Assembly: GCA_039932335.1 (NCBI GenBank)
Contig: JBDTQH010000030.1
Location: forward strand, 1,593-65,592
Length of the DNA stretch: 64,000 bases
Reading direction: 5' to 3'
Origin: Chloroflexota bacterium
GTDB lineage: Bacteria > Chloroflexota > Chloroflexia > QHBQ01 > JADMIH01
The notes under the pieces were generated by a model, which was not told the DNA's origin, searched no databases, and saw only the letters and a program-made list of their open reading frames with translations. This document shows positions 1-64,000 of this stretch, piece by piece. How positions within the stretch are numbered: the first letter of the stretch is position 1; the number at the start of each line of letters is the position of its first letter. A program made the position numbers and the translations under genes.

Positions 1-27
1 ATATAGTGCGGCGCGGTGTCGGAGTGG

Positions 28-303
28 TCATGCGTCACCCCCTTCCTCCGCCTGTGCCCTTCGGTGCGCAGGAGTCAGAAGCTCGCCGAAAGTCGCGCTT
101 AGAGTGGGCATCTCCCAGATTGGATCGTCTGGAATAGAGCCTGCATAGCTCCGGTCAGGCGGCACCGGCAGGTTCTGGAAATATTGTGCCACAGCATCCC
201 GCACCACCGCGCTGAGCGGCATCCCCAGCTCCTGTGCTCTCTCTACAAGACGCTCATACATACCACGTTCCATATTGAGGTGAACGTCAATATTCAGATT
301 CAT
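28..303 (-). CDS. ribbon-helix-helix (CopG/antitoxin-like) DNA-binding protein
   Basis: 91-aa ORF with AGGAG ~7 nt upstream of the ATG at 303. N-terminal strand-helix-helix pattern NIDVHLNMERGMYERLVERAQELGMPLSAVVRDAVAQYF. Any partner gene would lie outside the window. Confidence 0.5.
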   Translation of the reverse strand: MNLNIDVHLNMERGMYERLVERAQELGMPLSAVVRDAVAQYFQNLPVPPDRSYAGSIPDDPIWEMPTLSATFGELLTPAHRRAQAEEGGDA

Positions 304-380
304 ATGATGCTCCTATCTTTCGGGGCTAAATTCCCCCCGCGCCAGTGTACACCGTGTCGGCTAAGTAGTCAATGCGGGGC

Positions 381-520
381 GTGAAGGGTGAAACGTGAGG
401 CGTGAAACGTGAGCTACTGCGTACTGCGTAGTTGTCAGTTGTCAGTATTACGGCGGTCGGCGGTCGGCGGTCTGCCGTCGGCGGTCATACGCAGTACGCA
501 GTACGCAGTACGAAATACGC
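381..520. repeat. composite heptamer-array element, copy A
   Basis: 20 consecutive in-phase 7-mers: GTGARRC x5, ACTGCGT x2, AGTTGTC x2, AGTATTA, CGGCGGT x3, CTGCCGT, CGGCGGT, CATACGC, AGTACGC-type x4. ACTGCGT (416-429) is the complement of the AGTACGC block (493-513). Confidence 0.9.
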
Positions 521-587
521 TATAATAGCGTCAGTCTTATATCCGGCGTGGCCGAGCCATAGCTATATATCGAGAGAGGCAATCTAA

Positions 588-1520
588 ATGAGTAAGAAGA
601 AAGACAAAAAGGACGATAAGAAGAAGTCAAGATCGTCCCCGACGCAGATAGAGAGCAAGATTGCGGCAGAAGTGCAGCCTGAGAAGATAGTGGGCGACGG
701 CTCACCCCGCATCGATTATCCACGCTATCGGGTCGAGCCTGGGAAGAACGTCTCGCTGAAGGACATAGACCCCGATGAGTCAGAGGGTTTCGGTACGAAA
801 GCGGAGATTGCCGCAGAGCTTGAGAGGCTGAACCAGAAGCTAAGCGATTTGCAGGAGCGCCTCTATGCTGAAGGCAAGCGGAGCATGCTAATCGTGCTGC
901 AAGCTATGGACACCGGAGGCAAAGACGGCACCATCAAGCATGTGTTCGAGGGGGTCAACGCGCAGGGGTGCCAGGTTGCCAGCTTCAAAGCGCCTAGCCC
1001 CGAGGAACTGGCTCACGATTTCCTGTGGCGCTGCCATCAGAAGACGCCGGGACGCGGCATGATAACTATATTCAACCGCTCGCACTATGAGGACGTGCTG
1101 GTGGTGAGAGTGAAGAAATTCGTGCCCGAAGAGGTCTGGCAGCAGCGATATAGCCTGATCAACGATTTCGAGAGGCTCCTCACGGAGAACAATACTGTGG
1201 TGCTCAAGTTCCTCCTGCACATCTCGAAGGACGAGCAGAAACGACGCCTGCAGGCGCGTATTGACACACCCGAAAAGGAGTGGAAGTTCGCCAGTGGTGA
1301 CCTTGTAGAACGAGCACTGTGGGACGATTACATGGCCGCTTACGAGGATGCCATCAATAGATGCTCCACTGAATATGCACCGTGGTACGTTGTGCCCGCC
1401 AACCACAAGTGGTACCGCAACCTCGTAATCGCACGGGCCATCACCGACACTTTGGAGGCGATGAACCCACAGTTCCCGCCACCGGAACCGGACCTCAAGA
1501 AGATAGTAATACCGGACTGA
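588..1520 (+). CDS. ppk2: polyphosphate kinase 2 family (polyphosphate:nucleotide phosphotransferase)
   Basis: 310 aa. Motifs LQAMDTGGKDGTIKHV (P-loop-like), FNRSHYEDVLVVRV and WYVVPANHKWYRN are typical of PPK2. Purine-rich RBS upstream. Confidence 0.9.
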   Translation: MSKKKDKKDDKKKSRSSPTQIESKIAAEVQPEKIVGDGSPRIDYPRYRVEPGKNVSLKDIDPDESEGFGTKAEIAAELERLNQKLSDLQERLYAEGKRSMLIVLQAMDTGGKDGTIKHVFEGVNAQGCQVASFKAPSPEELAHDFLWRCHQKTPGRGMITIFNRSHYEDVLVVRVKKFVPEEVWQQRYSLINDFERLLTENNTVVLKFLLHISKDEQKRRLQARIDTPEKEWKFASGDLVERALWDDYMAAYEDAINRCSTEYAPWYVVPANHKWYRNLVIARAITDTLEAMNPQFPPPEPDLKKIVIPD

Positions 1521-1550
1521 AATGCATGAGTAAGTGAGTGGCGTGGGCAA

Positions 1551-4430
1551 CTATGCCTCGGCGGTAGTATTGCCGACCATCTGCAAGGGCAACCTGACTG
1601 TGAAGGTCGATCCTTTGCCCAGGACGCTGCTTACGCTTATCTTGCCGCCATGCTGGTCCACGATGTACTTCGCGCTGGCGAGACCGATTCCGGCACCGCT
1701 AATGCGGCCTGACGCGGCTTTGGCGCGGCGATACCACTCGAAGATATTGGGTACGTCCTCAGGTGGGATGCCTATGCCTTCGTCGCGTACGGTCACCACC
1801 GCCTGATCGCCTTCGCCGGTATCGGGCGTTTCTCGGGTAATGCCTACAGTAATCTTGCCCCTGCTCGGGCTATACTTAATAGCGTTAGATATAACATTAT
1901 CAAGCACCTGTTCGAGACGCATACCGTCCCACTGCCCGACCAGGGAAGGCACCGAGGAGACGAATTGAATGTCGTGGGTGTCTATGCTGTGTTGGAACTC
2001 CAGCACTACGCTGCGAGCCATCTCAACGAGATCGACGGGTCGGGTTTGGAGCGTTAGCGACTGCCCGGCCTGAAGTCTGCCGAAGTCAAGCAAGTCGTTC
2101 AGCAGCACATTCATTCGCTTTGTCGCCTCATCTATCCGTAGAACAGGCATAAGAGCGCGAAGCACATCCGGCCCACCCGCATTAGAGATCCGCCGCCTGA
2201 GTAGCTGAGAGTTGCCTTTGATAGCAGCCAGCGGGTTCTTCAGGTCGTGCGACACAATCGCAAGTAGCTCATCGCGCACCCGCACGGCTGCTTCGGCCTC
2301 CTGCCGCGCCTCGTGCTCGCTGGCAAGAAGCAGTAGGCGCTCTTCCTCTTCCTGCTTTCGCTCGGTAATGTCCTGCGACACCAGGATTGCTTCGCGCAGG
2401 TCAGGTGCATCGCTGAGAAGCGCGGAGGTTATCAGGAACGTCCGTTCGCGGCCATCCCTGTAGCGCAAAAGGATCTCGGTCGAAGCTACCGCTTCTCCTT
2501 TCCAGAGGGTCGCTTGCAGGGGCATTTCTTCTTCAGCGATCGAGCTGCCGTCAGGCCACAGGTATTCGTAGTTCCTGTTGCCGAGTACATTATCAGACGT
2601 CATATCGATCCCTAGCTGCTCCTGGCCCACCCTGTTTATAAGGTTCCAGACAATGGTGCGCCTACGGGGGTCGCTCTGCGCTATAAAGACACCTACGGGC
2701 ATCTCATCGATGACATGAGCCAGCCGCTCGTATTGCGCCTTGATTGCCGCTGCTTGAATCCGTACCTGCTCCTGTAGCTGTCTGCGCTCATGCACATCGG
2801 TAATCACGCCTGTCCACTCGCGCAACGTGCCATCCCTGGTGAACACAGGAACCGCGCGCACATTCACAAAATGGTACTCTTCGCTCGCTGCGTGCCAGAG
2901 GCGCGTGCTTACCGAGTAAAGAGTGTGCGTCTGAACGGACTGTATCCACTGCTCGGTGATCATCCTGCGGTCATCGGGATGGATCATGTCGACCCACCCG
3001 TTGCCCTTATGTTCTTCCCAGGATTGGCCCGTATACTCCTCCCAGGATGGCTGCGGCTCCACTAACGATCCCGTCGGATCAGTTGTCCACACGATCGACG
3101 TTGTGGCAACTATCAGCGAGCGGAACCGCTCTTCGCTCTGGCTGAGAGCTTCCTGCACCTTCTTGCGCTCGGTGATATCAATCGTGATGCCGCGCATTCC
3201 TATCGGCTTGCCGTCGTCATCGACCACCACGCTGTCACTCGACTCCACCCAGAGCACGCGCCCATCCTTCGCTATCCAGCGAAAGGAGTTGCTACCACCG
3301 TAGCCCTGCTCGAAGTGTCTGGCAGCTTCAGCCGCCGCTGCTTCGCGGTCGTCAGGGTGTACTATAGTCAGCCAGAAATTAGGTGTGGCGAGCCACTCTT
3401 CCGCCTTATATCCAAGCATCTGCTCTACATAGCTGCTGACATAATTGATGCGCTGTGTTTCGACATCAGGGTTGCCCGAAGCCTCCCAGACCACTGCCGG
3501 CACATGTCCAACGATATTGTCCAGGCGTTGTTTCTGGTACTGGTTGTCGATGAGCAGGCTCGCGTTGTGTGCTTCCGCGCGCTTACGTTCTACAATCTCG
3601 GCCTGAAGATCTCGATTGAGAGCCTGAAGCTGAGAAGTACGCTCGCTCACACGCTGCTCAAGGTCAGAGTTCAAGCGCCTGATTTCTTCGTCTGCCCGCT
3701 TCTGGTCGGTAATATCATAGCCGCTCCCCAGGTAGCCCGCGAAGTTGCCGTCGCTGTCGCTGAAGGGTGCGCCGTGATCACTTACCCAGCGGTACTCGCC
3801 GTCGTGCCTGCGAAGGCGATATTCCATAACGAAGGGTTCCCGAGCATAGGAGGCGCCAAGATATGTCTCAAGGCAGTGGTCGCGGTCGTCCGGGTGGATG
3901 CCGTCGATCCAACCGTCACCAAGCTCCTGTTCAAGGCTGCGGCCGGTAAAGTTGAGCCAGGTCTTATTGAAGTAGTTGCACTTCGCGTCGAGGCCTGAGC
4001 GCCAGACAAGAGCGGGGAAATCTTCAAGAAGAGTAAGATAGAAATCACGCGACCTCTTTATCTCTTGCTCCAGCTTCTTCCGCTCTGTAATGTCGCGGAT
4101 GAGTACCTGGAAGCGCCCATCGCTCAACATACGGGCGCTAAGCTCAACGCACAGTTCTGAGCCGTCTTTCCGAATCAGGAGACGCTCGCCAATCAAGGGC
4201 TGCCCGCTACGCAAGGCCTCGTACCTGAGAGGCGTATCCTCCAGGTCATCGCGCGCGATTACATCGGAGACATTGAGGGCGAGCAGCTCTTCGCGAGTAT
4301 AGCCTATCAATTCGCTGGCGCGCGTGTTCGCCTCAACGATCCTGCCTTGCTGATTGTAGATGGCTATACCATCGGAGGCTTGCTCAACAAGGATGCGGTA
4401 TTTATCTTCGTTAGCGTCGTTGCTGCCCAT
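1551..4430 (-). CDS. multi-PAS sensor histidine kinase (no receiver domain)
   Basis: 959 aa. Five PAS/PAC-like modules each end in a D(I/V)T(E/D)(R/Q)K-type motif. H-box SHDLKNPLAAI. ATPase boxes NAIKYSP, DEGIGIP, GAGIGLA. Confidence 0.9.
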   Translation of the reverse strand: MGSNDANEDKYRILVEQASDGIAIYNQQGRIVEANTRASELIGYTREELLALNVSDVIARDDLEDTPLRYEALRSGQPLIGERLLIRKDGSELCVELSARMLSDGRFQVLIRDITERKKLEQEIKRSRDFYLTLLEDFPALVWRSGLDAKCNYFNKTWLNFTGRSLEQELGDGWIDGIHPDDRDHCLETYLGASYAREPFVMEYRLRRHDGEYRWVSDHGAPFSDSDGNFAGYLGSGYDITDQKRADEEIRRLNSDLEQRVSERTSQLQALNRDLQAEIVERKRAEAHNASLLIDNQYQKQRLDNIVGHVPAVVWEASGNPDVETQRINYVSSYVEQMLGYKAEEWLATPNFWLTIVHPDDREAAAAEAARHFEQGYGGSNSFRWIAKDGRVLWVESSDSVVVDDDGKPIGMRGITIDITERKKVQEALSQSEERFRSLIVATTSIVWTTDPTGSLVEPQPSWEEYTGQSWEEHKGNGWVDMIHPDDRRMITEQWIQSVQTHTLYSVSTRLWHAASEEYHFVNVRAVPVFTRDGTLREWTGVITDVHERRQLQEQVRIQAAAIKAQYERLAHVIDEMPVGVFIAQSDPRRRTIVWNLINRVGQEQLGIDMTSDNVLGNRNYEYLWPDGSSIAEEEMPLQATLWKGEAVASTEILLRYRDGRERTFLITSALLSDAPDLREAILVSQDITERKQEEEERLLLLASEHEARQEAEAAVRVRDELLAIVSHDLKNPLAAIKGNSQLLRRRISNAGGPDVLRALMPVLRIDEATKRMNVLLNDLLDFGRLQAGQSLTLQTRPVDLVEMARSVVLEFQHSIDTHDIQFVSSVPSLVGQWDGMRLEQVLDNVISNAIKYSPSRGKITVGITRETPDTGEGDQAVVTVRDEGIGIPPEDVPNIFEWYRRAKAASGRISGAGIGLASAKYIVDQHGGKISVSSVLGKGSTFTVRLPLQMVGNTTAEA

Positions 4431-4490
4431 GTAAATTCTTCCCGGGACGGGCCGCGCAAAGTTGGAATGTATACACTAAGTTGTACGGCG

Positions 4491-5399
4491 TCACGTCTTC
4501 TGAAAGATGAGGATATATTGGTGCAACTGGTTGGCTACGAACCTGTATGGGTAGCCGAAGGGATAGAGGCGCGGTGTCTGGTCGTACCAGATTTTGCAGC
4601 CCCTGTAGAGAAGACCATCCAGCGCGGAGAGACGTATCACAAGGTCCGCATGGAGCATGTTGTGGTGCTCAGCGGTCGGTTGAAGGTCCTTGGCGAAGAT
4701 TACCATGTATCCTGACGGCTTCAGCAATTGGAGCGACAGGGACATTATACTCGTCAACTCGTCAAGAAAAGCGGGATAATGAAGATTGCCAAGATCCTGG
4801 GTGCTTGCCGTGAAAGGTGTCGAGGAGGAATCGCCTGTTTTCTTCTTCTTCTCACCGTTCTGCGGCCTGCGCATCATGTCGCCATAGGGAGGGTCGGTCA
4901 ACACCATGTCATAACGGCGGCCAGCCACTTCAGCCCGGTCGAGCATCTGGCGCGAGTCGGCGGCTATGGCAGTCTGTATGGGTAGGCCCTCCTGAGTAGC
5001 AACGCTATGGTAGGTCTCTATATAGTCAGCGGAGAGATCGACGCCTACGGCGTTGCGCTCCGCGAGAGAACAGCCCAGCAGAGTGCCGCCCACGCCCATA
5101 AACGGGTCGAGCACCCATTCACCACGCCTGGTAAAGAACTCTACTATCTTTGCCATCAATTGGGGTGGCTTGGGCGAGGGGTGGATGCGCCGCAGATTAT
5201 GGCCGTAGGATTGCGGGCCTGTGGTCGGGTAGGCGGTGGCGTCTACAGACGACAGGAAATGCACCCACTCGCGCCCCGTAAGGTCGTTCAGACGGTTTCT
5301 GGGGTCCCAGATTGAAGTCTGGGGTGTTAGTTTCGCCTTGGGAGCTTTAGTTTCCCGAAGCGACCGTTCGTATTTTGGGCGACGCTGTTCCTGGGCCAT
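4491..5399 (-). CDS. DNA methyltransferase, DPPY type (N6-adenine or N4-cytosine)
   Basis: 302 aa. HPSPKPPQL followed by AdoMet motif VLDPFMGVGGT, with catalytic LTDPPYG further downstream. GAGGAAG RBS. Confidence 0.8.
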   Translation of the reverse strand: MAQEQRRPKYERSLRETKAPKAKLTPQTSIWDPRNRLNDLTGREWVHFLSSVDATAYPTTGPQSYGHNLRRIHPSPKPPQLMAKIVEFFTRRGEWVLDPFMGVGGTLLGCSLAERNAVGVDLSADYIETYHSVATQEGLPIQTAIAADSRQMLDRAEVAGRRYDMVLTDPPYGDMMRRPQNGEKKKKTGDSSSTPFTASTQDLGNLHYPAFLDELTSIMSLSLQLLKPSGYMVIFAKDLQPTAEHHNMLHADLVIRLSALDGLLYRGCKIWYDQTPRLYPFGYPYRFVANQLHQYILIFQKT

Positions 5400-5466
5400 G
5401 GGCAGGCTTCCTCTGTCTAGAAGTTAGAAGTGTCTTTAGAGATCAAACGATCCGCGAAGGGTGCTG

Positions 5467-6540
5467 TTACGGACTGGTCTTTACCCAGTAGAGCATTTCC
5501 TGCACGGTGTTGCCTTTGTATGTGCGGGTTGTGCTATCGGCATCGGACCTGAAGCGGCGGTATTCACATGCGTACACTTCTACGTTCCCGCGCTGCGACA
5601 GCACCTCTACAACACGCTCGTGTGGAATGATTCCCTCATTGTTGTAGCTCATAAGGATCCAGTCTGCATGCGACTCGCAAACCAGCCGCGACAGGCTCTC
5701 TTCGGCCTGGCCGTTCTTGCAGTAGGCCGACATCTTGCCGTTCACGGCGCGCAGCCCGGCCACGCCCTTTATCTCAGGCTCATCGCCGAGCGCCAATGTT
5801 TCCAGCAGGTGATAATTTGTGGCGTACTGGCGGGAGTTATAGGGGGGATCTATGTAGAGCAGGTTGCACTCTTGCTGAGGGACTAGCTCGTTTGCGTCGG
5901 CCTGGTTCACGCTGTGATCGTGCGCGCTGTGTACAATCTGCGGCACATTAAGCATCAAGGGCTTATGGGCGCGTGGGTCCCAGCCTTTCAGGTAGGCGGC
6001 GTATGTGCCCGCCACGTTCGCGACGCGGGATACAGCTTCTATAAGGGCGGCCAGCAGCAAGTAACGCTCGCCGTCGGTGAGCCAACCCATCTCGCTCCAC
6101 CAGTTTATCTCTTTGCGAATGGCATCGATCCTCAGGGCGTTGGCGGAGGTGAAGTAGCGGCGTCCATCCACGCCGTCGGGCGAATAGTTGCGGTAGCAAA
6201 ACCCCTCGACTCCGCGCAGATTGTTCAAATGAGCAAAGATAAGCTGGATCGACACGGAAGGCCCGATACCTGGATCAACAACGCCCGCGTTGATCACACC
6301 GCTAAAAGTGGGCGCATCGTTCAGAGCGATGTAGGCATGCTGGAAGGCATACGAATAAGCCATAATATCGCCCGATATCACGCGCCAATCCTGCCGCTTC
6401 AGGTGACGAGCCACCGAGGTCGTGCCCGTGAAAGGGTCGCAGACAGTGAGCGGCCGAGCAGGCGTGCTGACAGCACGATGCATCATCAACACGTCGTCGA
6501 TGAAGTTTAGTAGACTGTCCTTGTTCCCGAGGTAACGCAT
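5467..6540 (-). CDS. D12-class (Dam-like) N6-adenine DNA methyltransferase
   Basis: 357 aa. N-terminal RYLGNK, motif I CDPFTGTTSV, catalytic YIDPPYNSRQY. Confidence 0.8.
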   Translation of the reverse strand: MRYLGNKDSLLNFIDDVLMMHRAVSTPARPLTVCDPFTGTTSVARHLKRQDWRVISGDIMAYSYAFQHAYIALNDAPTFSGVINAGVVDPGIGPSVSIQLIFAHLNNLRGVEGFCYRNYSPDGVDGRRYFTSANALRIDAIRKEINWWSEMGWLTDGERYLLLAALIEAVSRVANVAGTYAAYLKGWDPRAHKPLMLNVPQIVHSAHDHSVNQADANELVPQQECNLLYIDPPYNSRQYATNYHLLETLALGDEPEIKGVAGLRAVNGKMSAYCKNGQAEESLSRLVCESHADWILMSYNNEGIIPHERVVEVLSQRGNVEVYACEYRRFRSDADSTTRTYKGNTVQEMLYWVKTSP

Positions 6541-6626
6541 CGCTGATCATCTCCACGGGGTTACGATACCGGACACTATAATTTAGCTATTATGCCCTAT
6601 GTTGGATGGCGATGCAAGAACGGGGA

Positions 6627-6759
6627 ACGAAACGTAAAGAGTAAAACGTAAAACGGGGGATATTGCGTACTCCGTACTGCGTAGTTGTCAGTTGTCAGTT
6701 GTCAGTATTACGGCGGTCGGCGGCCTGCCGTCGGCGGTCATACGCAGTACGCAGTATTG
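6627..6759. repeat. composite heptamer-array element, copy B
   Basis: 19 in-phase 7-mers in the same module order as copy A: GTAAAAC-type x4, (A)CTGCGT-type x3, AGTTGTC x3, AGTATTA, CGGCGGT x2, CTGCCGT, CGGCGGT, CATACGC, AGTACGC. Confidence 0.9.
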
Positions 6760-6780
6760 TAAGTGTTCAGACTTGAGATG

Positions 6781-6895
6781 CAGCGGGGGTGCAGGGGCGA
6801 AGCCCATGACGGGGTATGGGGGTGTCCCCCATTCTCCCATTCTTCTTTAGACTCCCCTCCCACGCGTGGGAGGGGTTGGGGGTGGGTCTTCCCAT
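6781..6895. repeat. G-rich mosaic repeat, copy 1
   Basis: Contains GCAGGGGCGAAGCCC, a GGGGGTGTCCCCC hairpin, and a perfect 22-bp palindrome CCCCTCCCACGCGTGGGAGGGG (6854-6875). The palindrome overlaps GGGAGGGGTTGGGGGTGGG (6868-6886). Related copies lie at 15111, 23620 and 52960. Confidence 0.85.
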
Positions 6896-7016
6896 AGCGA
6901 GATGAGAGGTTGCTCCACCCTAAATCTGAACATTTACGCAGTAACGCGCGTTTTACGTTTCCCGCCATATATGATAAACTTCCCCTGTTAAACAGCCTTG
7001 GAAGGGACTTATTTCG

Positions 7017-7964
7017 TTGCAGTTTGATCCGGTACAAACTATAGAGGCCTGGGGGCTGACTGTGCTGCTCTATCCTGGGGTGGTGTTTGCGGCCCTGGTT
7101 GTGCTGATCGGCGAATGGTTGGTGGGCACGATACGCCCGCTGCTCGCGCCCAGGCTCTACCGTGGGCAGGCGCGATTGTACAGTCTGCTCCAGCCCCTCT
7201 ACACGTTCCTGAAGCTACTGGGGCGTCAGGAGGCTGTGCGCTGGCAGCGTTCGGGCGATAGGCCTGTAGCGCCTTCACACCCGGGCGAGAGCATCCTGGG
7301 GGTTGTGGGAGCGATTGCCCCGCTGCTTGCCCTGTCGTTGCTGCCCACGGGGGGCAATTCTATCGAGCGCCAGCTGGGCGCTGTGGGCGACCTGCTGATT
7401 GTGCTGCTCCTCCTGGCTGTACAACCCGTTGCAAACGCAATACTGAAGTTGCGCGAGGGCGGGATTGAGGCCATGAACGGGGCACGTGCTCTTGGCCGCT
7501 TACTGGCAGGGTTACTGCCGACCATGCTGTTGCTGGCCGCACTTGTCGAGGTATCCGGGGGACATTCGCTGCAGTTGGCGAATCTTACCGTAGCACCACT
7601 GACCGCTCAACAGACGCTCGTAAGGCTACTGGCCGGTGTGGCCCTAATTGTCGCGCTCCCCTGGTGGTCAGGCCTGAGCAAAGAGCAGGCCAGTGGGAGT
7701 GCCGGCGCATACGCTGGACGGCTCCTGCAATCGGTGGCTCTCGCTGCGTTCTGGGCTGTTGTAATCCTTCCCGCGCCGGGCGCTCTGCCCTGGGCGGTGG
7801 CTCTATTTATTGCAGCAACGCTCTTTGCCTACGTCGCGATGCGCACAATAGCAGAGCGATGGGCACCTGCCCGCCGTGAAGGTGACGCAACGAACCTTCT
7901 CTGGGCAACCACCCTTCCACTCGCCGCAGTCGCGCTCATACTGGCGTTCTGGACTGGGGTGTGA
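7017..7964 (+). CDS. polytopic membrane protein; N-terminus weakly resembles the NuoH/HycD family
   Basis: 315-aa hydrophobic ORF with a TTG start. The segment RLYSLLQPLYTFLKLLGRQE resembles the GLLQPxADxxKxxxKE signature of NADH dehydrogenase subunit 1-type proteins. No other complex I or hydrogenase genes are nearby. Confidence 0.45.
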   Translation: MQFDPVQTIEAWGLTVLLYPGVVFAALVVLIGEWLVGTIRPLLAPRLYRGQARLYSLLQPLYTFLKLLGRQEAVRWQRSGDRPVAPSHPGESILGVVGAIAPLLALSLLPTGGNSIERQLGAVGDLLIVLLLLAVQPVANAILKLREGGIEAMNGARALGRLLAGLLPTMLLLAALVEVSGGHSLQLANLTVAPLTAQQTLVRLLAGVALIVALPWWSGLSKEQASGSAGAYAGRLLQSVALAAFWAVVILPAPGALPWAVALFIAATLFAYVAMRTIAERWAPARREGDATNLLWATTLPLAAVALILAFWTGV

Positions 7965-8020
7965 CCGGGGTGACCACCACTGACCACTGTCCCTAAAGGG
8001 AACCCCGACCGCCGACCGCC
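7961..8020. repeat. short fragment related to the heptamer elements
   Basis: TGACC-containing units at 7962, 7971 and 7981, plus CGACCGC x2 (8006-8019). The latter is the complement of the GCGGTCG core unit. Confidence 0.4.
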
Positions 8021-8052
8021 ATTAATCGTTAGTTTATATTCCCAAACCCACT

Positions 8053-8916
8053 ATGCGTATAGCTATTACAGGAACAAGAGGAACACTGGGGCAGGCGCTT
8101 GTCCGCCATGCGGAGGCGGCGGGCCATACTCTACTGCATCTCAACAGGCCCGAATGCGATATAACCGACCCGGCGGCGGTCATGCAGGCTCTGGCTGCGT
8201 TCAAGCCTGATACCGTAATTCACCCTGCTGCCTACACGAATGTTGATGGGGCGGAAAGTGACCCTGCGGCAGCATTCGCCGTGAACGGGCTTGGCACGCG
8301 CAACCTCGCGCTGGCCTGCGTGGCGACTGACGCGCAACTGGTCTATGTCAGCACCAACATGGTTTTTTTCGACGAGACGCGCACAACGCCCTATATCGAG
8401 TTTGATACGCCCTGCCCGGTGGGCGTCTACGCGACATCCAAGCGCGCCGGGGAGATGTACGTGGAACATCTCATGCAGCGGTTTTACATAGCGCGCGTAT
8501 CGTGGCTATACGGCAAGCAGGGCGACAGCTTCATCCACAAGATTGTTCGAGCAGCCGACGCGAGAGGCGCGCTAGGCGTGGTGGCCGACGAAACAGCCAC
8601 GCCGACCTATGCCGAGGACCTTGCGGCAGCACTTCTCAAGCTGCAAGAGACAGGGCTTTATGGCTGGTATCACGCAGTCAACGAGGGCGAGTGTTCGCGG
8701 TTCGAGTATGCCCGCGAAATAATGCGCCTCACAGGCCGCGAGCACATTCCTATTAGCCCCACCGCTCTGGCGGATTTCAAGCGCCCGGCCCCGACTCCTC
8801 ATTACTCCACTATCAAGAACAGTGTGGGCGCACAGGCAGGCATCATACTTCGCCCCTGGCAAGACGCCCTTGCCGACTACCTGGCAGGCGTCGAGGCAGC
8901 AGGAACTCCCGGGTGA
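8053..8916 (+). CDS. rmlD: dTDP-4-dehydrorhamnose reductase
   Basis: 287 aa. N-terminal Rossmann motif MRIAITGTRGTLG. Overall RmlD-like pattern (YTNVDGAE, YATSKRAGE). Confidence 0.85.
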   Translation: MRIAITGTRGTLGQALVRHAEAAGHTLLHLNRPECDITDPAAVMQALAAFKPDTVIHPAAYTNVDGAESDPAAAFAVNGLGTRNLALACVATDAQLVYVSTNMVFFDETRTTPYIEFDTPCPVGVYATSKRAGEMYVEHLMQRFYIARVSWLYGKQGDSFIHKIVRAADARGALGVVADETATPTYAEDLAAALLKLQETGLYGWYHAVNEGECSRFEYAREIMRLTGREHIPISPTALADFKRPAPTPHYSTIKNSVGAQAGIILRPWQDALADYLAGVEAAGTPG

Positions 8917-8988
8917 TACCATGTTTCGCTGCAGGTGGTGTCGAGCAGACAGGGGCCTGCACAGGCAGAGGTGGGTGAGTAGAGCAAT

Positions 8989-10065
8989 ATGCCCGATTTA
9001 GCCAATCTGCCCGGCCAGATTACATCAGCGGGACTTAGCGCGCTGGGGTCCAGCGCGAATGCACACGCTCGCGTTTCCATCATAATACCCACCCGCAACG
9101 GTGCAGACCTGGTGCACGAGTGCCTTAATGCGCTCTGGCACCAGACCTTCCACGACTACGAGATCATAGTAGTTGATGATGCATCCACCGACAACACATA
9201 TGAGGTCCTGCTGGGCTATCCTGAGGTGAAGAAGATAGTCAGGCTGCCGGGGGAGCGGGGACACGGCTTCGTGGCGGCCGTGAACGCTGGGCTTGCCGAG
9301 GCAGTAGGGGATATCATCGTGTTGCTCAACAACGATGCCGTACCCGACCCCACCTGGCTTGAGGAATTGCTGGGCGGATTTGATAGGCACCCGGGGGCGT
9401 CAATGGCTGCGAGCAGGCTCATGCTCTACAGCAAGCCCGACCACTTTCACTCCACCGGCGACTACTATGGTCTCGACGGCGTGCCGAACAGCCGAGGCGT
9501 GTGGCAGCTTGACACCGGCCAGTACGACCAGGAAGAAGAAGTGTTTGGGCCGTGCGCCGCAGCCGCTGCCTACAAGCGCGACGTGCTGATAGACATAGCA
9601 GACTGCGGAGGGACAGAGCCACCAGGCAGCGTGCTCGACCCGCAGCTATGGATGTATTGCGAGGACGTTGACCTTAACCTGCGCGCCCGCCTGCGGGGCT
9701 ATCGCACAGTATATGTGCCGACGGCCAGGGTGTTGCACCGCCTCAGCGCAACGGGCGGCGGCGCACTGGCCTCCTACTATGTGGGGCGCAATTTCATCTA
9801 CCTGCTTGCAAAGGACATACCGGCCCGCATCATCCGGCGAAACATTGGCAGAATAGCGAAGGCGCAGGCACACTTCGCCCTGGAAGCGGTGCGCCACATA
9901 CGCTATCCCGCCTCCCGCGCACGCTTGAGGGGCATCATAGCAGGCCTGCTTACGTGGCCCCGCGTGCTCCCCGCCCGCAAGAGGCTGTGCGATACAGCCC
10001 GCATCACGCCGTCACAGTTCGAGCGCGTAATCACGAGATTCGGCGGTCGGGAGGCCGGCAAATAG
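8989..10065 (+). CDS. family 2 glycosyltransferase
   Basis: 358 aa. VSIIIPTRNGADLVHECLNALWHQTFHDYEIIVVDDASTDNT is a classic GT2 N-terminus. DxD-like NNDA motif. Confidence 0.85.
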   Translation: MPDLANLPGQITSAGLSALGSSANAHARVSIIIPTRNGADLVHECLNALWHQTFHDYEIIVVDDASTDNTYEVLLGYPEVKKIVRLPGERGHGFVAAVNAGLAEAVGDIIVLLNNDAVPDPTWLEELLGGFDRHPGASMAASRLMLYSKPDHFHSTGDYYGLDGVPNSRGVWQLDTGQYDQEEEVFGPCAAAAAYKRDVLIDIADCGGTEPPGSVLDPQLWMYCEDVDLNLRARLRGYRTVYVPTARVLHRLSATGGGALASYYVGRNFIYLLAKDIPARIIRRNIGRIAKAQAHFALEAVRHIRYPASRARLRGIIAGLLTWPRVLPARKRLCDTARITPSQFERVITRFGGREAGK

Positions 10066-10140
10066 GGGCTATGGCACGCTGTTTGCCGTAAGAAATCAGT
10101 GCGCCCTCTCTGGTCGGTCGGCCGTCAAACGTGGATAACC

Positions 10141-10169
10141 TTGCATAAATCGTGGTGTTAACGTATAAT
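10141..10169 (+). promoter_or_regulatory. sigma-70-type promoter upstream of greA
   Basis: TTGCAT (10141-10146), 17-nt spacer, TATAAT (10164-10169). Confidence 0.6.
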
Positions 10170-10195
10170 AGCGCAACCTACAGAGGTAACGCGAG

Positions 10196-10233
10196 CTGAG
10201 AGCGACCGCATAAGCGGGCATCTCAGTTTTTTT
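10196..10233 (+). terminator. intrinsic terminator-like hairpin inside the greA leader
   Basis: CTGAGA...CCGC-ATAA-GCGG...TCTCAG hairpin (10196-10226) followed by T7 (10227-10233). It ends 41 nt upstream of the greA ATG. Confidence 0.55.
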
Positions 10234-10274
10234 CTATCGCAGGCGCGGATAAAGGCGCCCAAAGAGGGAACATT

Positions 10275-10742
10275 ATGGTAATGGATAAGCCTGTTTACCT
10301 GACAGCTGAGGGCAAAGCCGCCCTTGAAGAAGAACTCAGCCACCTTAAGATGGTGCGCCGGCCGGAGGTCGCGGACCGCATCCAGCAAGCCAAGTTGGAC
10401 GGCGATGTCAGCGAGAGCGGTGAGTATGAGGACGCCAAGAACGAGCAGGCGTGGGTGGAAGGACGCATCCGCACGCTTCAACATATGCTGCAAAACTCGC
10501 GCATCTTCGAGGAAACTAAGAGCGACACGATTACGCTCGGCTCAACTGTGCATATACGTGATGGCGAAGGCACCGAGTACCATTGGAGAATGGTCGGCTC
10601 TGCCGAAGCCAACCCACGCCAGTCACGCATATCCAACGAATCACCCGTCGGTAAAGCGCTCATGGGCAAAAAGAAAGGCGAGAAAGTTAGCGTTGACACG
10701 CCAGGTGGTAAAGAAGAATTCAGCATCCTTAAAGTAGAATAG
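10275..10742 (+). CDS. greA: transcription elongation factor GreA
   Basis: 155 aa. LTAEGKAALEEELSHLKMVRRPEVADRIQQAKLDGDVSESGEYEDAKNEQ matches the GreA coiled-coil domain. The C-terminal domain ends in a VDTPGG motif. Confidence 0.9.
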   Translation: MVMDKPVYLTAEGKAALEEELSHLKMVRRPEVADRIQQAKLDGDVSESGEYEDAKNEQAWVEGRIRTLQHMLQNSRIFEETKSDTITLGSTVHIRDGEGTEYHWRMVGSAEANPRQSRISNESPVGKALMGKKKGEKVSVDTPGGKEEFSILKVE

Positions 10743-10774
10743 ATCCGGCGTTCCAGTGGACCGTAAACACGCAT

Positions 10775-10795
10775 GAACCGGCCCCTGGCCGGTTC
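10775..10795 (+). terminator. hairpin downstream of greA
   Basis: GAACCGGCC-CCT-GGCCGGTTC, a 9-bp stem. The downstream T-tract is weak (TAACTTTG). Confidence 0.4.
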
Positions 10796-10878
10796 TAACT
10801 TTGTCCGCTGCCTTTATGAGAGGGATCGTATACGGTCTACTTTCGTAAGCGCACCATGAGCAAGCTCGGGAGATTTAG

Positions 10879-12414
10879 ATGGCTGAAGATTACTTAACTG
10901 AATTAGATATGGGCGAGCAGGAGCAGATGAGGCTCGGCAAGCTCCAGGAAATGCGCGAGATGGGGCTTGACCCCTACCCGGCGCGCGCCAACCGCACGCA
11001 CGTGGCCAGGGACGCTATTGCTCAGTTTGAGGAATGGGAGGCGGTCCACGGAGGTTCGGAGGAAGCGCAAGCGGAGAACCCGCCGCCACAGGTGACGCTT
11101 GCCGGGCGCATGAGGCTGCGCCGCACAGGCGGCAAGGTTACATTCGCTCATATTGAGGATGAATCGGGGCGTGTGCAGCTTTACTTTCGCGTGAACGACC
11201 TGCAGATGCCGCCCTGGGATTACGACGCGGTAAATCGCCTGCTCGACCTGGGCGATTTTGTGCAGGCAAGCGGCTTCATGTTCCGCACACGCACAGGCGA
11301 AGCCACTCTGCACGTGCAGGAGTACATGCTGCTCTCGAAGGCGCTCCACCCGCTGCCTGACAAGTACCACGGTCTGTCGGACGTAGAGACACGCTATCGC
11401 CAGCGTTACCTCGACCTGATCGCCAACGAGGAGTCGCGAGATGTGTTCAAGGTGCGCGCCCGCTTTGTGTCGCACATCCGCACATTTTTAGATGCTCGCG
11501 GCTTTATGGAGGTCGAGACGCCGATTCTACAGCCTCTTTATGGCGGAGCGAGTGCGCGTCCCTTCACGACCCACCACAACGCCCTTGACCAGGACCTGTA
11601 TCTACGCATAGCCGATGAGCTTTACCTGAAGAGGCTTATTGTCGGCGGCTTTGAGCGAGTGTATGAGATCGGGCATGATTTCCGCAACGAAGGCATCGAT
11701 GTCAAGCATAACCCTGAGTTCACCATGCTCGAGTTGTACCAGGCATACGCCGATTACAATACGATGATGGAGACCCTAGAGGGGATGATATCGGAGATTG
11801 TGAAGGAAGTACACGGCGGCTACACGCTGGAATACCAGGGGCAGACGCTTGATTTCACGCCTCCGTGGCCGCGAGTCGACTGGCGAACTGCTCTCAGGGA
11901 ACAGTCGGGCATAGACATCGCGGACTACCCCGATACAAAGGAGCTGGTAAGAGTGGCGCGCGAGAAGGGTGTTGACGTAGAAACGGGCGCGAGCCGAAGC
12001 GCCGTGCTTGATGAGCTTCAGGGTCACTTCATAGAGCCTCTGCTGGTGCAGCCGTCGTTCTTGCTCGACTACCCTGTGGAAGTGTCGCCTCTTGCCAAGA
12101 AGAAGGAGGGCGATCCTGCCGTGGTGGAGCGGTTCGAGGCGTTCGTGGCGACCTTCGAGGTAGCCAACGCATTTTCCGAGCTAAACGACCCACTCGACCA
12201 GTACGACCGCTTCAAGGAGCAGGTAGAGGCAGGCAGGGGTGGCGACGAGGAAGCCCACCAGATGGACCGCGACTATATCACCGCCCTGATGATGGGTATG
12301 CCCCCCACAGGCGGTATGGGCGTTGGCATAGACCGCCTGACCATGGTTCTCACGGACAAGTATTCTATCCGCGATGTGATCCTATTCCCGCACATGAAGC
12401 GCATAGAAGAGTAA
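10879..12414 (+). CDS. lysS: lysine--tRNA ligase (class II)
   Basis: 511 aa. OB-fold N-domain and class II motifs (FMEVETPILQ, YEIGHDFRNEG, GMGVGIDRL). Confidence 0.95.
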   Translation: MAEDYLTELDMGEQEQMRLGKLQEMREMGLDPYPARANRTHVARDAIAQFEEWEAVHGGSEEAQAENPPPQVTLAGRMRLRRTGGKVTFAHIEDESGRVQLYFRVNDLQMPPWDYDAVNRLLDLGDFVQASGFMFRTRTGEATLHVQEYMLLSKALHPLPDKYHGLSDVETRYRQRYLDLIANEESRDVFKVRARFVSHIRTFLDARGFMEVETPILQPLYGGASARPFTTHHNALDQDLYLRIADELYLKRLIVGGFERVYEIGHDFRNEGIDVKHNPEFTMLELYQAYADYNTMMETLEGMISEIVKEVHGGYTLEYQGQTLDFTPPWPRVDWRTALREQSGIDIADYPDTKELVRVAREKGVDVETGASRSAVLDELQGHFIEPLLVQPSFLLDYPVEVSPLAKKKEGDPAVVERFEAFVATFEVANAFSELNDPLDQYDRFKEQVEAGRGGDEEAHQMDRDYITALMMGMPPTGGMGVGIDRLTMVLTDKYSIRDVILFPHMKRIEE

Positions 12415-12432
12415 GAATAGAGGGTAATAGAA

Positions 12433-12470
12433 GAGGGTGCCGGAAGTAGCCTCCGGCACTCTTTTTGTTT
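12433..12470 (+). terminator. intrinsic terminator after lysS
   Basis: GTGCCGGA(12437-12444)/TCCGGCAC(12452-12459) stem followed by CTTTTTGTTT. Confidence 0.6.
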
Positions 12471-12553
12471 CTTGTTCCGGTGGCCCATCTCTTGCATGTC
12501 TCAGGGGCGACAATAATAAAGTGTGTCCATATAAACACGCACGGAGTGTAGAG

Positions 12554-13579
12554 ATGGCCGATGTAAAAGAGAAAGTGCTGCCTGAGCATAACGTAAATAA
12601 GCCGCAAAACGGCGAACACGGAGTACCTGTGCACGAAAATGCACATGATAACCTGCCAGCGGGCACACGAGTGAAGGTAATAGTGAACCCGGCCTCGGGT
12701 AAGAAGGGTGGAATTACAACCAACGCAGCGGGGTCGGACGAAGTACGCCGGTTGCTGGAGATAAACGACATCGACGCGGATGTTGTAGAAACCGAGTACC
12801 CTGAGCACGCCACGGAACTTGCGAAAGCCGCCGCCAAAGATGGGTACGATATAGTTGTCGCCTGCGGTGGCGACGGCACAGTGGGCGAGGTGGCGAAGGC
12901 GCTTATCGGCAGCAGAAGAACAGCGCTGGGCATATTGCCGCTGGGCAGTGCGAATAATGTGGCGCGTATGATGAACGTGCCCTTCGATCTGGAAGGCGCT
13001 ACCGCTTTACTGCGCACAGGCAAGATTATCAATGCCGATGTAGGCCGCTGTAACGGCGAATACTTCCTTGAGACCGCGGGAGTGGGCCTTGATGCCGCGC
13101 TCTTCCCTATCTTAAACCAGGTGGATAAGGGTGAGTATATACGCCTGTGGGACGCTGTGAAGACACTCTTCAGGTTTCGCCCCAGAAGCGTCACGATGGT
13201 TGTAGGCAAGCGTGCTATCAGGATGAAGGCGCTGGTAGTGCTGGTTGCCAATGGCCCTTACTGGGGCTACTCAGTGCCCCTCGCGCCTGATGCGAAAGTG
13301 GACGATCAGAAGTTTGACGTGGTGGTGTTCCGCAACTTCAGCAAGACCGACTTTATGCGTCACATAGTCGGCTCGCTCATCCACCGCGACGACAAGCCCA
13401 ACCTGAACCCTTACCACAATCACCCCAAGCTGCGCACCTTCACCGCCCGCCGCGTCCAAATCTACGTATCAGACCGCAGGCCCTGGCCCGTCCACGCCGA
13501 CGCCCAACCGCGCGGCAAAACGCCCGCCATCATAGAGGTGGTGCCGGGGGCCTTGAGGGTGATTACGGGGAACGAGTGA
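12554..13579 (+). CDS. diacylglycerol kinase-family lipid kinase (YegS-like)
   Basis: I take the start at ATG 12554 (GGAG 7 nt upstream). The longer ORF from 12437 would overlap the lysS terminator. Motifs VIVNPASGKKGG and VACGGDGTVGEV. Confidence 0.8.
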   Translation: MADVKEKVLPEHNVNKPQNGEHGVPVHENAHDNLPAGTRVKVIVNPASGKKGGITTNAAGSDEVRRLLEINDIDADVVETEYPEHATELAKAAAKDGYDIVVACGGDGTVGEVAKALIGSRRTALGILPLGSANNVARMMNVPFDLEGATALLRTGKIINADVGRCNGEYFLETAGVGLDAALFPILNQVDKGEYIRLWDAVKTLFRFRPRSVTMVVGKRAIRMKALVVLVANGPYWGYSVPLAPDAKVDDQKFDVVVFRNFSKTDFMRHIVGSLIHRDDKPNLNPYHNHPKLRTFTARRVQIYVSDRRPWPVHADAQPRGKTPAIIEVVPGALRVITGNE

Positions 13580-13758
13580 GGCGGGGGGTGTGAGGTGTGA
13601 GGCGTGAAACGTGAGCTACTGCGTACTACGTATGACCGCCGACGGCAGACCGCAGACCGCCTGAGCGCCTGAGCGATTAGCCAAACTCAAATTAACCTTG
13701 GCGTTTCGATACCGTACTCACGTTTCACGTTTCACGCCTCACGCGCCTTACGTTTTAC
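13576..13758. repeat. composite heptamer-array element, copy D
   Basis: Left arm is GTGAGGC-type x6 (13576-13617), then ACTGCGT/ACTACGT, then the complement of the CGGCGGT core (13632-13659). Right arm is the complementary CTCACGT/TTCACGT x6 (13717-13758). Confidence 0.9.
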
Positions 13759-13761
13759 CAA

Positions 13762-14247
13762 TCACCACACCTTCTTCTCAAACCTGTCCCCGATGATGGG
13801 GTATTTGAACCGCTTGCCCAGTAGGACCATTATGGCGGCTACTATGCCGTAGAGTATGCTGGCGATGAACCAGATGGCGAAGATGACCAGGCCCCATACG
13901 ACCCAGCGTGCTAATTCAGCGCCGTTGCCTTGCAATATGCCAACAATCGAGAAGCCGCCACCCACGCCGAGCACTACTACGAACAGCAGGTTTATCAGCA
14001 ACACCGAGCATTGATAGCACCCTGCCTGCTCGGAGTGGAAACGCACCTCCGGCGAGCGCTTGCTGTAAAGCCAGATGATACCCGCGATTGCCAGCGACAC
14101 CAGAAAGCCGAAGCCCAGGAAGCCGAACGCGATAGCCCCATGCGCCAGCGCGGAGAGTGCCCGCTCTGTGCCCTGGTCGGCCAGGCTGGCAGCCTGGAGG
14201 GGCAGATTAGTGGGACGGTTGGGTGGAGGAGGGTAGGGTGTTTGCAT
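13762..14247 (-). CDS. small membrane protein (DUF4870-like)
   Basis: 161 aa with four predicted TM segments and a Pro-rich N-terminus. The ERALSALAHGAIAFGF pattern is seen in DUF4870-type proteins. Confidence 0.6.
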   Translation of the reverse strand: MQTPYPPPPNRPTNLPLQAASLADQGTERALSALAHGAIAFGFLGFGFLVSLAIAGIIWLYSKRSPEVRFHSEQAGCYQCSVLLINLLFVVVLGVGGGFSIVGILQGNGAELARWVVWGLVIFAIWFIASILYGIVAAIMVLLGKRFKYPIIGDRFEKKVW

Positions 14248-14293
14248 AAGGTTGTGGATGTCCTCTGTATCTCTTCAAGCGAATAGGTGAGGG

Positions 14294-14980
14294 TTACGCG
14301 CCCGGTTTGCTCGCCAGCATATAGACCCGCCGGCTTGGATACTCCACGTCGGGATATGGGTCGCGCTCGACCACGTCATCTATCAGAAAGCCGCCTGCCC
14401 GCAAGTATATCTCCATCTCCGGCGGTTCAAAGAAAGCAAAATCAAGCGAGACGGGGATGTCCCATAACTCGTCGCGGTGCATTTCCGAATCGCCTCTATG
14501 GAACGCGAGCAGCAGCAATCCACCGGGCTGCAAGACGCGGCGCATTCCGCGCAATACTGCCGCCACTTCTTCGCGAGGGATGTGAATGATGGAGTAAAAG
14601 GCCGCTATGCCTGCCAGCGACTCATCGGGTAAGTCAAGGCTACGCATATCGCCCTGCTGAAAGTCGATATCAGGGTTGGCCTGCTTCGCCTGCTCTAGCA
14701 TGGCGGGCGAAAGATCGATGCCAAAGGCATCAGCACCTCGCGAATGCAGATAGGCGGCCGCCTGTCCCGGCCCGCAGCCAAGATCCAGCACGCGGCCCTT
14801 CCCGGCCGTACGCTCGGCAAAGCGGTCAAGTACTTCGCGATCAAGAGGCTTGTGGTCGAACTCATGGAGGAATAACTCAGTGTGCGTGCCCGCCACGAGG
14901 TCGTAACTCTCCTGAGTGCGGGGTGCGCTTCTGTTTTGTTCCTGCTCTGCTGGCTGCGGCTGGTGTTTATCTCTCTGCAT
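14294..14980 (-). CDS. class I SAM-dependent methyltransferase
   Basis: 228 aa. Motif I VLDLGCGPG and post-I DLSPAML. Confidence 0.8.
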   Translation of the reverse strand: MQRDKHQPQPAEQEQNRSAPRTQESYDLVAGTHTELFLHEFDHKPLDREVLDRFAERTAGKGRVLDLGCGPGQAAAYLHSRGADAFGIDLSPAMLEQAKQANPDIDFQQGDMRSLDLPDESLAGIAAFYSIIHIPREEVAAVLRGMRRVLQPGGLLLLAFHRGDSEMHRDELWDIPVSLDFAFFEPPEMEIYLRAGGFLIDDVVERDPYPDVEYPSRRVYMLASKPGA

Positions 14981-15110
14981 GTCAGTGCTGCTCCCGAGGC
15001 TATAGTACCAAGTTAGTGTCTAAAGTTGTGATGAGGCTGCAGGCGCGCTCCCCTGACCGGGTACAAGTGAAGCGGTGGTGTGATGTCCGCGTTCCACCTC
15101 AAGTGGCAGG

Positions 15111-15212
15111 GGTTGACAGGGCGCTCCCTGTCCGGGGTCTTAGGGGTGTCCCCTAAGACTCCTCTTCCTTTTTGACCCCCCTCCCACATGTGGGAGGGGT
15201 TGGGGGTGGGTC
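15111..15212. repeat. G-rich mosaic repeat, copy 2
   Basis: GACAGGG-CGCT-CCCTGTC (15115-15132), CTTAGGGG-TGT-CCCCTAAG (15139-15157), palindrome CCCCTCCCACATGTGGGAGGGG (15178-15199), and G-run motif 15192-15210. Confidence 0.85.
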
Positions 15213-15275
15213 TCTCCTTACCTAGATGCCTGACTGCGCCACTCCTATTCTGAATATCGACGGTGCAAAACCCAC

Positions 15276-15305
15276 TTGACAACAGTCTAATCGATAGTTT
15301 ACTAT
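15276..15305 (+). promoter_or_regulatory. candidate promoter of the serine operon leader
   Basis: Perfect -35 TTGACA (15276-15281), 18-nt spacer, TACTAT (15300-15305). Confidence 0.4.
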
Positions 15306-15311
15306 ACGCAT

Positions 15312-15585
15312 AACAGAGAAAATAAGTCACAGGCGATCCTGCTTCGAACATTCCCTCGAAGTAGCCGCGCTTCGGAAACGTGAAACCGTCCAGCCAGCGA
15401 AGGCCGCGGTAGGCACGACTAAGTTGCGCCGGGGGCTCCCGTTACAGAGCTAGAGTGTGTCGGCAAGCAGAGACGCTGGGGCCGGAGCACTTGAAGAGGC
15501 TGCGACGGAGACGGAGCAGCGAACTGGGGTGGCACCACGGGCATTTGGCTCGTCCTCACAATGTTGAGGGCGGGCGATTTTGTTT
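15312..15585 (+). promoter_or_regulatory. T-box riboswitch leader with terminator/antiterminator
   Basis: T-box core GGGGUGGCACCACGGGC (15526-15542). Antiterminator: UGGGG(15525-29)/CCUCA(15554-58), 7-nt bulge UGGCACC (15530-36), ACGGGC(15537-42)/GCUCGU(15548-53). The competing terminator is GCUCGUCCUCA(15548-58)/UGAGGGCGGGC(15565-75) followed by GAUUUUGUUU. Confidence 0.75.
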
Positions 15586-15646
15586 AACTGGCTTGCTTTC
15601 CGGAGGCTCAGCGCACCGGCAGCCGGCACCCATGGAGGCCACTATT

Positions 15647-17425
15647 ATGATGAAGATACTTGTTACAGAGCCGTTGCACGAGGCGGGAATCAAGGAACTG
15701 GAGCGCGAGTTTCAGGTCGATGTAAAGCTGGGTCTATCCCCGGCGCAGCTGGCAGCCGAAATCGGCGGCTACGAGGCGGTTATTACTCGCTCCGGCACAC
15801 CCGTCACCCCGCAGCTACTGGAAGCAGGCAAGGGCAGGCTCAGAGTAGTAGGGCGGGCGGGCATCGGTGTCGACAACATCGACATCAACGCGGCCACAGC
15901 ACGCGGCATCGCGGTAGTAAACGCGCCGAACGGCAACGTGCGCGCCGCTGCGGAGCACACAATCGCGCTGCTTTTCGCGCTCTCACGCAATATCCCGCAG
16001 GCCCACAACCTCCTGCATGACGGCGTCTGGGGCAAGAATCACTTTATGGGCACGGAGGTAGCAGGCAAGACGCTCGGCATCATCGGCCTGGGTAAAGTCG
16101 GCACACAGGTGGCCCGCCGCGCACGCGCCCTTGACATGGACGTGATCGCCTACGATCCGTTTGTGCAACAGGGCCCCGACGTGCCGTTGGTGTCGCTGGA
16201 CGACCTCCTCCGCCACGCTGATTATGTGACCCTGCATGTGCCACTAACCCCCATCACCGCCAATATGATCGGCCAGCGCGAGCTTCAGCTTATGAAGCCA
16301 GGTGCCTTTCTCATCAACTGCGCACGCGGCAAAGTCGTGGACGAAGCAGCGCTCTACGAGGTATGCAAGAGCGGCGGTATCATGGGCGCGGCTCTCGATG
16401 CGTTCGCGCAGGAACCACCCACACACAATCCTCTGCTCGAACTCAACAATGTCATTCTGACGCCGCACCTGGGCGGTACCACGCACGAAGCGATGCAGGC
16501 GTCGGCACTCGAAGTAGCGCGAGAAGTGAAAGCGGTGCTGCGGGGCAACTATCCATCGTACATTATCAACCCGGAAGTGCTGCAGCCCGCCGCGCCGCTG
16601 GCGGCATCGTCGCTCAATACATGGGAGGGCTTCGACCGCGTTATCTTCGACTGCGACAGCACGCTAAGCGTGATCGAGGGCATAAACGAGCTTGCGGCCA
16701 TGAACGATGTTCCCTATGAGGTGGCCGAGATGACCCGCCAGGCGATGGGCGGCGAGGTTCCGTTCGAGGAAGTGTTCGCTCGCAGGCTGGATATCATCAA
16801 GCCCACGCAGAAGCAACTGGCGGCGGTCGGCAAGCTGTACGTGTCGACCCTGGTGGAAGACGCCGCTATGGTGACTATGGCGCTACAGGAATTGGGCCGC
16901 GACGTACGCATAGTGTCGGGCGGCTACCATGATGCGCTGGTGCCTGTGGCCGAGAAGTTGGGCATACCGGCGGAGCAGATACATGCCAACGAGCTTTATT
17001 TCACAGCAAAGGGCGAGTACGTAGGCTTCAATGCCGAGAACCCCCTGAGCAGATCGGGCGGCAAGGGTGATGTGATAAAGAACCTTCCCCGCGAGCCGCA
17101 CACCCTGCTCATAGGCGATGGCGCATCGGATGCCGAAGTGGGCACAAACGTCGAGCTATTCGTGGGCTACGGAGGCGTGGAGAAGCGGGACGCCGTACAT
17201 AACGTCGCGCCTGTTTATCTGCACGGCGAGAGCATGGCCCCGCTCGTGGTGATGGCCGCCGGCATGGAAGGCTGCATGAAACTGCTGGAGAACCCAAAGT
17301 TCCGGCCACTCGTCATCAAGGGTCTCTCGATACTCATGCACGAAGGCGCCACCGACTACCGCCCCGAATACCAGCCATTCTTCAGGCGAATTACCAGGTT
17401 CTGCCTGGACGGTATATGTAACTGA
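15647..17425 (+). CDS. serA: D-3-phosphoglycerate dehydrogenase fused to a phosphoserine phosphatase (HAD)
   Basis: Start at ATG 15647, with GGAGG 8 nt upstream. The longer ORF from 15455 would overlap the T-box. The N-terminal ~310 aa is a 2-hydroxyacid dehydrogenase (GRAGIGVDNID, GLGKVG). The C-terminal ~230 aa has FDCDSTL, EMTRQAMGGEVPFEE, GGKGDVIK and IGDGASD, closely resembling eukaryote-type PSPH. Confidence 0.9.
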   Translation: MMKILVTEPLHEAGIKELEREFQVDVKLGLSPAQLAAEIGGYEAVITRSGTPVTPQLLEAGKGRLRVVGRAGIGVDNIDINAATARGIAVVNAPNGNVRAAAEHTIALLFALSRNIPQAHNLLHDGVWGKNHFMGTEVAGKTLGIIGLGKVGTQVARRARALDMDVIAYDPFVQQGPDVPLVSLDDLLRHADYVTLHVPLTPITANMIGQRELQLMKPGAFLINCARGKVVDEAALYEVCKSGGIMGAALDAFAQEPPTHNPLLELNNVILTPHLGGTTHEAMQASALEVAREVKAVLRGNYPSYIINPEVLQPAAPLAASSLNTWEGFDRVIFDCDSTLSVIEGINELAAMNDVPYEVAEMTRQAMGGEVPFEEVFARRLDIIKPTQKQLAAVGKLYVSTLVEDAAMVTMALQELGRDVRIVSGGYHDALVPVAEKLGIPAEQIHANELYFTAKGEYVGFNAENPLSRSGGKGDVIKNLPREPHTLLIGDGASDAEVGTNVELFVGYGGVEKRDAVHNVAPVYLHGESMAPLVVMAAGMEGCMKLLENPKFRPLVIKGLSILMHEGATDYRPEYQPFFRRITRFCLDGICN

Positions 17426-17432
17426 CGTGTCG

Positions 17433-17528
17433 TAGAAATGAGAAATGAGAAATGAGATTTTGAGCGCTGTTTCTATTCTCGACTGAGTTCCGATTCACTT
17501 ACTTCTCATTTCTCATTTCTCATTTCTC
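17433..17528. repeat. inverted heptamer arrays, (GAGAAAT)n ... (ATTTCTC)n
   Basis: TAGAAAT GAGAAAT GAGAAAT GAGATTT (17433-17460), a 40-nt spacer, then ACTTCTC ATTTCTC x3 (17501-17528). It fills the serA-fusion/aminotransferase intergenic gap. Confidence 0.9.
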
Positions 17529-17547
17529 GTCCCCCCAAGGAGCAACT

Positions 17548-18642
17548 ATGCAACTACGCATTCCCGGACCGACACCGCTGCCTGATGAGGTGTTGGAGGC
17601 TATGGATCGCGATATGATCAGCCATCGCGGTGCTGAGTTTCGCGTGCTCATGCGCGATGTGACAGAGAGGCTGAAGGTCTGCTTCCAGACCGAGGGCGAC
17701 GTATTGGTCTTCCCCGGCGCGGGTACGGGCGGGTTGGAGGCATCTATTGCCAACATCTTTTCTCCGGGCGACACCGCGCTTGCGCTTACTGTAGGCGCGT
17801 TTGGCGACCGCTATGCCGAGATCGCCGAGCGGTTCGGCCTGAACGTCGTGCGCATATCATCACCCTGGGGCGAAGCAGCCGACATCAGCGCATTGGAAAG
17901 AGCGCTGGACGAGACACCAAACGTCAAGGGCGTGCTTATCACACATAACGAGACTTCCACAGGTGTGCAGAACGACGTGGAAAAAGCAGCCCGAATAGTC
18001 CGAAAACAGGGGTCTGAGTCGCCCGTTTTGCTGGTGGATGCCATTTCTTCGCTGGGTGCTGTGGATATCCCTGTGGACAAGTGGGAAATCGACGTAATAG
18101 TGACTGCATCGCAGAAAGCGTGGATGGCCCCTCCAGGACTGACAATGCTGGGAGTGAGCCGGCGCGCATGGGAGGCATCGCGCAAAGCCGGGTTGCCGCG
18201 CTTCTACTGGGACTTCGCGGAAGCCAGGCGATTTCTCCAGAAGGACGAGACGCCCTACACACCCGCGATATCGCTCCTCTTCGGCTTGCAGGCGTCTCTC
18301 CGCCTCCTTATGGAGGAGGGGCTAAGCAATGTGTTCACACGCCATGAGCGGCTTCGTGACATGGTACGGAGCGGAGCACGCCAGATGGGACTTCAGCCCT
18401 TCGCAGCTGATGATATTGCCTCGCGCACCGTCACCGCGCTGCTGCCGCCGGATGGAATATCGGGCAAGGAGATAGTGGCTGCCATGCGCGAGCACGGCAT
18501 CATCATAACGGGCGGCCAGGGAGCATACGAGCAGAAGATAATCCGCATAGGACACATGGGTTTTGCCCATGAAGAGGACATGCAAGAGGTGCTGGCAGCC
18601 CTCGAAGGCGTTCTGGGGAGATATCCGGCAGCGCTATTATAG
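17548..18642 (+). CDS. class-V aminotransferase (serine-glyoxylate/phosphoserine aminotransferase-like)
   Basis: 364 aa. LRIPGPTPLPDEVLEAM N-terminus and SQKAWMAPPG (PLP-lysine region). AAGGAG RBS. Confidence 0.85.
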   Translation: MQLRIPGPTPLPDEVLEAMDRDMISHRGAEFRVLMRDVTERLKVCFQTEGDVLVFPGAGTGGLEASIANIFSPGDTALALTVGAFGDRYAEIAERFGLNVVRISSPWGEAADISALERALDETPNVKGVLITHNETSTGVQNDVEKAARIVRKQGSESPVLLVDAISSLGAVDIPVDKWEIDVIVTASQKAWMAPPGLTMLGVSRRAWEASRKAGLPRFYWDFAEARRFLQKDETPYTPAISLLFGLQASLRLLMEEGLSNVFTRHERLRDMVRSGARQMGLQPFAADDIASRTVTALLPPDGISGKEIVAAMREHGIIITGGQGAYEQKIIRIGHMGFAHEEDMQEVLAALEGVLGRYPAALL

Positions 18643-18671
18643 GTCGATTGAGACTGGCGGTAAATTCCCTA

Positions 18672-18700
18672 TTGATATATGGAAATATCTGTGCTACAAT
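18672..18700 (+). promoter_or_regulatory. sigma-70-type promoter
   Basis: TTGATA (18672-18677), 17-nt spacer, TACAAT (18695-18700). It lies ~145 nt upstream of the zinc-ribbon gene. Confidence 0.5.
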
Positions 18701-18851
18701 CGCTAATGGTTAGAACTGGCAGGCTAAATGTATCGAGGTATTCCGCGCTTCCCTCCCCGGTATTGCGTGAACGCCATACTACACACTTCTGTGCCAGAGC
18801 CAACCGGCAGATTACAGGCAATTACACGCAAAAGGGGAAACAAAAACTACT

Positions 18852-19220
18852 ATGGCAGACAGAACACTTACGTGCCGTGACTGCGGCGCGACATTCACCT
18901 ACACCGAAGGTGAACAGGACTTTTACGCACAGAAAGGCTTTAGCGAGCCCTCACGCTGCCCCGACTGCCGCGCCGCCAAAAAGGCAGCACGCAACAGTGG
19001 TGGTGGCTACGGCGACAGCTACGGTAGTGGCGGTGGTTATGGCGGCGACGGGGGTGGCTACGGCCGCTCCGAGCGCACTATGACCCAGGTTGTTTGCGCA
19101 AACTGCGGCAAGGACACCGAGGTACCTTTCGTACCGCGGGGTGACAAGCCGGTCTACTGCTCCGACTGCTATAGCACGATGGGTGCAGGCAACCGGGGTG
19201 GTGGACGCAGCAGGTACTAG
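18852..19220 (+). CDS. double zinc-ribbon protein with Gly/Tyr/Arg-rich linker and tail
   Basis: 122 aa. CRDCG...CPDCR and CANCG...CSDCY cysteine pairs. The linker is GGGYGDSYGSGGGYGGDGGGYG and the tail is NRGGGRSRY. Confidence 0.75.
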   Translation: MADRTLTCRDCGATFTYTEGEQDFYAQKGFSEPSRCPDCRAAKKAARNSGGGYGDSYGSGGGYGGDGGGYGRSERTMTQVVCANCGKDTEVPFVPRGDKPVYCSDCYSTMGAGNRGGGRSRY

Positions 19221-19287
19221 AGACTTTATCCGGGGGAGGGCGCGATTGCACCACAATGCAATCCGCGTTAGCGTAAGCTAGAAGTCA

Positions 19288-19323
19288 AGAGCCGGGAGGT
19301 TACCCTCTCGGCTCTATTTTTAT
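19288..19323. terminator. bidirectional intrinsic terminator between convergent genes
   Basis: AGAGCCGGGAGG(19288-19299)/CCTCTCGGCTCT(19304-19315) stem, then ATTTTTAT. Confidence 0.6.
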
Positions 19324-19347
19324 GGCTGATCGGCAGTATCATATCCA

Positions 19348-20028
19348 TCAGTCGGTCCTTGTTATGAAGTCGAGATGCGCCGTGAGCCATTCGCCGGCAT
19401 CGTAGAGGCTTTCTTCGCTGATAGAATGACCGATGGGATACTCTTTATAGATGACGTGCGCTCCGGCGGCCTCCAGGTATTCCAGCGCGTCTCGGCCCCA
19501 CGTAACCGGGATCACGTCGTCGTATTTGCCGTGGGCAAGGAAGAACGGCTTGTCTTTCAGGCCGTCCGCAGGCAGATCAAGCCCCGCATGGTGGGTCGAA
19601 ATATAGCCGCTGTGCATGATTATCCCGGTAATAGCCCCAGGTATGAGCATTGCCAGCGCCGACGACAGAACCGCGCCCTGACTGAAGCCGAATAAATAAA
19701 GGCGCGAGGGGTCAATATCGTACGCCTCCGGCAGACCTTCAAGGAAGGTGCGCAACTCTTGCACGCTTGTCATGAAGCTTTCGTCGTCGGCCTCGCCATC
19801 CGCGCCCATAAGATACCAGGCATAGCCCGGGCCCAAACGAAAAGGCGCCCGTGGGCTTACAATAGTGAGCCTGGGGTCGAGCGCGCCCTCTAGACCCATC
19901 AAATCCGCCTCGTCGGCTCCCCGCCCGTGCAGCAAAATCAGACAAGGTCCCGCTCCACCATCCGGCCCGTGCTCGATGGCGGGCCGCACCATGTGGCTTA
20001 GATTAAGTGTGGTTTCGTGGTTATCCAT
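19348..20028 (-). CDS. alpha/beta hydrolase (phospholipase/carboxylesterase family)
   Basis: 226 aa. LILLHGRGADE, nucleophile elbow GFSQGA, C-terminal His (GHSI). Confidence 0.8.
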   Translation of the reverse strand: MDNHETTLNLSHMVRPAIEHGPDGGAGPCLILLHGRGADEADLMGLEGALDPRLTIVSPRAPFRLGPGYAWYLMGADGEADDESFMTSVQELRTFLEGLPEAYDIDPSRLYLFGFSQGAVLSSALAMLIPGAITGIIMHSGYISTHHAGLDLPADGLKDKPFFLAHGKYDDVIPVTWGRDALEYLEAAGAHVIYKEYPIGHSISEESLYDAGEWLTAHLDFITRTD

Positions 20029-20049
20029 GGGGTAATTGTAACCTAAAGT

Positions 20050-20136
20050 ATTGCGTATTGCGTACTGTGTAGTTGTCCGTTGTCCGTTGTCCGTTGTTGG
20101 CGTCAGTGACTCGTCGCCCTACGCAGTACGCAGTAC
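20050..20136. repeat. composite heptamer-array element, copy E
   Basis: ATTGCGT x2, ACTGTGT, AGTTGTC, CGTTGTC x2, CGTTGTT, a unique 21 nt, then TACGCAG x2. Confidence 0.85.
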
Positions 20137-20165
20137 CCCGCCTTCGTTCGTGGTAGAATAGTCGC

Positions 20166-20948
20166 ATGAGCAAAGCATATCCAAAGGGGAGCAGGGGCGG
20201 GGTCGTTATCAGGCCTGGAGACGGCCGGAGCTTTCCTGTGCTATTGCACGAGCCGGGTGTGGGCGCATGGGCGCTGTGGTCCGTGCTGTACGGAGTCGGT
20301 GGAGCGGTCGGCAGTCTGATCTCGTCTTTTGTGGGCAGCTTATTCTTCCCTGATGGTGGGGGTCTTGGCGTCGCTGTGCCGCTGCCCCAAATGGTGGTGG
20401 GTCTGGTTGGCACCTTCATCCTGGGGGCCACGATTGGCCTTGCTCAGTGGCTCATGCTGCGGCTGTACATGTATAAGGTCAACTGGTGGCCCGTTGTTAC
20501 AGGGCTGGGGCTGGCGCTGGCCAGCGGCCTGATCGCCATAGTGCTTCCCACTATCTTCCCGCTTCCTGCCACTGCCGACCCCAACTATGAGCAGGCCGCG
20601 GCCATCCGAGATACCGTCAATGGAGCTATTGTAGGACTCATGGTCGGTGCGGCGCAGGCCGCCATCCTCGTGCGCAAGGTGACGGATAGAACCGCCATAG
20701 GTATCTTCGTGCTTACCAACATGCTCGGATGGCTGGCTCTCGCCTTGCTCGCGTCATTCCTGGCAACGGCAATCGGCACAATGAGGGAGCTTGGCGATAC
20801 GCGCCAGACAATTATTCTCTTCCTCAGCTTTACACTTGCAGGCATGATCTCCGGCCTGGAACTCATAAACATCTTGAAGAAGCACCAGCAAGAGATAGAA
20901 GAGGAAACCTCGCCAAATGTCCATCGTCCGGCTCCCCGGTCTAATTGA
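20166..20948 (+). CDS. hypothetical polytopic membrane protein
   Basis: 260-aa hydrophobic ORF with no recognisable motif. The start is uncertain. Confidence 0.5.
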   Translation: MSKAYPKGSRGGVVIRPGDGRSFPVLLHEPGVGAWALWSVLYGVGGAVGSLISSFVGSLFFPDGGGLGVAVPLPQMVVGLVGTFILGATIGLAQWLMLRLYMYKVNWWPVVTGLGLALASGLIAIVLPTIFPLPATADPNYEQAAAIRDTVNGAIVGLMVGAAQAAILVRKVTDRTAIGIFVLTNMLGWLALALLASFLATAIGTMRELGDTRQTIILFLSFTLAGMISGLELINILKKHQQEIEEETSPNVHRPAPRSN

Positions 20949-21984
20949 CCCGCACGTCCATCTCCGCGACCCCGGTGCCACCCAGAAAGAAGATTTCCTG
21001 ACAGGTACACGCGCTGCCCTGGCGGGTGGTATTACCATGCTGCTGGATATGCCCAATAATCCGGGCGCGCCTGTTACATCTCCCGCAGCCCTGGCCGCGA
21101 AAGAGGAAGTGGCTGCCTCCAAAATAGTATGTGACGTTGGCCTCTACTACGGCGCTACACCGCACAACGCAGCTACATACAGCTCTGTTGCCCATGGGGT
21201 GTTCGGCCTCAAGCTCTATCTCGACCACACCACAGGCGACCTGAAGGTAGACGAGCTGGAGACCATAGTGGCGATAATGCGCGCTTGGCCCCGAGAGAAG
21301 CCGCTACTAGTCCACGCCGAGGACCGCACAGTGGCGATGGTGCTTGGCCTTATTCCCTTCGTAGGGCGTGGTGTGCACTTCTGCCATATCAGTGAGAAGA
21401 TAGAGATTGAGCTTATTCGCGATGCGAAAGAGCGCGGGCTGCCCGTTACGTGCGAGGTCGCGCCGCACCATCTTTACCTGACCGAAGAAGATGTGCCGCG
21501 GCTTGAAGGCTTCGGTATAATGAAGCCACCTCTCAAGCGGGCGGTCGACAGGGATGCGCTCTGGGCCAACCTCGATGTTATTGACATGATCGCCACCGAC
21601 CATGCCCCGCACACCATAGCAGAGAAGCAGGGCAAGCCTGCACCCTTCGGCGTCCCCGGCCTGGAAACCTCGCTGCCTCTCATGCTGACCGCTGTGGCAG
21701 CGGGTAGGCTCAGCCTGGACCGCCTCGTGGAGATGATGCATGACGCACCGGCGCGCCTTTTCCATACCGGCCCGCAACCTGATACATATGTAGATGTAGA
21801 TACAGACGCCGAATGGACCATTGAGACCGTCGGGCTGCAAACCAAATGCGGTTGGACGCCCTTCGAGGGCATGAGCGTTACGGGGGCTGTGAAATCTGTG
21901 GTGTTGCGTGGACGTGAAGTGTTTCGCGATGGGGAGATACTCGCGAAACCGGGCTCAGGTAAGCTCATTTCTCCGGTGGCATAA
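20917..21984 (+). CDS. pyrC: dihydroorotase-like cyclic amidohydrolase
   Basis: 355 aa. LIDPHVHLRDPG metal-binding motif, and ATDHAPH near the C-terminal third. Confidence 0.75.
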   Translation: MSIVRLPGLIDPHVHLRDPGATQKEDFLTGTRAALAGGITMLLDMPNNPGAPVTSPAALAAKEEVAASKIVCDVGLYYGATPHNAATYSSVAHGVFGLKLYLDHTTGDLKVDELETIVAIMRAWPREKPLLVHAEDRTVAMVLGLIPFVGRGVHFCHISEKIEIELIRDAKERGLPVTCEVAPHHLYLTEEDVPRLEGFGIMKPPLKRAVDRDALWANLDVIDMIATDHAPHTIAEKQGKPAPFGVPGLETSLPLMLTAVAAGRLSLDRLVEMMHDAPARLFHTGPQPDTYVDVDTDAEWTIETVGLQTKCGWTPFEGMSVTGAVKSVVLRGREVFRDGEILAKPGSGKLISPVA

Positions 21985-22145
21985 TCCTTGCACAATCATG
22001 GCTTATGCCGCACCGGAAGCAGTGTGCTAGAGTAGGCTTCTTCTTGCGGACTGCGTAACACGAACAGGCGTAAGCATGAAACGTAGCGACAAGTTGATAG
22101 ATCACTCACGCCAGTGCCAAGAGCATTATCCCGAAGGAGTTTACG

Positions 22146-23513
22146 ATGCCCAGAAAGCTGCAGGAGAAGGGCATGCAGAAAGCCAGGAACGGTGGAGTCC
22201 ACGACCCCGGTAGCAGTAATCTTGATAAGTCCACGACAGGTGCTCACCCGCACCAAGAAGCTAGAAAGGAAAGCGCCGAGGATGCGGCTCTTATGGAGGC
22301 ATATGGTTACGTGCCTCTGGCAGAACCAACCGCCACGGCAATTGCCATGAAAGATAGCCCCGAGGGCGAAGCCCTTTACCAGGAAATAAAAGGCATGGAA
22401 TTCGAGGCCATGGTCGACCCCGACCCTGAGGATTTGGCACTCGATCTTGCCGTCGCCAACGACCTCTCTACGCTGCCTATTGACGACAACATAGGCACTA
22501 TAGGACAGCTCAAGGTCAGGCCCGCCACAGAAGAGGGAGACGGCGATGAGCGGCTTCAAAACGCGCTCGCACGTATTCCTTCGCCCCGCCGCACCGCACA
22601 GGATCTCGAGGAAGAAGACGAGGTAGACGTTGAAGAGGATCCAACGACCGACCTGGATCGCATCGCCAGCCACGATCCCGCCTTTGTGACTGATCCTGTA
22701 CGCCTCTACTTGCGGGAAATCAGCCAGGCCCCGCTCCTGAAAGGCGAACAGGAACTTGAGCTAGCGCGCCAGATAGCCGATGGCGATGTAGAAGCAACAC
22801 AGAAGTTTGTGCTTGCAAACCTTCGCCTGGTAGTCAGCATCGCCAAGAAGTATGTGGGGCGCGGCCTCACCTTGCTCGACCTGATCCAGGAAGGCAATAT
22901 GGGCTTGCTGCGAGCGGTCCACAAGTATGATCCCAGCCGTGGGTTCAAGTTCTCCACGTATGCTACATGGTGGATACGGCAGGCGATATTGCGGGCAGTT
23001 TCTGAGCAAGCGCGCACAATAAGGCTTCCCGCGCACATCGGAGAGGCTATGGGCCGCATCTCGCATGCCAGCCAGGAGATTGCGCAGAAGATGGGCCGCC
23101 CCGCCCGCCCCGAAGAAATCGGGGAGGTTATGGGCATGACCGGAGAACGCATCAGCGAAATACTGCGCGCTGCCGAGGCTCCTATGTCGCTCGAATCGCC
23201 AATCGGTGACGAAGGTGACGAGAACTTACTGCAAAACTTCATCAGTGATGTAGACGCAGCCACCCCTGAAGAAGAGGCCAGCCACGAGCTACTGAAGGAC
23301 CAGCTTGAAACCACTTTGCAGCAAGTGCTGACCCCACGCGAGAAGATGGTGCTCCAACTGCGCTTCGGCCTCGGTGATGGGCACCAGTATCCACTGGAAA
23401 AGGTAGGTGAGCAGCTAGGCGTGACCCGCGAGCGTGTGCGTCAGATAGAAGCAGAGGCCCTTCGTAAGCTGCGCGCTCCCGCGTTTACAGAGCGCTTCCG
23501 CGATTACCTCTAA
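22146..23513 (+). CDS. rpoD: primary RNA polymerase sigma factor (sigma-70 family)
   Basis: 455 aa. Acidic N-terminal extension, region 2 ([28 protein letters not shown]), region 4 ([16 protein letters not shown]). Confidence 0.95.
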
Positions 23514-23534
23514 AATAGAACAAGAATCTTCCCC

Positions 23535-23584
23535 AAAGAAGCAAGCTATTCGGCCTGTACCGCCGCAGAGTAGCTTGCTTCTTT
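23535..23584 (+). terminator. long hairpin after rpoD
   Basis: AAAGAAGCAAGCTA(23535-23548)/TAGCTTGCTTCTTT(23571-23584) with a 22-nt loop. The T-tract is weak. Confidence 0.4.
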
Positions 23585-23619
23585 GTTGGCTGCGTTAGGC
23601 TCCTGTAGGAGTTCATAGC

Positions 23620-23995
23620 GAGGGTGCAAGGGGAGTGCACCTGCCCGGAAGGTATGGGGCGTCCCAACGCCTCCCACACTATTTGTGGCTCTCATCCCGC
23701 ACGGGGATGTTTTCAAGGGTAGGTATTTGTAAATCCCAAGAAATAAGCCAATGAAGTACCCCTCACCCCCAACCCCTCTCCCCGCTTCGCGGGACGAGGG
23801 GAGTAATATAACGGGAAGAATGGGGGACACCCCCATACCCCCGGACAGGGAGGCCCTGTCAACCCCTTCTCATAAACCTACCTGGAAAGCCCACACGTGG
23901 GAGGGGAGTAATAAGAAGGGGAGAATGGGGGACACCCCGCCCCCCGCTTCACTCATCCCCCGTCAGGGGCTTCGCCCCTGCACCCCTGGCCCCAA
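23620..23995. repeat. G-rich mosaic repeat, copy 3 (composite, mostly opposite orientation)
   Basis: C-run motif CCCCTCACCCCCAACCCCTCTCCCC (23759-23783), GGGGGACACCCCC, GGACAGGGAGGCCCTGTC, CACACGTGGGAGGGG, and GTCAGGGGCTTCGCCCCTGCAC. Confidence 0.85.
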
Positions 23996-24150
23996 CATTT
24001 GCGCTGCGCTCATAGATTTGCCCCATCTCGCAGCCGTCAGGTATAATGAGGAGTTATACAGCCGGAATCAGCGGGTCTTATTGCCTCTTCCGGTAAAGAT
24101 AGCAAACGTAATAGAAATCGTGTTTGGTGTGAAAGAAAGAGGGGGAAGGT

Positions 24151-25086
24151 TTGGCCACACTTGGGGATATGCTGCGCTCGGCACGGGAGGCGAGAGGTGT
24201 TTCGCTGGCCGAGGCAGAGCGAGAGACCAAGATTCGCCAGAAGTATATTAGCGCGCTGGAAGATGATAACCCGACGGCTCTTCCAGGCGTGACATACGCG
24301 CGCGGCTTCCTGCGCAATTATGCGTCCTATCTCGACCTCGATGTAGAGGAAGTTACCAACCTGTACGATGAGCAGAGGCTGCCAACGCGGGATAAGCTGC
24401 GTGCAGCGCGCGGTGAGCCTGCGGCAAGAGCTGCTGTTCGCCCGGACGCCGAGAAGATCAGCATCCAGCCGTTGAGCAACGAGCGCATCGACACACGCGT
24501 GCGCTACGGCACTCAGTATATCGCGCTGTCACTGCTGGCGATCCCACTTATCATTATCTTCTACTTTGTCTACAGTGCAGCAGCAGGTCCGAAGAACCAG
24601 GGTGTGCCCATACCGACGTTTACCGTCAGGCCGCCCACAGTGACCTCGATGCCTGTTGGCACAGTTGTGGTAGGTGGGCCTGCCACGGGAGAGTTTAACA
24701 CCCCGACGGTCTTTGTGCCGGCCACGCCCGTCAGCGGAGTAATCACGGTCACAGGCACTGTAACAACGTCTGCGGCTGTTACCACCACGGCCGTCCCGTC
24801 TGCCGGTATTCCGTCGGCGGATACAATAACGGTGAAGGTCACGACCACGCGTGATGCCTGGATGAGCGTGCTGGTGGATGGTGTGCAGCAGTTCAGCGGT
24901 ACGCTGGCAAAGGGAGCCACCCGCCAGTGGAAGGGCAAGAACACGATACAGGTGCGCACCGGACGCGCCGACTCGGTCGAGGTGGAGATTAACGGTGTGA
25001 GCAAGGGCTTTATGGGGACGCCCAACAACCTCGTCGTAGAAAAGAAGTGGGACCGCACCGGCAAAGAAACCGTAATACAACCATAA
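24151..25086 (+). CDS. rodZ: RodZ-like HTH membrane protein
   Basis: 311 aa, TTG start preceded by a GGGGGAAGG RBS. The Xre-type HTH LGDMLRSAREARGVSLAEAERETKIRQKYISALE is followed by one TM segment, a Thr/Val/Pro-rich linker, and a C-terminal DUF4115-like beta domain. Confidence 0.75.
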   Translation: MATLGDMLRSAREARGVSLAEAERETKIRQKYISALEDDNPTALPGVTYARGFLRNYASYLDLDVEEVTNLYDEQRLPTRDKLRAARGEPAARAAVRPDAEKISIQPLSNERIDTRVRYGTQYIALSLLAIPLIIIFYFVYSAAAGPKNQGVPIPTFTVRPPTVTSMPVGTVVVGGPATGEFNTPTVFVPATPVSGVITVTGTVTTSAAVTTTAVPSAGIPSADTITVKVTTTRDAWMSVLVDGVQQFSGTLAKGATRQWKGKNTIQVRTGRADSVEVEINGVSKGFMGTPNNLVVEKKWDRTGKETVIQP

Positions 25087-25184
25087 GCAAGGCATTAAAC
25101 AGGGGCCGGCAGTGACAGGGGTGCAAGGTAGCATATTGGCGCGCTTGCACCGTCACTGCCAGACGCCCGCTTGAGGAGAGAGTT

Positions 25185-25682
25185 ATGGCAGATACATTTT
25201 CTTTCGACGTGGTGAGCGACTTTGACAGGCAAGAATTGGTGAACGCTATTGATCAGGCTGTGCGTGAGATACACACCCGCTATGATCTGAAAGATAGCAA
25301 GACCGACATAGACCTCGAAGCCGACAAGATCACAATCAACACCGACAGCGAATACCACCTGACAGCTATCAAAGATATCCTCCAGAGCAAAGCGGTCAAG
25401 CGGGGTCTGTCGCTCAAGATATTCAAGTTCGGCACGGCAGAGCCAGCGTCGGGTGGCCGTTACAGGCAGGTGGTGAACCTGCAGAAGGGCCTTAGCGACG
25501 AAATTGGCAAAGGCATATCGAAGGATATCAAGGCCAATTTCCCCAAGGTGCAGTCGCAGATACAGGGAGATGCACTGCGCATCACGGCCAAGAGCAAGGA
25601 CGAGCTACAGCGTGTTATCCAGCACCTCAGGGGCAAAGAAGACAGCCTTGATGTGCCGCTGCAATTTACGAACTACAGGTAA
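25185..25682 (+). CDS. yajQ: YajQ-family nucleotide-binding protein
   Basis: 165 aa. [31 protein letters not shown] is the typical UPF0234/YajQ N-terminus. Confidence 0.9.
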
Positions 25683-25759
25683 TAGGTCGCGGTTCGGATC
25701 GGATTTACGCGCGTGAGCGCGGAACACCGGGCCGCTGACCCTGGATTCAAAAGGAATAT

Positions 25760-27196
25760 ATGCCAAAATTCAACATAGTTACACTCGGTTGCGAAAAGAA
25801 CAACGTAGATAGCGAAGGGATGGGCTCGCTCCTCACCGAGGCGGGCTACGAACAGAGTGCTGATCCGGCAGAGTCGGATATCCTTATAGTGAACACATGT
25901 GCGTTCCTCCAGGCGGCCGTTGACGAGTCGGTCGGGGAATTGCGCACACTGGCCGAGAAGAAGCGCGAAGGCCAGGTGCTTATCTCAGCCGGCTGCATGA
26001 GCCAGCGATACGCGGCCGATGTGCCCAATTGGGTTCCCGGCGTGGACGGCGTCCTCTCCACCCGAACATGGCCCGAAATAGTACCTTTCATCGAAAACCT
26101 GGCGCAAGCCAAAACAGGGGAAGGTCAGGATACAAAGCAGGCAGGACCATCACTGCTGGCCCCGCTCAATTTCCATGAGGGTGTAATCGGCACAAACATC
26201 GCCTGGGCACCCATAGCGCCCGTGCAGCCGACCGCGCAGCTAAAGCGATTCCGGCGCAAGGCCAAGGGACCGAGCGCATACGTCAAGATCAGCGAAGGGT
26301 GCGACCATAAGTGCGCATTCTGCATTATCCCTGCCATCCGCGGCAAGCATGTCTCACGGCCTATCGAAGAGATAGCAGATGAGATAGCAGAACTGTCGGA
26401 GCAGGGCGTCAAAGAGGCAGTGCTGATCGCGCAGGACAGCACCTATTATGGCATTGACCTGGGTATTCGTGATGGGTTGGCACGTCTATTCGATGCTATT
26501 GTAGAGCGTGCTCCCGGCATAATGTGGCTGCGCCTGATGTATGCCTATCCCACTCAGCTTACGCCGGCCATGATCGAAACAATGGCGAAGCACCCCCAGG
26601 TGGCGAAATACATCGACATTCCCCTGCAACATGCTCACCCCGACACGCTGAAGCGGATGAAGCGCCCTAATGACATGGAGCGCACTCGCAGGCTGATCGC
26701 AAGTATGCGCGAGGCCATGCCGGATATAGCCATCCGCACTACGTTTATTGTGGGCTTCCCCGGCGAGACCGACGAGGAGTTCCGCACGCTGCTCGATTTC
26801 ATCGACGAGATGCGCTTCGACAACGTGGGCATGTTCACTTACTCGCCCGAAAAGGGCACACCCGCCGCAGATATGCCCAATCAGGTCTCGGAGAAGATCA
26901 AGACGAAGCGATACCGGGAAGCGATGATGCGACAGCAGAAGATCAGCAGCGCCAGGAACCGCCTCCTGGTAGGCAAGACTATGGATGTACTCATAGATGG
27001 AACAGGCACGCTGGAAGACGGCTCAGGCCGTTTGGTGCCAATCTATGCAGGGCGCACATACCGGCAGGCTCCCGAAGTTGACGGAATGGTGTTCGTGAAA
27101 GCGCCGAAGGGCGTAGAGCTTGCGCAGGGCAGCGTAGTCAAAGTGCAGATCACTGAAAGCACAGAGTACGACCTGTGGGGTAAAGCCCGGGTCTAA
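25760..27196 (+). CDS. rimO: ribosomal protein S12 methylthiotransferase RimO (radical SAM MTTase)
   Basis: 478 aa. N-terminal LGCEKNxVDSE, radical-SAM CDHKCAFC, C-terminal TRAM domain. Confidence 0.9.
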   Translation: MPKFNIVTLGCEKNNVDSEGMGSLLTEAGYEQSADPAESDILIVNTCAFLQAAVDESVGELRTLAEKKREGQVLISAGCMSQRYAADVPNWVPGVDGVLSTRTWPEIVPFIENLAQAKTGEGQDTKQAGPSLLAPLNFHEGVIGTNIAWAPIAPVQPTAQLKRFRRKAKGPSAYVKISEGCDHKCAFCIIPAIRGKHVSRPIEEIADEIAELSEQGVKEAVLIAQDSTYYGIDLGIRDGLARLFDAIVERAPGIMWLRLMYAYPTQLTPAMIETMAKHPQVAKYIDIPLQHAHPDTLKRMKRPNDMERTRRLIASMREAMPDIAIRTTFIVGFPGETDEEFRTLLDFIDEMRFDNVGMFTYSPEKGTPAADMPNQVSEKIKTKRYREAMMRQQKISSARNRLLVGKTMDVLIDGTGTLEDGSGRLVPIYAGRTYRQAPEVDGMVFVKAPKGVELAQGSVVKVQITESTEYDLWGKARV

Positions 27197-27339
27197 CGTT
27201 GTTCAGTCACAGAGTGGAAGGGGCGTGTCCAGATGGCATGCTCCTTTTCTCTTTAACACCCTCTGACCCGAAATGTAGTTAGTAAGATTACCTGACTATA
27301 TTGATCTCTTATAAATGTTAGTGCCGGAAAGTAAAATTA

Positions 27340-27354
27340 GTAAGATATTCTTAC
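27340..27354. promoter_or_regulatory. candidate MarR operator
   Basis: Perfect inverted repeat GTAAGA-TAT-TCTTAC 19 nt upstream of the marR-family start. A second TTAGTAAGAT copy lies ~60 nt further upstream. Confidence 0.3.
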
Positions 27355-27372
27355 CGGAAACAGGAGATTTAT

Positions 27373-27816
27373 TTGACTGTCGACAGCGGCAACACTCTAG
27401 GAACGTTATTGGCCATGCTACAAAGTGCCGCCCTTGAGCATCTGCAAAGGAACCTTGCGGCTGCGGGATATGCAGACCTGCGCGTGGCGCATATGGCTGT
27501 CTTCCGTCATATTGATGCTGAACGAGGCTCGCGCCTATCCGGGCTTGCAGATAGTGCAGGCATAACCAAGCAATCTATGGGCTATCTGGTGGATTACCTT
27601 GAAGAGCAGGGCTATATCGAACGGCTGCCTGATCCGACGGATGGTAGAAGCAAGCTCATCAGGCTGACCGCAAAGGGCAAGGCTGTTTACACCATGATGA
27701 GGCTGTCTGACGGCGAGACAGCACAAGCCTGGTCAGATCTCTTGGGCGAAAATAAGATGAAGAAACTCCGGCAACTGCTTGACGAGTTAGCCGAGCTTCT
27801 TGGGAAGGCGGAATAA
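27373..27816 (+). CDS. MarR-family transcriptional regulator
   Basis: 147 aa. Winged-helix region LADSAGITKQSMGYLVDYLEEQGYIERLPDPTDGRSKLIRLTAKG. Confidence 0.85.
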   Translation: MTVDSGNTLGTLLAMLQSAALEHLQRNLAAAGYADLRVAHMAVFRHIDAERGSRLSGLADSAGITKQSMGYLVDYLEEQGYIERLPDPTDGRSKLIRLTAKGKAVYTMMRLSDGETAQAWSDLLGENKMKKLRQLLDELAELLGKAE

Positions 27817-27824
27817 GAGGATAC

Positions 27825-28271
27825 TTAGCGCCGCTTCCTGAACCTGGGCCGTGGATATTTCCGGAGGCTGCCTGTGATGCCGAGGCGCTGGGTGCTGCCT
27901 CCGTAGTCTGAGCCAAGCCACGACTCCATTATCTTGCCGCCCTGCACGCGATAGATGCTGAGGCCGCTCTCGGAGGAATGGGGATTGGCTGTAGTCTCGT
28001 CTTCGGCACTGGAGGGATCGGCCCCGCGAACTATCCAGCAGGCGGTTACCGTGTCGCCATCGGCTAGGAGTGATAGGAGCGTAAAATGAATGGTGGGGAA
28101 GAGCGCCCGGTAACCTGAGATGTACAGCTTTGCTGCCTCCAGTCCGGAGATTGCACCGCCCGCCGCGCTGAAGTCGTTGGCCAGTATTTCGCCGGCCGCG
28201 AGCATGTTACCATTATTCCATAGCTCATCGAAATAGCGCCGTACAAGGGTAATGCTCTGTTCCTGCTTCAT
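27825..28271 (-). CDS. SnoaL-like (NTF2-fold) protein / predicted ester cyclase
   Basis: 148 aa. LVRRYFDELWNNGNMLAAGEILANDF is the typical SnoaL-like N-terminus. Confidence 0.65.
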   Translation of the reverse strand: MKQEQSITLVRRYFDELWNNGNMLAAGEILANDFSAAGGAISGLEAAKLYISGYRALFPTIHFTLLSLLADGDTVTACWIVRGADPSSAEDETTANPHSSESGLSIYRVQGGKIMESWLGSDYGGSTQRLGITGSLRKYPRPRFRKRR

Positions 28272-28610
28272 TTCACACCTCTCTACAAGCCGCGTATACC
28301 GGAAAATGCTTTGGCGAGATCGGGTAGTAGGAACAGCCTTGCTGCAATATTACCACGGCTGTCAATAGCCCTGACTACTGGCCCCGGGCTGATGCAAACT
28401 CGGCTTAGGGAGCGCCCTTTGGGCGGTGTCATTCTTCACTTTGTTCAGAATCAACCTCCATAGCAATCTGTCATGGATAGTGATTCTTCACTTCGTTCAG
28501 AATGACAAAGTCTGGGTGGTGCTCGGTTCACCGGCATTTCCGTCTTTGCATCGGCCCTGACTACTGTCCTACATTCATGGGCGTCGTGTTGAGGTGCGTC
28601 TTTATAGTCC

Positions 28611-28647
28611 GGAAAACAAAAAGAGCACCACCTGTGTGGGGTGCTCT
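28611..28647 (-). terminator. intrinsic terminator after the glycerophosphodiesterase gene
   Basis: AGAGCACC(28622-29)/GGTGCTCT(28640-47) stem. The minus strand then reads TTTTTGTTTTCC. Confidence 0.55.
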
Positions 28648-28666
28648 TTCTTTAATGCTAGAGATG

Positions 28667-29398
28667 CTACTGGTTGAACAGTTCTTTCAGGAGGCTTGGC
28701 CTGTCGCTCACCATGCCATCTATGCCTGCCGCTACTACAGCGAGCATATCGGCTTCTTCATTGGCTGTATAGACGAACACTAATTTCCCAAGCTCATGCG
28801 CTTTAGCGATCTGCTCTGGGTGAGCGACTGCCGTGCGGAAGTAGGGGCAGTATGCCTGGATATTGTCGTCAGGCTGTACGAACTTCTCCTCGAAGTATTC
28901 GTAAAGGTAGCCAAGGGGTATGGTGGCGTCAAGTGTACGCATCTTCCTGATGGCTGGATGATCGAACGAGATGCACCAGAGGTTTTCCGCGCCTCGCAAC
29001 CACATTTCAGCCAGCAGCGCGGCCACTTTCTCCTCCATGCCTATATAGAGGGCAGGGGATTTCAGCTCAATAACCACGCCCACACCGGCATCCACACACA
29101 GATCGAGCACTTCACGCAGGGTAGGTATGCGCTCCTCCGCATATTCCGGGCCGAAATGAGCGCCTGCGCTCAGCTTGCGTAGCTCATCGTACGTGTAGTC
29201 GCCAACCGCGCCACTGCCGTTTGTTGTGCGGTCCAGGGTTTCGTCGTGTATCACCATTAGCTCACCGTCGCTGGACATCTGCACGTCCAACTCAACGTAG
29301 CGCATACCCAGGTCGATGGCGTGCTGGAAGGCTGCCATCGTATTCTCAGGCGCTTCGAGCGATCCGCCACGGTGGGCAATAAGGATAGGGAGTTGCAT
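28667..29398 (-). CDS. glycerophosphodiester phosphodiesterase
   Basis: IAHRGGSLEAPENT motif. I prefer ATG 29398 (AGGAGA RBS) over the GTG at 29413. Confidence 0.85.
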   Translation of the reverse strand: MQLPILIAHRGGSLEAPENTMAAFQHAIDLGMRYVELDVQMSSDGELMVIHDETLDRTTNGSGAVGDYTYDELRKLSAGAHFGPEYAEERIPTLREVLDLCVDAGVGVVIELKSPALYIGMEEKVAALLAEMWLRGAENLWCISFDHPAIRKMRTLDATIPLGYLYEYFEEKFVQPDDNIQAYCPYFRTAVAHPEQIAKAHELGKLVFVYTANEEADMLAVVAAGIDGMVSDRPSLLKELFNQ

Positions 29399-29462
29399 TG
29401 GTTCTCCTGACACAGAATGCCGGTGCGCTGTCTATTCAACCACCGTGCATGCTTGCTGTCCG

Positions 29463-30158
29463 CTAAAGAAAGTCTTTGACCGGCCAACCCTCGCGTTGCG
29501 CGATGACCTGCATCTTCTCTTTGGGGTTGATTACGACCGGGTTGCCGAATAGACGTAATACCTCGTGGTCGGTATGGTGATCGGCGTAGGCGTAAGACTG
29601 TGCGAAATCGAGCCCATGCTCTTTGGCAAAGTGTTGAATGAGCACGGCTTTGTAGGTTCCATAGGGATAATCGCCCAGGATCTTGCCGGTCAGCTTGCCG
29701 TTCTTCACTTCCATGCGTGCTGCGATCAAGTGGTCGGCGCCCAGGTACTCCTTCAAAGGCTCAAGCAAGAAATCGAGCGACCCCGATAGGAGCACTGTCG
29801 TGTGGCCCTTCGCCCTGTGCTCGTTGAAAGCCTCTATGCCTGCCTCTGATAATCGCGGCTTTATTTCCGTCTCGAAGCAGGCGTGTGCCAGCCTGCGCAT
29901 CTTCTCATAGGGCTGCCCGGCGAGATAGGCGCGCTGGCGGCGTATTGTCTCGAAAGGCGATGTGCGTGGGAACTGCTTGAGTATGAAATAAGCAGTCTGC
30001 ACTACTGCCCGCGCGCCCAGGATGCGCTTCTTGAGCAGATAGCGGATGAATATTCGCTCCGTCGTCGTGACCGGTATCAGCGTGCGATCTACGTCGAACA
30101 CTGCCGCAACCATCAGGAGCTGTACGGGGGGTTGTATATTGCCGGTATCGTCTTGCAT
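29463..30158 (-). CDS. HAD-IB family hydrolase (SerB-related phosphatase)
   Basis: HAD motif I AVFDVDRTLI and motif IV AYADHHTDH. The start could be ATG 30158 or 30113. The longer ORF would overlap the upstream gene. Confidence 0.7.
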   Translation of the reverse strand: MQDDTGNIQPPVQLLMVAAVFDVDRTLIPVTTTERIFIRYLLKKRILGARAVVQTAYFILKQFPRTSPFETIRRQRAYLAGQPYEKMRRLAHACFETEIKPRLSEAGIEAFNEHRAKGHTTVLLSGSLDFLLEPLKEYLGADHLIAARMEVKNGKLTGKILGDYPYGTYKAVLIQHFAKEHGLDFAQSYAYADHHTDHEVLRLFGNPVVINPKEKMQVIAQREGWPVKDFL

Positions 30159-30178
30159 GTTGGGTAACTGTTGCGTCT

Positions 30179-30838
30179 TTATGGCTTGAGGTAGTGTCGG
30201 CTGTCCCACACAACCACCGCGCCGCGCAGCACTGAGTAAATTATAGTGAAAAATGCCAGAACTATGCCAATGGTCTGCATTATGCTCAACGCGTTGCCGA
30301 AGTTGCGTGCCCATTCGGCGTCACGAGCAACCTGCACCGTGAGGGCCATTTGCAGCAGGAGCCAGATGAAAGTAACCACTTTTGCTGACCCGTACAGCGC
30401 CCGATTGAAGCGCGAGGCAGCCAGCCAGGTTCCGAACTTCGACTCCATCATGGTCGTTTCGCCGAACGCGGTCTTGCCTTCTGCCAGAGCGAGCGTGCGG
30501 AACGCATCTACGGTGAACGAGCGGGTGATCTGGATAATGGGGAACCAGACGGAAATCAGGCCTAGATGAGCGAACACTACCCAGTATACGTTTTCAACGA
30601 TCCTGTCGCCCGCAATGTCTATGACTGCGCCGAGGGCGTTGGCTTCCCCGCGTGCGCGGGCTACCACGCCGTCGATGGCGTCACCGATGAACACGATAAA
30701 CGTGAGTACGGTAGCGACAAGCAGCCAGATGGGTTCTCCCTGTGGACCTCCACCGGCCCAACCCAGGTATATAAACCCTATTGTGATGAAAAGCAGCACT
30801 ACACGCGCTGCTGTGAGGAGGTTAGCCATACTCTCCAC
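30179..30838 (-). CDS. CDP-alcohol phosphatidyltransferase
   Basis: 219 aa. Signature DAIDGVVARARGEANALGAVIDIAGDRI, i.e. D-x2-DG-x2-AR-x8-G-x3-D-x3-D. Confidence 0.85.
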   Translation of the reverse strand: MESMANLLTAARVVLLFITIGFIYLGWAGGGPQGEPIWLLVATVLTFIVFIGDAIDGVVARARGEANALGAVIDIAGDRIVENVYWVVFAHLGLISVWFPIIQITRSFTVDAFRTLALAEGKTAFGETTMMESKFGTWLAASRFNRALYGSAKVVTFIWLLLQMALTVQVARDAEWARNFGNALSIMQTIGIVLAFFTIIYSVLRGAVVVWDSRHYLKP

Positions 30839-30883
30839 TTATATAGTTATAGTGAGCGGCAGCTACTTTTCGCCGCCCAGCAT

Positions 30884-31849
30884 TCAGGTTGCCTGCTCGC
30901 CTGCCTCTTCCGGCCTGGGCCATACAGGCTGCAATAATCCCCACTGTTCGGGATTCTGGCCGATGTGATACTCGAATCGGTCGAATATCTTCTGTAATAA
31001 TACCCGCACGTCTGCTTCGTTGGAGGCAGAGCCTTGCGGCTCAATAGGCTCATCCCATGTCAGGGAGAAGCGGTAGTTGTTCAGGCGCCGCGCGATACCT
31101 ATAACGATAGGCACTCGCGTTCTGAGCGACATTTTAGCGGCTCCGGCGGCGACTACCGTGTCGTGCCCGAAGAACTTCACTGTAACACCCCTTTGCTCGA
31201 GGTTGCGGTCGGCCACGACGCCCAGAGTGCCTCCGTTGCGCAGCAATGATACGCTTTGCTTGAGCGCGCCGAGGTTTACGCCTGGGCCTTCTTCTTCGTC
31301 GACCATAATCAGGTCGAGGCCGCGGTCAGCGCGCAGGTCAGTGAGAAAATCGGAGAGCCAGGCCGGTTTTATCTGGGCGACCAGTACCGTCACAGGCAGA
31401 CCATGCCGCGCCAGCACCTGGGTGACCATGTCGAAGGAGCCATAGTGCGCGCTCACCATCAACACGCCTCTGCCCTGGTTGTGAATAGCCATGATGCGTT
31501 CCCAACCGGCAGCATCAAAGTCGATCATACGGTCGATATCGGCATCAGTCATGTCGGGAGCGCGGCAAAGCTCGTAGTAGTTGCGGGCAACATTGTGAAA
31601 GACATGCCTTACAGCCTTTTTGAGCTTGCGCCTGGGCGTGGGGCCCATAACATGCCCAATGTTGCTGATCGCTGCCCGGCGTGACTTTGATGCAATCCGA
31701 TATGCAAATTCCCCCATCACGGCTGCCAGAGGGTGGCCGACGCGTGGGGGAATCCGTCCGATGAATATTCGCGCTACCTTCATCATTTGCGTTCTCATGC
31801 CGCGTGGGCGTGAAGTCGCGTCATAATTAGGGGCTGCGCTTGTTGGCAT
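30884..31849 (-). CDS. lysophospholipid/lipid A-type acyltransferase (LpxL/HtrB family)
   Basis: 321 aa. VSAHYGSFD (the HX4D-type region) and overall HtrB-like layout. Confidence 0.75.
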   Translation of the reverse strand: MPTSAAPNYDATSRPRGMRTQMMKVARIFIGRIPPRVGHPLAAVMGEFAYRIASKSRRAAISNIGHVMGPTPRRKLKKAVRHVFHNVARNYYELCRAPDMTDADIDRMIDFDAAGWERIMAIHNQGRGVLMVSAHYGSFDMVTQVLARHGLPVTVLVAQIKPAWLSDFLTDLRADRGLDLIMVDEEEGPGVNLGALKQSVSLLRNGGTLGVVADRNLEQRGVTVKFFGHDTVVAAGAAKMSLRTRVPIVIGIARRLNNYRFSLTWDEPIEPQGSASNEADVRVLLQKIFDRFEYHIGQNPEQWGLLQPVWPRPEEAGEQAT

Positions 31850-31858
31850 TATTGCTCG

Positions 31859-32320
31859 TTACGACTGGCCGTTGGCGCCGGCTGCCCGCGCCTGGCTGAT
31901 CCAATCATCAATAGTGGCGGTTCCACCGATTACTTCAATCTGAGAGGCAATACTTTCGGAATCCGCATTGACGAGATCGCCGATACTGTGGATGCCGATT
32001 GCCTGGAGGCGTGCCTCATAAGCCGGACCGATTCCGTTGATGTCAATCAGACGGCCACTGTTGTCTGAGGCCATTTCTACGGTATCATCCAGTCGAGTAG
32101 TGGTGCTCACCGAGCTGCTCGACACATCGCTTGCAGGCTGGGTGGACGCAGTTGCGGGCACGTCTATTTCAACGGGCGTTTCCTGGAACTCGAAACCGGA
32201 GTCCAGATCATCGAAATCATCAAAATCGTCATCATCCCCACCCATTACCCTGCTTGCGACGTAGGCGACTACGGCCAAGATTAGGCCGATGATGAGCAGA
32301 CGAAAAAGCCGGCGCAGCAT
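31859..32320 (-). CDS. membrane-anchored helix-hairpin-helix protein
   Basis: 153 aa, AAGGAGG RBS. N-terminal TM segment, acidic DDDDFDDFDD stretch, C-terminal INGIGPAYEARLQAIGIHSIGDL (HhH). Confidence 0.6.
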   Translation of the reverse strand: MLRRLFRLLIIGLILAVVAYVASRVMGGDDDDFDDFDDLDSGFEFQETPVEIDVPATASTQPASDVSSSSVSTTTRLDDTVEMASDNSGRLIDINGIGPAYEARLQAIGIHSIGDLVNADSESIASQIEVIGGTATIDDWISQARAAGANGQS

Positions 32321-32457
32321 GAAATTATTCCTCCTTGAAGATAGTTGCTGTTTGTGTCATAGCAAATGGCCCGATCGGCATTTTTCACATTATAGCCGAA
32401 GCGTGGCAGAGGAACAAGGGATTATGAGATTGTTACTGGCACATACCTGACGAGGGG

Positions 32458-32742
32458 TTAGTACTGTTTACTCTCTACGGTTTCAACTATACGTGCCTGG
32501 GGATTCCGCATAATCGTTCCCTCAACACGGCCCCATACCTCGCGCATTGCGGCAAGGAACACTTCGGCGTCGTTACGGGTGTCAAACTCAAGGTCAATCA
32601 TCACATAGTTCGGGTCGTCTATTAAGCGTGATATGCTATAGCGTTGTACTCTCGTACGCTCCCGACCTACAGGGTCGCTGTCGAATGCTGCTTTCCAGCC
32701 TTCATAGCTGGGAACGGGGTGTTCGATCCTTACCATAAACAT
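32458..32742 (-). CDS. small hypothetical protein
   Basis: 94 aa counted from the internal ATG. Hydrophilic alpha/beta-like sequence with no recognisable motif. Confidence 0.4.
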   Translation of the reverse strand: MFMVRIEHPVPSYEGWKAAFDSDPVGRERTRVQRYSISRLIDDPNYVMIDLEFDTRNDAEVFLAAMREVWGRVEGTIMRNPQARIVETVESKQY

Positions 32743-32876
32743 AGTGGCCCTCTTCGCTTTCGCTCGACTTGCAGCCAACATAATGTATTGCCTGGTAAGT
32801 ACCGACCGCAAGTATCAGGTCGAATTGTGAAGGGTCGCTTACTGTCGGCGCTGCATTCTCATGTATACAGACTATT

Positions 32877-32918
32877 GTTTCACGTGAAACATCCACAGCA
32901 GGATGTTTCACGTGAAAC
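32877..32918. repeat. perfect 18-bp inverted repeat with 6-nt spacer, containing two copies of the palindrome GTTTCACGTGAAAC
   Basis: GTTTCACGTGAAACATCC-ACAGCA-GGATGTTTCACGTGAAAC, 28 nt downstream of the dnaN stop. Confidence 0.9.
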
Positions 32919-32945
32919 GTTGGTATCTACGGCAAACCGCTGTAC

Positions 32946-34094
32946 TTACCTGTTGGGCAGATACATAGGCATGATAACGTGCAGGAATTCGTCCTCGCCC
33001 ACCGGCTTAAGCACAGCAGGCGACTGGTAGGTCTTAGTTTCGATAGCAACCTGTGACGTCTTTATGACGCCCAGCACATCGATCAGGAAGCGCCCGTTGA
33101 GAGCAACTTGCCCCGCCTCGCCATCTACCACGCAATCAAGCTGGCTCACGTTGTCGCCAACCTCAGCGGCATTGGCCGATACGGTGATAACGCCCGGTGT
33201 GAGGTCGGCGCCCGGCTCTACCTGCACCCGCACAATATTGGCTGAATCCTTCGCAAAGATAGATGCCATACGCACAGCCTTCAAGAGGTCGGCCGTAGCA
33301 ATCACCGTGCGTGTGCCCCAGTCGGGCGGAATAACACGGTTGATGTCCACGTAGTTCCCCTCTACAAGCCGTGAGGTGACTTCGAGGTTATCGTGGCGGA
33401 ATAATACCTGGTTGCGGCCCGGCGTCAACACGAGGCTGACCGGCTCTGCGTCTTCGCCGTCAACATCAGGCAGCACACGTGCCAGCTCCACCATCGATCG
33501 GGAGGGCACAATCAGCTTGAGCACCGCTTCAACAGGAGCGTCCAGGTGGGTGACACGGCGCGACAGACGGAAACCATCGGCGGCGGCCATTGTCATCTCG
33601 CGGCCCTCTATCTGCACGAACACGCCTGCCAGTTGCGGGCGGCTGTCGTCACCGGAAGCGGCGAAGGCCACCTGCCCGATCATCTCCTTGAGCAGCGGGG
33701 CGGGTATACGAGCAACAGGCTTCTCGGTCACTTCCGGAATAATCGGAAACTCCTCAGCCGAGATGCCCTTGATGTTGGCCTCGAAGCGGGCGCACTTCAG
33801 GTGAAGGGTGCGCGTTCGCTCGTCCAGGGTCATCTTCACATGCTCGTTGGGGAGCGACGACACGAAATCTACCAGCAGCTTGGCGGGCACTGTGATCGCA
33901 CCTTCTTCTTCGACCTGGCAGCCGATCCAGTTGGTTATGCCTACTTCCAGGTTGGTGGCTGTCAGCTTGAGCCGCCCACCGTCCGTGGAAATAAGTATGT
34001 TGTTGAGGACAGGGAGTGTGGTCTTGTTGGCGACCGCCTTGCCGACTGTCTGGAGACCTTTGTGCAGGTTCTCCTGCAAACACGATACTTTCAT
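32946..34094 (-). CDS. dnaN: DNA polymerase III beta sliding clamp
   Basis: 382 aa. MKVSCLQENLHKGLQTVGKAV...LPVLNNILI N-terminus and a three-domain length typical of DnaN. Confidence 0.95.
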   Translation of the reverse strand: MKVSCLQENLHKGLQTVGKAVANKTTLPVLNNILISTDGGRLKLTATNLEVGITNWIGCQVEEEGAITVPAKLLVDFVSSLPNEHVKMTLDERTRTLHLKCARFEANIKGISAEEFPIIPEVTEKPVARIPAPLLKEMIGQVAFAASGDDSRPQLAGVFVQIEGREMTMAAADGFRLSRRVTHLDAPVEAVLKLIVPSRSMVELARVLPDVDGEDAEPVSLVLTPGRNQVLFRHDNLEVTSRLVEGNYVDINRVIPPDWGTRTVIATADLLKAVRMASIFAKDSANIVRVQVEPGADLTPGVITVSANAAEVGDNVSQLDCVVDGEAGQVALNGRFLIDVLGVIKTSQVAIETKTYQSPAVLKPVGEDEFLHVIMPMYLPNR

Positions 34095-35044
34095 TGGCGC
34101 CGCTTCTCCTGATGTTGGTTGGTAATTCTTCTCTGTTCGCTTAGCGTAATTATATCACCGAGGCCGGGAGCAGTGTAGTTTTCACACAAGAATGTGGATA
34201 AGCGCGATGCAGGTGTGCAGAACGCATCCCTGGCACAGCCTGCTGAGCAGTGGATTGCGAAGCCCCGCAGTAAGCCGATGTCTCCGGCGAGATACACAGG
34301 ACGTCGGGGCACCGACAGGAGGCTGCGCCCTGTCAGCGACACTCCGCCGGTTCCTTCACACCGCGGTGGAAAATGCGTCACATAGCCAACAGCAACCATT
34401 GAGCTGGATGCTTTGGCCGGCGCCAATACCGCAGCCGGGATGTAATTTACACTTTAGGGCCTGCTCAAACGGTTTGAGGATGGCCGAATCTGAAAATACA
34501 CCTGCTGAAGAGCATCGGTGAATTGCTCCTCGAAAGAATACGGGAGGCCTGTATCCGATTGGCCGGCCAGGGCGCACCCTGGCGGCCGTGCTCCTCTTAA
34601 CGAATCCGGGCCTGGCAGGCGTTTCGGGGCGCGCCACCCAGACTAATCCACATCCCGACAGGAAATGCGCGCGTTAACGGTCTTAACGATTCTTTTAAAA
34701 GAGATAAAGCAGTAGCCGTAGATAGTAGTGGATGTGCATCCGTGGAAAAGCAGCCGTTTCGTGCTTATTTTGCCGATTTTGCATCCGGATGTCCTGTGTA
34801 CAATGCCTGATTCTTTTGCACTGATTGAGATAGGCGTTGCACATCCATCGGAAAGGGATGTGCAACCCTCGCCTTTTCTCCACCATCCCGTCCACATCCG
34901 CTTGCACATCCACAGGATGTTGCAATTCGCGTTTTCACATCCAGCGCACATCCTTTATCCACACTCTTCGCAGTTTATCCCCTAAAAACATCCACTTATG
35001 CACAATTTTGGGCTTTTGCCCGGCCTTAATCCGGCAAATCCACA
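34095..35044. other. candidate chromosomal replication origin (DnaA-box cluster upstream of dnaN)
   Basis: 950 bp with no credible ORF. Perfect DnaA boxes are TGTGGATAA (34193-34201) and TTATCCACA (34955-34963). One-mismatch boxes are TAATCCACA (34644-52), TTATGCACA (34996-35004) and CGTGGATAA (35058-66). Weaker boxes are ACATCCACA (34906-14) and AAATCCACA (35036-44). An AT-rich patch lies around 34670-34735. Confidence 0.6.
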
Positions 35045-35890
35045 CTATTGCACAACCCGTGGATAAAGCCGTCCGGCGATCGTCACGAGCACGATATCAA
35101 CCACCAACATTACGGCGAAGTCTACAGGCAGTGTGAAGTGGCTGGCCGATCCTACAACCATAAGGGTGCGCAAAGCATCGACCATGTAGCTGAGCGGGTT
35201 GAAGGTCGCCAGCACCGCAACATACGCAGGCATAATCGCCAGCGGGTAAAGCGAATTAGAAGCAAAGAACATAGGCATCATAATTATCTGGCCGAGGCCC
35301 TGCACCCGCTCGCGGTTACGTACCAGTGCAGCGATAATAAGCGAGATCGTAGAGAAGCAGACCGCACCCAGGAAAACGAAAACCAGCGCGGCAACCCAGG
35401 CCAGCGGGTTTACCTGCAAATGGACGCCCATCAGAATCGCCAGCACCGATATGGTCAGCGCCTGCGCCACCCCTCGCACGCCTGAGCCAAGCCCCTTGCC
35501 CAGCACCAGCGCCGAACGCGGCATAGGACTGACAAGATACTTCTGCAAAGTGCCCTGGTCCCGCTCCCAGATTGTGTTAAGCCCTTGCAAGATCGAAATC
35601 GTAAGGACGGATTGCGCCAGTATGCCCGGTGTGACGAAATCAAGGTAGCTGCCCATGCCTTCAGGCAGCACCCTCAGACGCCCAAACACGCCCCCGAACA
35701 ACAGCAGCCAGAGCACAGGCTGAATAGATCGAGTAAAGATGTCCCACTGGTCGTGCATCAATTTCTGCACTTCCATCTCGGCGATAGCCAGAACCTTCTT
35801 CACATACTGGACAAGGGGCGCAGGCTGGGCTGTGAGCGGCTGTGCAGCCTCGTGCGGGGTTGGTTTTGTTGGTGTTACGGTGGAAGTCAT
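35045..35890 (-). CDS. ABC-2 type transporter permease
   Basis: 281 aa with six TM segments, located immediately downstream of an ABC ATPase gene. Confidence 0.85.
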   Translation of the reverse strand: MTSTVTPTKPTPHEAAQPLTAQPAPLVQYVKKVLAIAEMEVQKLMHDQWDIFTRSIQPVLWLLLFGGVFGRLRVLPEGMGSYLDFVTPGILAQSVLTISILQGLNTIWERDQGTLQKYLVSPMPRSALVLGKGLGSGVRGVAQALTISVLAILMGVHLQVNPLAWVAALVFVFLGAVCFSTISLIIAALVRNRERVQGLGQIIMMPMFFASNSLYPLAIMPAYVAVLATFNPLSYMVDALRTLMVVGSASHFTLPVDFAVMLVVDIVLVTIAGRLYPRVVQ

Positions 35891-35934
35891 ATCGTTTCTT
35901 CTCGTCCCTTAGCTACTTCTTAAGCGTGTATGTT

Positions 35935-36771
35935 CTAGCGGAGGCGGCCCGCAGTGCGGCGTACATTCCGCACTTCGCGGTATGTGCCACCCGACTCGAT
36001 ATTCGCGCCGGTAAAGTGGGCGAAGGCATCTTCAAGATCCGCCTCATCGGTGCCCACCTGCTCAATCAACTCGTCGGGTGTGCCCATCGCGACGATTTTG
36101 CCCCGGTCCATGATCGCCACACGCGTGCATAGCTGTTCTGCTTCTTCCATATAATGGGTCGTAACAAACAGCGTTGTGCCATATTCCTCGCGCAGCGCCT
36201 CAAGGTGGTTCCATACATTGCGGCGTGCTACCGGGTCGAGACCGATTGTCGGCTCGTCAAGGAAGAGAACGCGCGGCCTATGGATAAGCGTCTGGGCAAT
36301 TTCCAGGCGTCGAACCATACCGCCTGAGTACGTGCTGACCATGCGCTTGGACGCTTCGGTCAATCCCATGAACTCCAGCGCCTCATCAACGCGCTCTCTT
36401 TGCTCGCGGCGCGGCACATCGTAGAGCTTCGCGAACACGAGCAGGTTCTCTACCCCCGTAAGATTGCCGTCAGCCGACAGCGCCTGAGGGACGTAGCCGA
36501 TCAGACGGCGCACTTCGCTTGCTTGCCGCACGATGTCATAGCCGCCCACACTGGCGGTCCCACCGCTCGGCGGCAGGAGAGTGACGAGCATCTTGATAGT
36601 AGTGGTCTTGCCTGCCCCGTTTGGACCAAGCAGCCCGAAGACAGCGCCCGGTTCCACCTGCAAATCAATGCCGTCAACAGCCGTGAAGTCGCCATACATT
36701 TTCTTGAGCGCGTTAAGTGCCACTATCGGCTTTGTTACATGCGCCCCGTTGTTTCGATCATTATCTAACAT
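35935..36771 (-). CDS. ABC transporter ATP-binding protein (DrrA-like exporter)
   Basis: 278 aa. Walker A GPNGAGKTT, signature YSGGMVRRL, Walker B LFLDEPT. Confidence 0.9.
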   Translation of the reverse strand: MLDNDRNNGAHVTKPIVALNALKKMYGDFTAVDGIDLQVEPGAVFGLLGPNGAGKTTTIKMLVTLLPPSGGTASVGGYDIVRQASEVRRLIGYVPQALSADGNLTGVENLLVFAKLYDVPRREQRERVDEALEFMGLTEASKRMVSTYSGGMVRRLEIAQTLIHRPRVLFLDEPTIGLDPVARRNVWNHLEALREEYGTTLFVTTHYMEEAEQLCTRVAIMDRGKIVAMGTPDELIEQVGTDEADLEDAFAHFTGANIESGGTYREVRNVRRTAGRLR

Positions 36772-36866
36772 ACTCTATTATACACCTTTGTGCCGCGTAG
36801 TCTCCAATATTGTACAATGCCTGTGTACTCCACACATTAGTTAGAACGCAATTTTGGTGCCTACCT

Positions 36867-37913
36867 ATGGATATTATCGCGGTCGTTGTGGTCGCGTCGT
36901 TGCTGGCGCTTGTGCCCACGATTTTCTACGCACTCCTAATATGGTGGCTGGACAGGCACGAGAAAGAACCTCTGCCCCTGCTGCTTGTGGCCTTCCTGTG
37001 GGGTGCTGTGCCCGCGATCCTGATCGCCGTCATACTCGAAGTCGTGGTGGGCATACCATTGGAGCAGTTAGTCACCAGCGAATCGGGGCGGGTGCTCACC
37101 TCAGCAAGTATTGTCGCGCCGATAGTCGAGGAGGGTGTAAAAGCGGTCATCCTGGTTGTGCTCTTCGCCGCCTTTGGCCGTGAGTTCGACAATGTACTTG
37201 ACGGTGTTGTGTACGGTGCGATGGTCGGCCTTGGTTTTGCCCTTGTAGAGAACGTGCTCTATCTCACGACCGCCGCCTCTGAGGGCGGCCTGGGCGGCAT
37301 GGTTACTCTCTGGGTGTTGCGCTCAGGCCTGTTTGGTCTCAACCACAGTATGTTCACCGCCTTCACAGGGGCCGCGCTGGGCTGGGCTCGCTCGCTCAAA
37401 GGTCCAGCCAGCGGCATTGTGCCTGTGCTGGGCCTGCTGGCCGCCATGTCATTCCACGCCATCCACAACTATCTATCGAGCCTGGTGGGCCTGAATAGCA
37501 ACCCCGACGATACGCTGTCGATTATCGGCTCCTGCCTCGCGGTGATCGCCAGCGATTGGATTGGCATACTACTGATAGTAGTAGTAGCTGTGGCGTCGGG
37601 TAATCGCGAGTCTCATGTTATAAGAGATATGCTTGCCGAGGAGGTGACGCTGGGGCGCTTGACGCCTGACGAGTATGAGACGCTTGTCTCGGGACGGCTC
37701 AGGTGGACTACAAGGTGGACAGTGTTATTCTCGTCGGGTATCCGCCGCTGGAGGCAGCTTGGCAAGTTCTTCGACCTCAACACCGAGCTTGCTTTCCGCA
37801 AAGACCGCATGTATGCCGGTAGCCGCAAACACCAGGACCGCTCCGCACAGGACGTGGCAAAGCTGCGAGGCGATATTGACAGGTTGAAGATGACGATTCT
37901 TTCGGGAAGCTAG
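36867..37913 (+). CDS. prsW: PrsW-family intramembrane metalloprotease
   Basis: EEGVKA and FHAIHN motifs in a polytopic membrane protein. I prefer ATG 36867 over the longer ORF. Confidence 0.8.
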   Translation: MDIIAVVVVASLLALVPTIFYALLIWWLDRHEKEPLPLLLVAFLWGAVPAILIAVILEVVVGIPLEQLVTSESGRVLTSASIVAPIVEEGVKAVILVVLFAAFGREFDNVLDGVVYGAMVGLGFALVENVLYLTTAASEGGLGGMVTLWVLRSGLFGLNHSMFTAFTGAALGWARSLKGPASGIVPVLGLLAAMSFHAIHNYLSSLVGLNSNPDDTLSIIGSCLAVIASDWIGILLIVVVAVASGNRESHVIRDMLAEEVTLGRLTPDEYETLVSGRLRWTTRWTVLFSSGIRRWRQLGKFFDLNTELAFRKDRMYAGSRKHQDRSAQDVAKLRGDIDRLKMTILSGS

Positions 37914-37920
37914 GGTGTGA

Positions 37921-37950
37921 TATTGCGTATTGCGTATTGCGTATTGCGTA
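37921..37950. repeat. TATTGCG x4 heptamer array
   Basis: Four exact tandem copies right after the prsW stop. TATTGCG is a variant of the CTGCGTA/TACGCAG unit. Confidence 0.85.
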
Positions 37951-38007
37951 AATGCGGTACGGACCTGTGGAGATAGTGAGATCAAGGTTAATTGAGGAGA
38001 GGTAAAG

Positions 38008-38988
38008 ATGGTGAAACTATCCAGGTTGGCGCTTGCTGCTGCGGGCGTGGGGGCTGTTCTATATGCTGCCAGGCGTGTGGTCTCTATGCCGCCCGACCCG
38101 AAAGTGTCGGCGCGGGCTGAGGCGGCCTCCTACTCGGGGCCGTGGACGCACGGCTATAAAGTTGTCAACAGCGTAAAGCTGCACTATGTCGAAATCGGCG
38201 ATCCTGGATGGCCTCTTGTGCTGCTGTTGCATGGGTTTCCGGAGTGCTGGTACGAGTGGCACAATATCATGCCGCGCCTGGCTGGGCAGTATCACGTGGT
38301 TGCCCTCGACATGAGGGGCTATAACTGGAGCGAGCGCCCCCGTGGTGTAAAGAATTACAGCATGGAGAAGCTAACAGGTGACGTATCAGCGCTAATCGGT
38401 GCGTTGGGTCACGAGACAGCTCACCTTGTAGGCCATGACTGGGGTGGAAACGTCGCCTGGTACACCGCCGCAACGCACGCAGACAAGATAGACAAACTGG
38501 TGGTGATAAACGCCCCTCACCCCGAGGCATTCAAGCGAGAGATAATGAAGCCTGAACAGCTTATCAAGAGCTATTATGTGTTCCTATTCCAGCTTCCTCT
38601 CTTGCCGGAAGCCATCATGCGGCTGACCTTGCGTAACAGCCTGCAGGGTAGTGCCGAAGTGCCCGGTGCATTCTCCGACGACGCTCTCGATATGTACCAG
38701 AACGCCATTTCGCACAGGGGCGCGGCTACTGCCATGATAAACTATTACCGCGCCTCGTTTCGCCAGGTGTTGCGCCTGCGCCAGGTAGAAACAAAGATCA
38801 CACGGCCTACGCTTTTGATCTGGGGTATGAAAGATTTCGCGCTGAGTTCCAGGTTAACAGAAGGTCTTGAGCGCTGGGTGCCCGACCTCCGCATCAATCG
38901 CATAGAAGAGTGCGGACACTGGGTTCCCGAGGAGAAGCCGCGCCTTGTAGCGGATAAACTGCTGGAGTTCTTTTCAGCCGAGGAATAA
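38008..38988 (+). CDS. alpha/beta hydrolase (epoxide hydrolase/haloalkane dehalogenase-like)
   Basis: 326 aa. HGFPECWYEW oxyanion region, GHDWGG nucleophile motif, C-terminal CGHW. Confidence 0.85.
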   Translation: MVKLSRLALAAAGVGAVLYAARRVVSMPPDPKVSARAEAASYSGPWTHGYKVVNSVKLHYVEIGDPGWPLVLLLHGFPECWYEWHNIMPRLAGQYHVVALDMRGYNWSERPRGVKNYSMEKLTGDVSALIGALGHETAHLVGHDWGGNVAWYTAATHADKIDKLVVINAPHPEAFKREIMKPEQLIKSYYVFLFQLPLLPEAIMRLTLRNSLQGSAEVPGAFSDDALDMYQNAISHRGAATAMINYYRASFRQVLRLRQVETKITRPTLLIWGMKDFALSSRLTEGLERWVPDLRINRIEECGHWVPEEKPRLVADKLLEFFSAEE

Positions 38989-39000
38989 GGGGACGGCGTG

Positions 39001-39107
39001 GTTGCCTGTTGTCAGTTGTCAGTTGTCAGTTGTCAGTTGTCAGTTATGGCGGTCGGCTGTCTGCCGTCGGCGGTCCGTGGTCATACGGAGTACGGAGTAC
39101 GCAGTAA
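39001..39107. repeat. composite heptamer-array element, copy G
   Basis: 15 in-phase 7-mers: GTTGTCA x5 (plus a GTTGCCT variant), GTTATGG, the CGGTCGG/CTGTCTG/CCGTCGG core, and ACGGAGT x2 followed by ACGCAGT. Confidence 0.9.
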
Positions 39108-39149
39108 CCCACGCGTCCCGTCCCATCTTAAGCTATACTTAACGCGAAC

Positions 39150-39689
39150 ATGCAAGAACCTCCCGTACAGATTATTCGTTCAAATAACCGTACCAAGACC
39201 GCCTCTGCCAGGATGGTAGATGGGACGCTCGTGGTGCGCGTGCCTGCGGGCATCAGCCTGGAAGAGGAGCAGCGGTTGGTGCGCCAGCTTATGCCGCGCG
39301 TGCTGCACAAGGTCAAGAGGGCAAACGGCGCACTGCCCGATTTGAAGAGGCGCTCCCGCGACCTGAATCGTACCTATTTTGGCGGCAAGCTCAAAGTGAA
39401 CGAAATAAGGTGGGTCACCAACCAGAAGCACAGGTACGGCTCCTGCACGCCCTCAACGGGCACAATACGCATCTCGGACCGGCTGGCAACAATGCCTCTT
39501 TGGGTGCTCGATTATGTGCTTGTGCACGAGCTATCGCATCTTTTGCAGCCCAACCACTCGCCCGCTTTCTGGAAACTGGTGGCGCGCTATCCGCTCAGCG
39601 AGCGAGCGAGAGGCTACCTGATAGCGGTAGGGCTGGAAGGCGAAGCGGGCCCGGAGGACCTGGGCGACTCATCAGAAGATGATAACTGA
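39150..39689 (+). CDS. YgjP-like (DUF45/M48-related) metallopeptidase-fold protein
   Basis: 179 aa. HELSHLLQPNHSPAFW zinc motif. Confidence 0.8.
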   Translation: MQEPPVQIIRSNNRTKTASARMVDGTLVVRVPAGISLEEEQRLVRQLMPRVLHKVKRANGALPDLKRRSRDLNRTYFGGKLKVNEIRWVTNQKHRYGSCTPSTGTIRISDRLATMPLWVLDYVLVHELSHLLQPNHSPAFWKLVARYPLSERARGYLIAVGLEGEAGPEDLGDSSEDDN

Positions 39690-42624
39690 AACGAGGAGTG
39701 CGGAACAGAGCGAAACCGCCGTAACCTCACAGACATTACTGTCCGGCCGCGCCGAGATTCCCCTTGTCATTGCCTTCTTTGTCGTTCTCACAGTAGCAAT
39801 GACGTGGCCCTGGGCGGCGCACATGGGCGAGTCGATCAACCCGTTTGGCGACGTAGTACTGCAAATGGCGCTTCTTCGCTGGGACGCTCATGCTCTGGTC
39901 ACTAACCCTGCCGGGCTATTCGAAGCACCATTCTTCTACCCCTATGCACATTCAGTAGCATTCTCCGAGCACCTCATCGGCGAGACCCTGGTGGCGCTGC
40001 CGTTCCTGCTTCTGACAGGCAACCCCGCACTGGCCTATAACCTTAATGTGCTACTTTCCTTCGTCCTCACAGGCCTCTTCACCTACCTGCTTGTACGCGA
40101 CCTCACAGGCAGCCGCGCAGCCGGTCTACTCTCCGGCGTGGCGTTTGCGTTCTGCCCCTTCCGCTTCATGCAGATGGGCCACCTGCACATGCTTGAAACC
40201 GCATGGCTGCCCTTCACGCTCTGGGCGCTCTATCGACTGACCGCCGATGGCCGACGGCAGACCGCTGACCAACGCAGTACGCAGTACGCAGTACGCAGCA
40301 GCCGCACGTGGATCGCCCTAGCCCTCTTCGGCATACTGGCTATGGGGCTTTCGAGCGTCTACTATACCTTCTTTTTGATTATGGCGTTGATGCTGGCGGT
40401 GGTATGGTTCCTGGCGGTTGCGCTGGCTAAGGGCGAATGGCGTGGGTGGCACGTAGACCGCCGGGCTATCTTGTGGGCTGTCGCGGGGCTCGTTGTGGTG
40501 GCCGCTATACTGCTGCCTGTCTACTTGCCCTACGCACAGACGAGCGCCGACCTGGGAGTCGTCCGCACTACTTATGAACTGGAGAACTGGTCGGCTGAGT
40601 GGAGCTACTTCGGGAAGGTCCTGCAAAACAACTGGCTCTACGCTGGTGTGCTCGCGCCCGGCATGGCAACCAGCCTGGGCGAGCGGCAGCTTTTCTTCGG
40701 GATAGTACCCGGCCTACTTGCCTTGGCCGGGCTAATATGGGGGCGCGGGCGGGAGAGGTGGTATTTCGCGTTGCTTGGCCTCTTCTCCCTGCTCATGACA
40801 TTCGGCCTGAGCCGCCACATTCCAGGTACTGATATAGTAGTGCCGCTGCCCTATGCTTTCTTTTACGACTGGCTGCCGGGCTTCAAGGCATTGCGCGTGC
40901 CTGTGCGGTTCGCGGCCATGCTTGATTTCTCGCTATATGTGCTTGCCGGGTATGGACTGGCGGCACTCTTGCGGCGACTGGCTGCGCCTCGCGTGTCTCA
41001 ACAGCAGGATGTCCCGCGCCTCCGCCAGCGGTGGCCTGCCATCGTAGCAGCCGTCCTGATTGGGCTTGTGCTGCTGGAGTTCGCCAATCCGCTTGACGCA
41101 GGCAACAGGCGCGATGTAACCGCACAGGTCGCCAGTACCGAGCCTTATGGCTGGCTCGCACGCCCCGAGAATGCGGGCGTTGTGCTGGAATTGCCCTTCA
41201 ACCCCGACCAGGCCGACGTGCAGTACATGCTCTTCGGAACAAGACACTGGCAGCCTATCTTGAACGGCTCGAGCGGATTTGTGCCGCCCGGCACTGTAGA
41301 GCTAAGCAGGGCTATGGCCGCCTTCCCCGACCCCGCCACGGTGTCTATATTGCAGGGGCTGGAGGTACGGCATATAGTTGTGCATCTCTGGCAGTACCCC
41401 AAAGATCAGCAGGCCTCCCTGAAAGAGAGGCTCGACACCACAGAGGTGCTGACGATGGTGAACCAGGCTGGGGATAACTATGTGTACAGGCTAGCGCCAG
41501 ATCCCTGGCTGCGCGAACTGGCGCATCAGATGGGCAGCGACAAAACAGTGTGGGTTGGAGAAGCCCGCCACGGCTCTATGCCATCGCTGGAGGTGCTTGC
41601 CTACGCTCTACACAATATGGGCGTGCGCTGGGAGCAGATGGGCGGCAATATAAACATTGGCTACCGTCCGCTGGGCCAACTGCCGTTCGGCACCTTCCCC
41701 GACTATGCCCTTGTGCCCAACGATGCAAAGCTCTCCAACGCAGAGTTACTTCCTGTTGGGCTTGAACTGGATACCGAGGCGCTGCAAAATCCCGCTGTCA
41801 AGGTACTTCACCAATCTACTGCGGGCATGAAGAGCTATGATATGGCGCGACAGGGTGCGCCTGCCGTCGATATTGATAACCTGGCCTTGACCATAGAGCA
41901 GAACGGCGTCACATTCAGCGGCACTGGTAAGCCCTCATCGCACTCACCTTACCCCGAACCGCAGGCGAATGCACGCTCTCTTGATCTCTATTTCGTTTCT
42001 TTCGGGGCGTCAACCGCGCTTCTAAGCGCCGGAACACATCTGCTATTGCCTCCTGGTGTATCCCGCTACTCTACCACGCCCCTTTCGCCGGGCGGTGTAT
42101 TCACCCTCGGCAGAATGTCCGGTGATATGAAGCTGCTGCGTGTGGTTAGCCCCGGACAACACGAGGCCAACACAACATTCTCGATGCTCAACCAGCTACC
42201 TCTCGAAGTGACCCCCTCTAAGGCATCCGCCACACTTGACACGCGCCTGCGAGCTATTGCCCCTTCCGGTAACGGCGACCTCACTGCCACCATTGACGTA
42301 TATGTTGAGCCGTGGGGCACCCATCCGGACGGCCATTTCGGTTCGTGGTCGGTGGTACTGCCGGGGGATGCTGTCGCCCACGACTACATATTCAGCCTCG
42401 ACCCCTTAGCCAAGACGGTCACAACCATCCGCGACGGCCAGCCAGTAGAAACCTTCGCCTGGGTTGGTCCGCCCACACAAGGCGACTTCCACGCCTCACT
42501 CGTAGTATCAGACAAAAGCGGCACTGTTGCGAACGTACCCCTCTACACATTCACCCTGAGCAGCAGCCGCCTGACAGATTGGCAGCTAGATGCCCCCAGC
42601 CTGTCTATAACACCTGTTCGGTGA
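39679..42624 (+). CDS. large polytopic membrane protein, putative GT-C-type glycosyltransferase
   Basis: 981 aa. The N-terminal ~480 aa has many TM segments, followed by a large extracytoplasmic C-terminal domain. There is an 11-nt overlap with the upstream gene. Confidence 0.65.
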   Translation: MITETRSAEQSETAVTSQTLLSGRAEIPLVIAFFVVLTVAMTWPWAAHMGESINPFGDVVLQMALLRWDAHALVTNPAGLFEAPFFYPYAHSVAFSEHLIGETLVALPFLLLTGNPALAYNLNVLLSFVLTGLFTYLLVRDLTGSRAAGLLSGVAFAFCPFRFMQMGHLHMLETAWLPFTLWALYRLTADGRRQTADQRSTQYAVRSSRTWIALALFGILAMGLSSVYYTFFLIMALMLAVVWFLAVALAKGEWRGWHVDRRAILWAVAGLVVVAAILLPVYLPYAQTSADLGVVRTTYELENWSAEWSYFGKVLQNNWLYAGVLAPGMATSLGERQLFFGIVPGLLALAGLIWGRGRERWYFALLGLFSLLMTFGLSRHIPGTDIVVPLPYAFFYDWLPGFKALRVPVRFAAMLDFSLYVLAGYGLAALLRRLAAPRVSQQQDVPRLRQRWPAIVAAVLIGLVLLEFANPLDAGNRRDVTAQVASTEPYGWLARPENAGVVLELPFNPDQADVQYMLFGTRHWQPILNGSSGFVPPGTVELSRAMAAFPDPATVSILQGLEVRHIVVHLWQYPKDQQASLKERLDTTEVLTMVNQAGDNYVYRLAPDPWLRELAHQMGSDKTVWVGEARHGSMPSLEVLAYALHNMGVRWEQMGGNINIGYRPLGQLPFGTFPDYALVPNDAKLSNAELLPVGLELDTEALQNPAVKVLHQSTAGMKSYDMARQGAPAVDIDNLALTIEQNGVTFSGTGKPSSHSPYPEPQANARSLDLYFVSFGASTALLSAGTHLLLPPGVSRYSTTPLSPGGVFTLGRMSGDMKLLRVVSPGQHEANTTFSMLNQLPLEVTPSKASATLDTRLRAIAPSGNGDLTATIDVYVEPWGTHPDGHFGSWSVVLPGDAVAHDYIFSLDPLAKTVTTIRDGQPVETFAWVGPPTQGDFHASLVVSDKSGTVANVPLYTFTLSSSRLTDWQLDAPSLSITPVR
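40239..40298. repeat. heptamer-array segment embedded in frame inside a CDS
   Basis: GACCGCC GATGGCC GACGGCA GACCGCT GACC, then AACGCAG TACGCAG x3. The total is 60 nt and encodes TADGRRQTADQRSTQYAVRS. Confidence 0.85.
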
Positions 42625-42772
42625 GGCGGGGGAGTGCTGCGTGAAACGTAAAACGTAAGGTACTGCGTATTGCGTACTGCGTATGACCGCCGACCGCCAC
42701 AGCCGACACCTGACACCTGACACCTGACACCTGACACCTGACACCTGACACCTCACGCCCCACCTGAAACCG
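42621..42772. repeat. composite heptamer-array element, copy I
   Basis: GTGAGGC/GTGAAAC/GTAAAAC units, ACTGCGT ATTGCGT ACTGCGT, the complement of the CGGCGGT core, then TGACACC x6. 17 in-phase units span 42641-42759. Confidence 0.9.
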
Positions 42773-42972
42773 TCTTGCCAACCGCACTGTACATTGAATA
42801 TGCGCAACGGCTCCTCTTTTATTCCGAAGATCTTCATAATCGCTTCACAATCTCCGGCTATACTTCTTTATGTACCGGTGCCCGTGACGACCGCCCGGTG
42901 AGATATAAGACGCCGATGGCAAGCGTCAGAACTCAAATGCAATCCGCAATCCAAAATACTATGAGGTGTGAA

Positions 42973-43656
42973 ATGGATAAAAATACCGACTGGAAGGTGC
43001 CTGCCGCGCTTATTCTCGCGGGATTAGCCCTGCTTGTGGCGCTCAGCGGGCGCAATGCTTTCCCGTTTGCAGGTGGCAGTGATGCGCCCACTTTGGTGAT
43101 CCGCGCCGACAACGCTCCGCCTGCTGTGATGTTCGGCATGAACGACTCCGGTCAGACGTATGGAACGACGCCCCCGGCAACCGCCGTGCCATTCAAGCAG
43201 GCGCCTGCACTGCCCGAGATGCCGGTGAGACCTGACATGCAGTACAACAGCGGCGGCACGATGACCTTTGATAACGGCTACAATTCCTTTGACAGCGTGC
43301 GCAACGGCGTTAGGAACATGGTTGGCCACTGGTCGTACATCTTCCGGTTCGCGGCACTGGCGCTGCTTCTCTTTCTGGCATATCGCTTCTTCACCCGCCG
43401 CCGGTGGAACAGACCCGCGCAGAACAGCTATGGGCAGGGACCCTGGAACTCGCCGTGGAGAGGTCAGGCCCGGGGAGAGTGGCACGGCCAGCCGCAAGCA
43501 CCCGGCCAGGGTCAGGGACACTGGGAATGGCATGGAGCCGAGCAGCCTGCTCCCCATATGCAGCCTCCTCCCGCTCCTCCCGCTCCTCCCGCTCCTCCCG
43601 CCCAACCTGATAATCATGGTGACATCGTGCGGCCTGAGCAGGGCAATCAGGAGTAA
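42973..43656 (+). CDS. hypothetical two-TM protein with W/G/Q/P-rich tail
   Basis: I prefer ATG 42973 (GAGGTG RBS). Longer starts would overlap the repeat. The TM segments are ALILAGLALLVAL and FAALALLLFLAY. The gene ends 11 nt before the response regulator gene. Confidence 0.5.
   Translation: MDKNTDWKVPAALILAGLALLVALSGRNAFPFAGGSDAPTLVIRADNAPPAVMFGMNDSGQTYGTTPPATAVPFKQAPALPEMPVRPDMQYNSGGTMTFDNGYNSFDSVRNGVRNMVGHWSYIFRFAALALLLFLAYRFFTRRRWNRPAQNSYGQGPWNSPWRGQARGEWHGQPQAPGQGQGHWEWHGAEQPAPHMQPPPAPPAPPAPPAQPDNHGDIVRPEQGNQE
43565..43600 (+). repeat. CTCCTCCCG x4 tandem 9-nt repeat (in frame)
   Basis: Four exact copies encoding (PAP)n. Confidence 0.9.
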
Positions 43657-43667
43657 GGTCGGCCACA

Positions 43668-44408
43668 ATGCCTACCAGGACTATTCTTGTGGTGGACGAT
43701 GAGCCGGGAATCGTGACTATCCTGCGCGATTACCTGCACAGGGCGGGCTTCAGAGTGCTGGCGGCGGGCGATGGTCCTGCCGCCCTCCGCCTGGCCCGCT
43801 CGGAGCGCCCCAGCCTGATGCTCCTTGACCTCATGTTGCCCGGTATGGACGGCCTCGATATCACCCGCGCCCTTCGCCTCGATCCAGCCACCCGCAGCCT
43901 GCCCGTTATCATGCTAACCGCACTGGTGGACGAGACCGATAAGCTGGTCGGTTTGGAACTGGGCGCTGACGACTATATCACCAAGCCCTTCAGCCCTCGT
44001 GAGGTCGTCGCGCGCGTGAGAGCCGTACTGCGCAGGGCAGAAGGCGATGTCACTTATAGCGGCGTCCTGCAGGCCGGTCCCCTCTCCATCGACCTCGAAA
44101 GGCGGGTTGTGCGGCGCGACGGTATGCTTGTGGACCTCACGGCGACCGAGTTTGATCTACTTTCCGTGCTGGCTCGCGAGCCCGGCCGCACGTTCACTCG
44201 CGCTCAACTGGTCGATCTCCTCTACGATCAGGCCTTCGACGGCTACGACCGCACCGTGGACGCCCATATCAAGAATCTACGCCGTAAAACTGAGCCCGAC
44301 CCGCGTGAGCCGCGCTTCATTCTCACGGTTTACGGCGTCGGCTACAGGTTTGCTGAGCTTGCAGACGAGCGCCCAACCGCGGCCAACGTTCCCACTGCAA
44401 CCTTGTAG
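43668..44408 (+). CDS. OmpR-family response regulator
   Basis: 246 aa. Receiver domain (ILVVDDEP, LMLLDLMLPGMDG, KPF) and a winged-helix C-terminus (LTATEFDLLSVLA, YGVGYRF). Confidence 0.9.
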   Translation: MPTRTILVVDDEPGIVTILRDYLHRAGFRVLAAGDGPAALRLARSERPSLMLLDLMLPGMDGLDITRALRLDPATRSLPVIMLTALVDETDKLVGLELGADDYITKPFSPREVVARVRAVLRRAEGDVTYSGVLQAGPLSIDLERRVVRRDGMLVDLTATEFDLLSVLAREPGRTFTRAQLVDLLYDQAFDGYDRTVDAHIKNLRRKTEPDPREPRFILTVYGVGYRFAELADERPTAANVPTATL

Positions 44409-44424
44409 GAGACTGTTTTGCTTT

Positions 44425-45609
44425 ATGCGCCATCCTTCTGCCATGCACAATAGAGGCCAATCGCCGGCAGTGTGCGCTCCTCCGGCACATCGCCGCCGTC
44501 CGCCGCTGTTCGCGCTAATGCTGGCGGCTTTCGCCCTTGTGATCGTGCTGGGTGTGGGCGGCATGGTGGGCCTCTTCTTCCTCGCTCAGGGGCAGGTAGG
44601 TCCGCCGGCGGGCATGATAGAGAACCTGACTGACCCATCAGGCTTTCCGCTCAAAATAGCCGCAGATGGAACAGGGCACTGGTCGCGCACCGACGTATGG
44701 CGCGGCGCTCTGAGCGCGTCGTTGGCCCTCGCTGCGGTGCTGCTCGGCCTCGCCACCATCTTCTCCCGGCGTATCAGCAAGCCGATTAGCAAGCTAACCG
44801 CTGCTGCTCGCACAATGGCGGCGGGCGATCTATCTGTGCGCGTGGCAAGCTACGGCGTGCGCGAGATCAACGACCTGGCCGATGCATTCAACTCTATGGC
44901 AGGCTCTATATCAGCAGCAGACGGCCAGCGCCGCCAGCTAACCGCCGATGTGGCACACGAGCTACGCACACCCCTCTCGATAATTAAGGGCCGCCTCGAA
45001 GGAATGCAGGACGGCGTTTACCCGGCCACACCCGAACAGATAGCCCTGCTGCTCGACGAAACGGCCTTGCTTGAGCGGCTCATTGAGGATCTGCGTCTAC
45101 TGGCCCAGGCCGATGCGGGCCAACTACCTCTCTATCTGGAGCAGGTGTGCATCGACGGCCTGCTCGACGCCGTGGCACGCTCTTTCGGTCCACAGGCGCT
45201 TGCTGCGGGGGTAGCAATACAGATAGTACCGCCCGGCCCACTGCCGGAAGTCAGCGCCGATTCGCAGCGCATTTCGCAGGTGCTCGGCAACCTGCTAGCT
45301 AATGCGATACGGCATACCCCGGCAGGCGGCACCGTCACGTTGCGCGCCTGGGTGGACCCCACAGCGCCCGGCCAGGTGAACGTCGCTGTACAGGATACCG
45401 GGGCCGGCATCGCGCCCGACGATCTGCCCAACATCTTTGAGCGCTTCTGGAAGGCCGACAGAGCGCGCTCTCGCTCAGGCGGCGCCGGCCTGGGTCTGGC
45501 CATCGCCCGCCGTATCGTAGAGGCGCACGGAGGCCGCATCTGGGCCACCAGCGCGCTCGGCCAGGGCACAACAGTAGGGTTCACACTACAGCCCGCAGCT
45601 CGCAACTGA
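44425..45609 (+). CDS. HAMP-domain sensor histidine kinase
   Basis: The start at ATG 44425 follows the regulator stop. H-box AHELRTPLSII, N box NLLANAIRHTP, G boxes DTGAGIAPDD and GAGLGLAI. Confidence 0.9.
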   Translation: MRHPSAMHNRGQSPAVCAPPAHRRRPPLFALMLAAFALVIVLGVGGMVGLFFLAQGQVGPPAGMIENLTDPSGFPLKIAADGTGHWSRTDVWRGALSASLALAAVLLGLATIFSRRISKPISKLTAAARTMAAGDLSVRVASYGVREINDLADAFNSMAGSISAADGQRRQLTADVAHELRTPLSIIKGRLEGMQDGVYPATPEQIALLLDETALLERLIEDLRLLAQADAGQLPLYLEQVCIDGLLDAVARSFGPQALAAGVAIQIVPPGPLPEVSADSQRISQVLGNLLANAIRHTPAGGTVTLRAWVDPTAPGQVNVAVQDTGAGIAPDDLPNIFERFWKADRARSRSGGAGLGLAIARRIVEAHGGRIWATSALGQGTTVGFTLQPAARN

Positions 45610-45771
45610 CAACTAACGCTCACAGTTGGGGTGTGCTCCTCGGAGCCTCATCTGATATAGCCGCGCCATTCTCTCGCCCTCACAAATAGTCATAACAAGC
45701 GGCTGGGCACACAAGTTGCTTTTATCGCTGCAAGCGGCAGTAATTGGCAACTTACAGAGGAGGGACAAGAA

Positions 45772-46185
45772 ATGGCTGAGAAAAGTAAAATCAGCGCAAC
45801 ACGCAAGTCGAGCAGTGTCAAATCGAAATCAGATGGCGGCGTGTCCGAAATGCTTGATGGTGCTATGACCAAGCTGGGCGACGTGGCGGGCGAGGCGCGA
45901 GATGTTCTTGCTGAGGCGGGATCGGCCGCCAAAGAGGCGGCAGGCAACGTGCTCGGAGCAGCGCGGGACAAAGCAGGCGAGGTCGCGGAGCACCTTCCCA
46001 TAATCGGTGATAACAGCGAAAAGCCGAAGTCTTCCACCAGGCGTGCGAGCAGTTCGCGGGCGTCCTCATCAACCAAATCTGCAAAGAGAAGCACGGCCAC
46101 CGCAAAGACAAGCGCAGCAAAAGGCAGCAGTCGTGCAAAGAGCGGAAGCGCCTCAAAGAGTAGCGCAAGCGGCGCTAAGGCATAG
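45772..46185 (+). CDS. low-complexity Lys/Ser/Ala-rich protein
   Basis: 137 aa, GGAGGG RBS. The central region has A/E/K/G amphipathic repeats, flanked by basic Ser-rich N- and C-terminal tails. Confidence 0.5.
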   Translation: MAEKSKISATRKSSSVKSKSDGGVSEMLDGAMTKLGDVAGEARDVLAEAGSAAKEAAGNVLGAARDKAGEVAEHLPIIGDNSEKPKSSTRRASSSRASSSTKSAKRSTATAKTSAAKGSSRAKSGSASKSSASGAKA

Positions 46186-46327
46186 CACAGAGTTCTAGTT
46201 CCTGGCCGCAGCAGCTACGCTCCGGCCAAGCCATTCTGATCAAGTCTGTCCGCTTTAGTGGAATAAGTGGAAGACGCCCGTACCTGTTCTTTCGCCATCG
46301 TTTTACTGGTCGAGCGCAGCACTAAGA

Positions 46328-46372
46328 AGAACGCTCGTCTGGTCTATTGCAGACGAGCGTTCTTGCTTTTGG
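46328..46372. terminator. bidirectional intrinsic terminator between convergent genes
   Basis: AGAACGCTCGTCTG(46328-41)/CAGACGAGCGTTCT(46350-63) 14-bp stem, then TGCTTTTGG. Confidence 0.65.
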
Positions 46373-46389
46373 CAGTCCTTGAAAGGATG

Positions 46390-48909
46390 CTATTGTAGCC
46401 CTTGCACGAGGCCCACGTATTTGTCGACGAGTTGACGTGCTTCCGAATCCGTGCTTGCCTCGGCTATAATGTGGAATAAGGGGCGGTCAGCATCAGGTAA
46501 TACCAACGCCCACTCGCCGCGGCCCAGGTCGATCTTTACGCCGTCAACCTGGCGTGTGCTGCTGTCTCTGTACTGCTCGTTGAGGATACGCATAACCCGA
46601 CCCTTGTCCTCCCAACGGCAAGGCACACGACTCGATGCCCAGGCATAATGCGGGAGGCTTTCGAGTGCTTGTGTGAAGCGTATTTTCTGCGTCGCGGTCA
46701 ATTCCATCACCTTCGCTATAGCGAACAGGCCGTCTGCGGCGGGCTGGAACTGCGGGAAGATAAACGAACCCTGGTTATCGCCTGCTATCACGACGCCGCT
46801 CCGTAAAGCAGCCGTCATAAGCGCATACGAATTAAAGCGAGTGCGCACAACCTCTGCGCCGTACTTGGCGGCAATGGTCTCAAAGATGGCGGGAGCATAT
46901 ACCGGCACCGCCACGATGCCGCCCGGACCATGCTGGTCTGCGTGCTGCGCCAGCGCCAGATCGGTTACCGCCGCCAACGCCCGCAGAGAATCAACCTGCT
47001 TACCGTGTTCGTCCACAAAGTATATGCGCTCGCCGCCGGTATCCAGCCGCACCCCGAAGCCTGCATGCAGAGTCTTGGTGATCGCACCTAACCGTTCCAT
47101 CGCCTGGTTCGACTGGTCCTTGGTCCGGTAGAGCGACTCCTCGTGCACCACCGCGTTGATGGCGACTACATCGGCGTTCAAGTTGCCCAGCAGATTAGGA
47201 AGCACAAGGCTGGCCGACGAGTTGCCGTAGTCCACAGCGATGCGGTTATAGTTGTCGGCATTCTGCACCGCTTCCACCCTGAGGTGCTTCATGAAATCGG
47301 TGCTGTAGCGCTGCTCCACGTCGTTGGCGTAGTTGATGCGTCCCACGTCGTCCAGGTAAACCCTGCGGAAGTCCTCGCGGAAGAAGAGGCCTTCTATTTT
47401 GCGCTCGCTCGCCTTGTCCAGATCCAGACCACGGCGGTCAAAAAACTTGATATCCACCACTCGAGCATCGAAGGGAGATAGCCTCACATGCACGCCGCCC
47501 GCCGCGCCTATCGACCGTGTATAATGGCGCGCAACCGGGGTTGGCACGCTCCTGATATCGAGCACGTTGATGCCCGCCGACGGCAGACCCGCAATCAATG
47601 CTCTCTTTATCATACGTGGCGTGTAGTGGCTGTCCCTGTTGACGGTCACCGTGGAGCCTTTAGGGAAAACGCCTCCGTAGGCAGCGCCCAGCTTGGCCGC
47701 GAATTCAGGCGTGAGATCGACATTAACAAGCCCGGTGACGCCCCAGCGCCCGAAGAGATTGCGGCGGCCCTGCGAGCCCCAGATAATTGAGGCCGATATC
47801 GTCGCGCCGCTTTCGATCTCTTTGGCAGGCCAGATTTTCACATTGGGCCGTATCACCGAGCTATCACCAACGATGGTTTCGTCGCCGATAACTGCCCCTT
47901 CGAAGATCATAGCGTGCGGCTTCACGTTGACACGGGTCTGGATTATAGCACCGCGCACTTCGGCCCTCTCGCCTATGTAGCAGTTGCGCCATATTATGGC
48001 CCTGTCGATTGTCGCGTGCGAGTCCACTATTGAGACGTCGCGTATCACCGCAGGGCCTCGTATGATCGCCCCTGCTTTCACCTTTACACCTGCGCCCAGG
48101 AAGACCGGGCCTGTAATCTGCGCGTCCCGGTCGATCTCTACTTCGTCCTCGCACCATATGCCCGAGCCGGGTTCAGTCTCTTTGCCCAACCTGGGGAGGT
48201 TCACTTCGCCTCGTAAGTAGTCGCTGCAGGAGCGTATATAGTCGGGAATCGATCCGACATCGCACCAGTAACCGTCGGCCACATAGCCGTAGATTGGGTC
48301 GCCCTTCTCGAGAAGGATGGGGAATAAGTTGCTGCTGAAGTCGAAGACCTGCTCGGCCTCATAGTAGTCAAATATCTTCGGCTCAAGGATGTAGATGCCC
48401 GTATTAACCGTATCGGAGAAGACCTCGCCCCAGCTTGGCTTCTCCTGGAATTGCCGCACCCGCCCGTTGTCGTCAATAATAACCACGCCGTATTCGAGCG
48501 GATTGGGCATACGCTTCAGCACGATGGTCGCGGTCGCTTTCTTCTGCCGGTGGAAGCGAATAGCCGTAGTCAGATCGAAGTCGGTGAGTGCATCGCCCGA
48601 GATGACCATGAATGTATCATCTAGCATATCGATAGCCTGGCGAACTGAACCTGCTGTGCCGAGCGGCGACTCTTCGACCGTGTAGCTGATCTTCATGCCG
48701 TAGTTCGCGCCGTCACCCAGGTACTCCTGTATAACAGCGGCAAGATATTGAAGGGTGACAACTACTTCAGTGATCCCATGCCGCTTCAGGAGCTCCAGAA
48801 TATGAACAATTGCGGGCCTGTCGACCACGGGAACCATCGGCTTGGGACGCCGGATCGTAAGAGGGCGCAAGCGAGAACCTTCGCCGCCCGCCATGATTAC
48901 AGCTTTCAT
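46390..48909 (-). CDS. sugar-1-phosphate nucleotidyltransferase fused to phosphomannomutase/phosphoglucomutase
   Basis: 839 aa. N-terminal [18 protein letters not shown], a left-handed beta-helix segment, and a C-terminal PGM/PMM-like four-domain region. Confidence 0.85.
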
Positions 48910-49174
48910 AATATGTGCCTCATAGGTGCCTCCCGGTGACTACGGAGTGCGAACGTCGAGTGAGCCTGGTGACACCGAACGTTGTTCGAGAAGGCTATGG
49001 CTAAGAAGAACCAGGAATGGGTAAAGGCCAGGCGGGCGCGACCTATTTGGTACAAACTTGAGGGGAGACGCGCCATTGCGCCTGATTGGATTATACAATA
49101 TGCACGAGGGAACAAAAAGATGTATAGTAGCGTCTACATTCAGGAAGTACAAAATCTAACCTGGAGGACATAAG

Positions 49175-49642
49175 TTGATATCCCGCAGAATAATCCTGGG
49201 CGTCGTGAGTATAGTCGCGCTCTTGCTGATGGCAGCCTGCGACAGCGGCGTACAGAATACACCTACCTCGCCGCCCCCCGCAGCGGCCACAATCACGCTC
49301 GAGACCAGCGGCGGCATTGCAGGCATACACAAAGTGCTTACTATAGACCCCACCGGCGCTGCCACCTATTCGGCAGGCTCTACCAGCAAAACCGGCCAGA
49401 TACCGCCAGCCGACCATAACCAGATGCTCCAACAGCTAACTAAAGCCGATTTCTTCAATCTGAAAGACACCTATGACAACGGCAACGTGGCCGACGACTT
49501 TTACTATAAGATCACAGTTAAGCAGACTGACAAGGCAAAGACAGTCACCGTAGCCGAGGTCGGCGGCAAAGACCTGACCCCTCAGGCCCTGCAAGACCTG
49601 ATCACCCAACTGAACAGCTTCCAGGACACGCTGGTCAAATAG
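49175..49642 (+). CDS. hypothetical lipoprotein
   Basis: 155 aa, TTG start. Signal peptide with lipobox LLMAAC. Confidence 0.55.
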   Translation: MISRRIILGVVSIVALLLMAACDSGVQNTPTSPPPAAATITLETSGGIAGIHKVLTIDPTGAATYSAGSTSKTGQIPPADHNQMLQQLTKADFFNLKDTYDNGNVADDFYYKITVKQTDKAKTVTVAEVGGKDLTPQALQDLITQLNSFQDTLVK

Positions 49643-49747
49643 GTGTCAGGATGTCAGTTACGACCGCCGACGGCCGACCGCAGGCTCACGGACTATTGAC
49701 ACCTTACACCTGATCCCTGACCTCTACGCAGTACGGAGTACGCAGTA
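49643..49747. repeat. degenerate heptamer-array element, copy J
   Basis: GTGTCAG/GATGTCA, the complement of the CGGCGGT core (CCGCCGA CGGCCGA), ACACCTT/ACACCTG, and TACGCAG TACGGAG TACGCAG. It starts at the stop codon of the upstream gene. Confidence 0.75.
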
Positions 49748-49765
49748 TAAAAAGGAGCCACACAC

Positions 49766-50242
49766 ATGTCAGACACGCCCGAGAGAACACTGCCTACGCA
49801 GCTTAGTAGCGTGGAGATACAGAAGATACTGCCCCACCGCTATCCATTCCTGCTAATCGACAAGATCATCGAGATAGAGTATGGCAAGCGGGCTGTTGGC
49901 ATAAAGAACGTGACTGCCAACGAAGAGTTCTTCCAGGGGCACTTCCCCGGCTTCCCTGTGATGCCTGGTGTGCTTATGATCGAGGCTATCGCGCAGGTGG
50001 GTGCTGTGGCAGTGCTTGGGATGCCGGAAAACAAAGGCAAGCTGGCAGTGTTCGCCGGTGTGGACGATGTACGCTTCAAGCGCCAGGTCGTGCCGGGCGA
50101 CACCCTTCGCATAGAGGTGACCCTCACCAGGCTGCGCGGCCCCATCGGGCAGGGAGAAGGCGTGGCGACAGTAGATGGTCAGGTCGCCTGCAAAGGCTCA
50201 TTCATGTTCGCGCTCACCAAAGTCGAGGGTATAGGCGGCTAA
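49766..50242 (+). CDS. fabZ: 3-hydroxyacyl-ACP dehydratase FabZ
   Basis: 158 aa. [13 protein letters not shown] and [16 protein letters not shown] motifs. Confidence 0.9.
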
Positions 50243-50291
50243 GGCCGGTCCTGCACAGCAGAAGCAATGGGATGCTCTATGTAGGGCGTCC

Positions 50292-52376
50292 CTATTTCTT
50301 TACATCGACCCACCCCAGCGACACAGCGTCCCCGAACGTTTCGCCCTCCCGGCAGCCTGTCTTGAGCGGCTGGATCGTCCCGTTCTCGGCATGGTACATC
50401 CCTGCCACCAGCCTGTACCGCCCTGCTGCCAGGTCCGCAGGCACAGGGAGTGACGCTGTATCGGTAATGGGTGTGTTGGCCTGCCATTGCGTTGTAGGGA
50501 CAGCGGCCCCGGTCTGTGGGTTGTCCTGTCCTGTTACAAGGTCGCCTTTTTCGTTTACCATGTGAACAAAGCTGGCGTAATTCTGCGTTAGAGAGCTCAC
50601 TGCGTGCCACCAGAGTTGCACGCGCATCGTTTCGCCCGCCTTTGCGCCATCATGTGCCACCCCCGGCGGCAAGCTATAACCGTCCAGCACTATCGTCTGG
50701 CCGCTGCCGGCGAGATCGCAGTCAGCCGCATACTGTGGCGTTGAAGGGAAGAGCTTCGGCTCGTATGCCTCGATACTGCCGGGGAACTTGAGGTTGTAGC
50801 TCGCGCCGAATACCTTCAACCCCTGCTCGGTCCAACGCACATTACCTTGCAGCAAGAAAATAAAAGAGAACCGCCTGTCCAGAATCGACTGGTTGAACGC
50901 ACTATCGTCCCATTCGTGCAGGTCGGCCAGCGGCACAAAGGTGGACGCATCTTCGTAGATGATCTTCTTGCTGTTGCTAAGCAGTAGATAGGCGTCCTCC
51001 GAGAACATATCGCCGGGCGTATTAGCCACAAGCCTCGACAGCCCCAGCATCTCGCGGTTCTTGTCCTCGTTGGGCCACCCGCTGGTAAACCAGGTCTGTG
51101 GCGGATTGAAGCTGAGTATTTGCGCCACCAGCAAGATAGCCAGCGCCGCCCAGCCCACGCTGCCCGCCACAAGGCCGGTTGGGCTCCCGCGCCTCGCCAG
51201 CAGGGTTCCAAGGTAGGCCGCACAGATGCCCACGAGAATGCATGTGGGCAGCAAACCGTCCATCAGGTGGTTGAAGTTAGCCCCCTCGTAGCCCAGCTTG
51301 CTCAAGGTCGCCGCCCACCCTATCACGCTGTAAATCGCCACAAGCCCAAGCGGGCCGCCCACCCGCGCACGGACATCCTGCACCAACGGCTTATCCCGTC
51401 GTGGGAAGAGGGCGACCACCGCGCCCACTAAGCCTGCCCCTCCGATTATTAAGATGGGCCAATATTCGTTAATAAGAGCCGTAATTGAGCGAGTGAAGCG
51501 GCGTCCCGTCTGCGGCAAAGAGTGGTAGCCGACAAGATGCTCCCACAGCCCGCCTCGCAGCAGAAAGTTGACAGCAAAGAAAGGCACAAAGATCATCAAG
51601 CATAGTGTAACGCCGAAGCGGATGCCCATGCGCCAGTCTCGCACTAGCAGCCACAAGCCTGTAGCAGCAGCGCCCGTGAGGGCAGATTGCTTCATGTAGA
51701 AGGCGAGCGTAAAGAAGAGCGCGGCAATAACAATGGCAGCCGGCGGCCTGACGAGCGCCCACCGTGTGAGACTGCTTTTCGGCTCGCTCCCCTCCCTCTT
51801 TTCTGTTTCTTTCCGCGACATGGCAGACATAATCCAGGCAACGCCCGCCAGATCCAGCGCCATAGCGGGGATGTCTTGCTTGAAGAAGGCCGACCACACT
51901 ATCACAGGCGAGAGCGTAAGCCACAGGCCGCCAGCTAACGCTGCTGCCGCCAGGTTGCCTACCACCTTCCACACGATATACGCGATAAGGAAGGTCACAG
52001 CCATGGTAAAGAGCAGCGAGATCGTACGGCCAACGCCAAAGGATGGTCCAGTCAGCCACTGGAACGGCGCGGTCAGGAGAAAGAAGAGCGGCGGGTAGGG
52101 TGCGGAGATAAAGCCGTCAGGCCCGTTGTGGGCGTAGATGTTCTGTCCTTGCGACAGCAGATAAGCCGCGTTCAGGTTCACACCCTCCGCATAATCGATC
52201 TGCCAGGGCCACGCCACGCGTGATATGCCTACCTGCACGAACGTAATGATGCGCGGCAGCAGGCCGAGCACGAAAAGAGCCGGCAGCACCCAGCCCAATA
52301 TCTGGAGGGGCGTTCTGCCGGCTCTGCTCACCCTGCTACTAGCTGTATGTTCCTCGGTATTAACCGAAGTAGCCAA
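50292..52376 (-). CDS. polytopic membrane protein, GT-C/ArnT-PMT-like glycosyltransferase
   Basis: 694 aa. An N-terminal multi-TM region is followed by a soluble C-terminal domain. Confidence 0.7.
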   Translation of the reverse strand: MATSVNTEEHTASSRVSRAGRTPLQILGWVLPALFVLGLLPRIITFVQVGISRVAWPWQIDYAEGVNLNAAYLLSQGQNIYAHNGPDGFISAPYPPLFFLLTAPFQWLTGPSFGVGRTISLLFTMAVTFLIAYIVWKVVGNLAAAALAGGLWLTLSPVIVWSAFFKQDIPAMALDLAGVAWIMSAMSRKETEKREGSEPKSSLTRWALVRPPAAIVIAALFFTLAFYMKQSALTGAAATGLWLLVRDWRMGIRFGVTLCLMIFVPFFAVNFLLRGGLWEHLVGYHSLPQTGRRFTRSITALINEYWPILIIGGAGLVGAVVALFPRRDKPLVQDVRARVGGPLGLVAIYSVIGWAATLSKLGYEGANFNHLMDGLLPTCILVGICAAYLGTLLARRGSPTGLVAGSVGWAALAILLVAQILSFNPPQTWFTSGWPNEDKNREMLGLSRLVANTPGDMFSEDAYLLLSNSKKIIYEDASTFVPLADLHEWDDSAFNQSILDRRFSFIFLLQGNVRWTEQGLKVFGASYNLKFPGSIEAYEPKLFPSTPQYAADCDLAGSGQTIVLDGYSLPPGVAHDGAKAGETMRVQLWWHAVSSLTQNYASFVHMVNEKGDLVTGQDNPQTGAAVPTTQWQANTPITDTASLPVPADLAAGRYRLVAGMYHAENGTIQPLKTGCREGETFGDAVSLGWVDVKK

Positions 52377-52746
52377 GCTCGTCCTTTGCTTCTTCGCTCA
52401 TCATGGACGGGTGCCAGGGTGGCGCGAACACCAATTTGACGTCTACCTCTTCGATGTCCTCGAACTTCGATAGGGAACGCCGCACGTTCGTAATCAATTC
52501 GGGGCCGACCGGGCAACCGGGGCTGGTGAGCGTCATCGTGATGTCCACTTTATTATCCAGCACATCGATATCATAAATCAGGCCCAGGTCCACGATGTTG
52601 AGTCCAAGCTCAGGGTCGTATACCTCGTTGCGGATCGTTTCTCGCACATCATCGTATTTAGTCAGCATGGCCGAAGTGCGAGCGTTGCTTGCGGGCACTG
52701 CGTTTGCCTCTGTTGCTTCTGTTGTTACATTCTCTGTATCTGCCAT
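52360..52746 (-). CDS. DUF59 (MIP18-family) Fe-S cluster assembly protein
   Basis: 128 aa. VYDPELGLNIVDLGLIYD and TLTSPGCPVGP motifs. Confidence 0.85.
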   Translation of the reverse strand: MADTENVTTEATEANAVPASNARTSAMLTKYDDVRETIRNEVYDPELGLNIVDLGLIYDIDVLDNKVDITMTLTSPGCPVGPELITNVRRSLSKFEDIEEVDVKLVFAPPWHPSMMSEEAKDELGYFG

Positions 52747-52959
52747 TATATTATCCTCCGTGACGGCTTTCCTGCGTGGTCTGCCGTCTTTGTATCACAT
52801 ATGGTCTATAGTCTGCCAACACTCTATTATACCGCACATTACGGCTGTGTTGACAATTGTGTGGCCATAGTCGGCGTTCAGGGTTGGGATGGAGCAACCT
52901 GACAGTTCGTTAAGGGAAGGCCCACCGCCCGCCGCTACGCTCATGCCCCTCCCCGTCAT

Positions 52960-53225
52960 GGGCTTTCAAGGGTAGGTTTATGGGAAGGGGTGCAGGGGCG
53001 AAGCCCATGACGGGGGTATGGGGGTGTCCCCCATTCTTCCTTAATAAGACTCCCCTCTCCCCGCTGTGCGGGGAGAGGGGTTGGGGTGAGGGGCATCTCA
53101 TTGGCTATTTCTTGGGATTACAAAAACTTACCTTTGGAAGCCGCATGCGGGAGGGGAGCAATAAAAAGAAGAGGAAATGGGGACACCCCCATACCCACGG
53201 ACAGGGAGGACCCTGTCAACCCCGA
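52960..53225. repeat. G-rich mosaic repeat, copy 4 (composite)
   Basis: GTGCAGGGGCGAAGCCCATGACGGGGGTATGGGGGTGTCCCCCATTC closely matches copy 1. G-run motif GGGGAGAGGGGTTGGGGTGAGGGG (53070-53093). The segment at ~53050-53135 is the reverse complement of 23715-23805. Also GGACAGGGAGGACCCTGTC. Confidence 0.85.
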
Positions 53226-53278
53226 ACACTTACGCCATGCCTGTAGAAGGATCACCCACTTCGTCCGCCGCAAAGCTG

Positions 53279-53728
53279 TTACTTCAGCACATTATCGACG
53301 TTCAGGGTGAATTGCGTGCTCACGCCGTTCACATTCACCGTGTAGGTGCCTGCCTTCAGACCCGCAGCATCAAGGCTAACCACCTGTGTAAAGGGTGTGA
53401 TTACCTGTGCGCAAACGGCATCGCCGTTACGCGTGACACCAACCGTCACGGTAAACGTGTTACCCTCCCGCTTCTGGGCAATCTCGCCCAGCTTCGTGCA
53501 GTCATCCTGCAGGTAGCCCTTAACCTCAACCTGTACCTGTACCGGGAAGGACTCCAGCATCCTTATCTCTATAGAATCCACTTTCGCTTCGCCGCTGGTC
53601 ATATTGCCTCCCGGTGTAACAGTCGCCGTGGGTGCAGGCACGACTGTGGGTGTTGCACTCGCCCCACAGCCCGCAAGCGCCATAGTCAGCAAAAGCAAAC
53701 AAACAAAACCTATTCTCAACTGGTTCAT
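53279..53728 (-). CDS. hypothetical lipoprotein
   Basis: 149 aa. Signal peptide with lipobox LALAGC and a beta-rich mature part. Confidence 0.6.
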   Translation of the reverse strand: MNQLRIGFVCLLLLTMALAGCGASATPTVVPAPTATVTPGGNMTSGEAKVDSIEIRMLESFPVQVQVEVKGYLQDDCTKLGEIAQKREGNTFTVTVGVTRNGDAVCAQVITPFTQVVSLDAAGLKAGTYTVNVNGVSTQFTLNVDNVLK

Positions 53729-53927
53729 CTCAACTCCTCGTTTGGATCAGCACAGATAGATGTGCTTTGATATTCCTCTTAGGAACGTTTGGAGTGGCGG
53801 TTTTGTTTCGCAATGAGCGTGGCCCATGCGCCGTACTTACAGCTACGCCTACAAAAAGAGCCTCCCTGTGGAGGCATCTTCTCTATTCTTTGTGCAATGT
53901 AAGCGCGACCTGAACCGCCCAAGCCTG

Positions 53928-54923
53928 CTAAGGTTCGCGGCCGTTTTCCGATGGAGGGGCATCGCCTGGCTCAGCGATCTCGGCGTAGCGGCCCATGTGG
54001 CGGAACTTATCCCGGCGCGCCTCCAGCAACTGGCGAGCACCCTTCTTGGTCTTGAGGTTGAACCTGGCCTGCAAGTCCGCCAGGTGTCGGGATATGGCTT
54101 CGTGTACAGCGTCCATTGTCGCGCTGGGGTCGTTGTGCGCACCAATTTCTGCGGGTGTCTCGCCCTTTGGCTCCGGTATCACTTCGTCAATCACCCCGAA
54201 CTCCAGCAGGTCGGGTGCCGTTATGCGCATTGCCCTCGCCGCGTCGGAGGCCTGGGCTGCATCGCGCCAGAGTATAGCGGCTGCGGCCTCAGGCGTCGCG
54301 ACCGAATAAGTGGAGTTCTCCAGCATGAGGATGCGATCGCCTACGCCGATAGCGAGCGCGCCGCCACTGCCCCCTTCACCGATCACCACAGCAATAAAGG
54401 GCACCTCGATTTGAAGCATGACCAGTATATTCTGCGCGATTGCCTGCCCGATGCCTCGCTCTTCGCCCTGTACGCCCGGACTCGCGCCCGGTGTGTCTAT
54501 AAATGTGATGATCGGGAAGCCGAAGCGGGCGGCGTGCTTCATCAGGCGTTCCGCTTTGCGGTATCCTTCCGGCTGGGGCATACCAAAGTTGCGGGTTATG
54601 TTCTCTTTAGTTGAGCGCCCCTTCTGCTGGCCAATAATCATTACCGTCTGGCCATCGAAAGTGGCAGGCCCGCCTATAATCGCCGCGTCATCACCAAAGA
54701 GACGATCGCCATGTAGCTCCACGAAATCGGTGCAGAGGCGTTGTATATAGTCGAGGGTATGCGGGCGGTCGGGGTGGCGGGCCACCTTCACGCGGTCCCA
54801 GGCAGGCAAGCCCTCATCGGGGCGCTGCTCGACTACACTCTCCGTCTTGTGACTGATCCCCGACGGAATCATGTCGCGATACGAGCCAATTGGGGTTTTG
54901 TTGTTGGTTTGGTGTTCAGTCAT
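53928..54923 (-). CDS. accA: acetyl-CoA carboxylase carboxyltransferase subunit alpha
   Basis: 331 aa. [25 protein letters not shown] and [10 protein letters not shown] motifs. Confidence 0.9.
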
Positions 54924-55002
54924 TGCTGCTTACCGGTAATTGTGTACCCTTGCCTGTAGCTCTGCTATCGGCCTGTTGTTCGTGGAGCTTTCGCCGACTT
55001 CA

Positions 55003-55884
55003 TCAACCCCTGTAGAGCTTGAGTAGCTTGCTTATGGTAGAGCGTAGCTCTCTGCGCGGGGTGACGATATCCAGCATACCGTGTTTCATCTGGAACTCGG
55101 CGGTCTGAAAATCAGGGGGCAATTTTTGCTTGATGGTCTGCTGAATTACACGCGGCCCCGCGAAGCCGATCAGCGCGCCTGGCTCTGCTATTACTACATC
55201 AGCCGACGAGGCGTAGGATGCCGTCACGCCGCCTGTGCAGGGATCGGCCAGCAGGGAGATATGCGGCAGTCGGGCCTCTGCAAGCTCCGCGAGCACAGCG
55301 GTAGTCTTCGCCATCTGCATGAGGGAGTAGATACCTTCCTGCATGCGTGCCCCACCCGAAGAAGAGACGGACACAAGCCCTACCTTATTATGCGCGGCCA
55401 ACTCGGCGGCGCGGGTTAGCTTCTCGCCGTAAACAGATCCCATACTGCCGCCAAAGAAGCGGAAGTCGGTAACAGCGAGAACAACCGGTGTCTCTTCAAT
55501 GCTCGCTGTGCCGTAGATAATAGCGTCGTTGAGGCCCGTCTTGGCTCGCGTGTCCTCGAGTTTCGCGCCGTAGCGCTGGCCCAGCGACTCGAACCCGATC
55601 GGATCGAGAGGGAGAATACCGCGGCCTTCTTCCTGAAAAGTATCTTCGTCCGCGAGATAGGCAATACGCTCAGAAGAGAGCAGTCGGAAATGGTAGCTGC
55701 ACTTCTGGCAGACCTTGAGATTGTTCTCAAGCTCGCGATTATATAGGAGTTCGTTGCATTTGGGGCATTTGGTCCAGATATCCTCGGAGAAATCACGGTC
55801 CGATTTCTGACCACGAGTGTCTTGCCGCTGCTCTTTATCCTGCCCTATGGAGAAGTAGCGCGGACGGCGCAAAATATCTCTCAA
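55003..55884 (-). CDS. accD: acetyl-CoA carboxylase carboxyltransferase subunit beta
   Basis: 293 aa. Zinc ribbon CPKCNELLY...CQKCSYH, then FFGGSMGSV and SGGARMQEG. Confidence 0.9.
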   Translation of the reverse strand: MRDILRRPRYFSIGQDKEQRQDTRGQKSDRDFSEDIWTKCPKCNELLYNRELENNLKVCQKCSYHFRLLSSERIAYLADEDTFQEEGRGILPLDPIGFESLGQRYGAKLEDTRAKTGLNDAIIYGTASIEETPVVLAVTDFRFFGGSMGSVYGEKLTRAAELAAHNKVGLVSVSSSGGARMQEGIYSLMQMAKTTAVLAELAEARLPHISLLADPCTGGVTASYASSADVVIAEPGALIGFAGPRVIQQTIKQKLPPDFQTAEFQMKHGMLDIVTPRRELRSTISKLLKLYRG

Positions 55885-55986
55885 CCCGGCTCCCTGCTCC
55901 TGATAGATTATCTCTTCATACCGGCGGCAGAAGAGACTCGTCTATTATACCACAGCGTTCAAGAAGAGTATCGCCCGAAAAGCGAA

Positions 55987-56014
55987 ATAGCGCCCATCAG
56001 GGCGCTATCTTTTT
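55987..56014. terminator. orphan hairpin with flanking T-tracts in a gene-free gap
   Basis: ATAGCGCCC(55987-95)/GGGCGCTAT(56000-08), then CTTTTTGTCC on the plus strand and TTCGCTTTTCGGG on the minus strand. Confidence 0.4.
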
Positions 56015-56329
56015 GTCCGACGGCGGCATTCTAGAGCCTGTTATGAACATCGGATAGTAACTACAGATGCGAAAAAGGGTGGAGCTGGACCTGGCCTCCC
56101 TGAATTGCACTAGCCCGGCTCGCTTCCTGACCATCACTTCATGGCAATTCAGGACAGCCATAATTCGAGGCAATTATCCAGTTGGATTACTTGGCATGAT
56201 TCTTACACCTATATACACCTCGCTTTTCACTTAGGGACTGTAAAGTGCAAACAGGAGGACTCCGCTCTGCGGATCCCCTTACAGACTTGCATGGACAGCG
56301 GAATTGACAATTGAAAGAGGAGGTTGGAC

Positions 56330-57124
56330 ATGGCAGCCTCAACTGCAGAACGATTGTCGGGCGAGGTTTTGCGAGAAGGTGCTGATTTAAATGCCGACCC
56401 ATCATGGAGAAATCTGTACCGTATAGGGGTAGTCTCAGCAGGACTCTCCGTTCTCCTGATCATTGTACCAATCGTGCTCGTATTCACAGTGCCTCAGCCC
56501 CCGTTCGCCGGTGGCGCTGAGGTTCTCAGGTACATTGCCTCAAATAAGCCGGTATATCTGATCGAATTCGTGTCGTTCGTGGGGCTCGGTTTGCCGGCCC
56601 TGGTTGTCTTCCTCGCCCTCTACGCAGCTCTCAAGCATTTGGACAAGAGCTTCACAGCGCTTGGTGCCATGATCGGTATCGCGTCGGAGATTATGGCCCT
56701 GGCTTACAACAGCAGCCCCCCATCGCTCAACGGCGGCCTGCTATACCTTAGCGATCAATACACTGCAGCCGCTACTGATGCTCAGCGTGCCTCGTTGGCA
56801 AGTGCGGCTGAGAGTCTTATGGCGGTGAGTAACACACCAGTGAATGCCATAGGGATTTTGACCGCACTCGGCATTCTGCTCATCTCCCTGCCCATGTTAA
56901 GAGGTGTCTTCTCAAGGGGCGTGGCATACCTGGGAATCGCGACGGGAGTAGTAGGTATAGTGTGTGAGCCTCTTCGAGACCTGATAGGTCCCGCATACTT
57001 TGTCTATGGTCTTCTCCTCCCGGCCTGGTTTATTGCTGTCGGCTGGAAACTCTACCGGCTGGGATCGAGTAGTCCACAGGTGAGCATAGTAGGGCGAACC
57101 GTGGCTGTAGCTGGACAGAGCTAA
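56330..57124 (+). CDS. hypothetical polytopic membrane protein
   Basis: GAGGAGG RBS upstream. I prefer ATG 56330 over the TTG at 56324. About six TM segments. Confidence 0.55.
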   Translation: MAASTAERLSGEVLREGADLNADPSWRNLYRIGVVSAGLSVLLIIVPIVLVFTVPQPPFAGGAEVLRYIASNKPVYLIEFVSFVGLGLPALVVFLALYAALKHLDKSFTALGAMIGIASEIMALAYNSSPPSLNGGLLYLSDQYTAAATDAQRASLASAAESLMAVSNTPVNAIGILTALGILLISLPMLRGVFSRGVAYLGIATGVVGIVCEPLRDLIGPAYFVYGLLLPAWFIAVGWKLYRLGSSSPQVSIVGRTVAVAGQS

Positions 57125-57152
57125 ACGCGGATAATGAAGTTCATAACACGCT

Positions 57153-57377
57153 CTAGTGGCCCGAACCGCCTCTGTTGCGGCCTGTGCCTGTGGTGTGCTC
57201 TTCTTCGTCATTATGCGTGCCGGTGATGTTGTACTCGTGGCTGCCGCTTGCGCGGTGCTCGCGTCGTCCGCCCCCGGCCTCTTTGTCCTTACCGCCCGCG
57301 TGTTCGCCATGCAATCCCTTGTCGGAGTGGCCCTGTCCCATGTCTTGTACGGGTTCTTTCTCGTGCTGATGTCCCAT
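57153..57377 (-). CDS. small His/Gly/Glu-rich hydrophilic protein
   Basis: 74 aa. AAAGGAG RBS 8 nt upstream of the ATG at 57377. Several shadow ORFs overlap it. Confidence 0.4.
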   Translation of the reverse strand: MGHQHEKEPVQDMGQGHSDKGLHGEHAGGKDKEAGGGRREHRASGSHEYNITGTHNDEEEHTTGTGRNRGGSGH

Positions 57378-57517
57378 AGTGACGTGCTCCTTTCATCGCT
57401 AGATACAAAGAAACCAAGCAAATGGCATGCCATTTAGCGCATCCACACCCCACACTCGCAAAGCAAAGGGACGCTAGAATCGCTCTACCGTCCCTTCGTG
57501 CCACAGCTGCTTGCTTG

Positions 57518-58903
57518 CTAAGATTCAGCGAGCTTGCGCATGAATAACGTGGATGCGTCTATACCTTTGAATACGTTGTCCAGCTTCATCTTTTCGTTGG
57601 GTGCGTGCAGGTTGTCGTCGGGGAGGCCGAAGCCCATGAGCACAGACGGCGCACCCAGCACCTTGCTAAAGAGCGATACAATCGGTATGGAGCCGCCTGA
57701 CCTCATCAGCACGGGGTCTTTGCCGAACACCTCCTTGAGGGCGGCCACGGCAGACGTCATATATGGCGTATCAGTGGGCAGAAGCACAGGCTCGGCGTAG
57801 TGGATCAATGTCACGTCTACAGTGGCGTAGGAGGGGCAAACGCTCTCAACGTATGCCTTGAACGACTGCCAGATTGTATCCGGGTCCTGGTCGGGGACGA
57901 GCCTCATGCTTATCTTGCATTTGGCGATAGCCGGTATAACAGTCTTCGCACCCTCGCCCGTAAAGCCCCCGATAATGCCGTTCGCATCGAGGGTAGGACG
58001 TGCCCACACTCGCTCCAGGGCAGAATAACCCGGCTCGCCCATCAGCTCCTTAGCGCCGATTTCGTGCTCACGCATGACATCTTCATCGAAGGGCAAGCTG
58101 CCCCACTGGGATCGCTCCTGCTCTGTGAGCGGGCGCACACTATCGTAGAAGCCGGGCACCTGGATTACTCCCTGCTCGTCCTTCAGCTTTGCGACAATAT
58201 GACAGAGAATATTGATAGCGTTTGGAGCCACGCCGCCATACATGCCCGAGTGAAGATCGTGGGCAGCGCCGCGTACCGTTAGCTCAGTGTAGACCATACC
58301 GCGCAGACCGACATCCAGGGCGGGCAGGCCGTCGGTGAACATGCTGTTGTCGCTGATGAGAACGGCGTCACACGTCAGCAATTCAGGGTGTTCGTTCACA
58401 TAGTGCTCGATGCCCTCGCCGCCTACTTCCTCTTCGCCCTCGATCAGGAAGCGCACATTGACCGGGAGCTTACCGCCGCTTTCCTTCATGAGCCGCTCGA
58501 TAGCCTTCATATGGATGTATAGCTGGCCTTTGTCGTCGGCGGAGCCGCGCGCATACAGGTTGCCATTGCGCAGAGACGGCTCGAACGGAGGCGTATCCCA
58601 TTCGTTCAGCGGGTCGGGAGGCTGCACATCATAGTGGCCGTATATAAGTATGGTCGGCTGGCCTTCCGCGTGCAGCCAATCGCCGTAAACAAGAGGGTGG
58701 CCCAGCGGCCCGTGCGTCTCAACGAGGCGCACATTCTCTATGCCGGAGCGGCGCAAATCGTCGGCGACCCACTCGGCAGCCCTCCGCACATCGCCTTTAT
58801 TCTGCGAAAGCGTGCTAATAGAAGGAATCCGTAGGAATTCGCTTAGCTCGTCCAGGTATCGCTGCCGGTCAGCGCCAGGCCCGGTATCTTCGGTAGTGCT
58901 CAT
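57518..58903 (-). CDS. M20-family dipeptidase/deacylase
   Basis: I prefer ATG 58903 (GAGG RBS). Motifs HYDVQPPD, RGSADDKG and EGEEEVGG. Confidence 0.85.
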   Translation of the reverse strand: MSTTEDTGPGADRQRYLDELSEFLRIPSISTLSQNKGDVRRAAEWVADDLRRSGIENVRLVETHGPLGHPLVYGDWLHAEGQPTILIYGHYDVQPPDPLNEWDTPPFEPSLRNGNLYARGSADDKGQLYIHMKAIERLMKESGGKLPVNVRFLIEGEEEVGGEGIEHYVNEHPELLTCDAVLISDNSMFTDGLPALDVGLRGMVYTELTVRGAAHDLHSGMYGGVAPNAINILCHIVAKLKDEQGVIQVPGFYDSVRPLTEQERSQWGSLPFDEDVMREHEIGAKELMGEPGYSALERVWARPTLDANGIIGGFTGEGAKTVIPAIAKCKISMRLVPDQDPDTIWQSFKAYVESVCPSYATVDVTLIHYAEPVLLPTDTPYMTSAVAALKEVFGKDPVLMRSGGSIPIVSLFSKVLGAPSVLMGFGLPDDNLHAPNEKMKLDNVFKGIDASTLFMRKLAES

Positions 58904-58981
58904 GTAGAACCTCACTGTTCAAAGGGTATAGGATATTGTACGTCCCTGCCGATTGGTTGGCAACCGGGCGGCGAGTATCGC

Positions 58982-59065
58982 GTTGTCAGTTGTCAGTTGT
59001 CAGTTGTCAGTTGTCAGTTGACGGCGGTCGGCGGTCGGCGGTCGGCGGTCATACGCAGTACGAAC
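58982..59065. repeat. composite heptamer-array element, copy K
   Basis: 12 in-phase 7-mers: GTTGTCA x5, GTTGACG, GCGGTCG x3, GCGGTCA, TACGCAG, TACGAAC. Confidence 0.9.
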
Positions 59066-59069
59066 CACC

Positions 59070-59408
59070 TCACTGCTTCCAGGCGTATAGCAGCACATGG
59101 TTGATAACAAGCACCACCGCGAAGACGAGCGCAAGCAAAGGCTGTCCGGCGGCTGCAAGGGCGGCTGCGGCGGCGCCAAAGAAGACCACTACAAAGAGCA
59201 AATGGAGCGGTTCCTTCAGGGGCACTGCAGCCCTGGGCGATGCGAATACGCCCCACAAGACCGCCGCCGCCAAGGGCGCACCTACCGCCAGGACGCTTTT
59301 TATAACCGTCCCGTCACCCGTCTGCCAGCCCCAGTAAGCAAGTCCGGCTAGCGCACACAACTCCAGAAGGAAACTCAGCGCCAGATTAGCGCTCTTCGCT
59401 GCCTCCAT
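59070..59408 (-). CDS. small membrane protein (DUF2568/YrdB-like)
   Basis: 112 aa counted from ATG 59408 (GAGGAG RBS). Four TM segments, and the LELCALAGLAYWGW pattern. Confidence 0.6.
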   Translation of the reverse strand: MEAAKSANLALSFLLELCALAGLAYWGWQTGDGTVIKSVLAVGAPLAAAVLWGVFASPRAAVPLKEPLHLLFVVVFFGAAAAALAAAGQPLLALVFAVVLVINHVLLYAWKQ

Positions 59409-59551
59409 ATAGATGGCCACTCCTCTAAAACATAATTCCACTGATTCTAGCACGTTTGAGTCAACCACGCGTGGTTGGCAGTGCGCTCCCTGTTCGGGTT
59501 TTGAGGGTGTCTCCATACCACTAGTCAAAACATCTGCACACTCTCTGCCTG

Positions 59552-59580
59552 TTGTGAAATACAGGCGCTAGTGCTAGAAT
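59552..59580 (+). promoter_or_regulatory. candidate promoter of the tyrosine-catabolism cluster
   Basis: TTGTGA (59552-57), 17-nt spacer, TAGAAT (59575-80). Confidence 0.45.
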
Positions 59581-59648
59581 AGCAATATCTATGGCTGACA
59601 TTTTACGCGCACCGACGCGCAGACTTATTCCAGTGGAGGAGACATTAC

Positions 59649-60842
59649 ATGAAACCCGAAGAAACCTCTGAGATCGATACATCAACAGAGCACGATACAA
59701 TGGACAGCCCTTCAGATACATCAAGCAGCAGCCAGACATCTGCCGTGACCACCGAACAACACGATACTTTCCCGATCCAGGGTATAGACTACATTGAGTT
59801 CTATGTAGGCAACGCCAAGCAGGCTGCTCACTTCTACCGCACCGCGATGGGCTTCAACATCACCGCCTACTGCGGGCCTGAGACCAAAGTGCGTGACCGC
59901 GCCTCATATGTGGTTGAGCAGGCGAAAATACGCCTTGTGCTGACCGCACCCATGTATGCCACCGGAGAGATCGCTGAGCATGTGTTCAAGCATGGCGACG
60001 GCGTAAAAGACATCGCCCTGCGCGTGCCTGATGTGGACTACGCTTACCACACAGCCGTCGAGCGCGGAGCCACAGGCATAACCAAGCCTCATACAGTTGA
60101 AGGCGAGAAAGGCCACATCCGCAAGGCAGCCATCGCCGCCTGTGGCGACACCATTCACACCTTCATCAATCGCGACGATTACGCTGGAACCTTCGCCCCC
60201 GGCTACCACAAGCGCGACATCCCCGGCATTCCCACCGGCGTCAAAGCTGTAGACCACATTGTGCTGAACGTCGAGCTTGGGAAGATGGACTACTGGGTGG
60301 AATATTATGCCCGCATCATGGGCTTCAGCCAGCTTCTCTCCTTCGACGACAAAGACATCTCCACCGAATACTCCGCGCTGATGTCCAAAGTGATGCAGGA
60401 CGGCACCGGGCGGGTCAAGTTCCCCATCAACGAACCTGCTGAGGGCAAGAAGAAGTCGCAGATCGATGAATACCTCGAGTTCTACGGTGGCCCAGGCGCA
60501 CAGCACGTAGCCTTGATTACAGGCGATGTGCTTGGCACGGTTACCAATCTTAAGAACAACGGCATGGAGTTCCTGCGCGTGCCCCACTCCTATTATGAGG
60601 ACGCTCCTGAGCGCGTTGGCGATATCAAGGAAGACCTCAAACGGCTTGAAGAGTTGGGCGTACTGATTGATCGCGACGACGAGGGTTATCTACTCCAGAT
60701 ATTCAGCAAGCCCGTGCAAGACCGCCCCACCCTCTTCTACGAAATCATCGAGCGTCACGGCAGCCGAGGCTTCGGCAAAGGTAACTTCCGTGCACTCTTC
60801 GAGGCCATCGAGCGAGAGCAGGAGCTACGGGGTAATCTGTAA
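59649..60842 (+). CDS. hppD: 4-hydroxyphenylpyruvate dioxygenase
   Basis: 397 aa, GGAGGAG RBS. Two VOC modules, with HIALRV-like, DHIVLNV, FYEIIER and GFGKGNFRALFEAIE motifs. Confidence 0.9.
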   Translation: MKPEETSEIDTSTEHDTMDSPSDTSSSSQTSAVTTEQHDTFPIQGIDYIEFYVGNAKQAAHFYRTAMGFNITAYCGPETKVRDRASYVVEQAKIRLVLTAPMYATGEIAEHVFKHGDGVKDIALRVPDVDYAYHTAVERGATGITKPHTVEGEKGHIRKAAIAACGDTIHTFINRDDYAGTFAPGYHKRDIPGIPTGVKAVDHIVLNVELGKMDYWVEYYARIMGFSQLLSFDDKDISTEYSALMSKVMQDGTGRVKFPINEPAEGKKKSQIDEYLEFYGGPGAQHVALITGDVLGTVTNLKNNGMEFLRVPHSYYEDAPERVGDIKEDLKRLEELGVLIDRDDEGYLLQIFSKPVQDRPTLFYEIIERHGSRGFGKGNFRALFEAIEREQELRGNL

Positions 60843-60848
60843 GCGGGA

Positions 60849-60932
60849 GTTGTCAGTTGTCAGTTATGGTGGTCTGCGGTCTGCCGTCGGCGGTCGTCAA
60901 CTGACAACTGACAACTGACAACTGACAACGAG
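60849..60932. repeat. composite heptamer-array element, copy L (hairpin form)
   Basis: 12 in-phase 7-mers: GTTGTCA x2, GTTATGG, the TGGTCTG/CGGTCTG/CCGTCGG/CGGTCGT core, CAACTGA x4, CAACGAG. The two ends are complementary to each other. Confidence 0.9.
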
Positions 60933-60940
60933 CAACACCC

Positions 60941-61969
60941 ATGAAGCTAGTCACCTTTTCACACCTACACAGAACGGCACCTGACCGCGTCGAGGGCCGA
61001 GACACCCACGTTGGGGTCTATCTGCTTGGGGACATGCCGCGTGTGCTCAACCTTGAGGCCGCACACGAATGGCTCAACAAGAAGCGCGGCGGCACTTCCT
61101 CAGAGCACCCGCCCATGACCATGCTGGAACTGCTGGATGGTGGGCCTGCTGCTATGGAGCGCGTCAGCAACCTGGCGATGGCCGTGTGTGAGGACGAGGA
61201 AGGCTTGTGGGAATGCTCGCAAAGTATTGACGACGTGCATTTGCTCGCGCCTGTGCCTTTCCCGCGCACCATACGTGACTTCTACGCCTTTGAGCAGCAT
61301 GTCAAAACAGCCCGTGCCTTGCGCGGCCTGGAGATGATACCCGAGTGGTACGACCATCCTGTCTTCTACTACTCAAATCCCGGTTGCGTGTACGGCCCTG
61401 ACGAGGACGTACCGTTTCCACGAGGCTCTAAAGAGGTTGACTATGAACTTGAAATCGCCTGCGTTATAGGCAAGCCTGGCCGCGACATCTCTGCTGACGA
61501 GGCTAACGACTACATAGCAGGCTATCTCATTCTCAACGACTGGAGCGCGCGAGACATCTGGCGCAACTTCGAGTCGAAACTGAGCATGGGCCCCGCCAAA
61601 AGCAAAGACTTCGCCAATTCGCTCGGGCCCTGGCTTGTCACGCCTGACGAACTGGAAGAGCGCCGCGAAGGCACCGGAGCCGAAACACGCTACAACCTCG
61701 GCATGTCGGCCCGGATAAACGGCAAAGAGCTATCCAGCGGCAACGCCAACACTCTCACCCACACTTTCGCATCCATGATCGAGTGGGCCTCTACCGATGT
61801 ATGGCTCCGCCCCGGCGATGTCCTCGGCTCCGGCACAGTGGGCACAGGTTGTATATTGGAGTTGCGCCCCGAGAACACAGGCGGCTGGCTCAAGCCCGAT
61901 GATGTGGTCGAGTTGGAGATTGAGAAGCTGGGAGTGTTACGGAACAGGCTGGTAAGGCACACAACGTAG
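60941..61969 (+). CDS. fumarylacetoacetate hydrolase-family protein
   Basis: 342 aa. FAH-domain pattern (DYELEIACVIGKPG, LNDWSARD, GDVLGSGT). The context between hppD and hmgA supports the call. Confidence 0.85.
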   Translation: MKLVTFSHLHRTAPDRVEGRDTHVGVYLLGDMPRVLNLEAAHEWLNKKRGGTSSEHPPMTMLELLDGGPAAMERVSNLAMAVCEDEEGLWECSQSIDDVHLLAPVPFPRTIRDFYAFEQHVKTARALRGLEMIPEWYDHPVFYYSNPGCVYGPDEDVPFPRGSKEVDYELEIACVIGKPGRDISADEANDYIAGYLILNDWSARDIWRNFESKLSMGPAKSKDFANSLGPWLVTPDELEERREGTGAETRYNLGMSARINGKELSSGNANTLTHTFASMIEWASTDVWLRPGDVLGSGTVGTGCILELRPENTGGWLKPDDVVELEIEKLGVLRNRLVRHTT

Positions 61970-61981
61970 CGTGTAGCAGGC

Positions 61982-62044
61982 TTGAACCCGGACGCGGCAC
62001 GGATAAGCGATGATTTTGATGCGCCTCTACCTGATGAGTTTTGA
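61982..62044 (+). pseudogene. possible relic of an antitoxin C-terminus
   Basis: A short open frame encodes ...ARISDDFDAPLPDEF*. The DDFDAPL-type tail recalls the C-termini of small antitoxin/DUF2281-like proteins. There is no N-terminal part. Confidence 0.25.
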
Positions 62045-62144
62045 CTGTGAAAGGGATAGCTCTGTCTGAAACGCTGGTGAGCCTATACCTGGACGATAAA
62101 GTTGCAAGCGATGTAGTAATTACAAGAGCTTAGGAGGCTGACCT

Positions 62145-62363
62145 ATGACAGAACTTCTGCAAGAAGCCTTTGAGGAAGCGTCGAAGCTACCCCAGGAAGA
62201 GCAGGACGCGATGGCCCAGTGGATACTGGCAGAGCTGGCCTCAGAGCGGAAATGGGATGAGGCTTTCGCTTCCTCTTCCGATATACTGGCGCAGTTAGCA
62301 GACGCAGCGTTGGAAGATTATGAGCAAGGTAGGACGACGCCAATAGAGCCGGACAAGTTGTGA
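62145..62363 (+). CDS. putative type II antitoxin
   Basis: 72 aa, acidic, AGGAGG RBS. It overlaps the downstream toxin-like gene by 4 nt (GTGA). Confidence 0.6.
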   Translation: MTELLQEAFEEASKLPQEEQDAMAQWILAELASERKWDEAFASSSDILAQLADAALEDYEQGRTTPIEPDKL

Positions 62364-62629
62364 AATCACACGCAAATCCACAGTTCTATAAAATGCTCCG
62401 CAAGTTACCACTTAGTGCGAGACAAGCGGCGCAAGAAGCATACAAACAGTTTGTGCAAGATCCGTATCACCCAAGTTTGCACTTCAAGCAAATACATTCT
62501 AATATGCCGATATACTCAGTTCGCATCAATATAGATTATCGGGCTGTAGGGATTCGTAAGGGAGATACCATCACCTGGTTTTGGATAGGCTCTCATTCTG
62601 ACTACGATAAGCTAATCTCTGGAAAATAG
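62360..62629 (+). CDS. RelE/ParE-superfamily toxin-like protein
   Basis: 89 aa, basic. YSVRINIDYRAVGIRKGDTITWFWIGSHSDYDKL is the typical RelE/ParE-like C-terminal pattern. Confidence 0.65.
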   Translation: MKSHANPQFYKMLRKLPLSARQAAQEAYKQFVQDPYHPSLHFKQIHSNMPIYSVRINIDYRAVGIRKGDTITWFWIGSHSDYDKLISGK

Positions 62630-62649
62630 ACCAAAAGGAGGAACCAACG

Positions 62650-63852
62650 ATGCCCTTCTACCATAAACTAGGCAGTATACCTCACAAACGGCACACTCAG
62701 CACCGCCGCCCCGATGGCGAGCTTTATACTGAGGAGCTTTTCGGCACAGAAGGTTTCAGCGGCAACGCATCGTTGCTATATCACCACCATCCCCCTGTGC
62801 GCGTGGTTGATATAAAGGCGTGTGAGGCTCCCCCGCTCGAAGATTGGAACCTCCCCGTCCAGCGCCACATACACACCCGCACAAAGGCCGCCGAGCCTGT
62901 GGGCGACCCCATCTCAGGCCGCCGCGTGCTGATGTACAACAGCGACTGCCGCCTCGGTATCGTTCTTCCCGCCGAGCCGATGAACTACCACTACAAGAAC
63001 GGGCAGGCCGACGAGCTCTATTTTATACATGAGGGAACCGGGCGCTTCGAGACTATGTTCGGCACTCTCCCCTACCGCGAAGGCGACTATGTGCTCTTGC
63101 CCCACGGCACAACCTATCGCATCGTGATGGACGAGGGCAAGCCGCAACGCTGGCTCACCGTCGAAGGCAAGAACATACAACCGCCTCAACGCTACCGCAA
63201 TGAGTTCGGGCAACTGCTGGAGCATTCCCCCTACTGCGAGCGTGACATTCGTGTGCCGGAAGAACTGCTCACAATCACAGGTGACGAGGCTGGCAAAGGT
63301 CCGTTCGAGGTGCTCGTGCGCGCAAACGACCTGCTCACCGCCTATTACTACGACCACCACCCTCTCGATGTGGTAGGCTGGGATGGCTATCACTACCCCT
63401 ACATCTTCAACATCGAGGATTTCGAGCCGATCACAGGCCGCATTCACCAGCCGCCTCCCGTCCACCAGACATTTGAGGCGCACAACTTCGTGGTCTGCTC
63501 GTTTGTGCCGCGCAAGTACGACTATCATCCGCTGGGCATACCCGCCCCCTATAACCACTCGAACATCGACAGCGAAGAAGTGCTCTACTATGTCAACGGC
63601 AACTTCATGAGCCGTCGTGGCATAGATGTCGCCTCCTTCACGCTGCACCCCCACGGCATCCCACACGGCCCGCACCCAGGCGCGGCAGAGGCCTCCATCG
63701 GTAAAGACGCGACTGAAGAGCTTGCCGTTATGGTCGACACATTCCGCCCGCTGAAGCTTACAAGGTGGGCCGAGCAATATGACGACCCATCCTATCCGAC
63801 AAGCTGGCTGGATGCTAAGAAGCCCGATGTAATGCCGACCGACACCGACTAG
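62650..63852 (+). CDS. hmgA: homogentisate 1,2-dioxygenase
   Basis: 400 aa, AGGAGG RBS. LYTEELFGTEGFSGNASLLYH and the C-terminal HGPHPG region. Confidence 0.9.
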   Translation: MPFYHKLGSIPHKRHTQHRRPDGELYTEELFGTEGFSGNASLLYHHHPPVRVVDIKACEAPPLEDWNLPVQRHIHTRTKAAEPVGDPISGRRVLMYNSDCRLGIVLPAEPMNYHYKNGQADELYFIHEGTGRFETMFGTLPYREGDYVLLPHGTTYRIVMDEGKPQRWLTVEGKNIQPPQRYRNEFGQLLEHSPYCERDIRVPEELLTITGDEAGKGPFEVLVRANDLLTAYYYDHHPLDVVGWDGYHYPYIFNIEDFEPITGRIHQPPPVHQTFEAHNFVVCSFVPRKYDYHPLGIPAPYNHSNIDSEEVLYYVNGNFMSRRGIDVASFTLHPHGIPHGPHPGAAEASIGKDATEELAVMVDTFRPLKLTRWAEQYDDPSYPTSWLDAKKPDVMPTDTD

Positions 63853-63963
63853 GCCTGTGTAATCCGCAACGTGGACCTGGCGTCCGGTGGCACTTCTCTT
63901 GCAGTCCTTATGTTTGGTAAGCACGGTGAATCGCCACCGCGCACACTAAAGGAGTGAACAGCC

Positions 63964-64000
63964 ATGAGTGAACGAGGACTCGTACTGGCATTGCAGAGAT
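63964..64000 (+). CDS. 5' end of an unidentified gene (truncated by the window edge)
   Basis: ATG at 63964 with AAGGAG 9 nt upstream. Only 12 codons are visible. Confidence 0.3.
   Translation, partial: MSERGLVLALQR

Follow-up and report, generated by a model that had tools for sequence, protein, structure and literature searches.

The 64-kb stretch of Chloroflexota DNA analysed here (the window) contains many short tandem arrays of 7-nt units, which form an unusually elaborate case of a known bacterial repeat class and not a new kind of element. We consider it somewhat probable that the loci are bacterial intergenic heptanucleotide tandem repeats of the LSSR or STRR type, here forming the arms of extragenic palindromes, and that they are dispersed, slippage-prone, mainly selfish or neutral, and grow by insertion into existing hairpins. 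About one-fifth of the intergenic gaps hold such arrays, and many of these are stacked as nested hairpins.

Exact period-7 arrays with at least two copies number 31 in the window compared with 3.5 in dinucleotide shuffles, and those with at least three copies 13 compared with none, bearing out within the window the excess over shuffled controls expected in a preliminary description of this DNA. Array counts at periods 5 and 8–12 were not above those of dinucleotide shuffles of the window, period 6 showed a small excess (26 arrays vs. 15.1), and the same scan returned a single 9-nt array. The density amounts to 29.7 arrays per 100 kb, against 0.3–1.4 across 1.5 Mb of loci from unrelated bacteria (20–100 times higher), and the clade carries about one array locus per 5 kb. 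TRF and a heptamer print-out recovered period-7 arrays at all 13 previously listed positions. That these are products of chance or assembly has a negligible probability given the counts above, the recurrence of the phenomenon in 15 related genomes, and the Logan short-read assemblies of the same organism (SRR26386572/73/74), three independent data sets that reproduce the arrays with identical sequence. Logan contigs end inside arrays, one begins exactly at the array of 37921..37950 and one inside the c' array of 60848..60932, which fits multi-copy or unresolvable repeats. In practice, short-read assemblies break up at each gene boundary that bears an array.

As initially reported, 12 of the 13 loci are intergenic relative to Pfam-supported genes, the exception being 40239-40298 inside an ORF, and several occupy the whole gap between the flanking genes (Table 1). 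At nine loci, the distance from the upstream stop codon to the start of the array is −4 to +12 nt.

Table 1 Heptamer array loci in the window. Modules: a = GTGAAAC, b' = CTGCGTA, b = TACGCAG, c = GTTGTCA, c' = TGACAAC, d = CGGCGGT core; z, fold score relative to shuffles.
Position	Composition	Context	Arms and fold
381..520	a x5 (GTGAAAC/GTGAGGC), b' x2, c x2, AGTATTA, d core x5 (with CTGCCGT), b x5	Divergent gap, ORF 28-303(-) / PPK2 gene 588-1520(+); TATAAT next at 521-526	b'/b arms 16 nt, 100% complementary
6621..6962	Leader CGGGGAACGA, a x4, b' x3, c x3, AGTATTA, d x4, b x2; followed by a second, inner palindrome TGTTCAGA...TCTGAACA containing G-rich hairpins, b x1, a' GTTTTACGTTT at 6935-6960	Divergent gap adjoining Dam-like methyltransferase gene	6644-6669/6935-6960 arms 85% complementary; 6621-6965 ssDNA z −6.5, fold closed by a:a' stem
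7961..8020	Weak, degenerate member: GTGACCGGGG, (GACCACT)x2, (CCGACCG)x2.3 = d' units	Stop TGA of gene 7017-7964 within first GTGA	
13566..13758	Leader CGGGGAACGA, a x6, b' x2, d' x4, unique loop, a' x5	Fills convergent gap, DAGK-like 12437-13579(+) / DUF4870 gene 13762-14247(-); DAGK-like stop TGA inside first GTGAGGC unit	Arms 31 nt, 84% complementary; RNA z −5.6, ssDNA z −4.4
17433..17528	Private pair (GAGAAAT)x3.4 ... (ATTTCTC)x3.7	Between serA-serB 15455-17425 and aminotransferase gene 17548-18642	24-bp perfect stem, 100% complementary
20048..20136	b' x3 (ATTGCGT/ACTGTGT), c x4 (GTTGTCC), unique centre, b x2.4	Divergent gap, 19348-20028(-) / 20166-20948(+)	
37921..37950	Single array (TATTGCG)x4.3, b' variant	Starts 7 nt past PrsW gene stop codon	
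38992..39107	Leader-like GGGGACGGCGTG, c x6, GTTATGG, d x5 (degenerate, with CTGCCGT), b x3 (TACGGAG/TACGCAG)	Co-directional gap	Half element, no hairpin; z +0.3
40239..40298 (+)	d' x5, b x4	In frame in ORF 39679-42624 (DUF6541 membrane protein), encoding loop TADGRRQTADQRSTQYAVRSS	
42621..42772	a (GTGAGGCGGGGG..., GTGAAAC, GTAAAAC), b' x3, d' x3, (GACACCT)x7 = c' variant	Fills gap from stop of 39679-42624 (TGA in first unit) to start of 42775	c-d-b block inverted relative to 381-520; + strand z +1.8, − strand z −2.7
49642..49747	c-like x2, d' x3, c'-like (ACACCTT/ACACCTG), b x3	Stop codon of 49175-49642 to RBS of fabA-like 49766-50242	
58982..59065	c x5.6, d x4.1, b x2; transcribed strand reads b' d' c'	Between two minus-strand genes, 4 nt from stop of DUF2568 59070-59528(-)	z +0.3
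60848..60932	c x2.6, GTTATGG, d x4, c' x4.6	Fills gap, HPPD gene 59649-60842 / FAA hydrolase gene 60941-61969	18-bp perfect stem

The order a, b', c, d core, c', b, a' is obeyed in all 12 loci with modules or the private GAGAAAT pair, and the units always take opposite orientations to the left and right of the core, as had been proposed. The array placed at 6627-6759 is present, but it is merely the left half of a larger element with its right arm at 6935-6960. The junction CGGCGGTCATACGCAG occurs at six loci in both orientations, the junctions GTGAGCTACTGCGTA, GTCAGTATTACGGCGG, and GTCAGTTATGG are repeated at two loci each, two loci have a common leader, and a d core of about 22 nt, CGGCGGTCTGCCGTCGGCGGTC, sits between arrays in either orientation. 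Because non-repeat junction sequences are shared, ten loci are shown to be diverged copies of one dispersed composite element. Paralogues differ by whole units (e.g., 381-520 vs. 6627-6759), and the match level determined by TRF is 72–78% in a arrays and 100% in c arrays.

An unbroken 7-nt register within one locus is uninformative, since a new unit conforms to the grid whichever rotation is chosen for it, and register is testable solely through phases compared across loci. In this comparison the lock claimed in the preliminary description stood for three junction types, which keep their phase (a to b', +1 in 4/4; b' to c, 0 in 3/3; d to b, +2 in 6/6), but not for the c to d junction, which has three different phases at five loci (−1, −1, −3, −2, −3), nor for two arrays in which the register breaks inside the GTGAAAC (a) module (42621/42641 and 13736/13752). 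The phase lock is apparently the outcome of conserved junctions between homologous copies combined with whole-unit indels and not of a grammar rule; register is kept across conserved junctions because homologous copies differ in their number of whole units, as slipped-strand mispairing would predict.

The nearest genomes are Chloroflexia MAGs, and relatives were picked through serA-serB without use of the repeats (233 kb). They contain 18.7 heptamer arrays per 100 kb, often at the same sites and each with its own small unit vocabulary; module a is present in 7 of 15 relatives, b and c in one each, and d in none. At the convergent DAGK-like/DUF4870 gap, the a...a' arms are kept in the window and in five MAG loci (L204, L207, L208, L209, and L212) around four different loop contents, one of which is a nested foreign palindrome. 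The proteins at this site are only 59–68% identical although the GTGAAAC arms are retained, which is hard to square with pure neutrality and points to some selection or repeated re-seeding. At the serA-serB/aminotransferase junction, eight relatives have a compact gene overlap at ATGCAACTGA, by comparison with which the window copy is an insertion, and unrelated heptamer hairpins occupy the site in the window, L200, L206, and L210. The sequence ATGYAACT is duplicated at the filled site; the duplication is undiagnostic of target-site duplication because the motif is also needed for both genes to be intact, and none was recognised at the other loci. The DUF6541 protein loop carries in-frame arrays of other units, or none, in homologues. 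Relatives also have (GTGAAAC)n-TGATGCGGCTTG arms, and (GTGAAAC)n-TGATGCGGCTTGTG lies at two loci of one relative's MAG, which indicates dispersal. Across phyla the 7-nt period is conserved and the sequence is not, with more than 100 different units in array-rich loci.

Over-representation of heptanucleotide repeats was reported by Mrazek, Guo and Shah in 2007, according to PMC4679880, and earlier descriptions of heptamer arrays, of inverted pairs, and of mixed arrays come from Xanthomonas, Nostoc, Microcystis, and Beggiatoaceae (PMC4692102, PMC4679880). Comparing the loci to cyanobacterial STRR heptamers and REP/BIME mosaics pointed to the right neighbourhood, and calling the architecture undescribed was too strong, given the inverted pairs of Xanthomonas (PMC4692102) and the assemblages in Microcystis, Gramella, and Elizabethkingia that combine different heptamers (PMC4679880). 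LSSRs, as presented in PMC4679880, and STRRs, as cited in PMC4692102 for Calothrix PCC 7601, are likewise tandem 7-nt intergenic repeats at many loci, with several unit families per genome and a scattered phylogeny, and slippage has been proposed as their origin; the present case differs in its Chloroflexota host, its units, and the fixed nested order with conserved junctions. Within the 5–11-nt unit range of LSSRs, tandem repeats longer and more frequent than composition predicts were found at period 7 only, and 12 of the 13 loci lie outside Pfam-supported ORFs. The STRR1-3 units are CCCCAGT, TTGGTCA, and CAACAGT, none of which is among the canonical array units of the window. A heterocystous-cyanobacterial host is ruled out by the nearest genomes and by the HIP1 octamer, which occurs only once in the window.

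Xanthomonas genomes hold 70–75 convergent heptamer-array pairs each, capable of forming stem-loops or cruciforms (Rehm et al. 2015, PMC4692102), and such pairs of close, convergent arrays of the same unit are also found here. In Xanthomonas (GGGAATC) and Nostoc (GGGGA(C/T)T) the repeat type is preserved and its length varies among related genomes (PMC4692102). Those intergenic arrays consist of a single G-rich unit and form G-quadruplexes, whereas the window has at least five unit families in nested layers with a non-array core, and GTGAAAC, TACGCAG, GTTGTCA, CGGCGGT, and GAGAAAT are free of tracts of three or more G. The TAACTGA repeats of Beggiatoaceae, cyanobacteria, and Bacteroidetes (MacGregor 2015, PMC4679880) are one base from CAACTGA (= TGACAAC). 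They too lie between genes, occur in some genomes in mixtures with other heptamers, and differ between strains by indels in 7-nt steps, and their cross-phylum distribution is without explanation (PMC4679880); in other phyla TAACTGA arrays co-occur with GTTGTCA arrays. In BOGUAY, however, these repeats are short, oriented, placed just upstream of start codons, and almost never inverted (PMC4679880), while the arrays described here abut stop codons and often form inverted pairs.

Like REP, BIME, and REPIN sequences, which are genome-specific families of long persistence (PMC3116915), the loci are extragenic imperfect palindromes at gene 3' ends or between cistrons, assembled as mosaics in both orientations. 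REP arms are unique 20–40-nt palindromes instead of tandem heptamers, and REPINs need a RAYT transposase (PMC3116915); no transposase, RAYT, or integrase gene was found among the about 60 ORFs of the 64-kb window. The a...a', b'...b, and c...c' arms are terminal inverted repeats, as in MITEs. Elhai et al. are said to have described, in 2008, very small conserved elements of 21–27 nt (small dispersed repeats, SDR) nested in tandem heptamers of Nostoc punctiforme, with nested insertions; the d core likewise lies between arrays, yet the sequences are unrelated and mobility of the d core is conjectural.

For a slippage-prone family of palindromic elements, array copy number would change by slipped-strand mispairing, with gain or loss of whole units, and the nest would be built stepwise as array-bearing palindromic elements are inserted or copied at the apex of hairpins or arrays already in place. 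Insertion of IS1397 and others into REP loops appears in the reference list of PMC3116915. Age would then decrease from the outer layers inwards; of the layers, GTGAAAC is the most degenerate and has the widest distribution, and the CGGCGGT core is a private feature of this genome. Few genomes underlie this putative stratigraphy (233 kb from relatives), and the larger number of variants in the d core than in the c arrays counts against it. Intrastrand template switching, or selection for pairing, may keep the arms matched. As mainly selfish or neutral elements, the arrays would grow until they meet coding or RBS constraints, and a halt at these constraints may account for their position against stop codons and for the filled gaps. 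Hairpin copies would add stem-loops lacking a U-tract to mRNA 3' ends, a REP-like side effect that is presumably undesigned. As no target-site duplication was recognised, we infer mobility only from the dispersed homologous copies; that the 64 kb encode no transposase, RAYT, or integrase also counts against this reading.

One alternative is that the arrays are selected RNA elements, i.e., hairpins without a U-tract at 3' ends or between cistrons that would protect upstream mRNA from 3' exonucleases, insulate convergent or neighbouring transcription units, or tune translation termination at the adjoining stop codon, as has been reported for REP elements. The starts close to stop codons at nine loci agree with this, as does the a...a' hairpin kept at the DAGK-like/DUF4870 gap in several diverged lineages. 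A long hairpin had been ascribed to each locus, and six or seven of the 13 indeed fold far better than shuffles (z of −3.1 at 381-520, −5.6 at 13576-13758, −10.4 at 17433-17528, −3.7 at 20050-20136, −4.2 at 37921-37950, and −6.3 at 60849-60932). At 13576-13758, variant units pair by G.U and the + strand is the more stable (−86.3 vs. −76.7 kcal/mol). However, the better-folding strand simply follows G+T-richness, and about half of the loci form no hairpin, six being without + strand dyad symmetry and folding no better on that strand than shuffles (7961-8020, 39001-39107, 40239-40298, 42621-42772, 49643-49747, and 58982-59065). The c-d-b block occurs in both orientations to transcription (39001-39107 vs. 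58982-59065 and 42621-42772), three loci lie in divergent promoter gaps without a gene 3' end, and one copy is within a coding region. A terminator scan gave no terminator-like match and no U-tract on any array, even though canonical terminators are present in the window at 15134-15162 and 19288-19315, which excludes the canonical (Rho-independent) form of the terminator role suggested earlier; Rfam 15 at gathering score gave no match in the whole window. Selected RNA function appears doubtful, although it deserves more weight than the other alternatives.

We regard it as unlikely that the arrays serve as multivalent lattices bound by a protein whose footprint is 7 nt or 7 bp, such as a cold-shock-domain or S1-type RNA binder or a DNA regulator with a GTGAAAC half-site. 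Conservation of period rather than sequence across phyla would suit such a protein, GTGAAAC arrays occur widely (among the matches listed for (GTGAAAC)3, Chloroflexota of several classes make up about half of the genomes), the two perfect GTTTCACGTGAAAC palindromes downstream of dnaN resemble operators, and earlier work has put forward binders for TAACTGA repeats (PMC4679880) and Nostoc heptamers (bioRxiv 10.1101/2022.06.06.494920). The same conservation of period without sequence makes a sequence-specific lattice, as first envisaged for a protein or the nucleoid, improbable as a general cause; the number of units and the different vocabularies at the same sites within the clade are beyond any single sequence-specific binder, arrays lie in both orientations and inside an ORF, and no candidate binder was identified. 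Equally improbable, in our estimate, is that a RAYT-like or other active machinery recognises existing arrays or hairpin apices and copies or converts period-7 arrays into them, a self-propagating array writing in which nested layers would be successive invasions instead of products of passive slippage. Genome-specific arrays at three orthologous sites (one at an intergenic junction, one in a convergent gap, and one at a shared codon position of a membrane-protein loop) and a conserved period with more than 100 units are compatible with it. A role as contingency (phase-variation) loci, also raised in the preliminary description, is very unlikely. As 7 is not a multiple of 3, gain or loss of one unit at 40239-40298 would shift the reading frame of the DUF6541 gene, whose L521 orthologue is called as a pair of overlapping ORFs with arrays on either side, and the 381-520 array abuts a TATAAT box. 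Yet the flanking genes have ordinary housekeeping functions without surface or virulence bias, and most arrays follow a stop codon, a position in which their length has no effect on reading frame or promoter spacing.

The cause of bacterial 7-nt over-representation has been asked about since 2007, and hints of a role are only indirect (Nostoc, Xanthomonas, Beggiatoaceae). This clade offers a dense natural series of conserved sites with genome-specific units, persisting outer arms, inner turnover, and in-frame copies in protein loops, which could separate passive slippage from active copying and selfish spread from RNA-level function.

A possible relative of the family, absent from the earlier list, lies at 32877..32918, where the two GTTTCACGTGAAAC palindromes, each a perfect 14-bp sequence of a' joined to a, are 14 nt apart (2 exact matches vs. 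0.12 expected).

The arrays of 7-nt units that the preliminary description had named at 13 loci are present, with ~35 period-7 rows across them in Tandem Repeats Finder and units that are directly visible once each locus is printed in blocks of seven. The observation was largely correct. A period-7 scan of the window gave a clear excess over dinucleotide-preserving shuffles, with 31 exact arrays of at least two copies (3.5 in shuffles) and 13 of at least three copies (0 in shuffles). Periods 5 and 8-12 were without excess, and period 6 lay slightly above the shuffles (26 vs. 15.1). A single 9-nt array, the perfect repeat (CTCCTCCCG)x4.1 at 43565-43601, in frame within ORF 42775-43656, is the sole array of the window with at least three copies and a period above 7. 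Counting arrays of at least 17 nt, the window holds 29.7 per 100 kb; unrelated bacterial loci totalling 1.5 Mb, retrieved for other purposes, hold 0.3-1.4 per 100 kb. The 13 loci sum to 1,321 nt, or ~2% of the window. Logan short-read contigs from the same organism (SRR26386572/73/74) are identical in sequence, and four contig ends fall inside arrays (13626, 37921, 39037, and 60901), which indicates that the arrays are real and that k-mer assembly is defeated by them.

The composite loci draw on four heptamer families, designated a (GTGAAAC, GTGAGGC, GTAAAAC), b (TACGCAG; variants TACGGAG, TACGCAA), c (GTTGTCA; variants GTTGTCC, GGTGTCA), and d (CGGCGGT, with a conserved CTGCCGT unit), a prime denoting the reverse complement. 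The nesting claimed earlier, with the order a < b' < c < core < c' < b < a', is obeyed at all loci with a tabulated reading, where a given unit always takes opposite orientations to the left and right of the core. A hand-calculated permutation test of module order (p ~0.0015) carries no weight, since the loci are homologous copies and hence not independent events. That the copies are homologous and did not grow independently is indicated by the junction, leader, and core sequences they have in common. Six loci share the d-b junction CGGCGGTCATACGCAG, which is forward in four of them and reversed in two. The junctions GTGAGCTACTGCGTA, GTCAGTATTACGGCGG, and GTCAGTTATGG are found at two loci each, and the leader CGGGGAACGA stands ahead of module a at two loci, while the core retains an ~18-nt string, GGTCTGCCGTCGGCGGTC, in either orientation. 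At the level of sequence, most loci are thus copies of one dispersed composite element. A c-d junction 34-mer had no match in the genome-contig collection and a d-b junction 20-mer none in the metagenome-contig collection, the source genome being absent from both, and the composite junctions of the window were found in none of the other genome or metagenome contigs and loci searched.

Heptamer-array loci of the window, with module reading on the + strand and RNA fold z score
Locus	+ strand reading	RNA fold z
381-520	a b' c d b	-3.1
6627-6759	a b' c d b	
7961-8020		
13576-13758	a b' d' (unique) a'	-5.6
17433-17528		-10.4
20050-20136	b' c (unique) b	-3.7
37921-37950	b'	-4.2
39001-39107	c d b	
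40239-40298	d' b	
42621-42772	a b' d' c'	
49643-49747	c d' c' b	
58982-59065	c d b	
60849-60932	c d c'	-6.3

An unbroken 7-nt register, which had been described as running across module boundaries, is an untestable statement within one locus, where the following unit will fit the grid in whatever rotation it has; phase is comparable across loci only. There it is constant from a to b' (+1 in 4/4 loci), from b' to c (0 in 3/3), and from d to b (+2 in 6/6), but it varies from c to d (-1, -1, -3, -2, -3), and the register slips within module a at 42621/42641 and 13736/13752. This pattern is the expectation from conserved junctions combined with gain and loss of whole units, and a register-lock rule is an over-reading. 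Unit copy number changes in whole units; the paralogues 381-520 and 6627-6759 read a5 b'2 c2 d5 b5 and a4 b'3 c3 d4 b2, respectively.

The expectation that each locus can fold into a hairpin held in part. RNA folds of six loci beat composition-matched shuffles, but those of the half elements 39001-39107 and 58982-59065, which have only c-d-b, were no better than shuffles (z +0.3), nor did the + strand folds of 7961-8020, 40239-40298, 42621-42772, and 49643-49747 beat them. The better-folding strand is the G+T-rich one and does not follow the direction of transcription. The second locus exceeds its reported extent, as 6644-6669 finds its pairing partner in a right arm at 6935-6960, TACGCAG...GTTTTACGTTT; folded as single-stranded DNA, 6621-6965 gives z -6.5, with two inner hairpins closed by an a:a' stem, and ORF 6738-7037(-) is consequently spurious. 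A strand-specific RNA hairpin through G.U-wobble pairing of GUUGUCA with CGGCGGU (6/7 positions, by hand) was rejected on account of the z score of the two c-d-b-only loci and the occurrence of the block in both orientations relative to transcription.

Other palindromes occur in the window. A second dispersed, G-rich motif (GGGGTATGGGGGTGTCCCCCAT and relatives) has a copy at 6811-6836, within the extended 6621-6962 element, and an inverted pair at 53011-53039/53171-53199, and a similar stem forms part of the terminator-like site at 15134-15162. Two perfect 14-bp palindromes GTTTCACGTGAAAC, separated by 14 nt and flanking ATCC...GGAT, lie at 32877-32918, a short way downstream of the minus-strand gene dnaN (32946-34094). 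In each, an a unit meets its complement head to head (2 exact matches vs. 0.12 expected), and the two could form an 18-bp hairpin or be an operator pair.

Nine loci start within -4 to +12 nt of the preceding gene's stop codon, and 2-66 nt separate their ends from the start codon that follows. Three loci lie in divergent gaps, and one is inside an ORF. At the loci beginning at 7961, 13576, and 42621, the TGA stop of three unrelated genes lies in the first GTGA of the element (7962-7964, 13577-13579, and 42622-42624). (GTGAAAC)3 and (TGACAAC)3 place stops in all three frames of that strand and none on the opposite strand; when the orientation of GTGAAAC and GTTGTCA arrays was compared with that of flanking genes in ~240 loci of other genomes, the stop-free orientation yielded spurious ORFs that distort crude gene calls. 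The main rival explanation is that the arrays are a selected RNA 3'-end element. Such an element would fit their closeness to stop codons and the conserved a...a' hairpin, yet half elements do not fold, both orientations occur, and copies are found in promoter gaps and within ORFs. The terminator role suggested earlier was ruled out, as no array matched the stem-plus-U-tract pattern in a terminator scan, although 15134-15162 and 19288-19315 elsewhere in the genome qualify as good terminators. A CRISPR-like reading was likewise dismissed, the arrays being without spacers.

Related Chloroflexia MAGs were sampled at 14 loci picked via SerA-SerB, independently of repeats (L-numbers denote loci fetched from other genomes). 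These carry 18.7 arrays per 100 kb, mostly of different units, and include inverted pairs and two-layer nests such as (GACGGTG)4 (AATTACG)5 (ACCGTCC)2 in L206. Units a, b, c, and d occur in 7/15, 1/15, 1/15, and 0/15 relatives, respectively, and a arrays are the most degenerate (72-78% matches vs. 100% for c). Three orthologous sites were informative. Where the DAGK-like and DUF4870 genes converge, with proteins only 59-68% identical, the gap has GTGAAAC or GTAAAAC arms in the window and in L204, L207, L209, L208, and L212. The loop between the arms varies: it consists of b' d' in the window, of unique sequence in L208, and of a short stem-loop in L212, and in L204, L207, and L209 it is a nested foreign palindrome, GTCATTCTGAGCG.AGCGAAGAATCTCGTCC. 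Outer arms thus persist while inner content turns over. A palindromic element resembling this nested one, GTCATTCTTCAC...GTTCAGAATGAC, lies at 28425-28510 in the 28272-28666 gap of the window; the type looks like a separate MITE-like family.

At the serA-serB/aminotransferase junction, eight relatives have a compact gene overlap, ATGCAACTGA, and the window, L200, L206, and L210 have unrelated heptamer hairpins. Compared with L203-L213, window positions 17414-17560 keep ATGTAACTGA, followed by the hairpin and then, at the new start codon, by a tandem duplication of 8 nt, GCAACTAT/GCAACTAC (Tandem Repeats Finder row 17542-17560). No convincing target-site duplications were seen at the window loci or at this junction relative to relatives. 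At the third site, the array within ORF 39679-42624 specifies a loop in a DUF6541 membrane protein. At this position the loop is short in two homologues, and three others have translated heptamer arrays, the peptides being NYELRIT (AATTACG) and FWILDF and PKSKIQNPKS (GATTTTG and CCAAAAT); in the DNA of one of these three, L521, an in-frame inverted pair occupies the codon position of the array. From these three sites it follows that each genome employs a few units repeatedly, at many loci, and that different units occupy the same sites in different genomes, i.e., the unit vocabulary is genome-specific. The DUF6541 orthologue of L521 (JGI Ga0467069_0000636) contains two in-frame inverted pairs (GATTTTG)n...(CCAAAAT)n, at 10530-10605 and 11219-11293. 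Gene calling splits it into two overlapping ORFs (10001-10984 and 10918-12873), and it may be frameshifted; the same unit is also intergenic in L521 at 7242-7273.

The loci belong to the known LSSR/STRR class of heptanucleotide arrays. (GTTGTCA)3 matched >117 genome contigs from Cyanobacteria, Planctomycetota, Acidobacteriota, Bacteroidota, and others, and (GTGAAAC)3 >120 contigs, about half of them, among the matches listed, from several classes of Chloroflexota; GTGAAAC arrays also occur in Desulfococcaceae, Nitrospirota, and Verrucomicrobiota. (TACGCAG)3 matched >120 metagenome contigs. In the genome-contig loci (L081-L197, L279-L397), themselves retrieved by heptamer-array match, period 7 exceeds periods 5, 6, and 8-11 about tenfold, >100 different units occur, one third of array clusters mix at least two units, and inverted pairs are present with multi-layer nests rare. 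Very small elements are said to be nested inside heptamer arrays of Nostoc, in work by Elhai and colleagues from 2008.

Heptanucleotide over-representation and the idea of polymerase slippage go back to Mrazek et al. (2007), as summarised in PMC4679880. The CAACTGA unit of the window differs by one base from TAACTGA, whose arrays frequently occur together with other heptamers and vary between strains by 7-nt indels (MacGregor 2015, PMC4679880). Xanthomonas GGGAATC arrays form 70-75 convergent, stem-loop-capable pairs per genome; from species to species the repeat type is kept and the length varies (Rehm et al. 2015, PMC4692102). According to a preprint on Nostoc, heptamer repeats affect recF and recO expression, and an unknown binder was postulated (bioRxiv 10.1101/2022.06.06.494920). 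With convergent pairs and mixed heptamers published, the architecture is not undescribed, as had been supposed, but a more elaborate, multi-layer variant of known arrays. It is new for its phylum; our literature search found no account of heptamer arrays in Chloroflexota.

We propose that arrays lengthen and shorten through slipped-strand mispairing and that array-bearing palindromes may be inserted by copying at the apex of hairpins or arrays already present, in which case the layers would record age. Arm symmetry might be maintained by template switching or selection. Elements would expand until coding or RBS constraints are met, which would account for their position against stop codons and for the filled gaps. 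Hairpin-forming copies would add REP-like stem-loops lacking a U-tract to mRNA 3' ends, which we regard as a consequence and not a cause. On balance we lean, with moderate confidence, towards this account as a whole, comprising arrays of a known class, a dispersed composite element, slippage, apex copying, and gap filling. The system is useful for asking why the unit is seven and whether an active copying mechanism exists.

The window is ordinary chromosome (lysS, greA, serA-serB, rimO, dnaN, accA/accD, a sigma-70 factor, two-component systems, and others), and the closest genomes, MAGs from soil and freshwater, carry the label Chloroflexia (LysS 79%, SerA-SerB 66-75% identity). No transposase, integrase, or RAYT-like gene was found among its ~60 ORFs, the window has no tRNA gene and no Rfam match, and the cyanobacterial HIP1 octamer occurs once. 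Two neighbouring DNA methyltransferase genes, 4491-5399(-) and 5467-6540(-), adjoin the 6621-6962 element; they comprise an N6_N4_Mtase and a D12-class Dam-like gene, beside which no restriction enzyme gene was recognised. In the serA-serB ORF (GTG start 15455), the first ~64 codons (15455-15650) are unmatched in most relatives and include a terminator-like hairpin at 15548-15575; the true start probably lies downstream of 15455.

Follow-up and report, generated by a model that had tools for sequence, protein, structure and literature searches.

Whether a chromosome can begin replication beside dnaN with no dnaA nearby is the question raised by one intergenic gap in the window, the 64-kb stretch of DNA (64,000 nt) from an uncultured Chloroflexia bacterium that we analyzed at its full length. 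The initial annotation had proposed positions 34095-35070, upstream of dnaN, as the replication origin (oriC). Comparison with relatives suggests that this proposal holds in a narrower form. Module conservation, fixed DnaA boxes, an AT tract, a DnaA-trio layout, and synteny all support an origin, but the core is confined to positions 34681-35004, which we consider probable as the core of the chromosomal oriC.

Gene content and boundaries of the gap upstream of dnaN

The dnaN gene (32946-34094, minus strand) encodes a 382-aa DNA polymerase III beta clamp (Pfam DNA_pol3_beta, _2, and _3; E values of 1e-22 to 4e-31) with 79 to 94% identity to DnaN of 15 Chloroflexia MAGs. DnaN identical to that of the window was carried only by 2.8- and 6.4-kb contigs. 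A distance of 950 bp (34095-35044) separates dnaN from an ABC-2 permease (35045-35890, minus strand), beyond which lies an ABC ATPase (35935-36771, minus strand); both were assigned by Pfam, and the pair is transcribed toward the module. The gap is gene-free and the longest intergenic stretch on the ORF map of the window, as had been claimed: an independent gene caller made zero calls there on a short public contig with identical DnaN, and ORFs within the gap had GC3 values of 0.55 to 0.57, compared to 0.65 to 0.73 for real genes. The reported absence of dnaA from the window was confirmed by tblastn with a relative's DnaA as the query and by the Pfam map; there is no dnaA for 29 to 34 kb on either side of the module. 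A hidden dnaA remnant in the gap was ruled out by the same lack of tblastn matches. Scans of the gap for tandem repeats, terminators, and strict sigma-70 promoters found none; at the dnaN promoter, the strict sigma-70 scan was empty because the -35 element is poor.

By sequence comparison, the gap is tripartite, with a putative dnaN promoter region (34095-34205), a spacer (34206-34680), and a conserved noncoding module (34681-35004). On the minus strand, the first part comprises the dnaN leader, with GGAGAA as its ribosome-binding site, and the dnaN promoter, whose -10 element is of the extended type (GTGATATAAT, 34149-34158). Some 38 bp upstream of this -10 is a perfect DnaA box (TTATCCACA, 34193-34201). 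Box and TGnTATAAT element are aligned and conserved across 17 genomes and are retained even where no origin module is adjacent (L012 and L015). This box is likely a DnaA-controlled operator of the dnaN promoter and would thus lie outside the origin core; of the two perfect boxes that the initial annotation had counted as origin parts, the one at 34955-34963 is in the module.

The 475-bp spacer between promoter and module would be filler. It is GC-rich and unconserved: in blastn searches (word size 7) against the loci of relatives, the window itself was the sole match, with no detectable similarity even to L001, despite a 94% identical DnaN, and spacer length among relatives ranges from about 250 to 1,500 bp. 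A hidden gene or RNA in the spacer was ruled out by the lack of a similar relative, of Rfam matches at an E value of ≤1, of tRNAs, and of independent gene calls. One flanking box, TAATCCACA (34644-34652, plus strand), lies within the spacer and is aligned in the nearest subclade (L001 to L006) only.

Distribution of DnaA boxes

The perfect boxes, at 34193-34201 (minus strand) and 34955-34963 (plus strand), were verified at the coordinates first given for them, as were three one-mismatch boxes (34644-52, TAATCCACA; 34996-35004, TTATGCACA; and 35058-66, TTATCCACG, minus strand) and two weaker sites with two mismatches each (34906-14 and 35036-44). These coordinates are right, but the box region is not gene-free throughout, as the box at 35058-66 is inside the permease ORF and that at 35036-44 abuts the permease stop codon. 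Three boxes in all straddle this stop codon and the last permease codons (AAATCCACA, 35036-44; TATTGCACA, 35046-54; and TTATCCACG, 35058-66, minus strand), and the boxes in 35036-35066 are aligned and conserved only in the nearest relatives, L001 to L006.

DnaA-box clustering in the gap is greater than chance. The window contains 16 sites with ≤1 mismatch, compared to 8.07 ± 2.68 in shuffled sequences (0 of 100 shuffles reached 16), and a stretch of 875 bp holds 5 of these 16. The relaxed classical consensus TTWTNCACA (≤1 mismatch) matches 8 sites in 34680-35060, where the remainder of the window would predict 0.41. The most over-represented word of the region, CACATCC, was missed in the initial annotation; 8 of its 12 window copies lie inside 34649-34953, and ACATCC occurs 12 times versus 0.33 expected. 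In CACATCC, the 3' bases of a DnaA box run on into TCC.

A conserved module with an ordered box array

All 15 close Chloroflexia relatives share the conserved 325-base module, as does an independent 17th genome, L138 (E = 1e-48). A profile built from 16 genomes (the window and the 15 close relatives, with L138 as an independent locus) recovered exactly one module copy at each of the 17 loci. No copy was found by the same profile near the unlinked dnaA loci L135, L136, L137, and L139, and a second module beside unlinked dnaA was rejected given its absence from these four. In the module alignment, 66 of 331 columns are invariant at a mean pairwise identity of 57%; conservation concentrates in the box cores T.CAC and in CTACTA, and about 14 box positions are fixed in place among the 16 genomes.

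A positionally conserved array of DnaA-box-like sites, mostly on the plus strand and many followed by TCC, extends from 34795 to 35004. Its first site, TTGTACACA (34795-803), is on the minus strand. The plus-strand sites are TTTTGCACT (34814-22), CGTTGCACA (34835-43; inverted partner at 34859-67, minus strand), TTCTCCACC (34876-84), CCGTCCACA (34888-96), GCTTGCACA (34900-08), GTTTTCACA (34931-39), CAGCGCACA (34942-50), TTATCCACA (34955-63), TTATCCCCT (34975-83), ACATCCACT (34988-96), and TTATGCACA (34996-35004). Array boxes are of the TTATNCACA type, with a pooled frequency matrix of T-T-a-T-n-C-A-C-a, and TCC follows the box directly at 7 of 16 conserved sites. Start-to-start distances between plus-strand sites, as measured with two array sites re-registered by eye, are mostly near multiples of 10 to 11 bp.

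Candidate unwinding elements

One edge of the box cluster is formed by an AT-rich tract (TCTTAACGATTCTTTTAAAAGAGATAAAG, 34681-34709, 76% AT), a candidate DNA unwinding element by composition and stability, in the place where an oriC would have one. The AT-rich patch already suggested for this role stood up to calculation: within the gap, 34688-34728 is the 41-mer of lowest stability (dG of -47.4, compared to a window mean of -60.0 ± 4.1). The homologous 32-mer tract is 69 to 88% AT in all 16 aligned genomes, while its sequence itself is not conserved.

Next to this tract is a DnaA-trio-like block (34710-34728, minus strand), which reads, in the dnaN sense, CTA CTA, then TCT ACG G, then CTA CTG C. 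According to published rules for the basal unwinding system (BUS) of bacteria, at least three consecutive 3'-NAN-5' trios lie ≤16 nt from a box with ≤2 mismatches; a second box has ≤4 mismatches, the spacer mode is 12 to 13, and GAT is the commonest trio beside the box (Richardson 2019; Pelliciari 2021). In the module, the first box (TTTTCCACG, 34741-34749, minus strand) has two mismatches to TTATCCACA (median of 2 across 16 genomes) and is oriented toward the trios as in Bacillus subtilis. The second box, in tandem with it (GATGCACA, 34733-34740, minus strand; median of 3 mismatches across 16 genomes), has three mismatches when read as GGATGCACA. A 4-nt spacer, TCCA (34729-34732, minus strand), separates the second box from the trios, so that the first box stands 12 nt from them (the 8-nt second box plus TCCA), in keeping with the published tandem-box and spacer geometry. 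Both tandem boxes are directed at the trios and the AT tract, and their positions are conserved in 16 of 16 aligned genomes.

The trios themselves depart from the rule. CTA CTA at 34723-34728 corresponds to 3'-GAT GAT-5' on the plus strand. All 17 genomes retain CTACT(A/G/T), and CGGCTACT is largely retained too; the proximal GAT GAT is present in all 17 when one third-base change is allowed in four of them. In the window, GAT GAT is followed by AGA, giving only two trios in register, and the module therefore falls short of the published minimum of three consecutive trios. A second run, GAT GAC GAA, starts 17 nt past the second box and is 1 nt out of register. Three in-register trios are reached by only 3 of the 17 genomes (L002, L010, and L012).

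Location of the module and of dnaA in relatives

In the window and 14 relatives alike, the module is found upstream of dnaN, the linkage looked for in an oriC. It lies between dnaA and dnaN in three relatives, with the orders dnaA, 2 kb containing the module, and dnaN (L014); dnaA, the two ABC genes that adjoin the module in the window, module, and dnaN (L007); and dnaA, four inverted genes, module, and dnaN (L138). On a 1.37-Mb contig of the L005 genome (CAWCNY010000002.1), the module is at ~84 kb (83.7) and dnaA at ~769 kb, about 684 kb apart, and dnaA and dnaN are on opposite strands. Two further layouts differ at dnaN: an ORF sits between module and dnaN in L012, and in L013 the module follows dnaN at a distance of 4.3 kb downstream and is in the opposite orientation. 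These two layouts show that module and dnaN promoter need not stay together. In neither genome is the ORF upstream of dnaN a dnaA gene: that of L012 has no Pfam family, and that of L013 is MiaB-like.

The dnaA-upstream region of five relatives has its own conserved group of three to four boxes, so a second DnaA-binding locus exists. In the L015 MAG, the module and this cluster are on different contigs. The same box/trio format was also found in the canonical dnaA-dnaN intergenic regions of distant metagenomic relatives (L058, L075, L083, L093, L108, L111, and L113), with an in-register trio version directly upstream of dnaN in L113. A metagenome scan with the DnaA of the family gave only matches of ≤63% identity, which were used as canonical comparators only. 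Since dnaA is linked to the module in some close Chloroflexia relatives and unlinked in others, its separation appears recent and traceable; with the two 684 kb apart in one case, these genomes form a natural experiment on which of the two genes, dnaN or dnaA, the origin stays with once they separate.

GC skew around the module

The GC-skew check called for in the initial annotation did not favor an origin here: over 64 kb there is no minus-to-plus, origin-type switch at the module, and the skew leans weakly in the opposite direction. We examined the raw profile, a gene-orientation regression, a split-point scan of four-fold sites, and the pooled flanks of 17 genomes. Cumulative skew peaks near 28 to 40 kb of the window, the side term corrected for gene orientation (-0.028 ± 0.0075) is not localized to the module, and the split-point scan of the 64-kb window did not favor the module. 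In the ±10-kb flanks of the 17 genomes, genes codirectional with the forks of the module have lower coding-strand G-C skew than others (-0.077 versus +0.003). The skew test is a weak one, being limited to 64 kb and to orthologous flanks and confounded by codon usage.

Proposed mechanism

We infer DnaA binding, unwinding, and initiation at the module from its sequence elements, conservation, copy number per locus, and synteny; the origin would follow the widespread plan of the basal unwinding system. DnaA would occupy the TTATNCACA-type boxes of 34733-35004, which number about 14 and in many cases are spaced at about one helical turn. The tandem minus-strand boxes (34741-49 and 34733-40) would orient a DnaA-ATP oligomer across the 4-nt spacer onto 3'-GAT GAT-5' (34723-28), and stretching of the trio strand by this oligomer would open the 76% AT tract (34681-34709), where helicase could be loaded. 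Forks would then depart bidirectionally, with dnaN co-oriented with the leftward fork. Rearrangements within the family have probably split dnaA from the origin-dnaN unit, leaving the origin with dnaN, which would be the reason that the window has no dnaA.

Alternative explanations

Other bacteria have box clusters outside oriC, such as datA and DARS in Escherichia coli, and the module might be a DnaA-titrating or recycling locus of this kind, or an extended dnaN regulatory array, with the origin elsewhere, e.g., beside dnaA. The lack of a GC-skew origin signature at the module, the three to four conserved boxes upstream of dnaA in five relatives, and the conserved dnaN-promoter box, if taken as a sign that DnaA regulates dnaN, are consistent with this explanation. 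However, a titration site has no need of oriented tandem boxes, trios, or an AT tract conserved in composition; the module can change place without the dnaN promoter; and canonical distant relatives have the same format in the dnaA-dnaN gap, the expected place of oriC. The dnaA-upstream group, in contrast, has neither AT tract nor trios and resembles an autoregulated promoter. A datA- or DARS-like locus would have boxes without an unwinding element or trios and away from oriC, which does not describe a module found in the dnaA-dnaN gap of three relatives, and we consider a titrating or regulatory role unlikely. A bipartite origin of the B. subtilis or Helicobacter pylori type, in which the module is one half and needs looped-in dnaA-upstream boxes, is improbable to a greater degree. 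Its geometry is seen in L014 and L138, where dnaA and its upstream boxes are 2 to 6 kb from the module, but in L005 the clusters occupy opposite strands with about 684 kb between them, in L015 they are on different contigs, and the window has no dnaA within 29 to 34 kb. Because the module is equally conserved with dnaA near or far, it must work without a nearby partner.

There is little chance that the CACATCC/GGATG words are sites of another factor, be it a second origin-binding protein or a methyltransferase of the GGATG type, with their DnaA-box likeness secondary. The concentration of 8 of 12 CACATCC copies in the module region, the TCC after 7 of 16 conserved boxes, and two adjacent DNA methyltransferase genes at 4491-6540 might suggest it, but invariance falls on T4, C6, A7, and C8 of the DnaA box rather than on TCC, and several relatives have near-perfect boxes at the same positions (e.g., CTATCCACA in L002). 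The 63 kb outside the gap contain 112 copies of CATCC/GGATG, about the composition expectation (~135). We read CACATCC as a box 3' end with a TCC flank rather than as a motif in its own right or a target of GGATG methylation. A chance cluster or a decaying origin relic without present function could be imagined from the window alone, with just two perfect boxes, but is extremely improbable, and on sequence evidence already refuted, for an element with one copy in each of 17 genomes and 66 invariant columns next to a spacer diverged beyond recognition. Within the origin reading that we prefer, it is doubtful, although conceivable, that the single-strand loading track is noncanonical, through a register slip tolerated or used by the DnaA filament, a second origin factor, or an unusual replication polarity. 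This idea starts from the two in-register trios (about 14 to 15 of 17 genomes), the conserved GC-rich 7-nt block, and the second run shifted by one nucleotide, and it also draws on the TCC-extended box (CACATCC) repeated through the array and on the reversed local skew. Under this idea, a second origin factor might recognize the GC block or the TCC flank.

Comparison with known origins

The closest parallel is the incC region of the B. subtilis oriC, in which DnaA boxes 6 and 7, DnaA-trios, and an AT-rich 27-mer are followed by dnaN (PMC6669920, PMC8287927). The B. subtilis string is TTATCCACA-AATCCACA-GGCC-CTA CTA, and that of Deinococcus radiodurans, whose oriC unwinding module is active in vitro, is TTTTCCACA-GTATCCACA-GGCC-CTA CTA (PMC8287927 and its supplement). 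The module, TTTTCCACG-GATGCACA-TCCA-CTA CTA-AT tract-dnaN, has the same order, 12-nt spacing, and orientation to dnaN as both. It shares with B. subtilis the box, overlapping 8-nt second box, 4-nt spacer, CTA CTA, AT tract, and dnaN, with a trio block of 2+2+2. It differs in its TCCA rather than GGCC spacer, in having dnaA nonadjacent in the window, in a distance from AT tract to dnaN of about 590 bp rather than about 40 bp, and in the GC-rich 7-nt block that replaces the third and fourth trios and thereby puts the distal trios 1 nt out of register. The B. subtilis origin also needs DnaD and DnaB. Likeness to D. radiodurans extends to a TTTTCCAC(A/G) first box, tandem boxes, a 4-nt spacer, proximal GAT GAT, and GAC trios further out, but Deinococcus has six uninterrupted trios and a module beside both dnaA and dnaN.

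In cyanobacteria, the parallel drawn in the initial annotation, oriC is upstream of dnaN with dnaA elsewhere on the chromosome, e.g., in Synechococcus elongatus. The module resembles this dnaN-linked oriC, also in its TTTTCCACA-type boxes, although the phylum is different, and S. elongatus DnaA unwinds its own module (PMC8287927). With the E. coli oriC, the module shares a nonadjacent dnaA, opposed sub-arrays, helical-turn spacing, and a terminal unwinding element. The E. coli oriC is not beside dnaA and has opposed box sub-arrays, with low-affinity boxes about one helical turn apart beside the unwinding element at its end; it also uses GATC/SeqA and IHF. Unlike in E. coli, no clustering of GATC was seen by eye at the module. 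E. coli, for its part, lacks a canonical box-adjacent trio module (PMC6669920).

Within the Chloroflexota, dnaA, dnaN, and other origin-linked genes are unclustered in Thermomicrobium roseum (PMC2615216) and Chloroflexus aurantiacus (PMC3150298), and the window shares this dispersal of dnaA and dnaN. In both papers the origin was placed by GC skew or dnaA convention, with no box/trio module defined, and the unwinding modules predicted for cultured Chloroflexi in the literature have low scores. For an uncultured soil Chloroflexia family, the module may provide an alignable oriC model made up of boxes, trios, and an unwinding tract. The dispersal of origin genes is already described in Chloroflexota, and the element, read as an origin, is otherwise an ordinary bacterial one.

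A conserved noncoding module upstream of dnaN

The dnaN gene (32946 to 34094, minus strand; all three beta-clamp domains identified with Pfam) encodes a protein with 79 to 94% identity to DnaN of 15 uncultured Chloroflexia MAGs, and the window derives from a relative of these organisms. Across a 950-bp gap (34095 to 35044) lie genes assigned with Pfam to an ABC-2 permease (35045 to 35890, minus strand) and an ABC ATPase (35935 to 36771, minus strand), with a divergent PrsW protease gene beyond them. The initial annotation had described the region upstream of dnaN as gene free and without an adjacent dnaA, and both descriptions held. The gap contained no credible open reading frame (ORF) (GC3 of 0.55 to 0.57, versus 0.65 to 0.73 in real genes), Rfam family, or tRNA; a gene caller placed no gene in it on an independent contig encoding an identical DnaN; and dnaA was absent from the entire 64 kb by tblastn and Pfam mapping. 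Elsewhere in the window, two adjacent DNA methyltransferase genes on the minus strand (N6_N4_Mtase and a D12-class N6-adenine methylase; 4491 to 5399 and 5467 to 6540) and a divergent 315-amino-acid (aa) ORF without a Pfam family (7017 to 7964, plus strand) may form a restriction-modification system for an asymmetric site.

Comparison with 15 relatives (L001 to L015) and one independent genome (L138) divided the gap into three parts. Nearest dnaN is its promoter (34095 to 34205, minus strand), with an extended −10 element, GTGATATAAT, and a perfect DnaA box (34193 to 34201) ~38 bp upstream of the −10. Both are aligned and conserved family-wide, also where the module described below is not beside dnaN. 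The initial annotation had positioned this box correctly but had included it in the origin; since it is kept even without an adjacent module, it is instead a putative dnaN operator outside the origin core. The spacer that follows (34206 to 34680) had no detectable similarity to any relative, including one with a 94% identical DnaN, and the equivalent distance among relatives is about 250 to 1,500 bp.

The third part (34681 to 35004) is a discrete conserved noncoding element, the module, which we regard as a putative origin core (oriC) with good confidence. A profile of it matched once, and only once, in every one of the 16 training genomes and in L138 (E = 1e-48), and not at all beside four unlinked dnaA loci. 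At a mean pairwise identity of just 57%, the alignment still has 66 invariant columns out of 331. A chance cluster or decaying relic seems a negligible prospect. A 12-nt direct repeat (TCTTAACGAATC/TCTTAACGATTC) occurs in the unconserved spacer (34595 to 34606) and, 86 bp away, at the edge of the AT tract (34681 to 34692), where TTAACG-like words recur in several relatives.

Putative unwinding end of the module

The invariant columns coincide with box cores and a trinucleotide block. Read along the dnaN-sense strand, the module's left end is TTTTCCACG GATGCACA TCCA CTA CTA TCT ACG GCT ACT GCT TTA TCT CTT TTA AAA, in which CTA CTA represents two GAT DnaA-trios (3′-NAN-5′). Reference modules converted to the same strand before comparison read TTATCCACA AATCCACA GGCC CTA CTA TTA CTT CTA CTA, AT-rich tract, dnaN in Bacillus subtilis and TTTTCCACA GTATCCACA GGCC CTA CTA CTG CTA CTA CTG in Deinococcus radiodurans (Pelliciari et al. 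2021 supplement, PMC8287927). The window matches these strings in parts, order, and orientation to dnaN, with two boxes, the second overlapping the first, and then a 4-nt spacer, a pair of GAT trios, and an AT tract. The tract is 69 to 88% AT in 16 of 16 genomes while its sequence drifts, a combination typical of unwinding elements. The AT-rich patch reported in the initial annotation is present, and the least stable 41-mer of the gap begins at 34688. The trio count does not fit the origin reading: the published search rule for unwinding modules requires three consecutive NAN trios, whereas the window has two, then a conserved GC-rich 7-nt block and a second run 1 nt out of register. Three in-register trios occur in just 3 of 17 genomes; in two relatives (L007 and L011), a 1-nt deletion brings the distal run back into register.

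Module and dnaA positions in relatives

The module remains with dnaN in most genomes, while dnaA varies in position. L014 has a full dnaA (Pfam DnaA_N, Bac_DnaA, and Bac_DnaA_C) 2 kb upstream of dnaN, with the module in between; the order in L007 is dnaA, the two ABC genes, module, dnaN; and L138 has four inverted genes between dnaA on one side and the module and dnaN on the other. In the genome of L005, a single 1.37-Mb contig carries dnaA at ~769 kb and dnaN at ~84 kb on opposite strands, the module being 684 kb from dnaA, an arrangement that would be consistent with a large inversion having one of its breakpoints between dnaA and the ABC genes. In the MAG of L015, dnaA is on a contig other than that of dnaN. 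The module is not part of the dnaN promoter, and two arrangements split them: L012 has an ORF between module and dnaN (443 aa; 8464 to 9795, plus strand), and L013 carries the module in the opposite orientation, 4.3 kb downstream of dnaN. L006 also has an intervening ORF (368 aa; 553 to 1659, minus strand); neither ORF has a Pfam family, and both are probably lineage-specific insertions.

The box-trio-AT format also occurs in canonical dnaA-dnaN gaps of distant metagenomic relatives, for example, TTTCCACA TATTCACA CTCC CTA CTA CGA CGT CTA CTA, AT tract, dnaN in L113. In another group of Chloroflexota MAGs (L043, L045, and L047; DnaN about 44% identical), a 500-bp box cluster around 4500 to 5050 ends in a canonical TTATCCAC-TTATCCACA-ACCC-CTA CTA module 5 kb upstream of dnaN, with no dnaA within 10 kb. 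Separation of the origin from dnaA may be widespread in the phylum.

DnaA boxes and alternative interpretations

All DnaA boxes listed in the initial annotation lie where it placed them. The window holds 16 sites with ≤1 mismatch to TTATCCACA, 5 of them within 34193 to 35066; shuffles gave 8.07 ± 2.68, and 0 of 100 reached 16. With the classical relaxed consensus TTWTNCACA (≤1 mismatch), there are 8 sites in 34680 to 35060 versus 0.41 expected. The most enriched word, CACATCC, was overlooked in the initial annotation; the stretch from 34649 to 34953 holds 8 of the 12 copies in the window. Such box-like words could be sites for a different factor, which we consider very improbable: a matrix from 16 conserved positions in 16 genomes reads T-T-a-T-n-C-A-C-a, the classical TTATNCACA box with the fifth position free, and CACATCC is just the box end plus a favored TCC flank. 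Several relatives have near-perfect boxes at the CACATCC positions (e.g., CTATCCACA in L002). Start-to-start spacings of plus-strand boxes are mostly near multiples of 10 to 11 bp. In the module of L015 (6422 to 6798), an 11-bp unit with a box tail (GGGCACATCCT) is present in three to four tandem copies, an expansion that matches the one-helical-turn box spacing.

It is unlikely, though less so, that the module is a DnaA-regulatory locus with the true origin elsewhere. GC skew, which the initial annotation had proposed as a whole-chromosome test, does not fit the origin reading: the cumulative curve over the 64 kb has a maximum rather than a minimum around 28 to 40 kb. Correcting for gene orientation leaves the right side G-poorer (−0.028 ± 0.0075); at 4-fold sites, the side term is negative at every split point, with a better split elsewhere than at the module. 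In flanking DNA pooled from 17 genomes, coding-strand skew is lower for the genes that run with the forks leaving the module. With a small sample, largely orthologous flanks, and interfering codon preference, we treat GC skew as giving no support for the origin rather than as a refutation. The last three genes (59649 to 63852; HPPD-like dioxygenase, FAA hydrolase, and homogentisate dioxygenase-like), a set that suggests tyrosine catabolism, account for much of the left-to-right trend, their third-position GC skew being strongly negative (−0.22 to −0.35). A role for the module as one half of a bipartite origin is quite improbable. The 500 to 700 bp upstream of dnaA are conserved family-wide (L135:9200-10000, L136, L138, L139, and L014) and carry three to four DnaA boxes (GTGGAAATGTGCAAAAC...TGTGGAAAA), two promoter-like elements, and a GCTTCGGG hairpin motif, with no AT tract or trios and no Rfam match at E ≤ 1. 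Boxes and promoter elements without an AT tract or trios resemble the pattern of an autoregulated promoter, and the region may be one with a leader or small RNA. Two heptamer tandem arrays in inverted orientation, (CGATGGA)x4.6 then (ATCGTCC)x11, lie about 770 to 880 bp upstream of the unlinked dnaA in L139 (1 to 117), with a shorter version in L138.

Comparison with known origins

In Chloroflexota, dnaA, dnaN, and the other genes usually linked to the origin have already been reported as scattered, in Thermomicrobium roseum (PMC2615216) and Chloroflexus aurantiacus (PMC3150298). Published module predictions for cultured Chloroflexi score low, and the window's family therefore adds a cleaner example. 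As a putative origin core, the element resembles dnaN-linked cyanobacterial origins in location, and its proposed working would be like that of the box-trio unwinding module of Firmicutes and Deinococcus.
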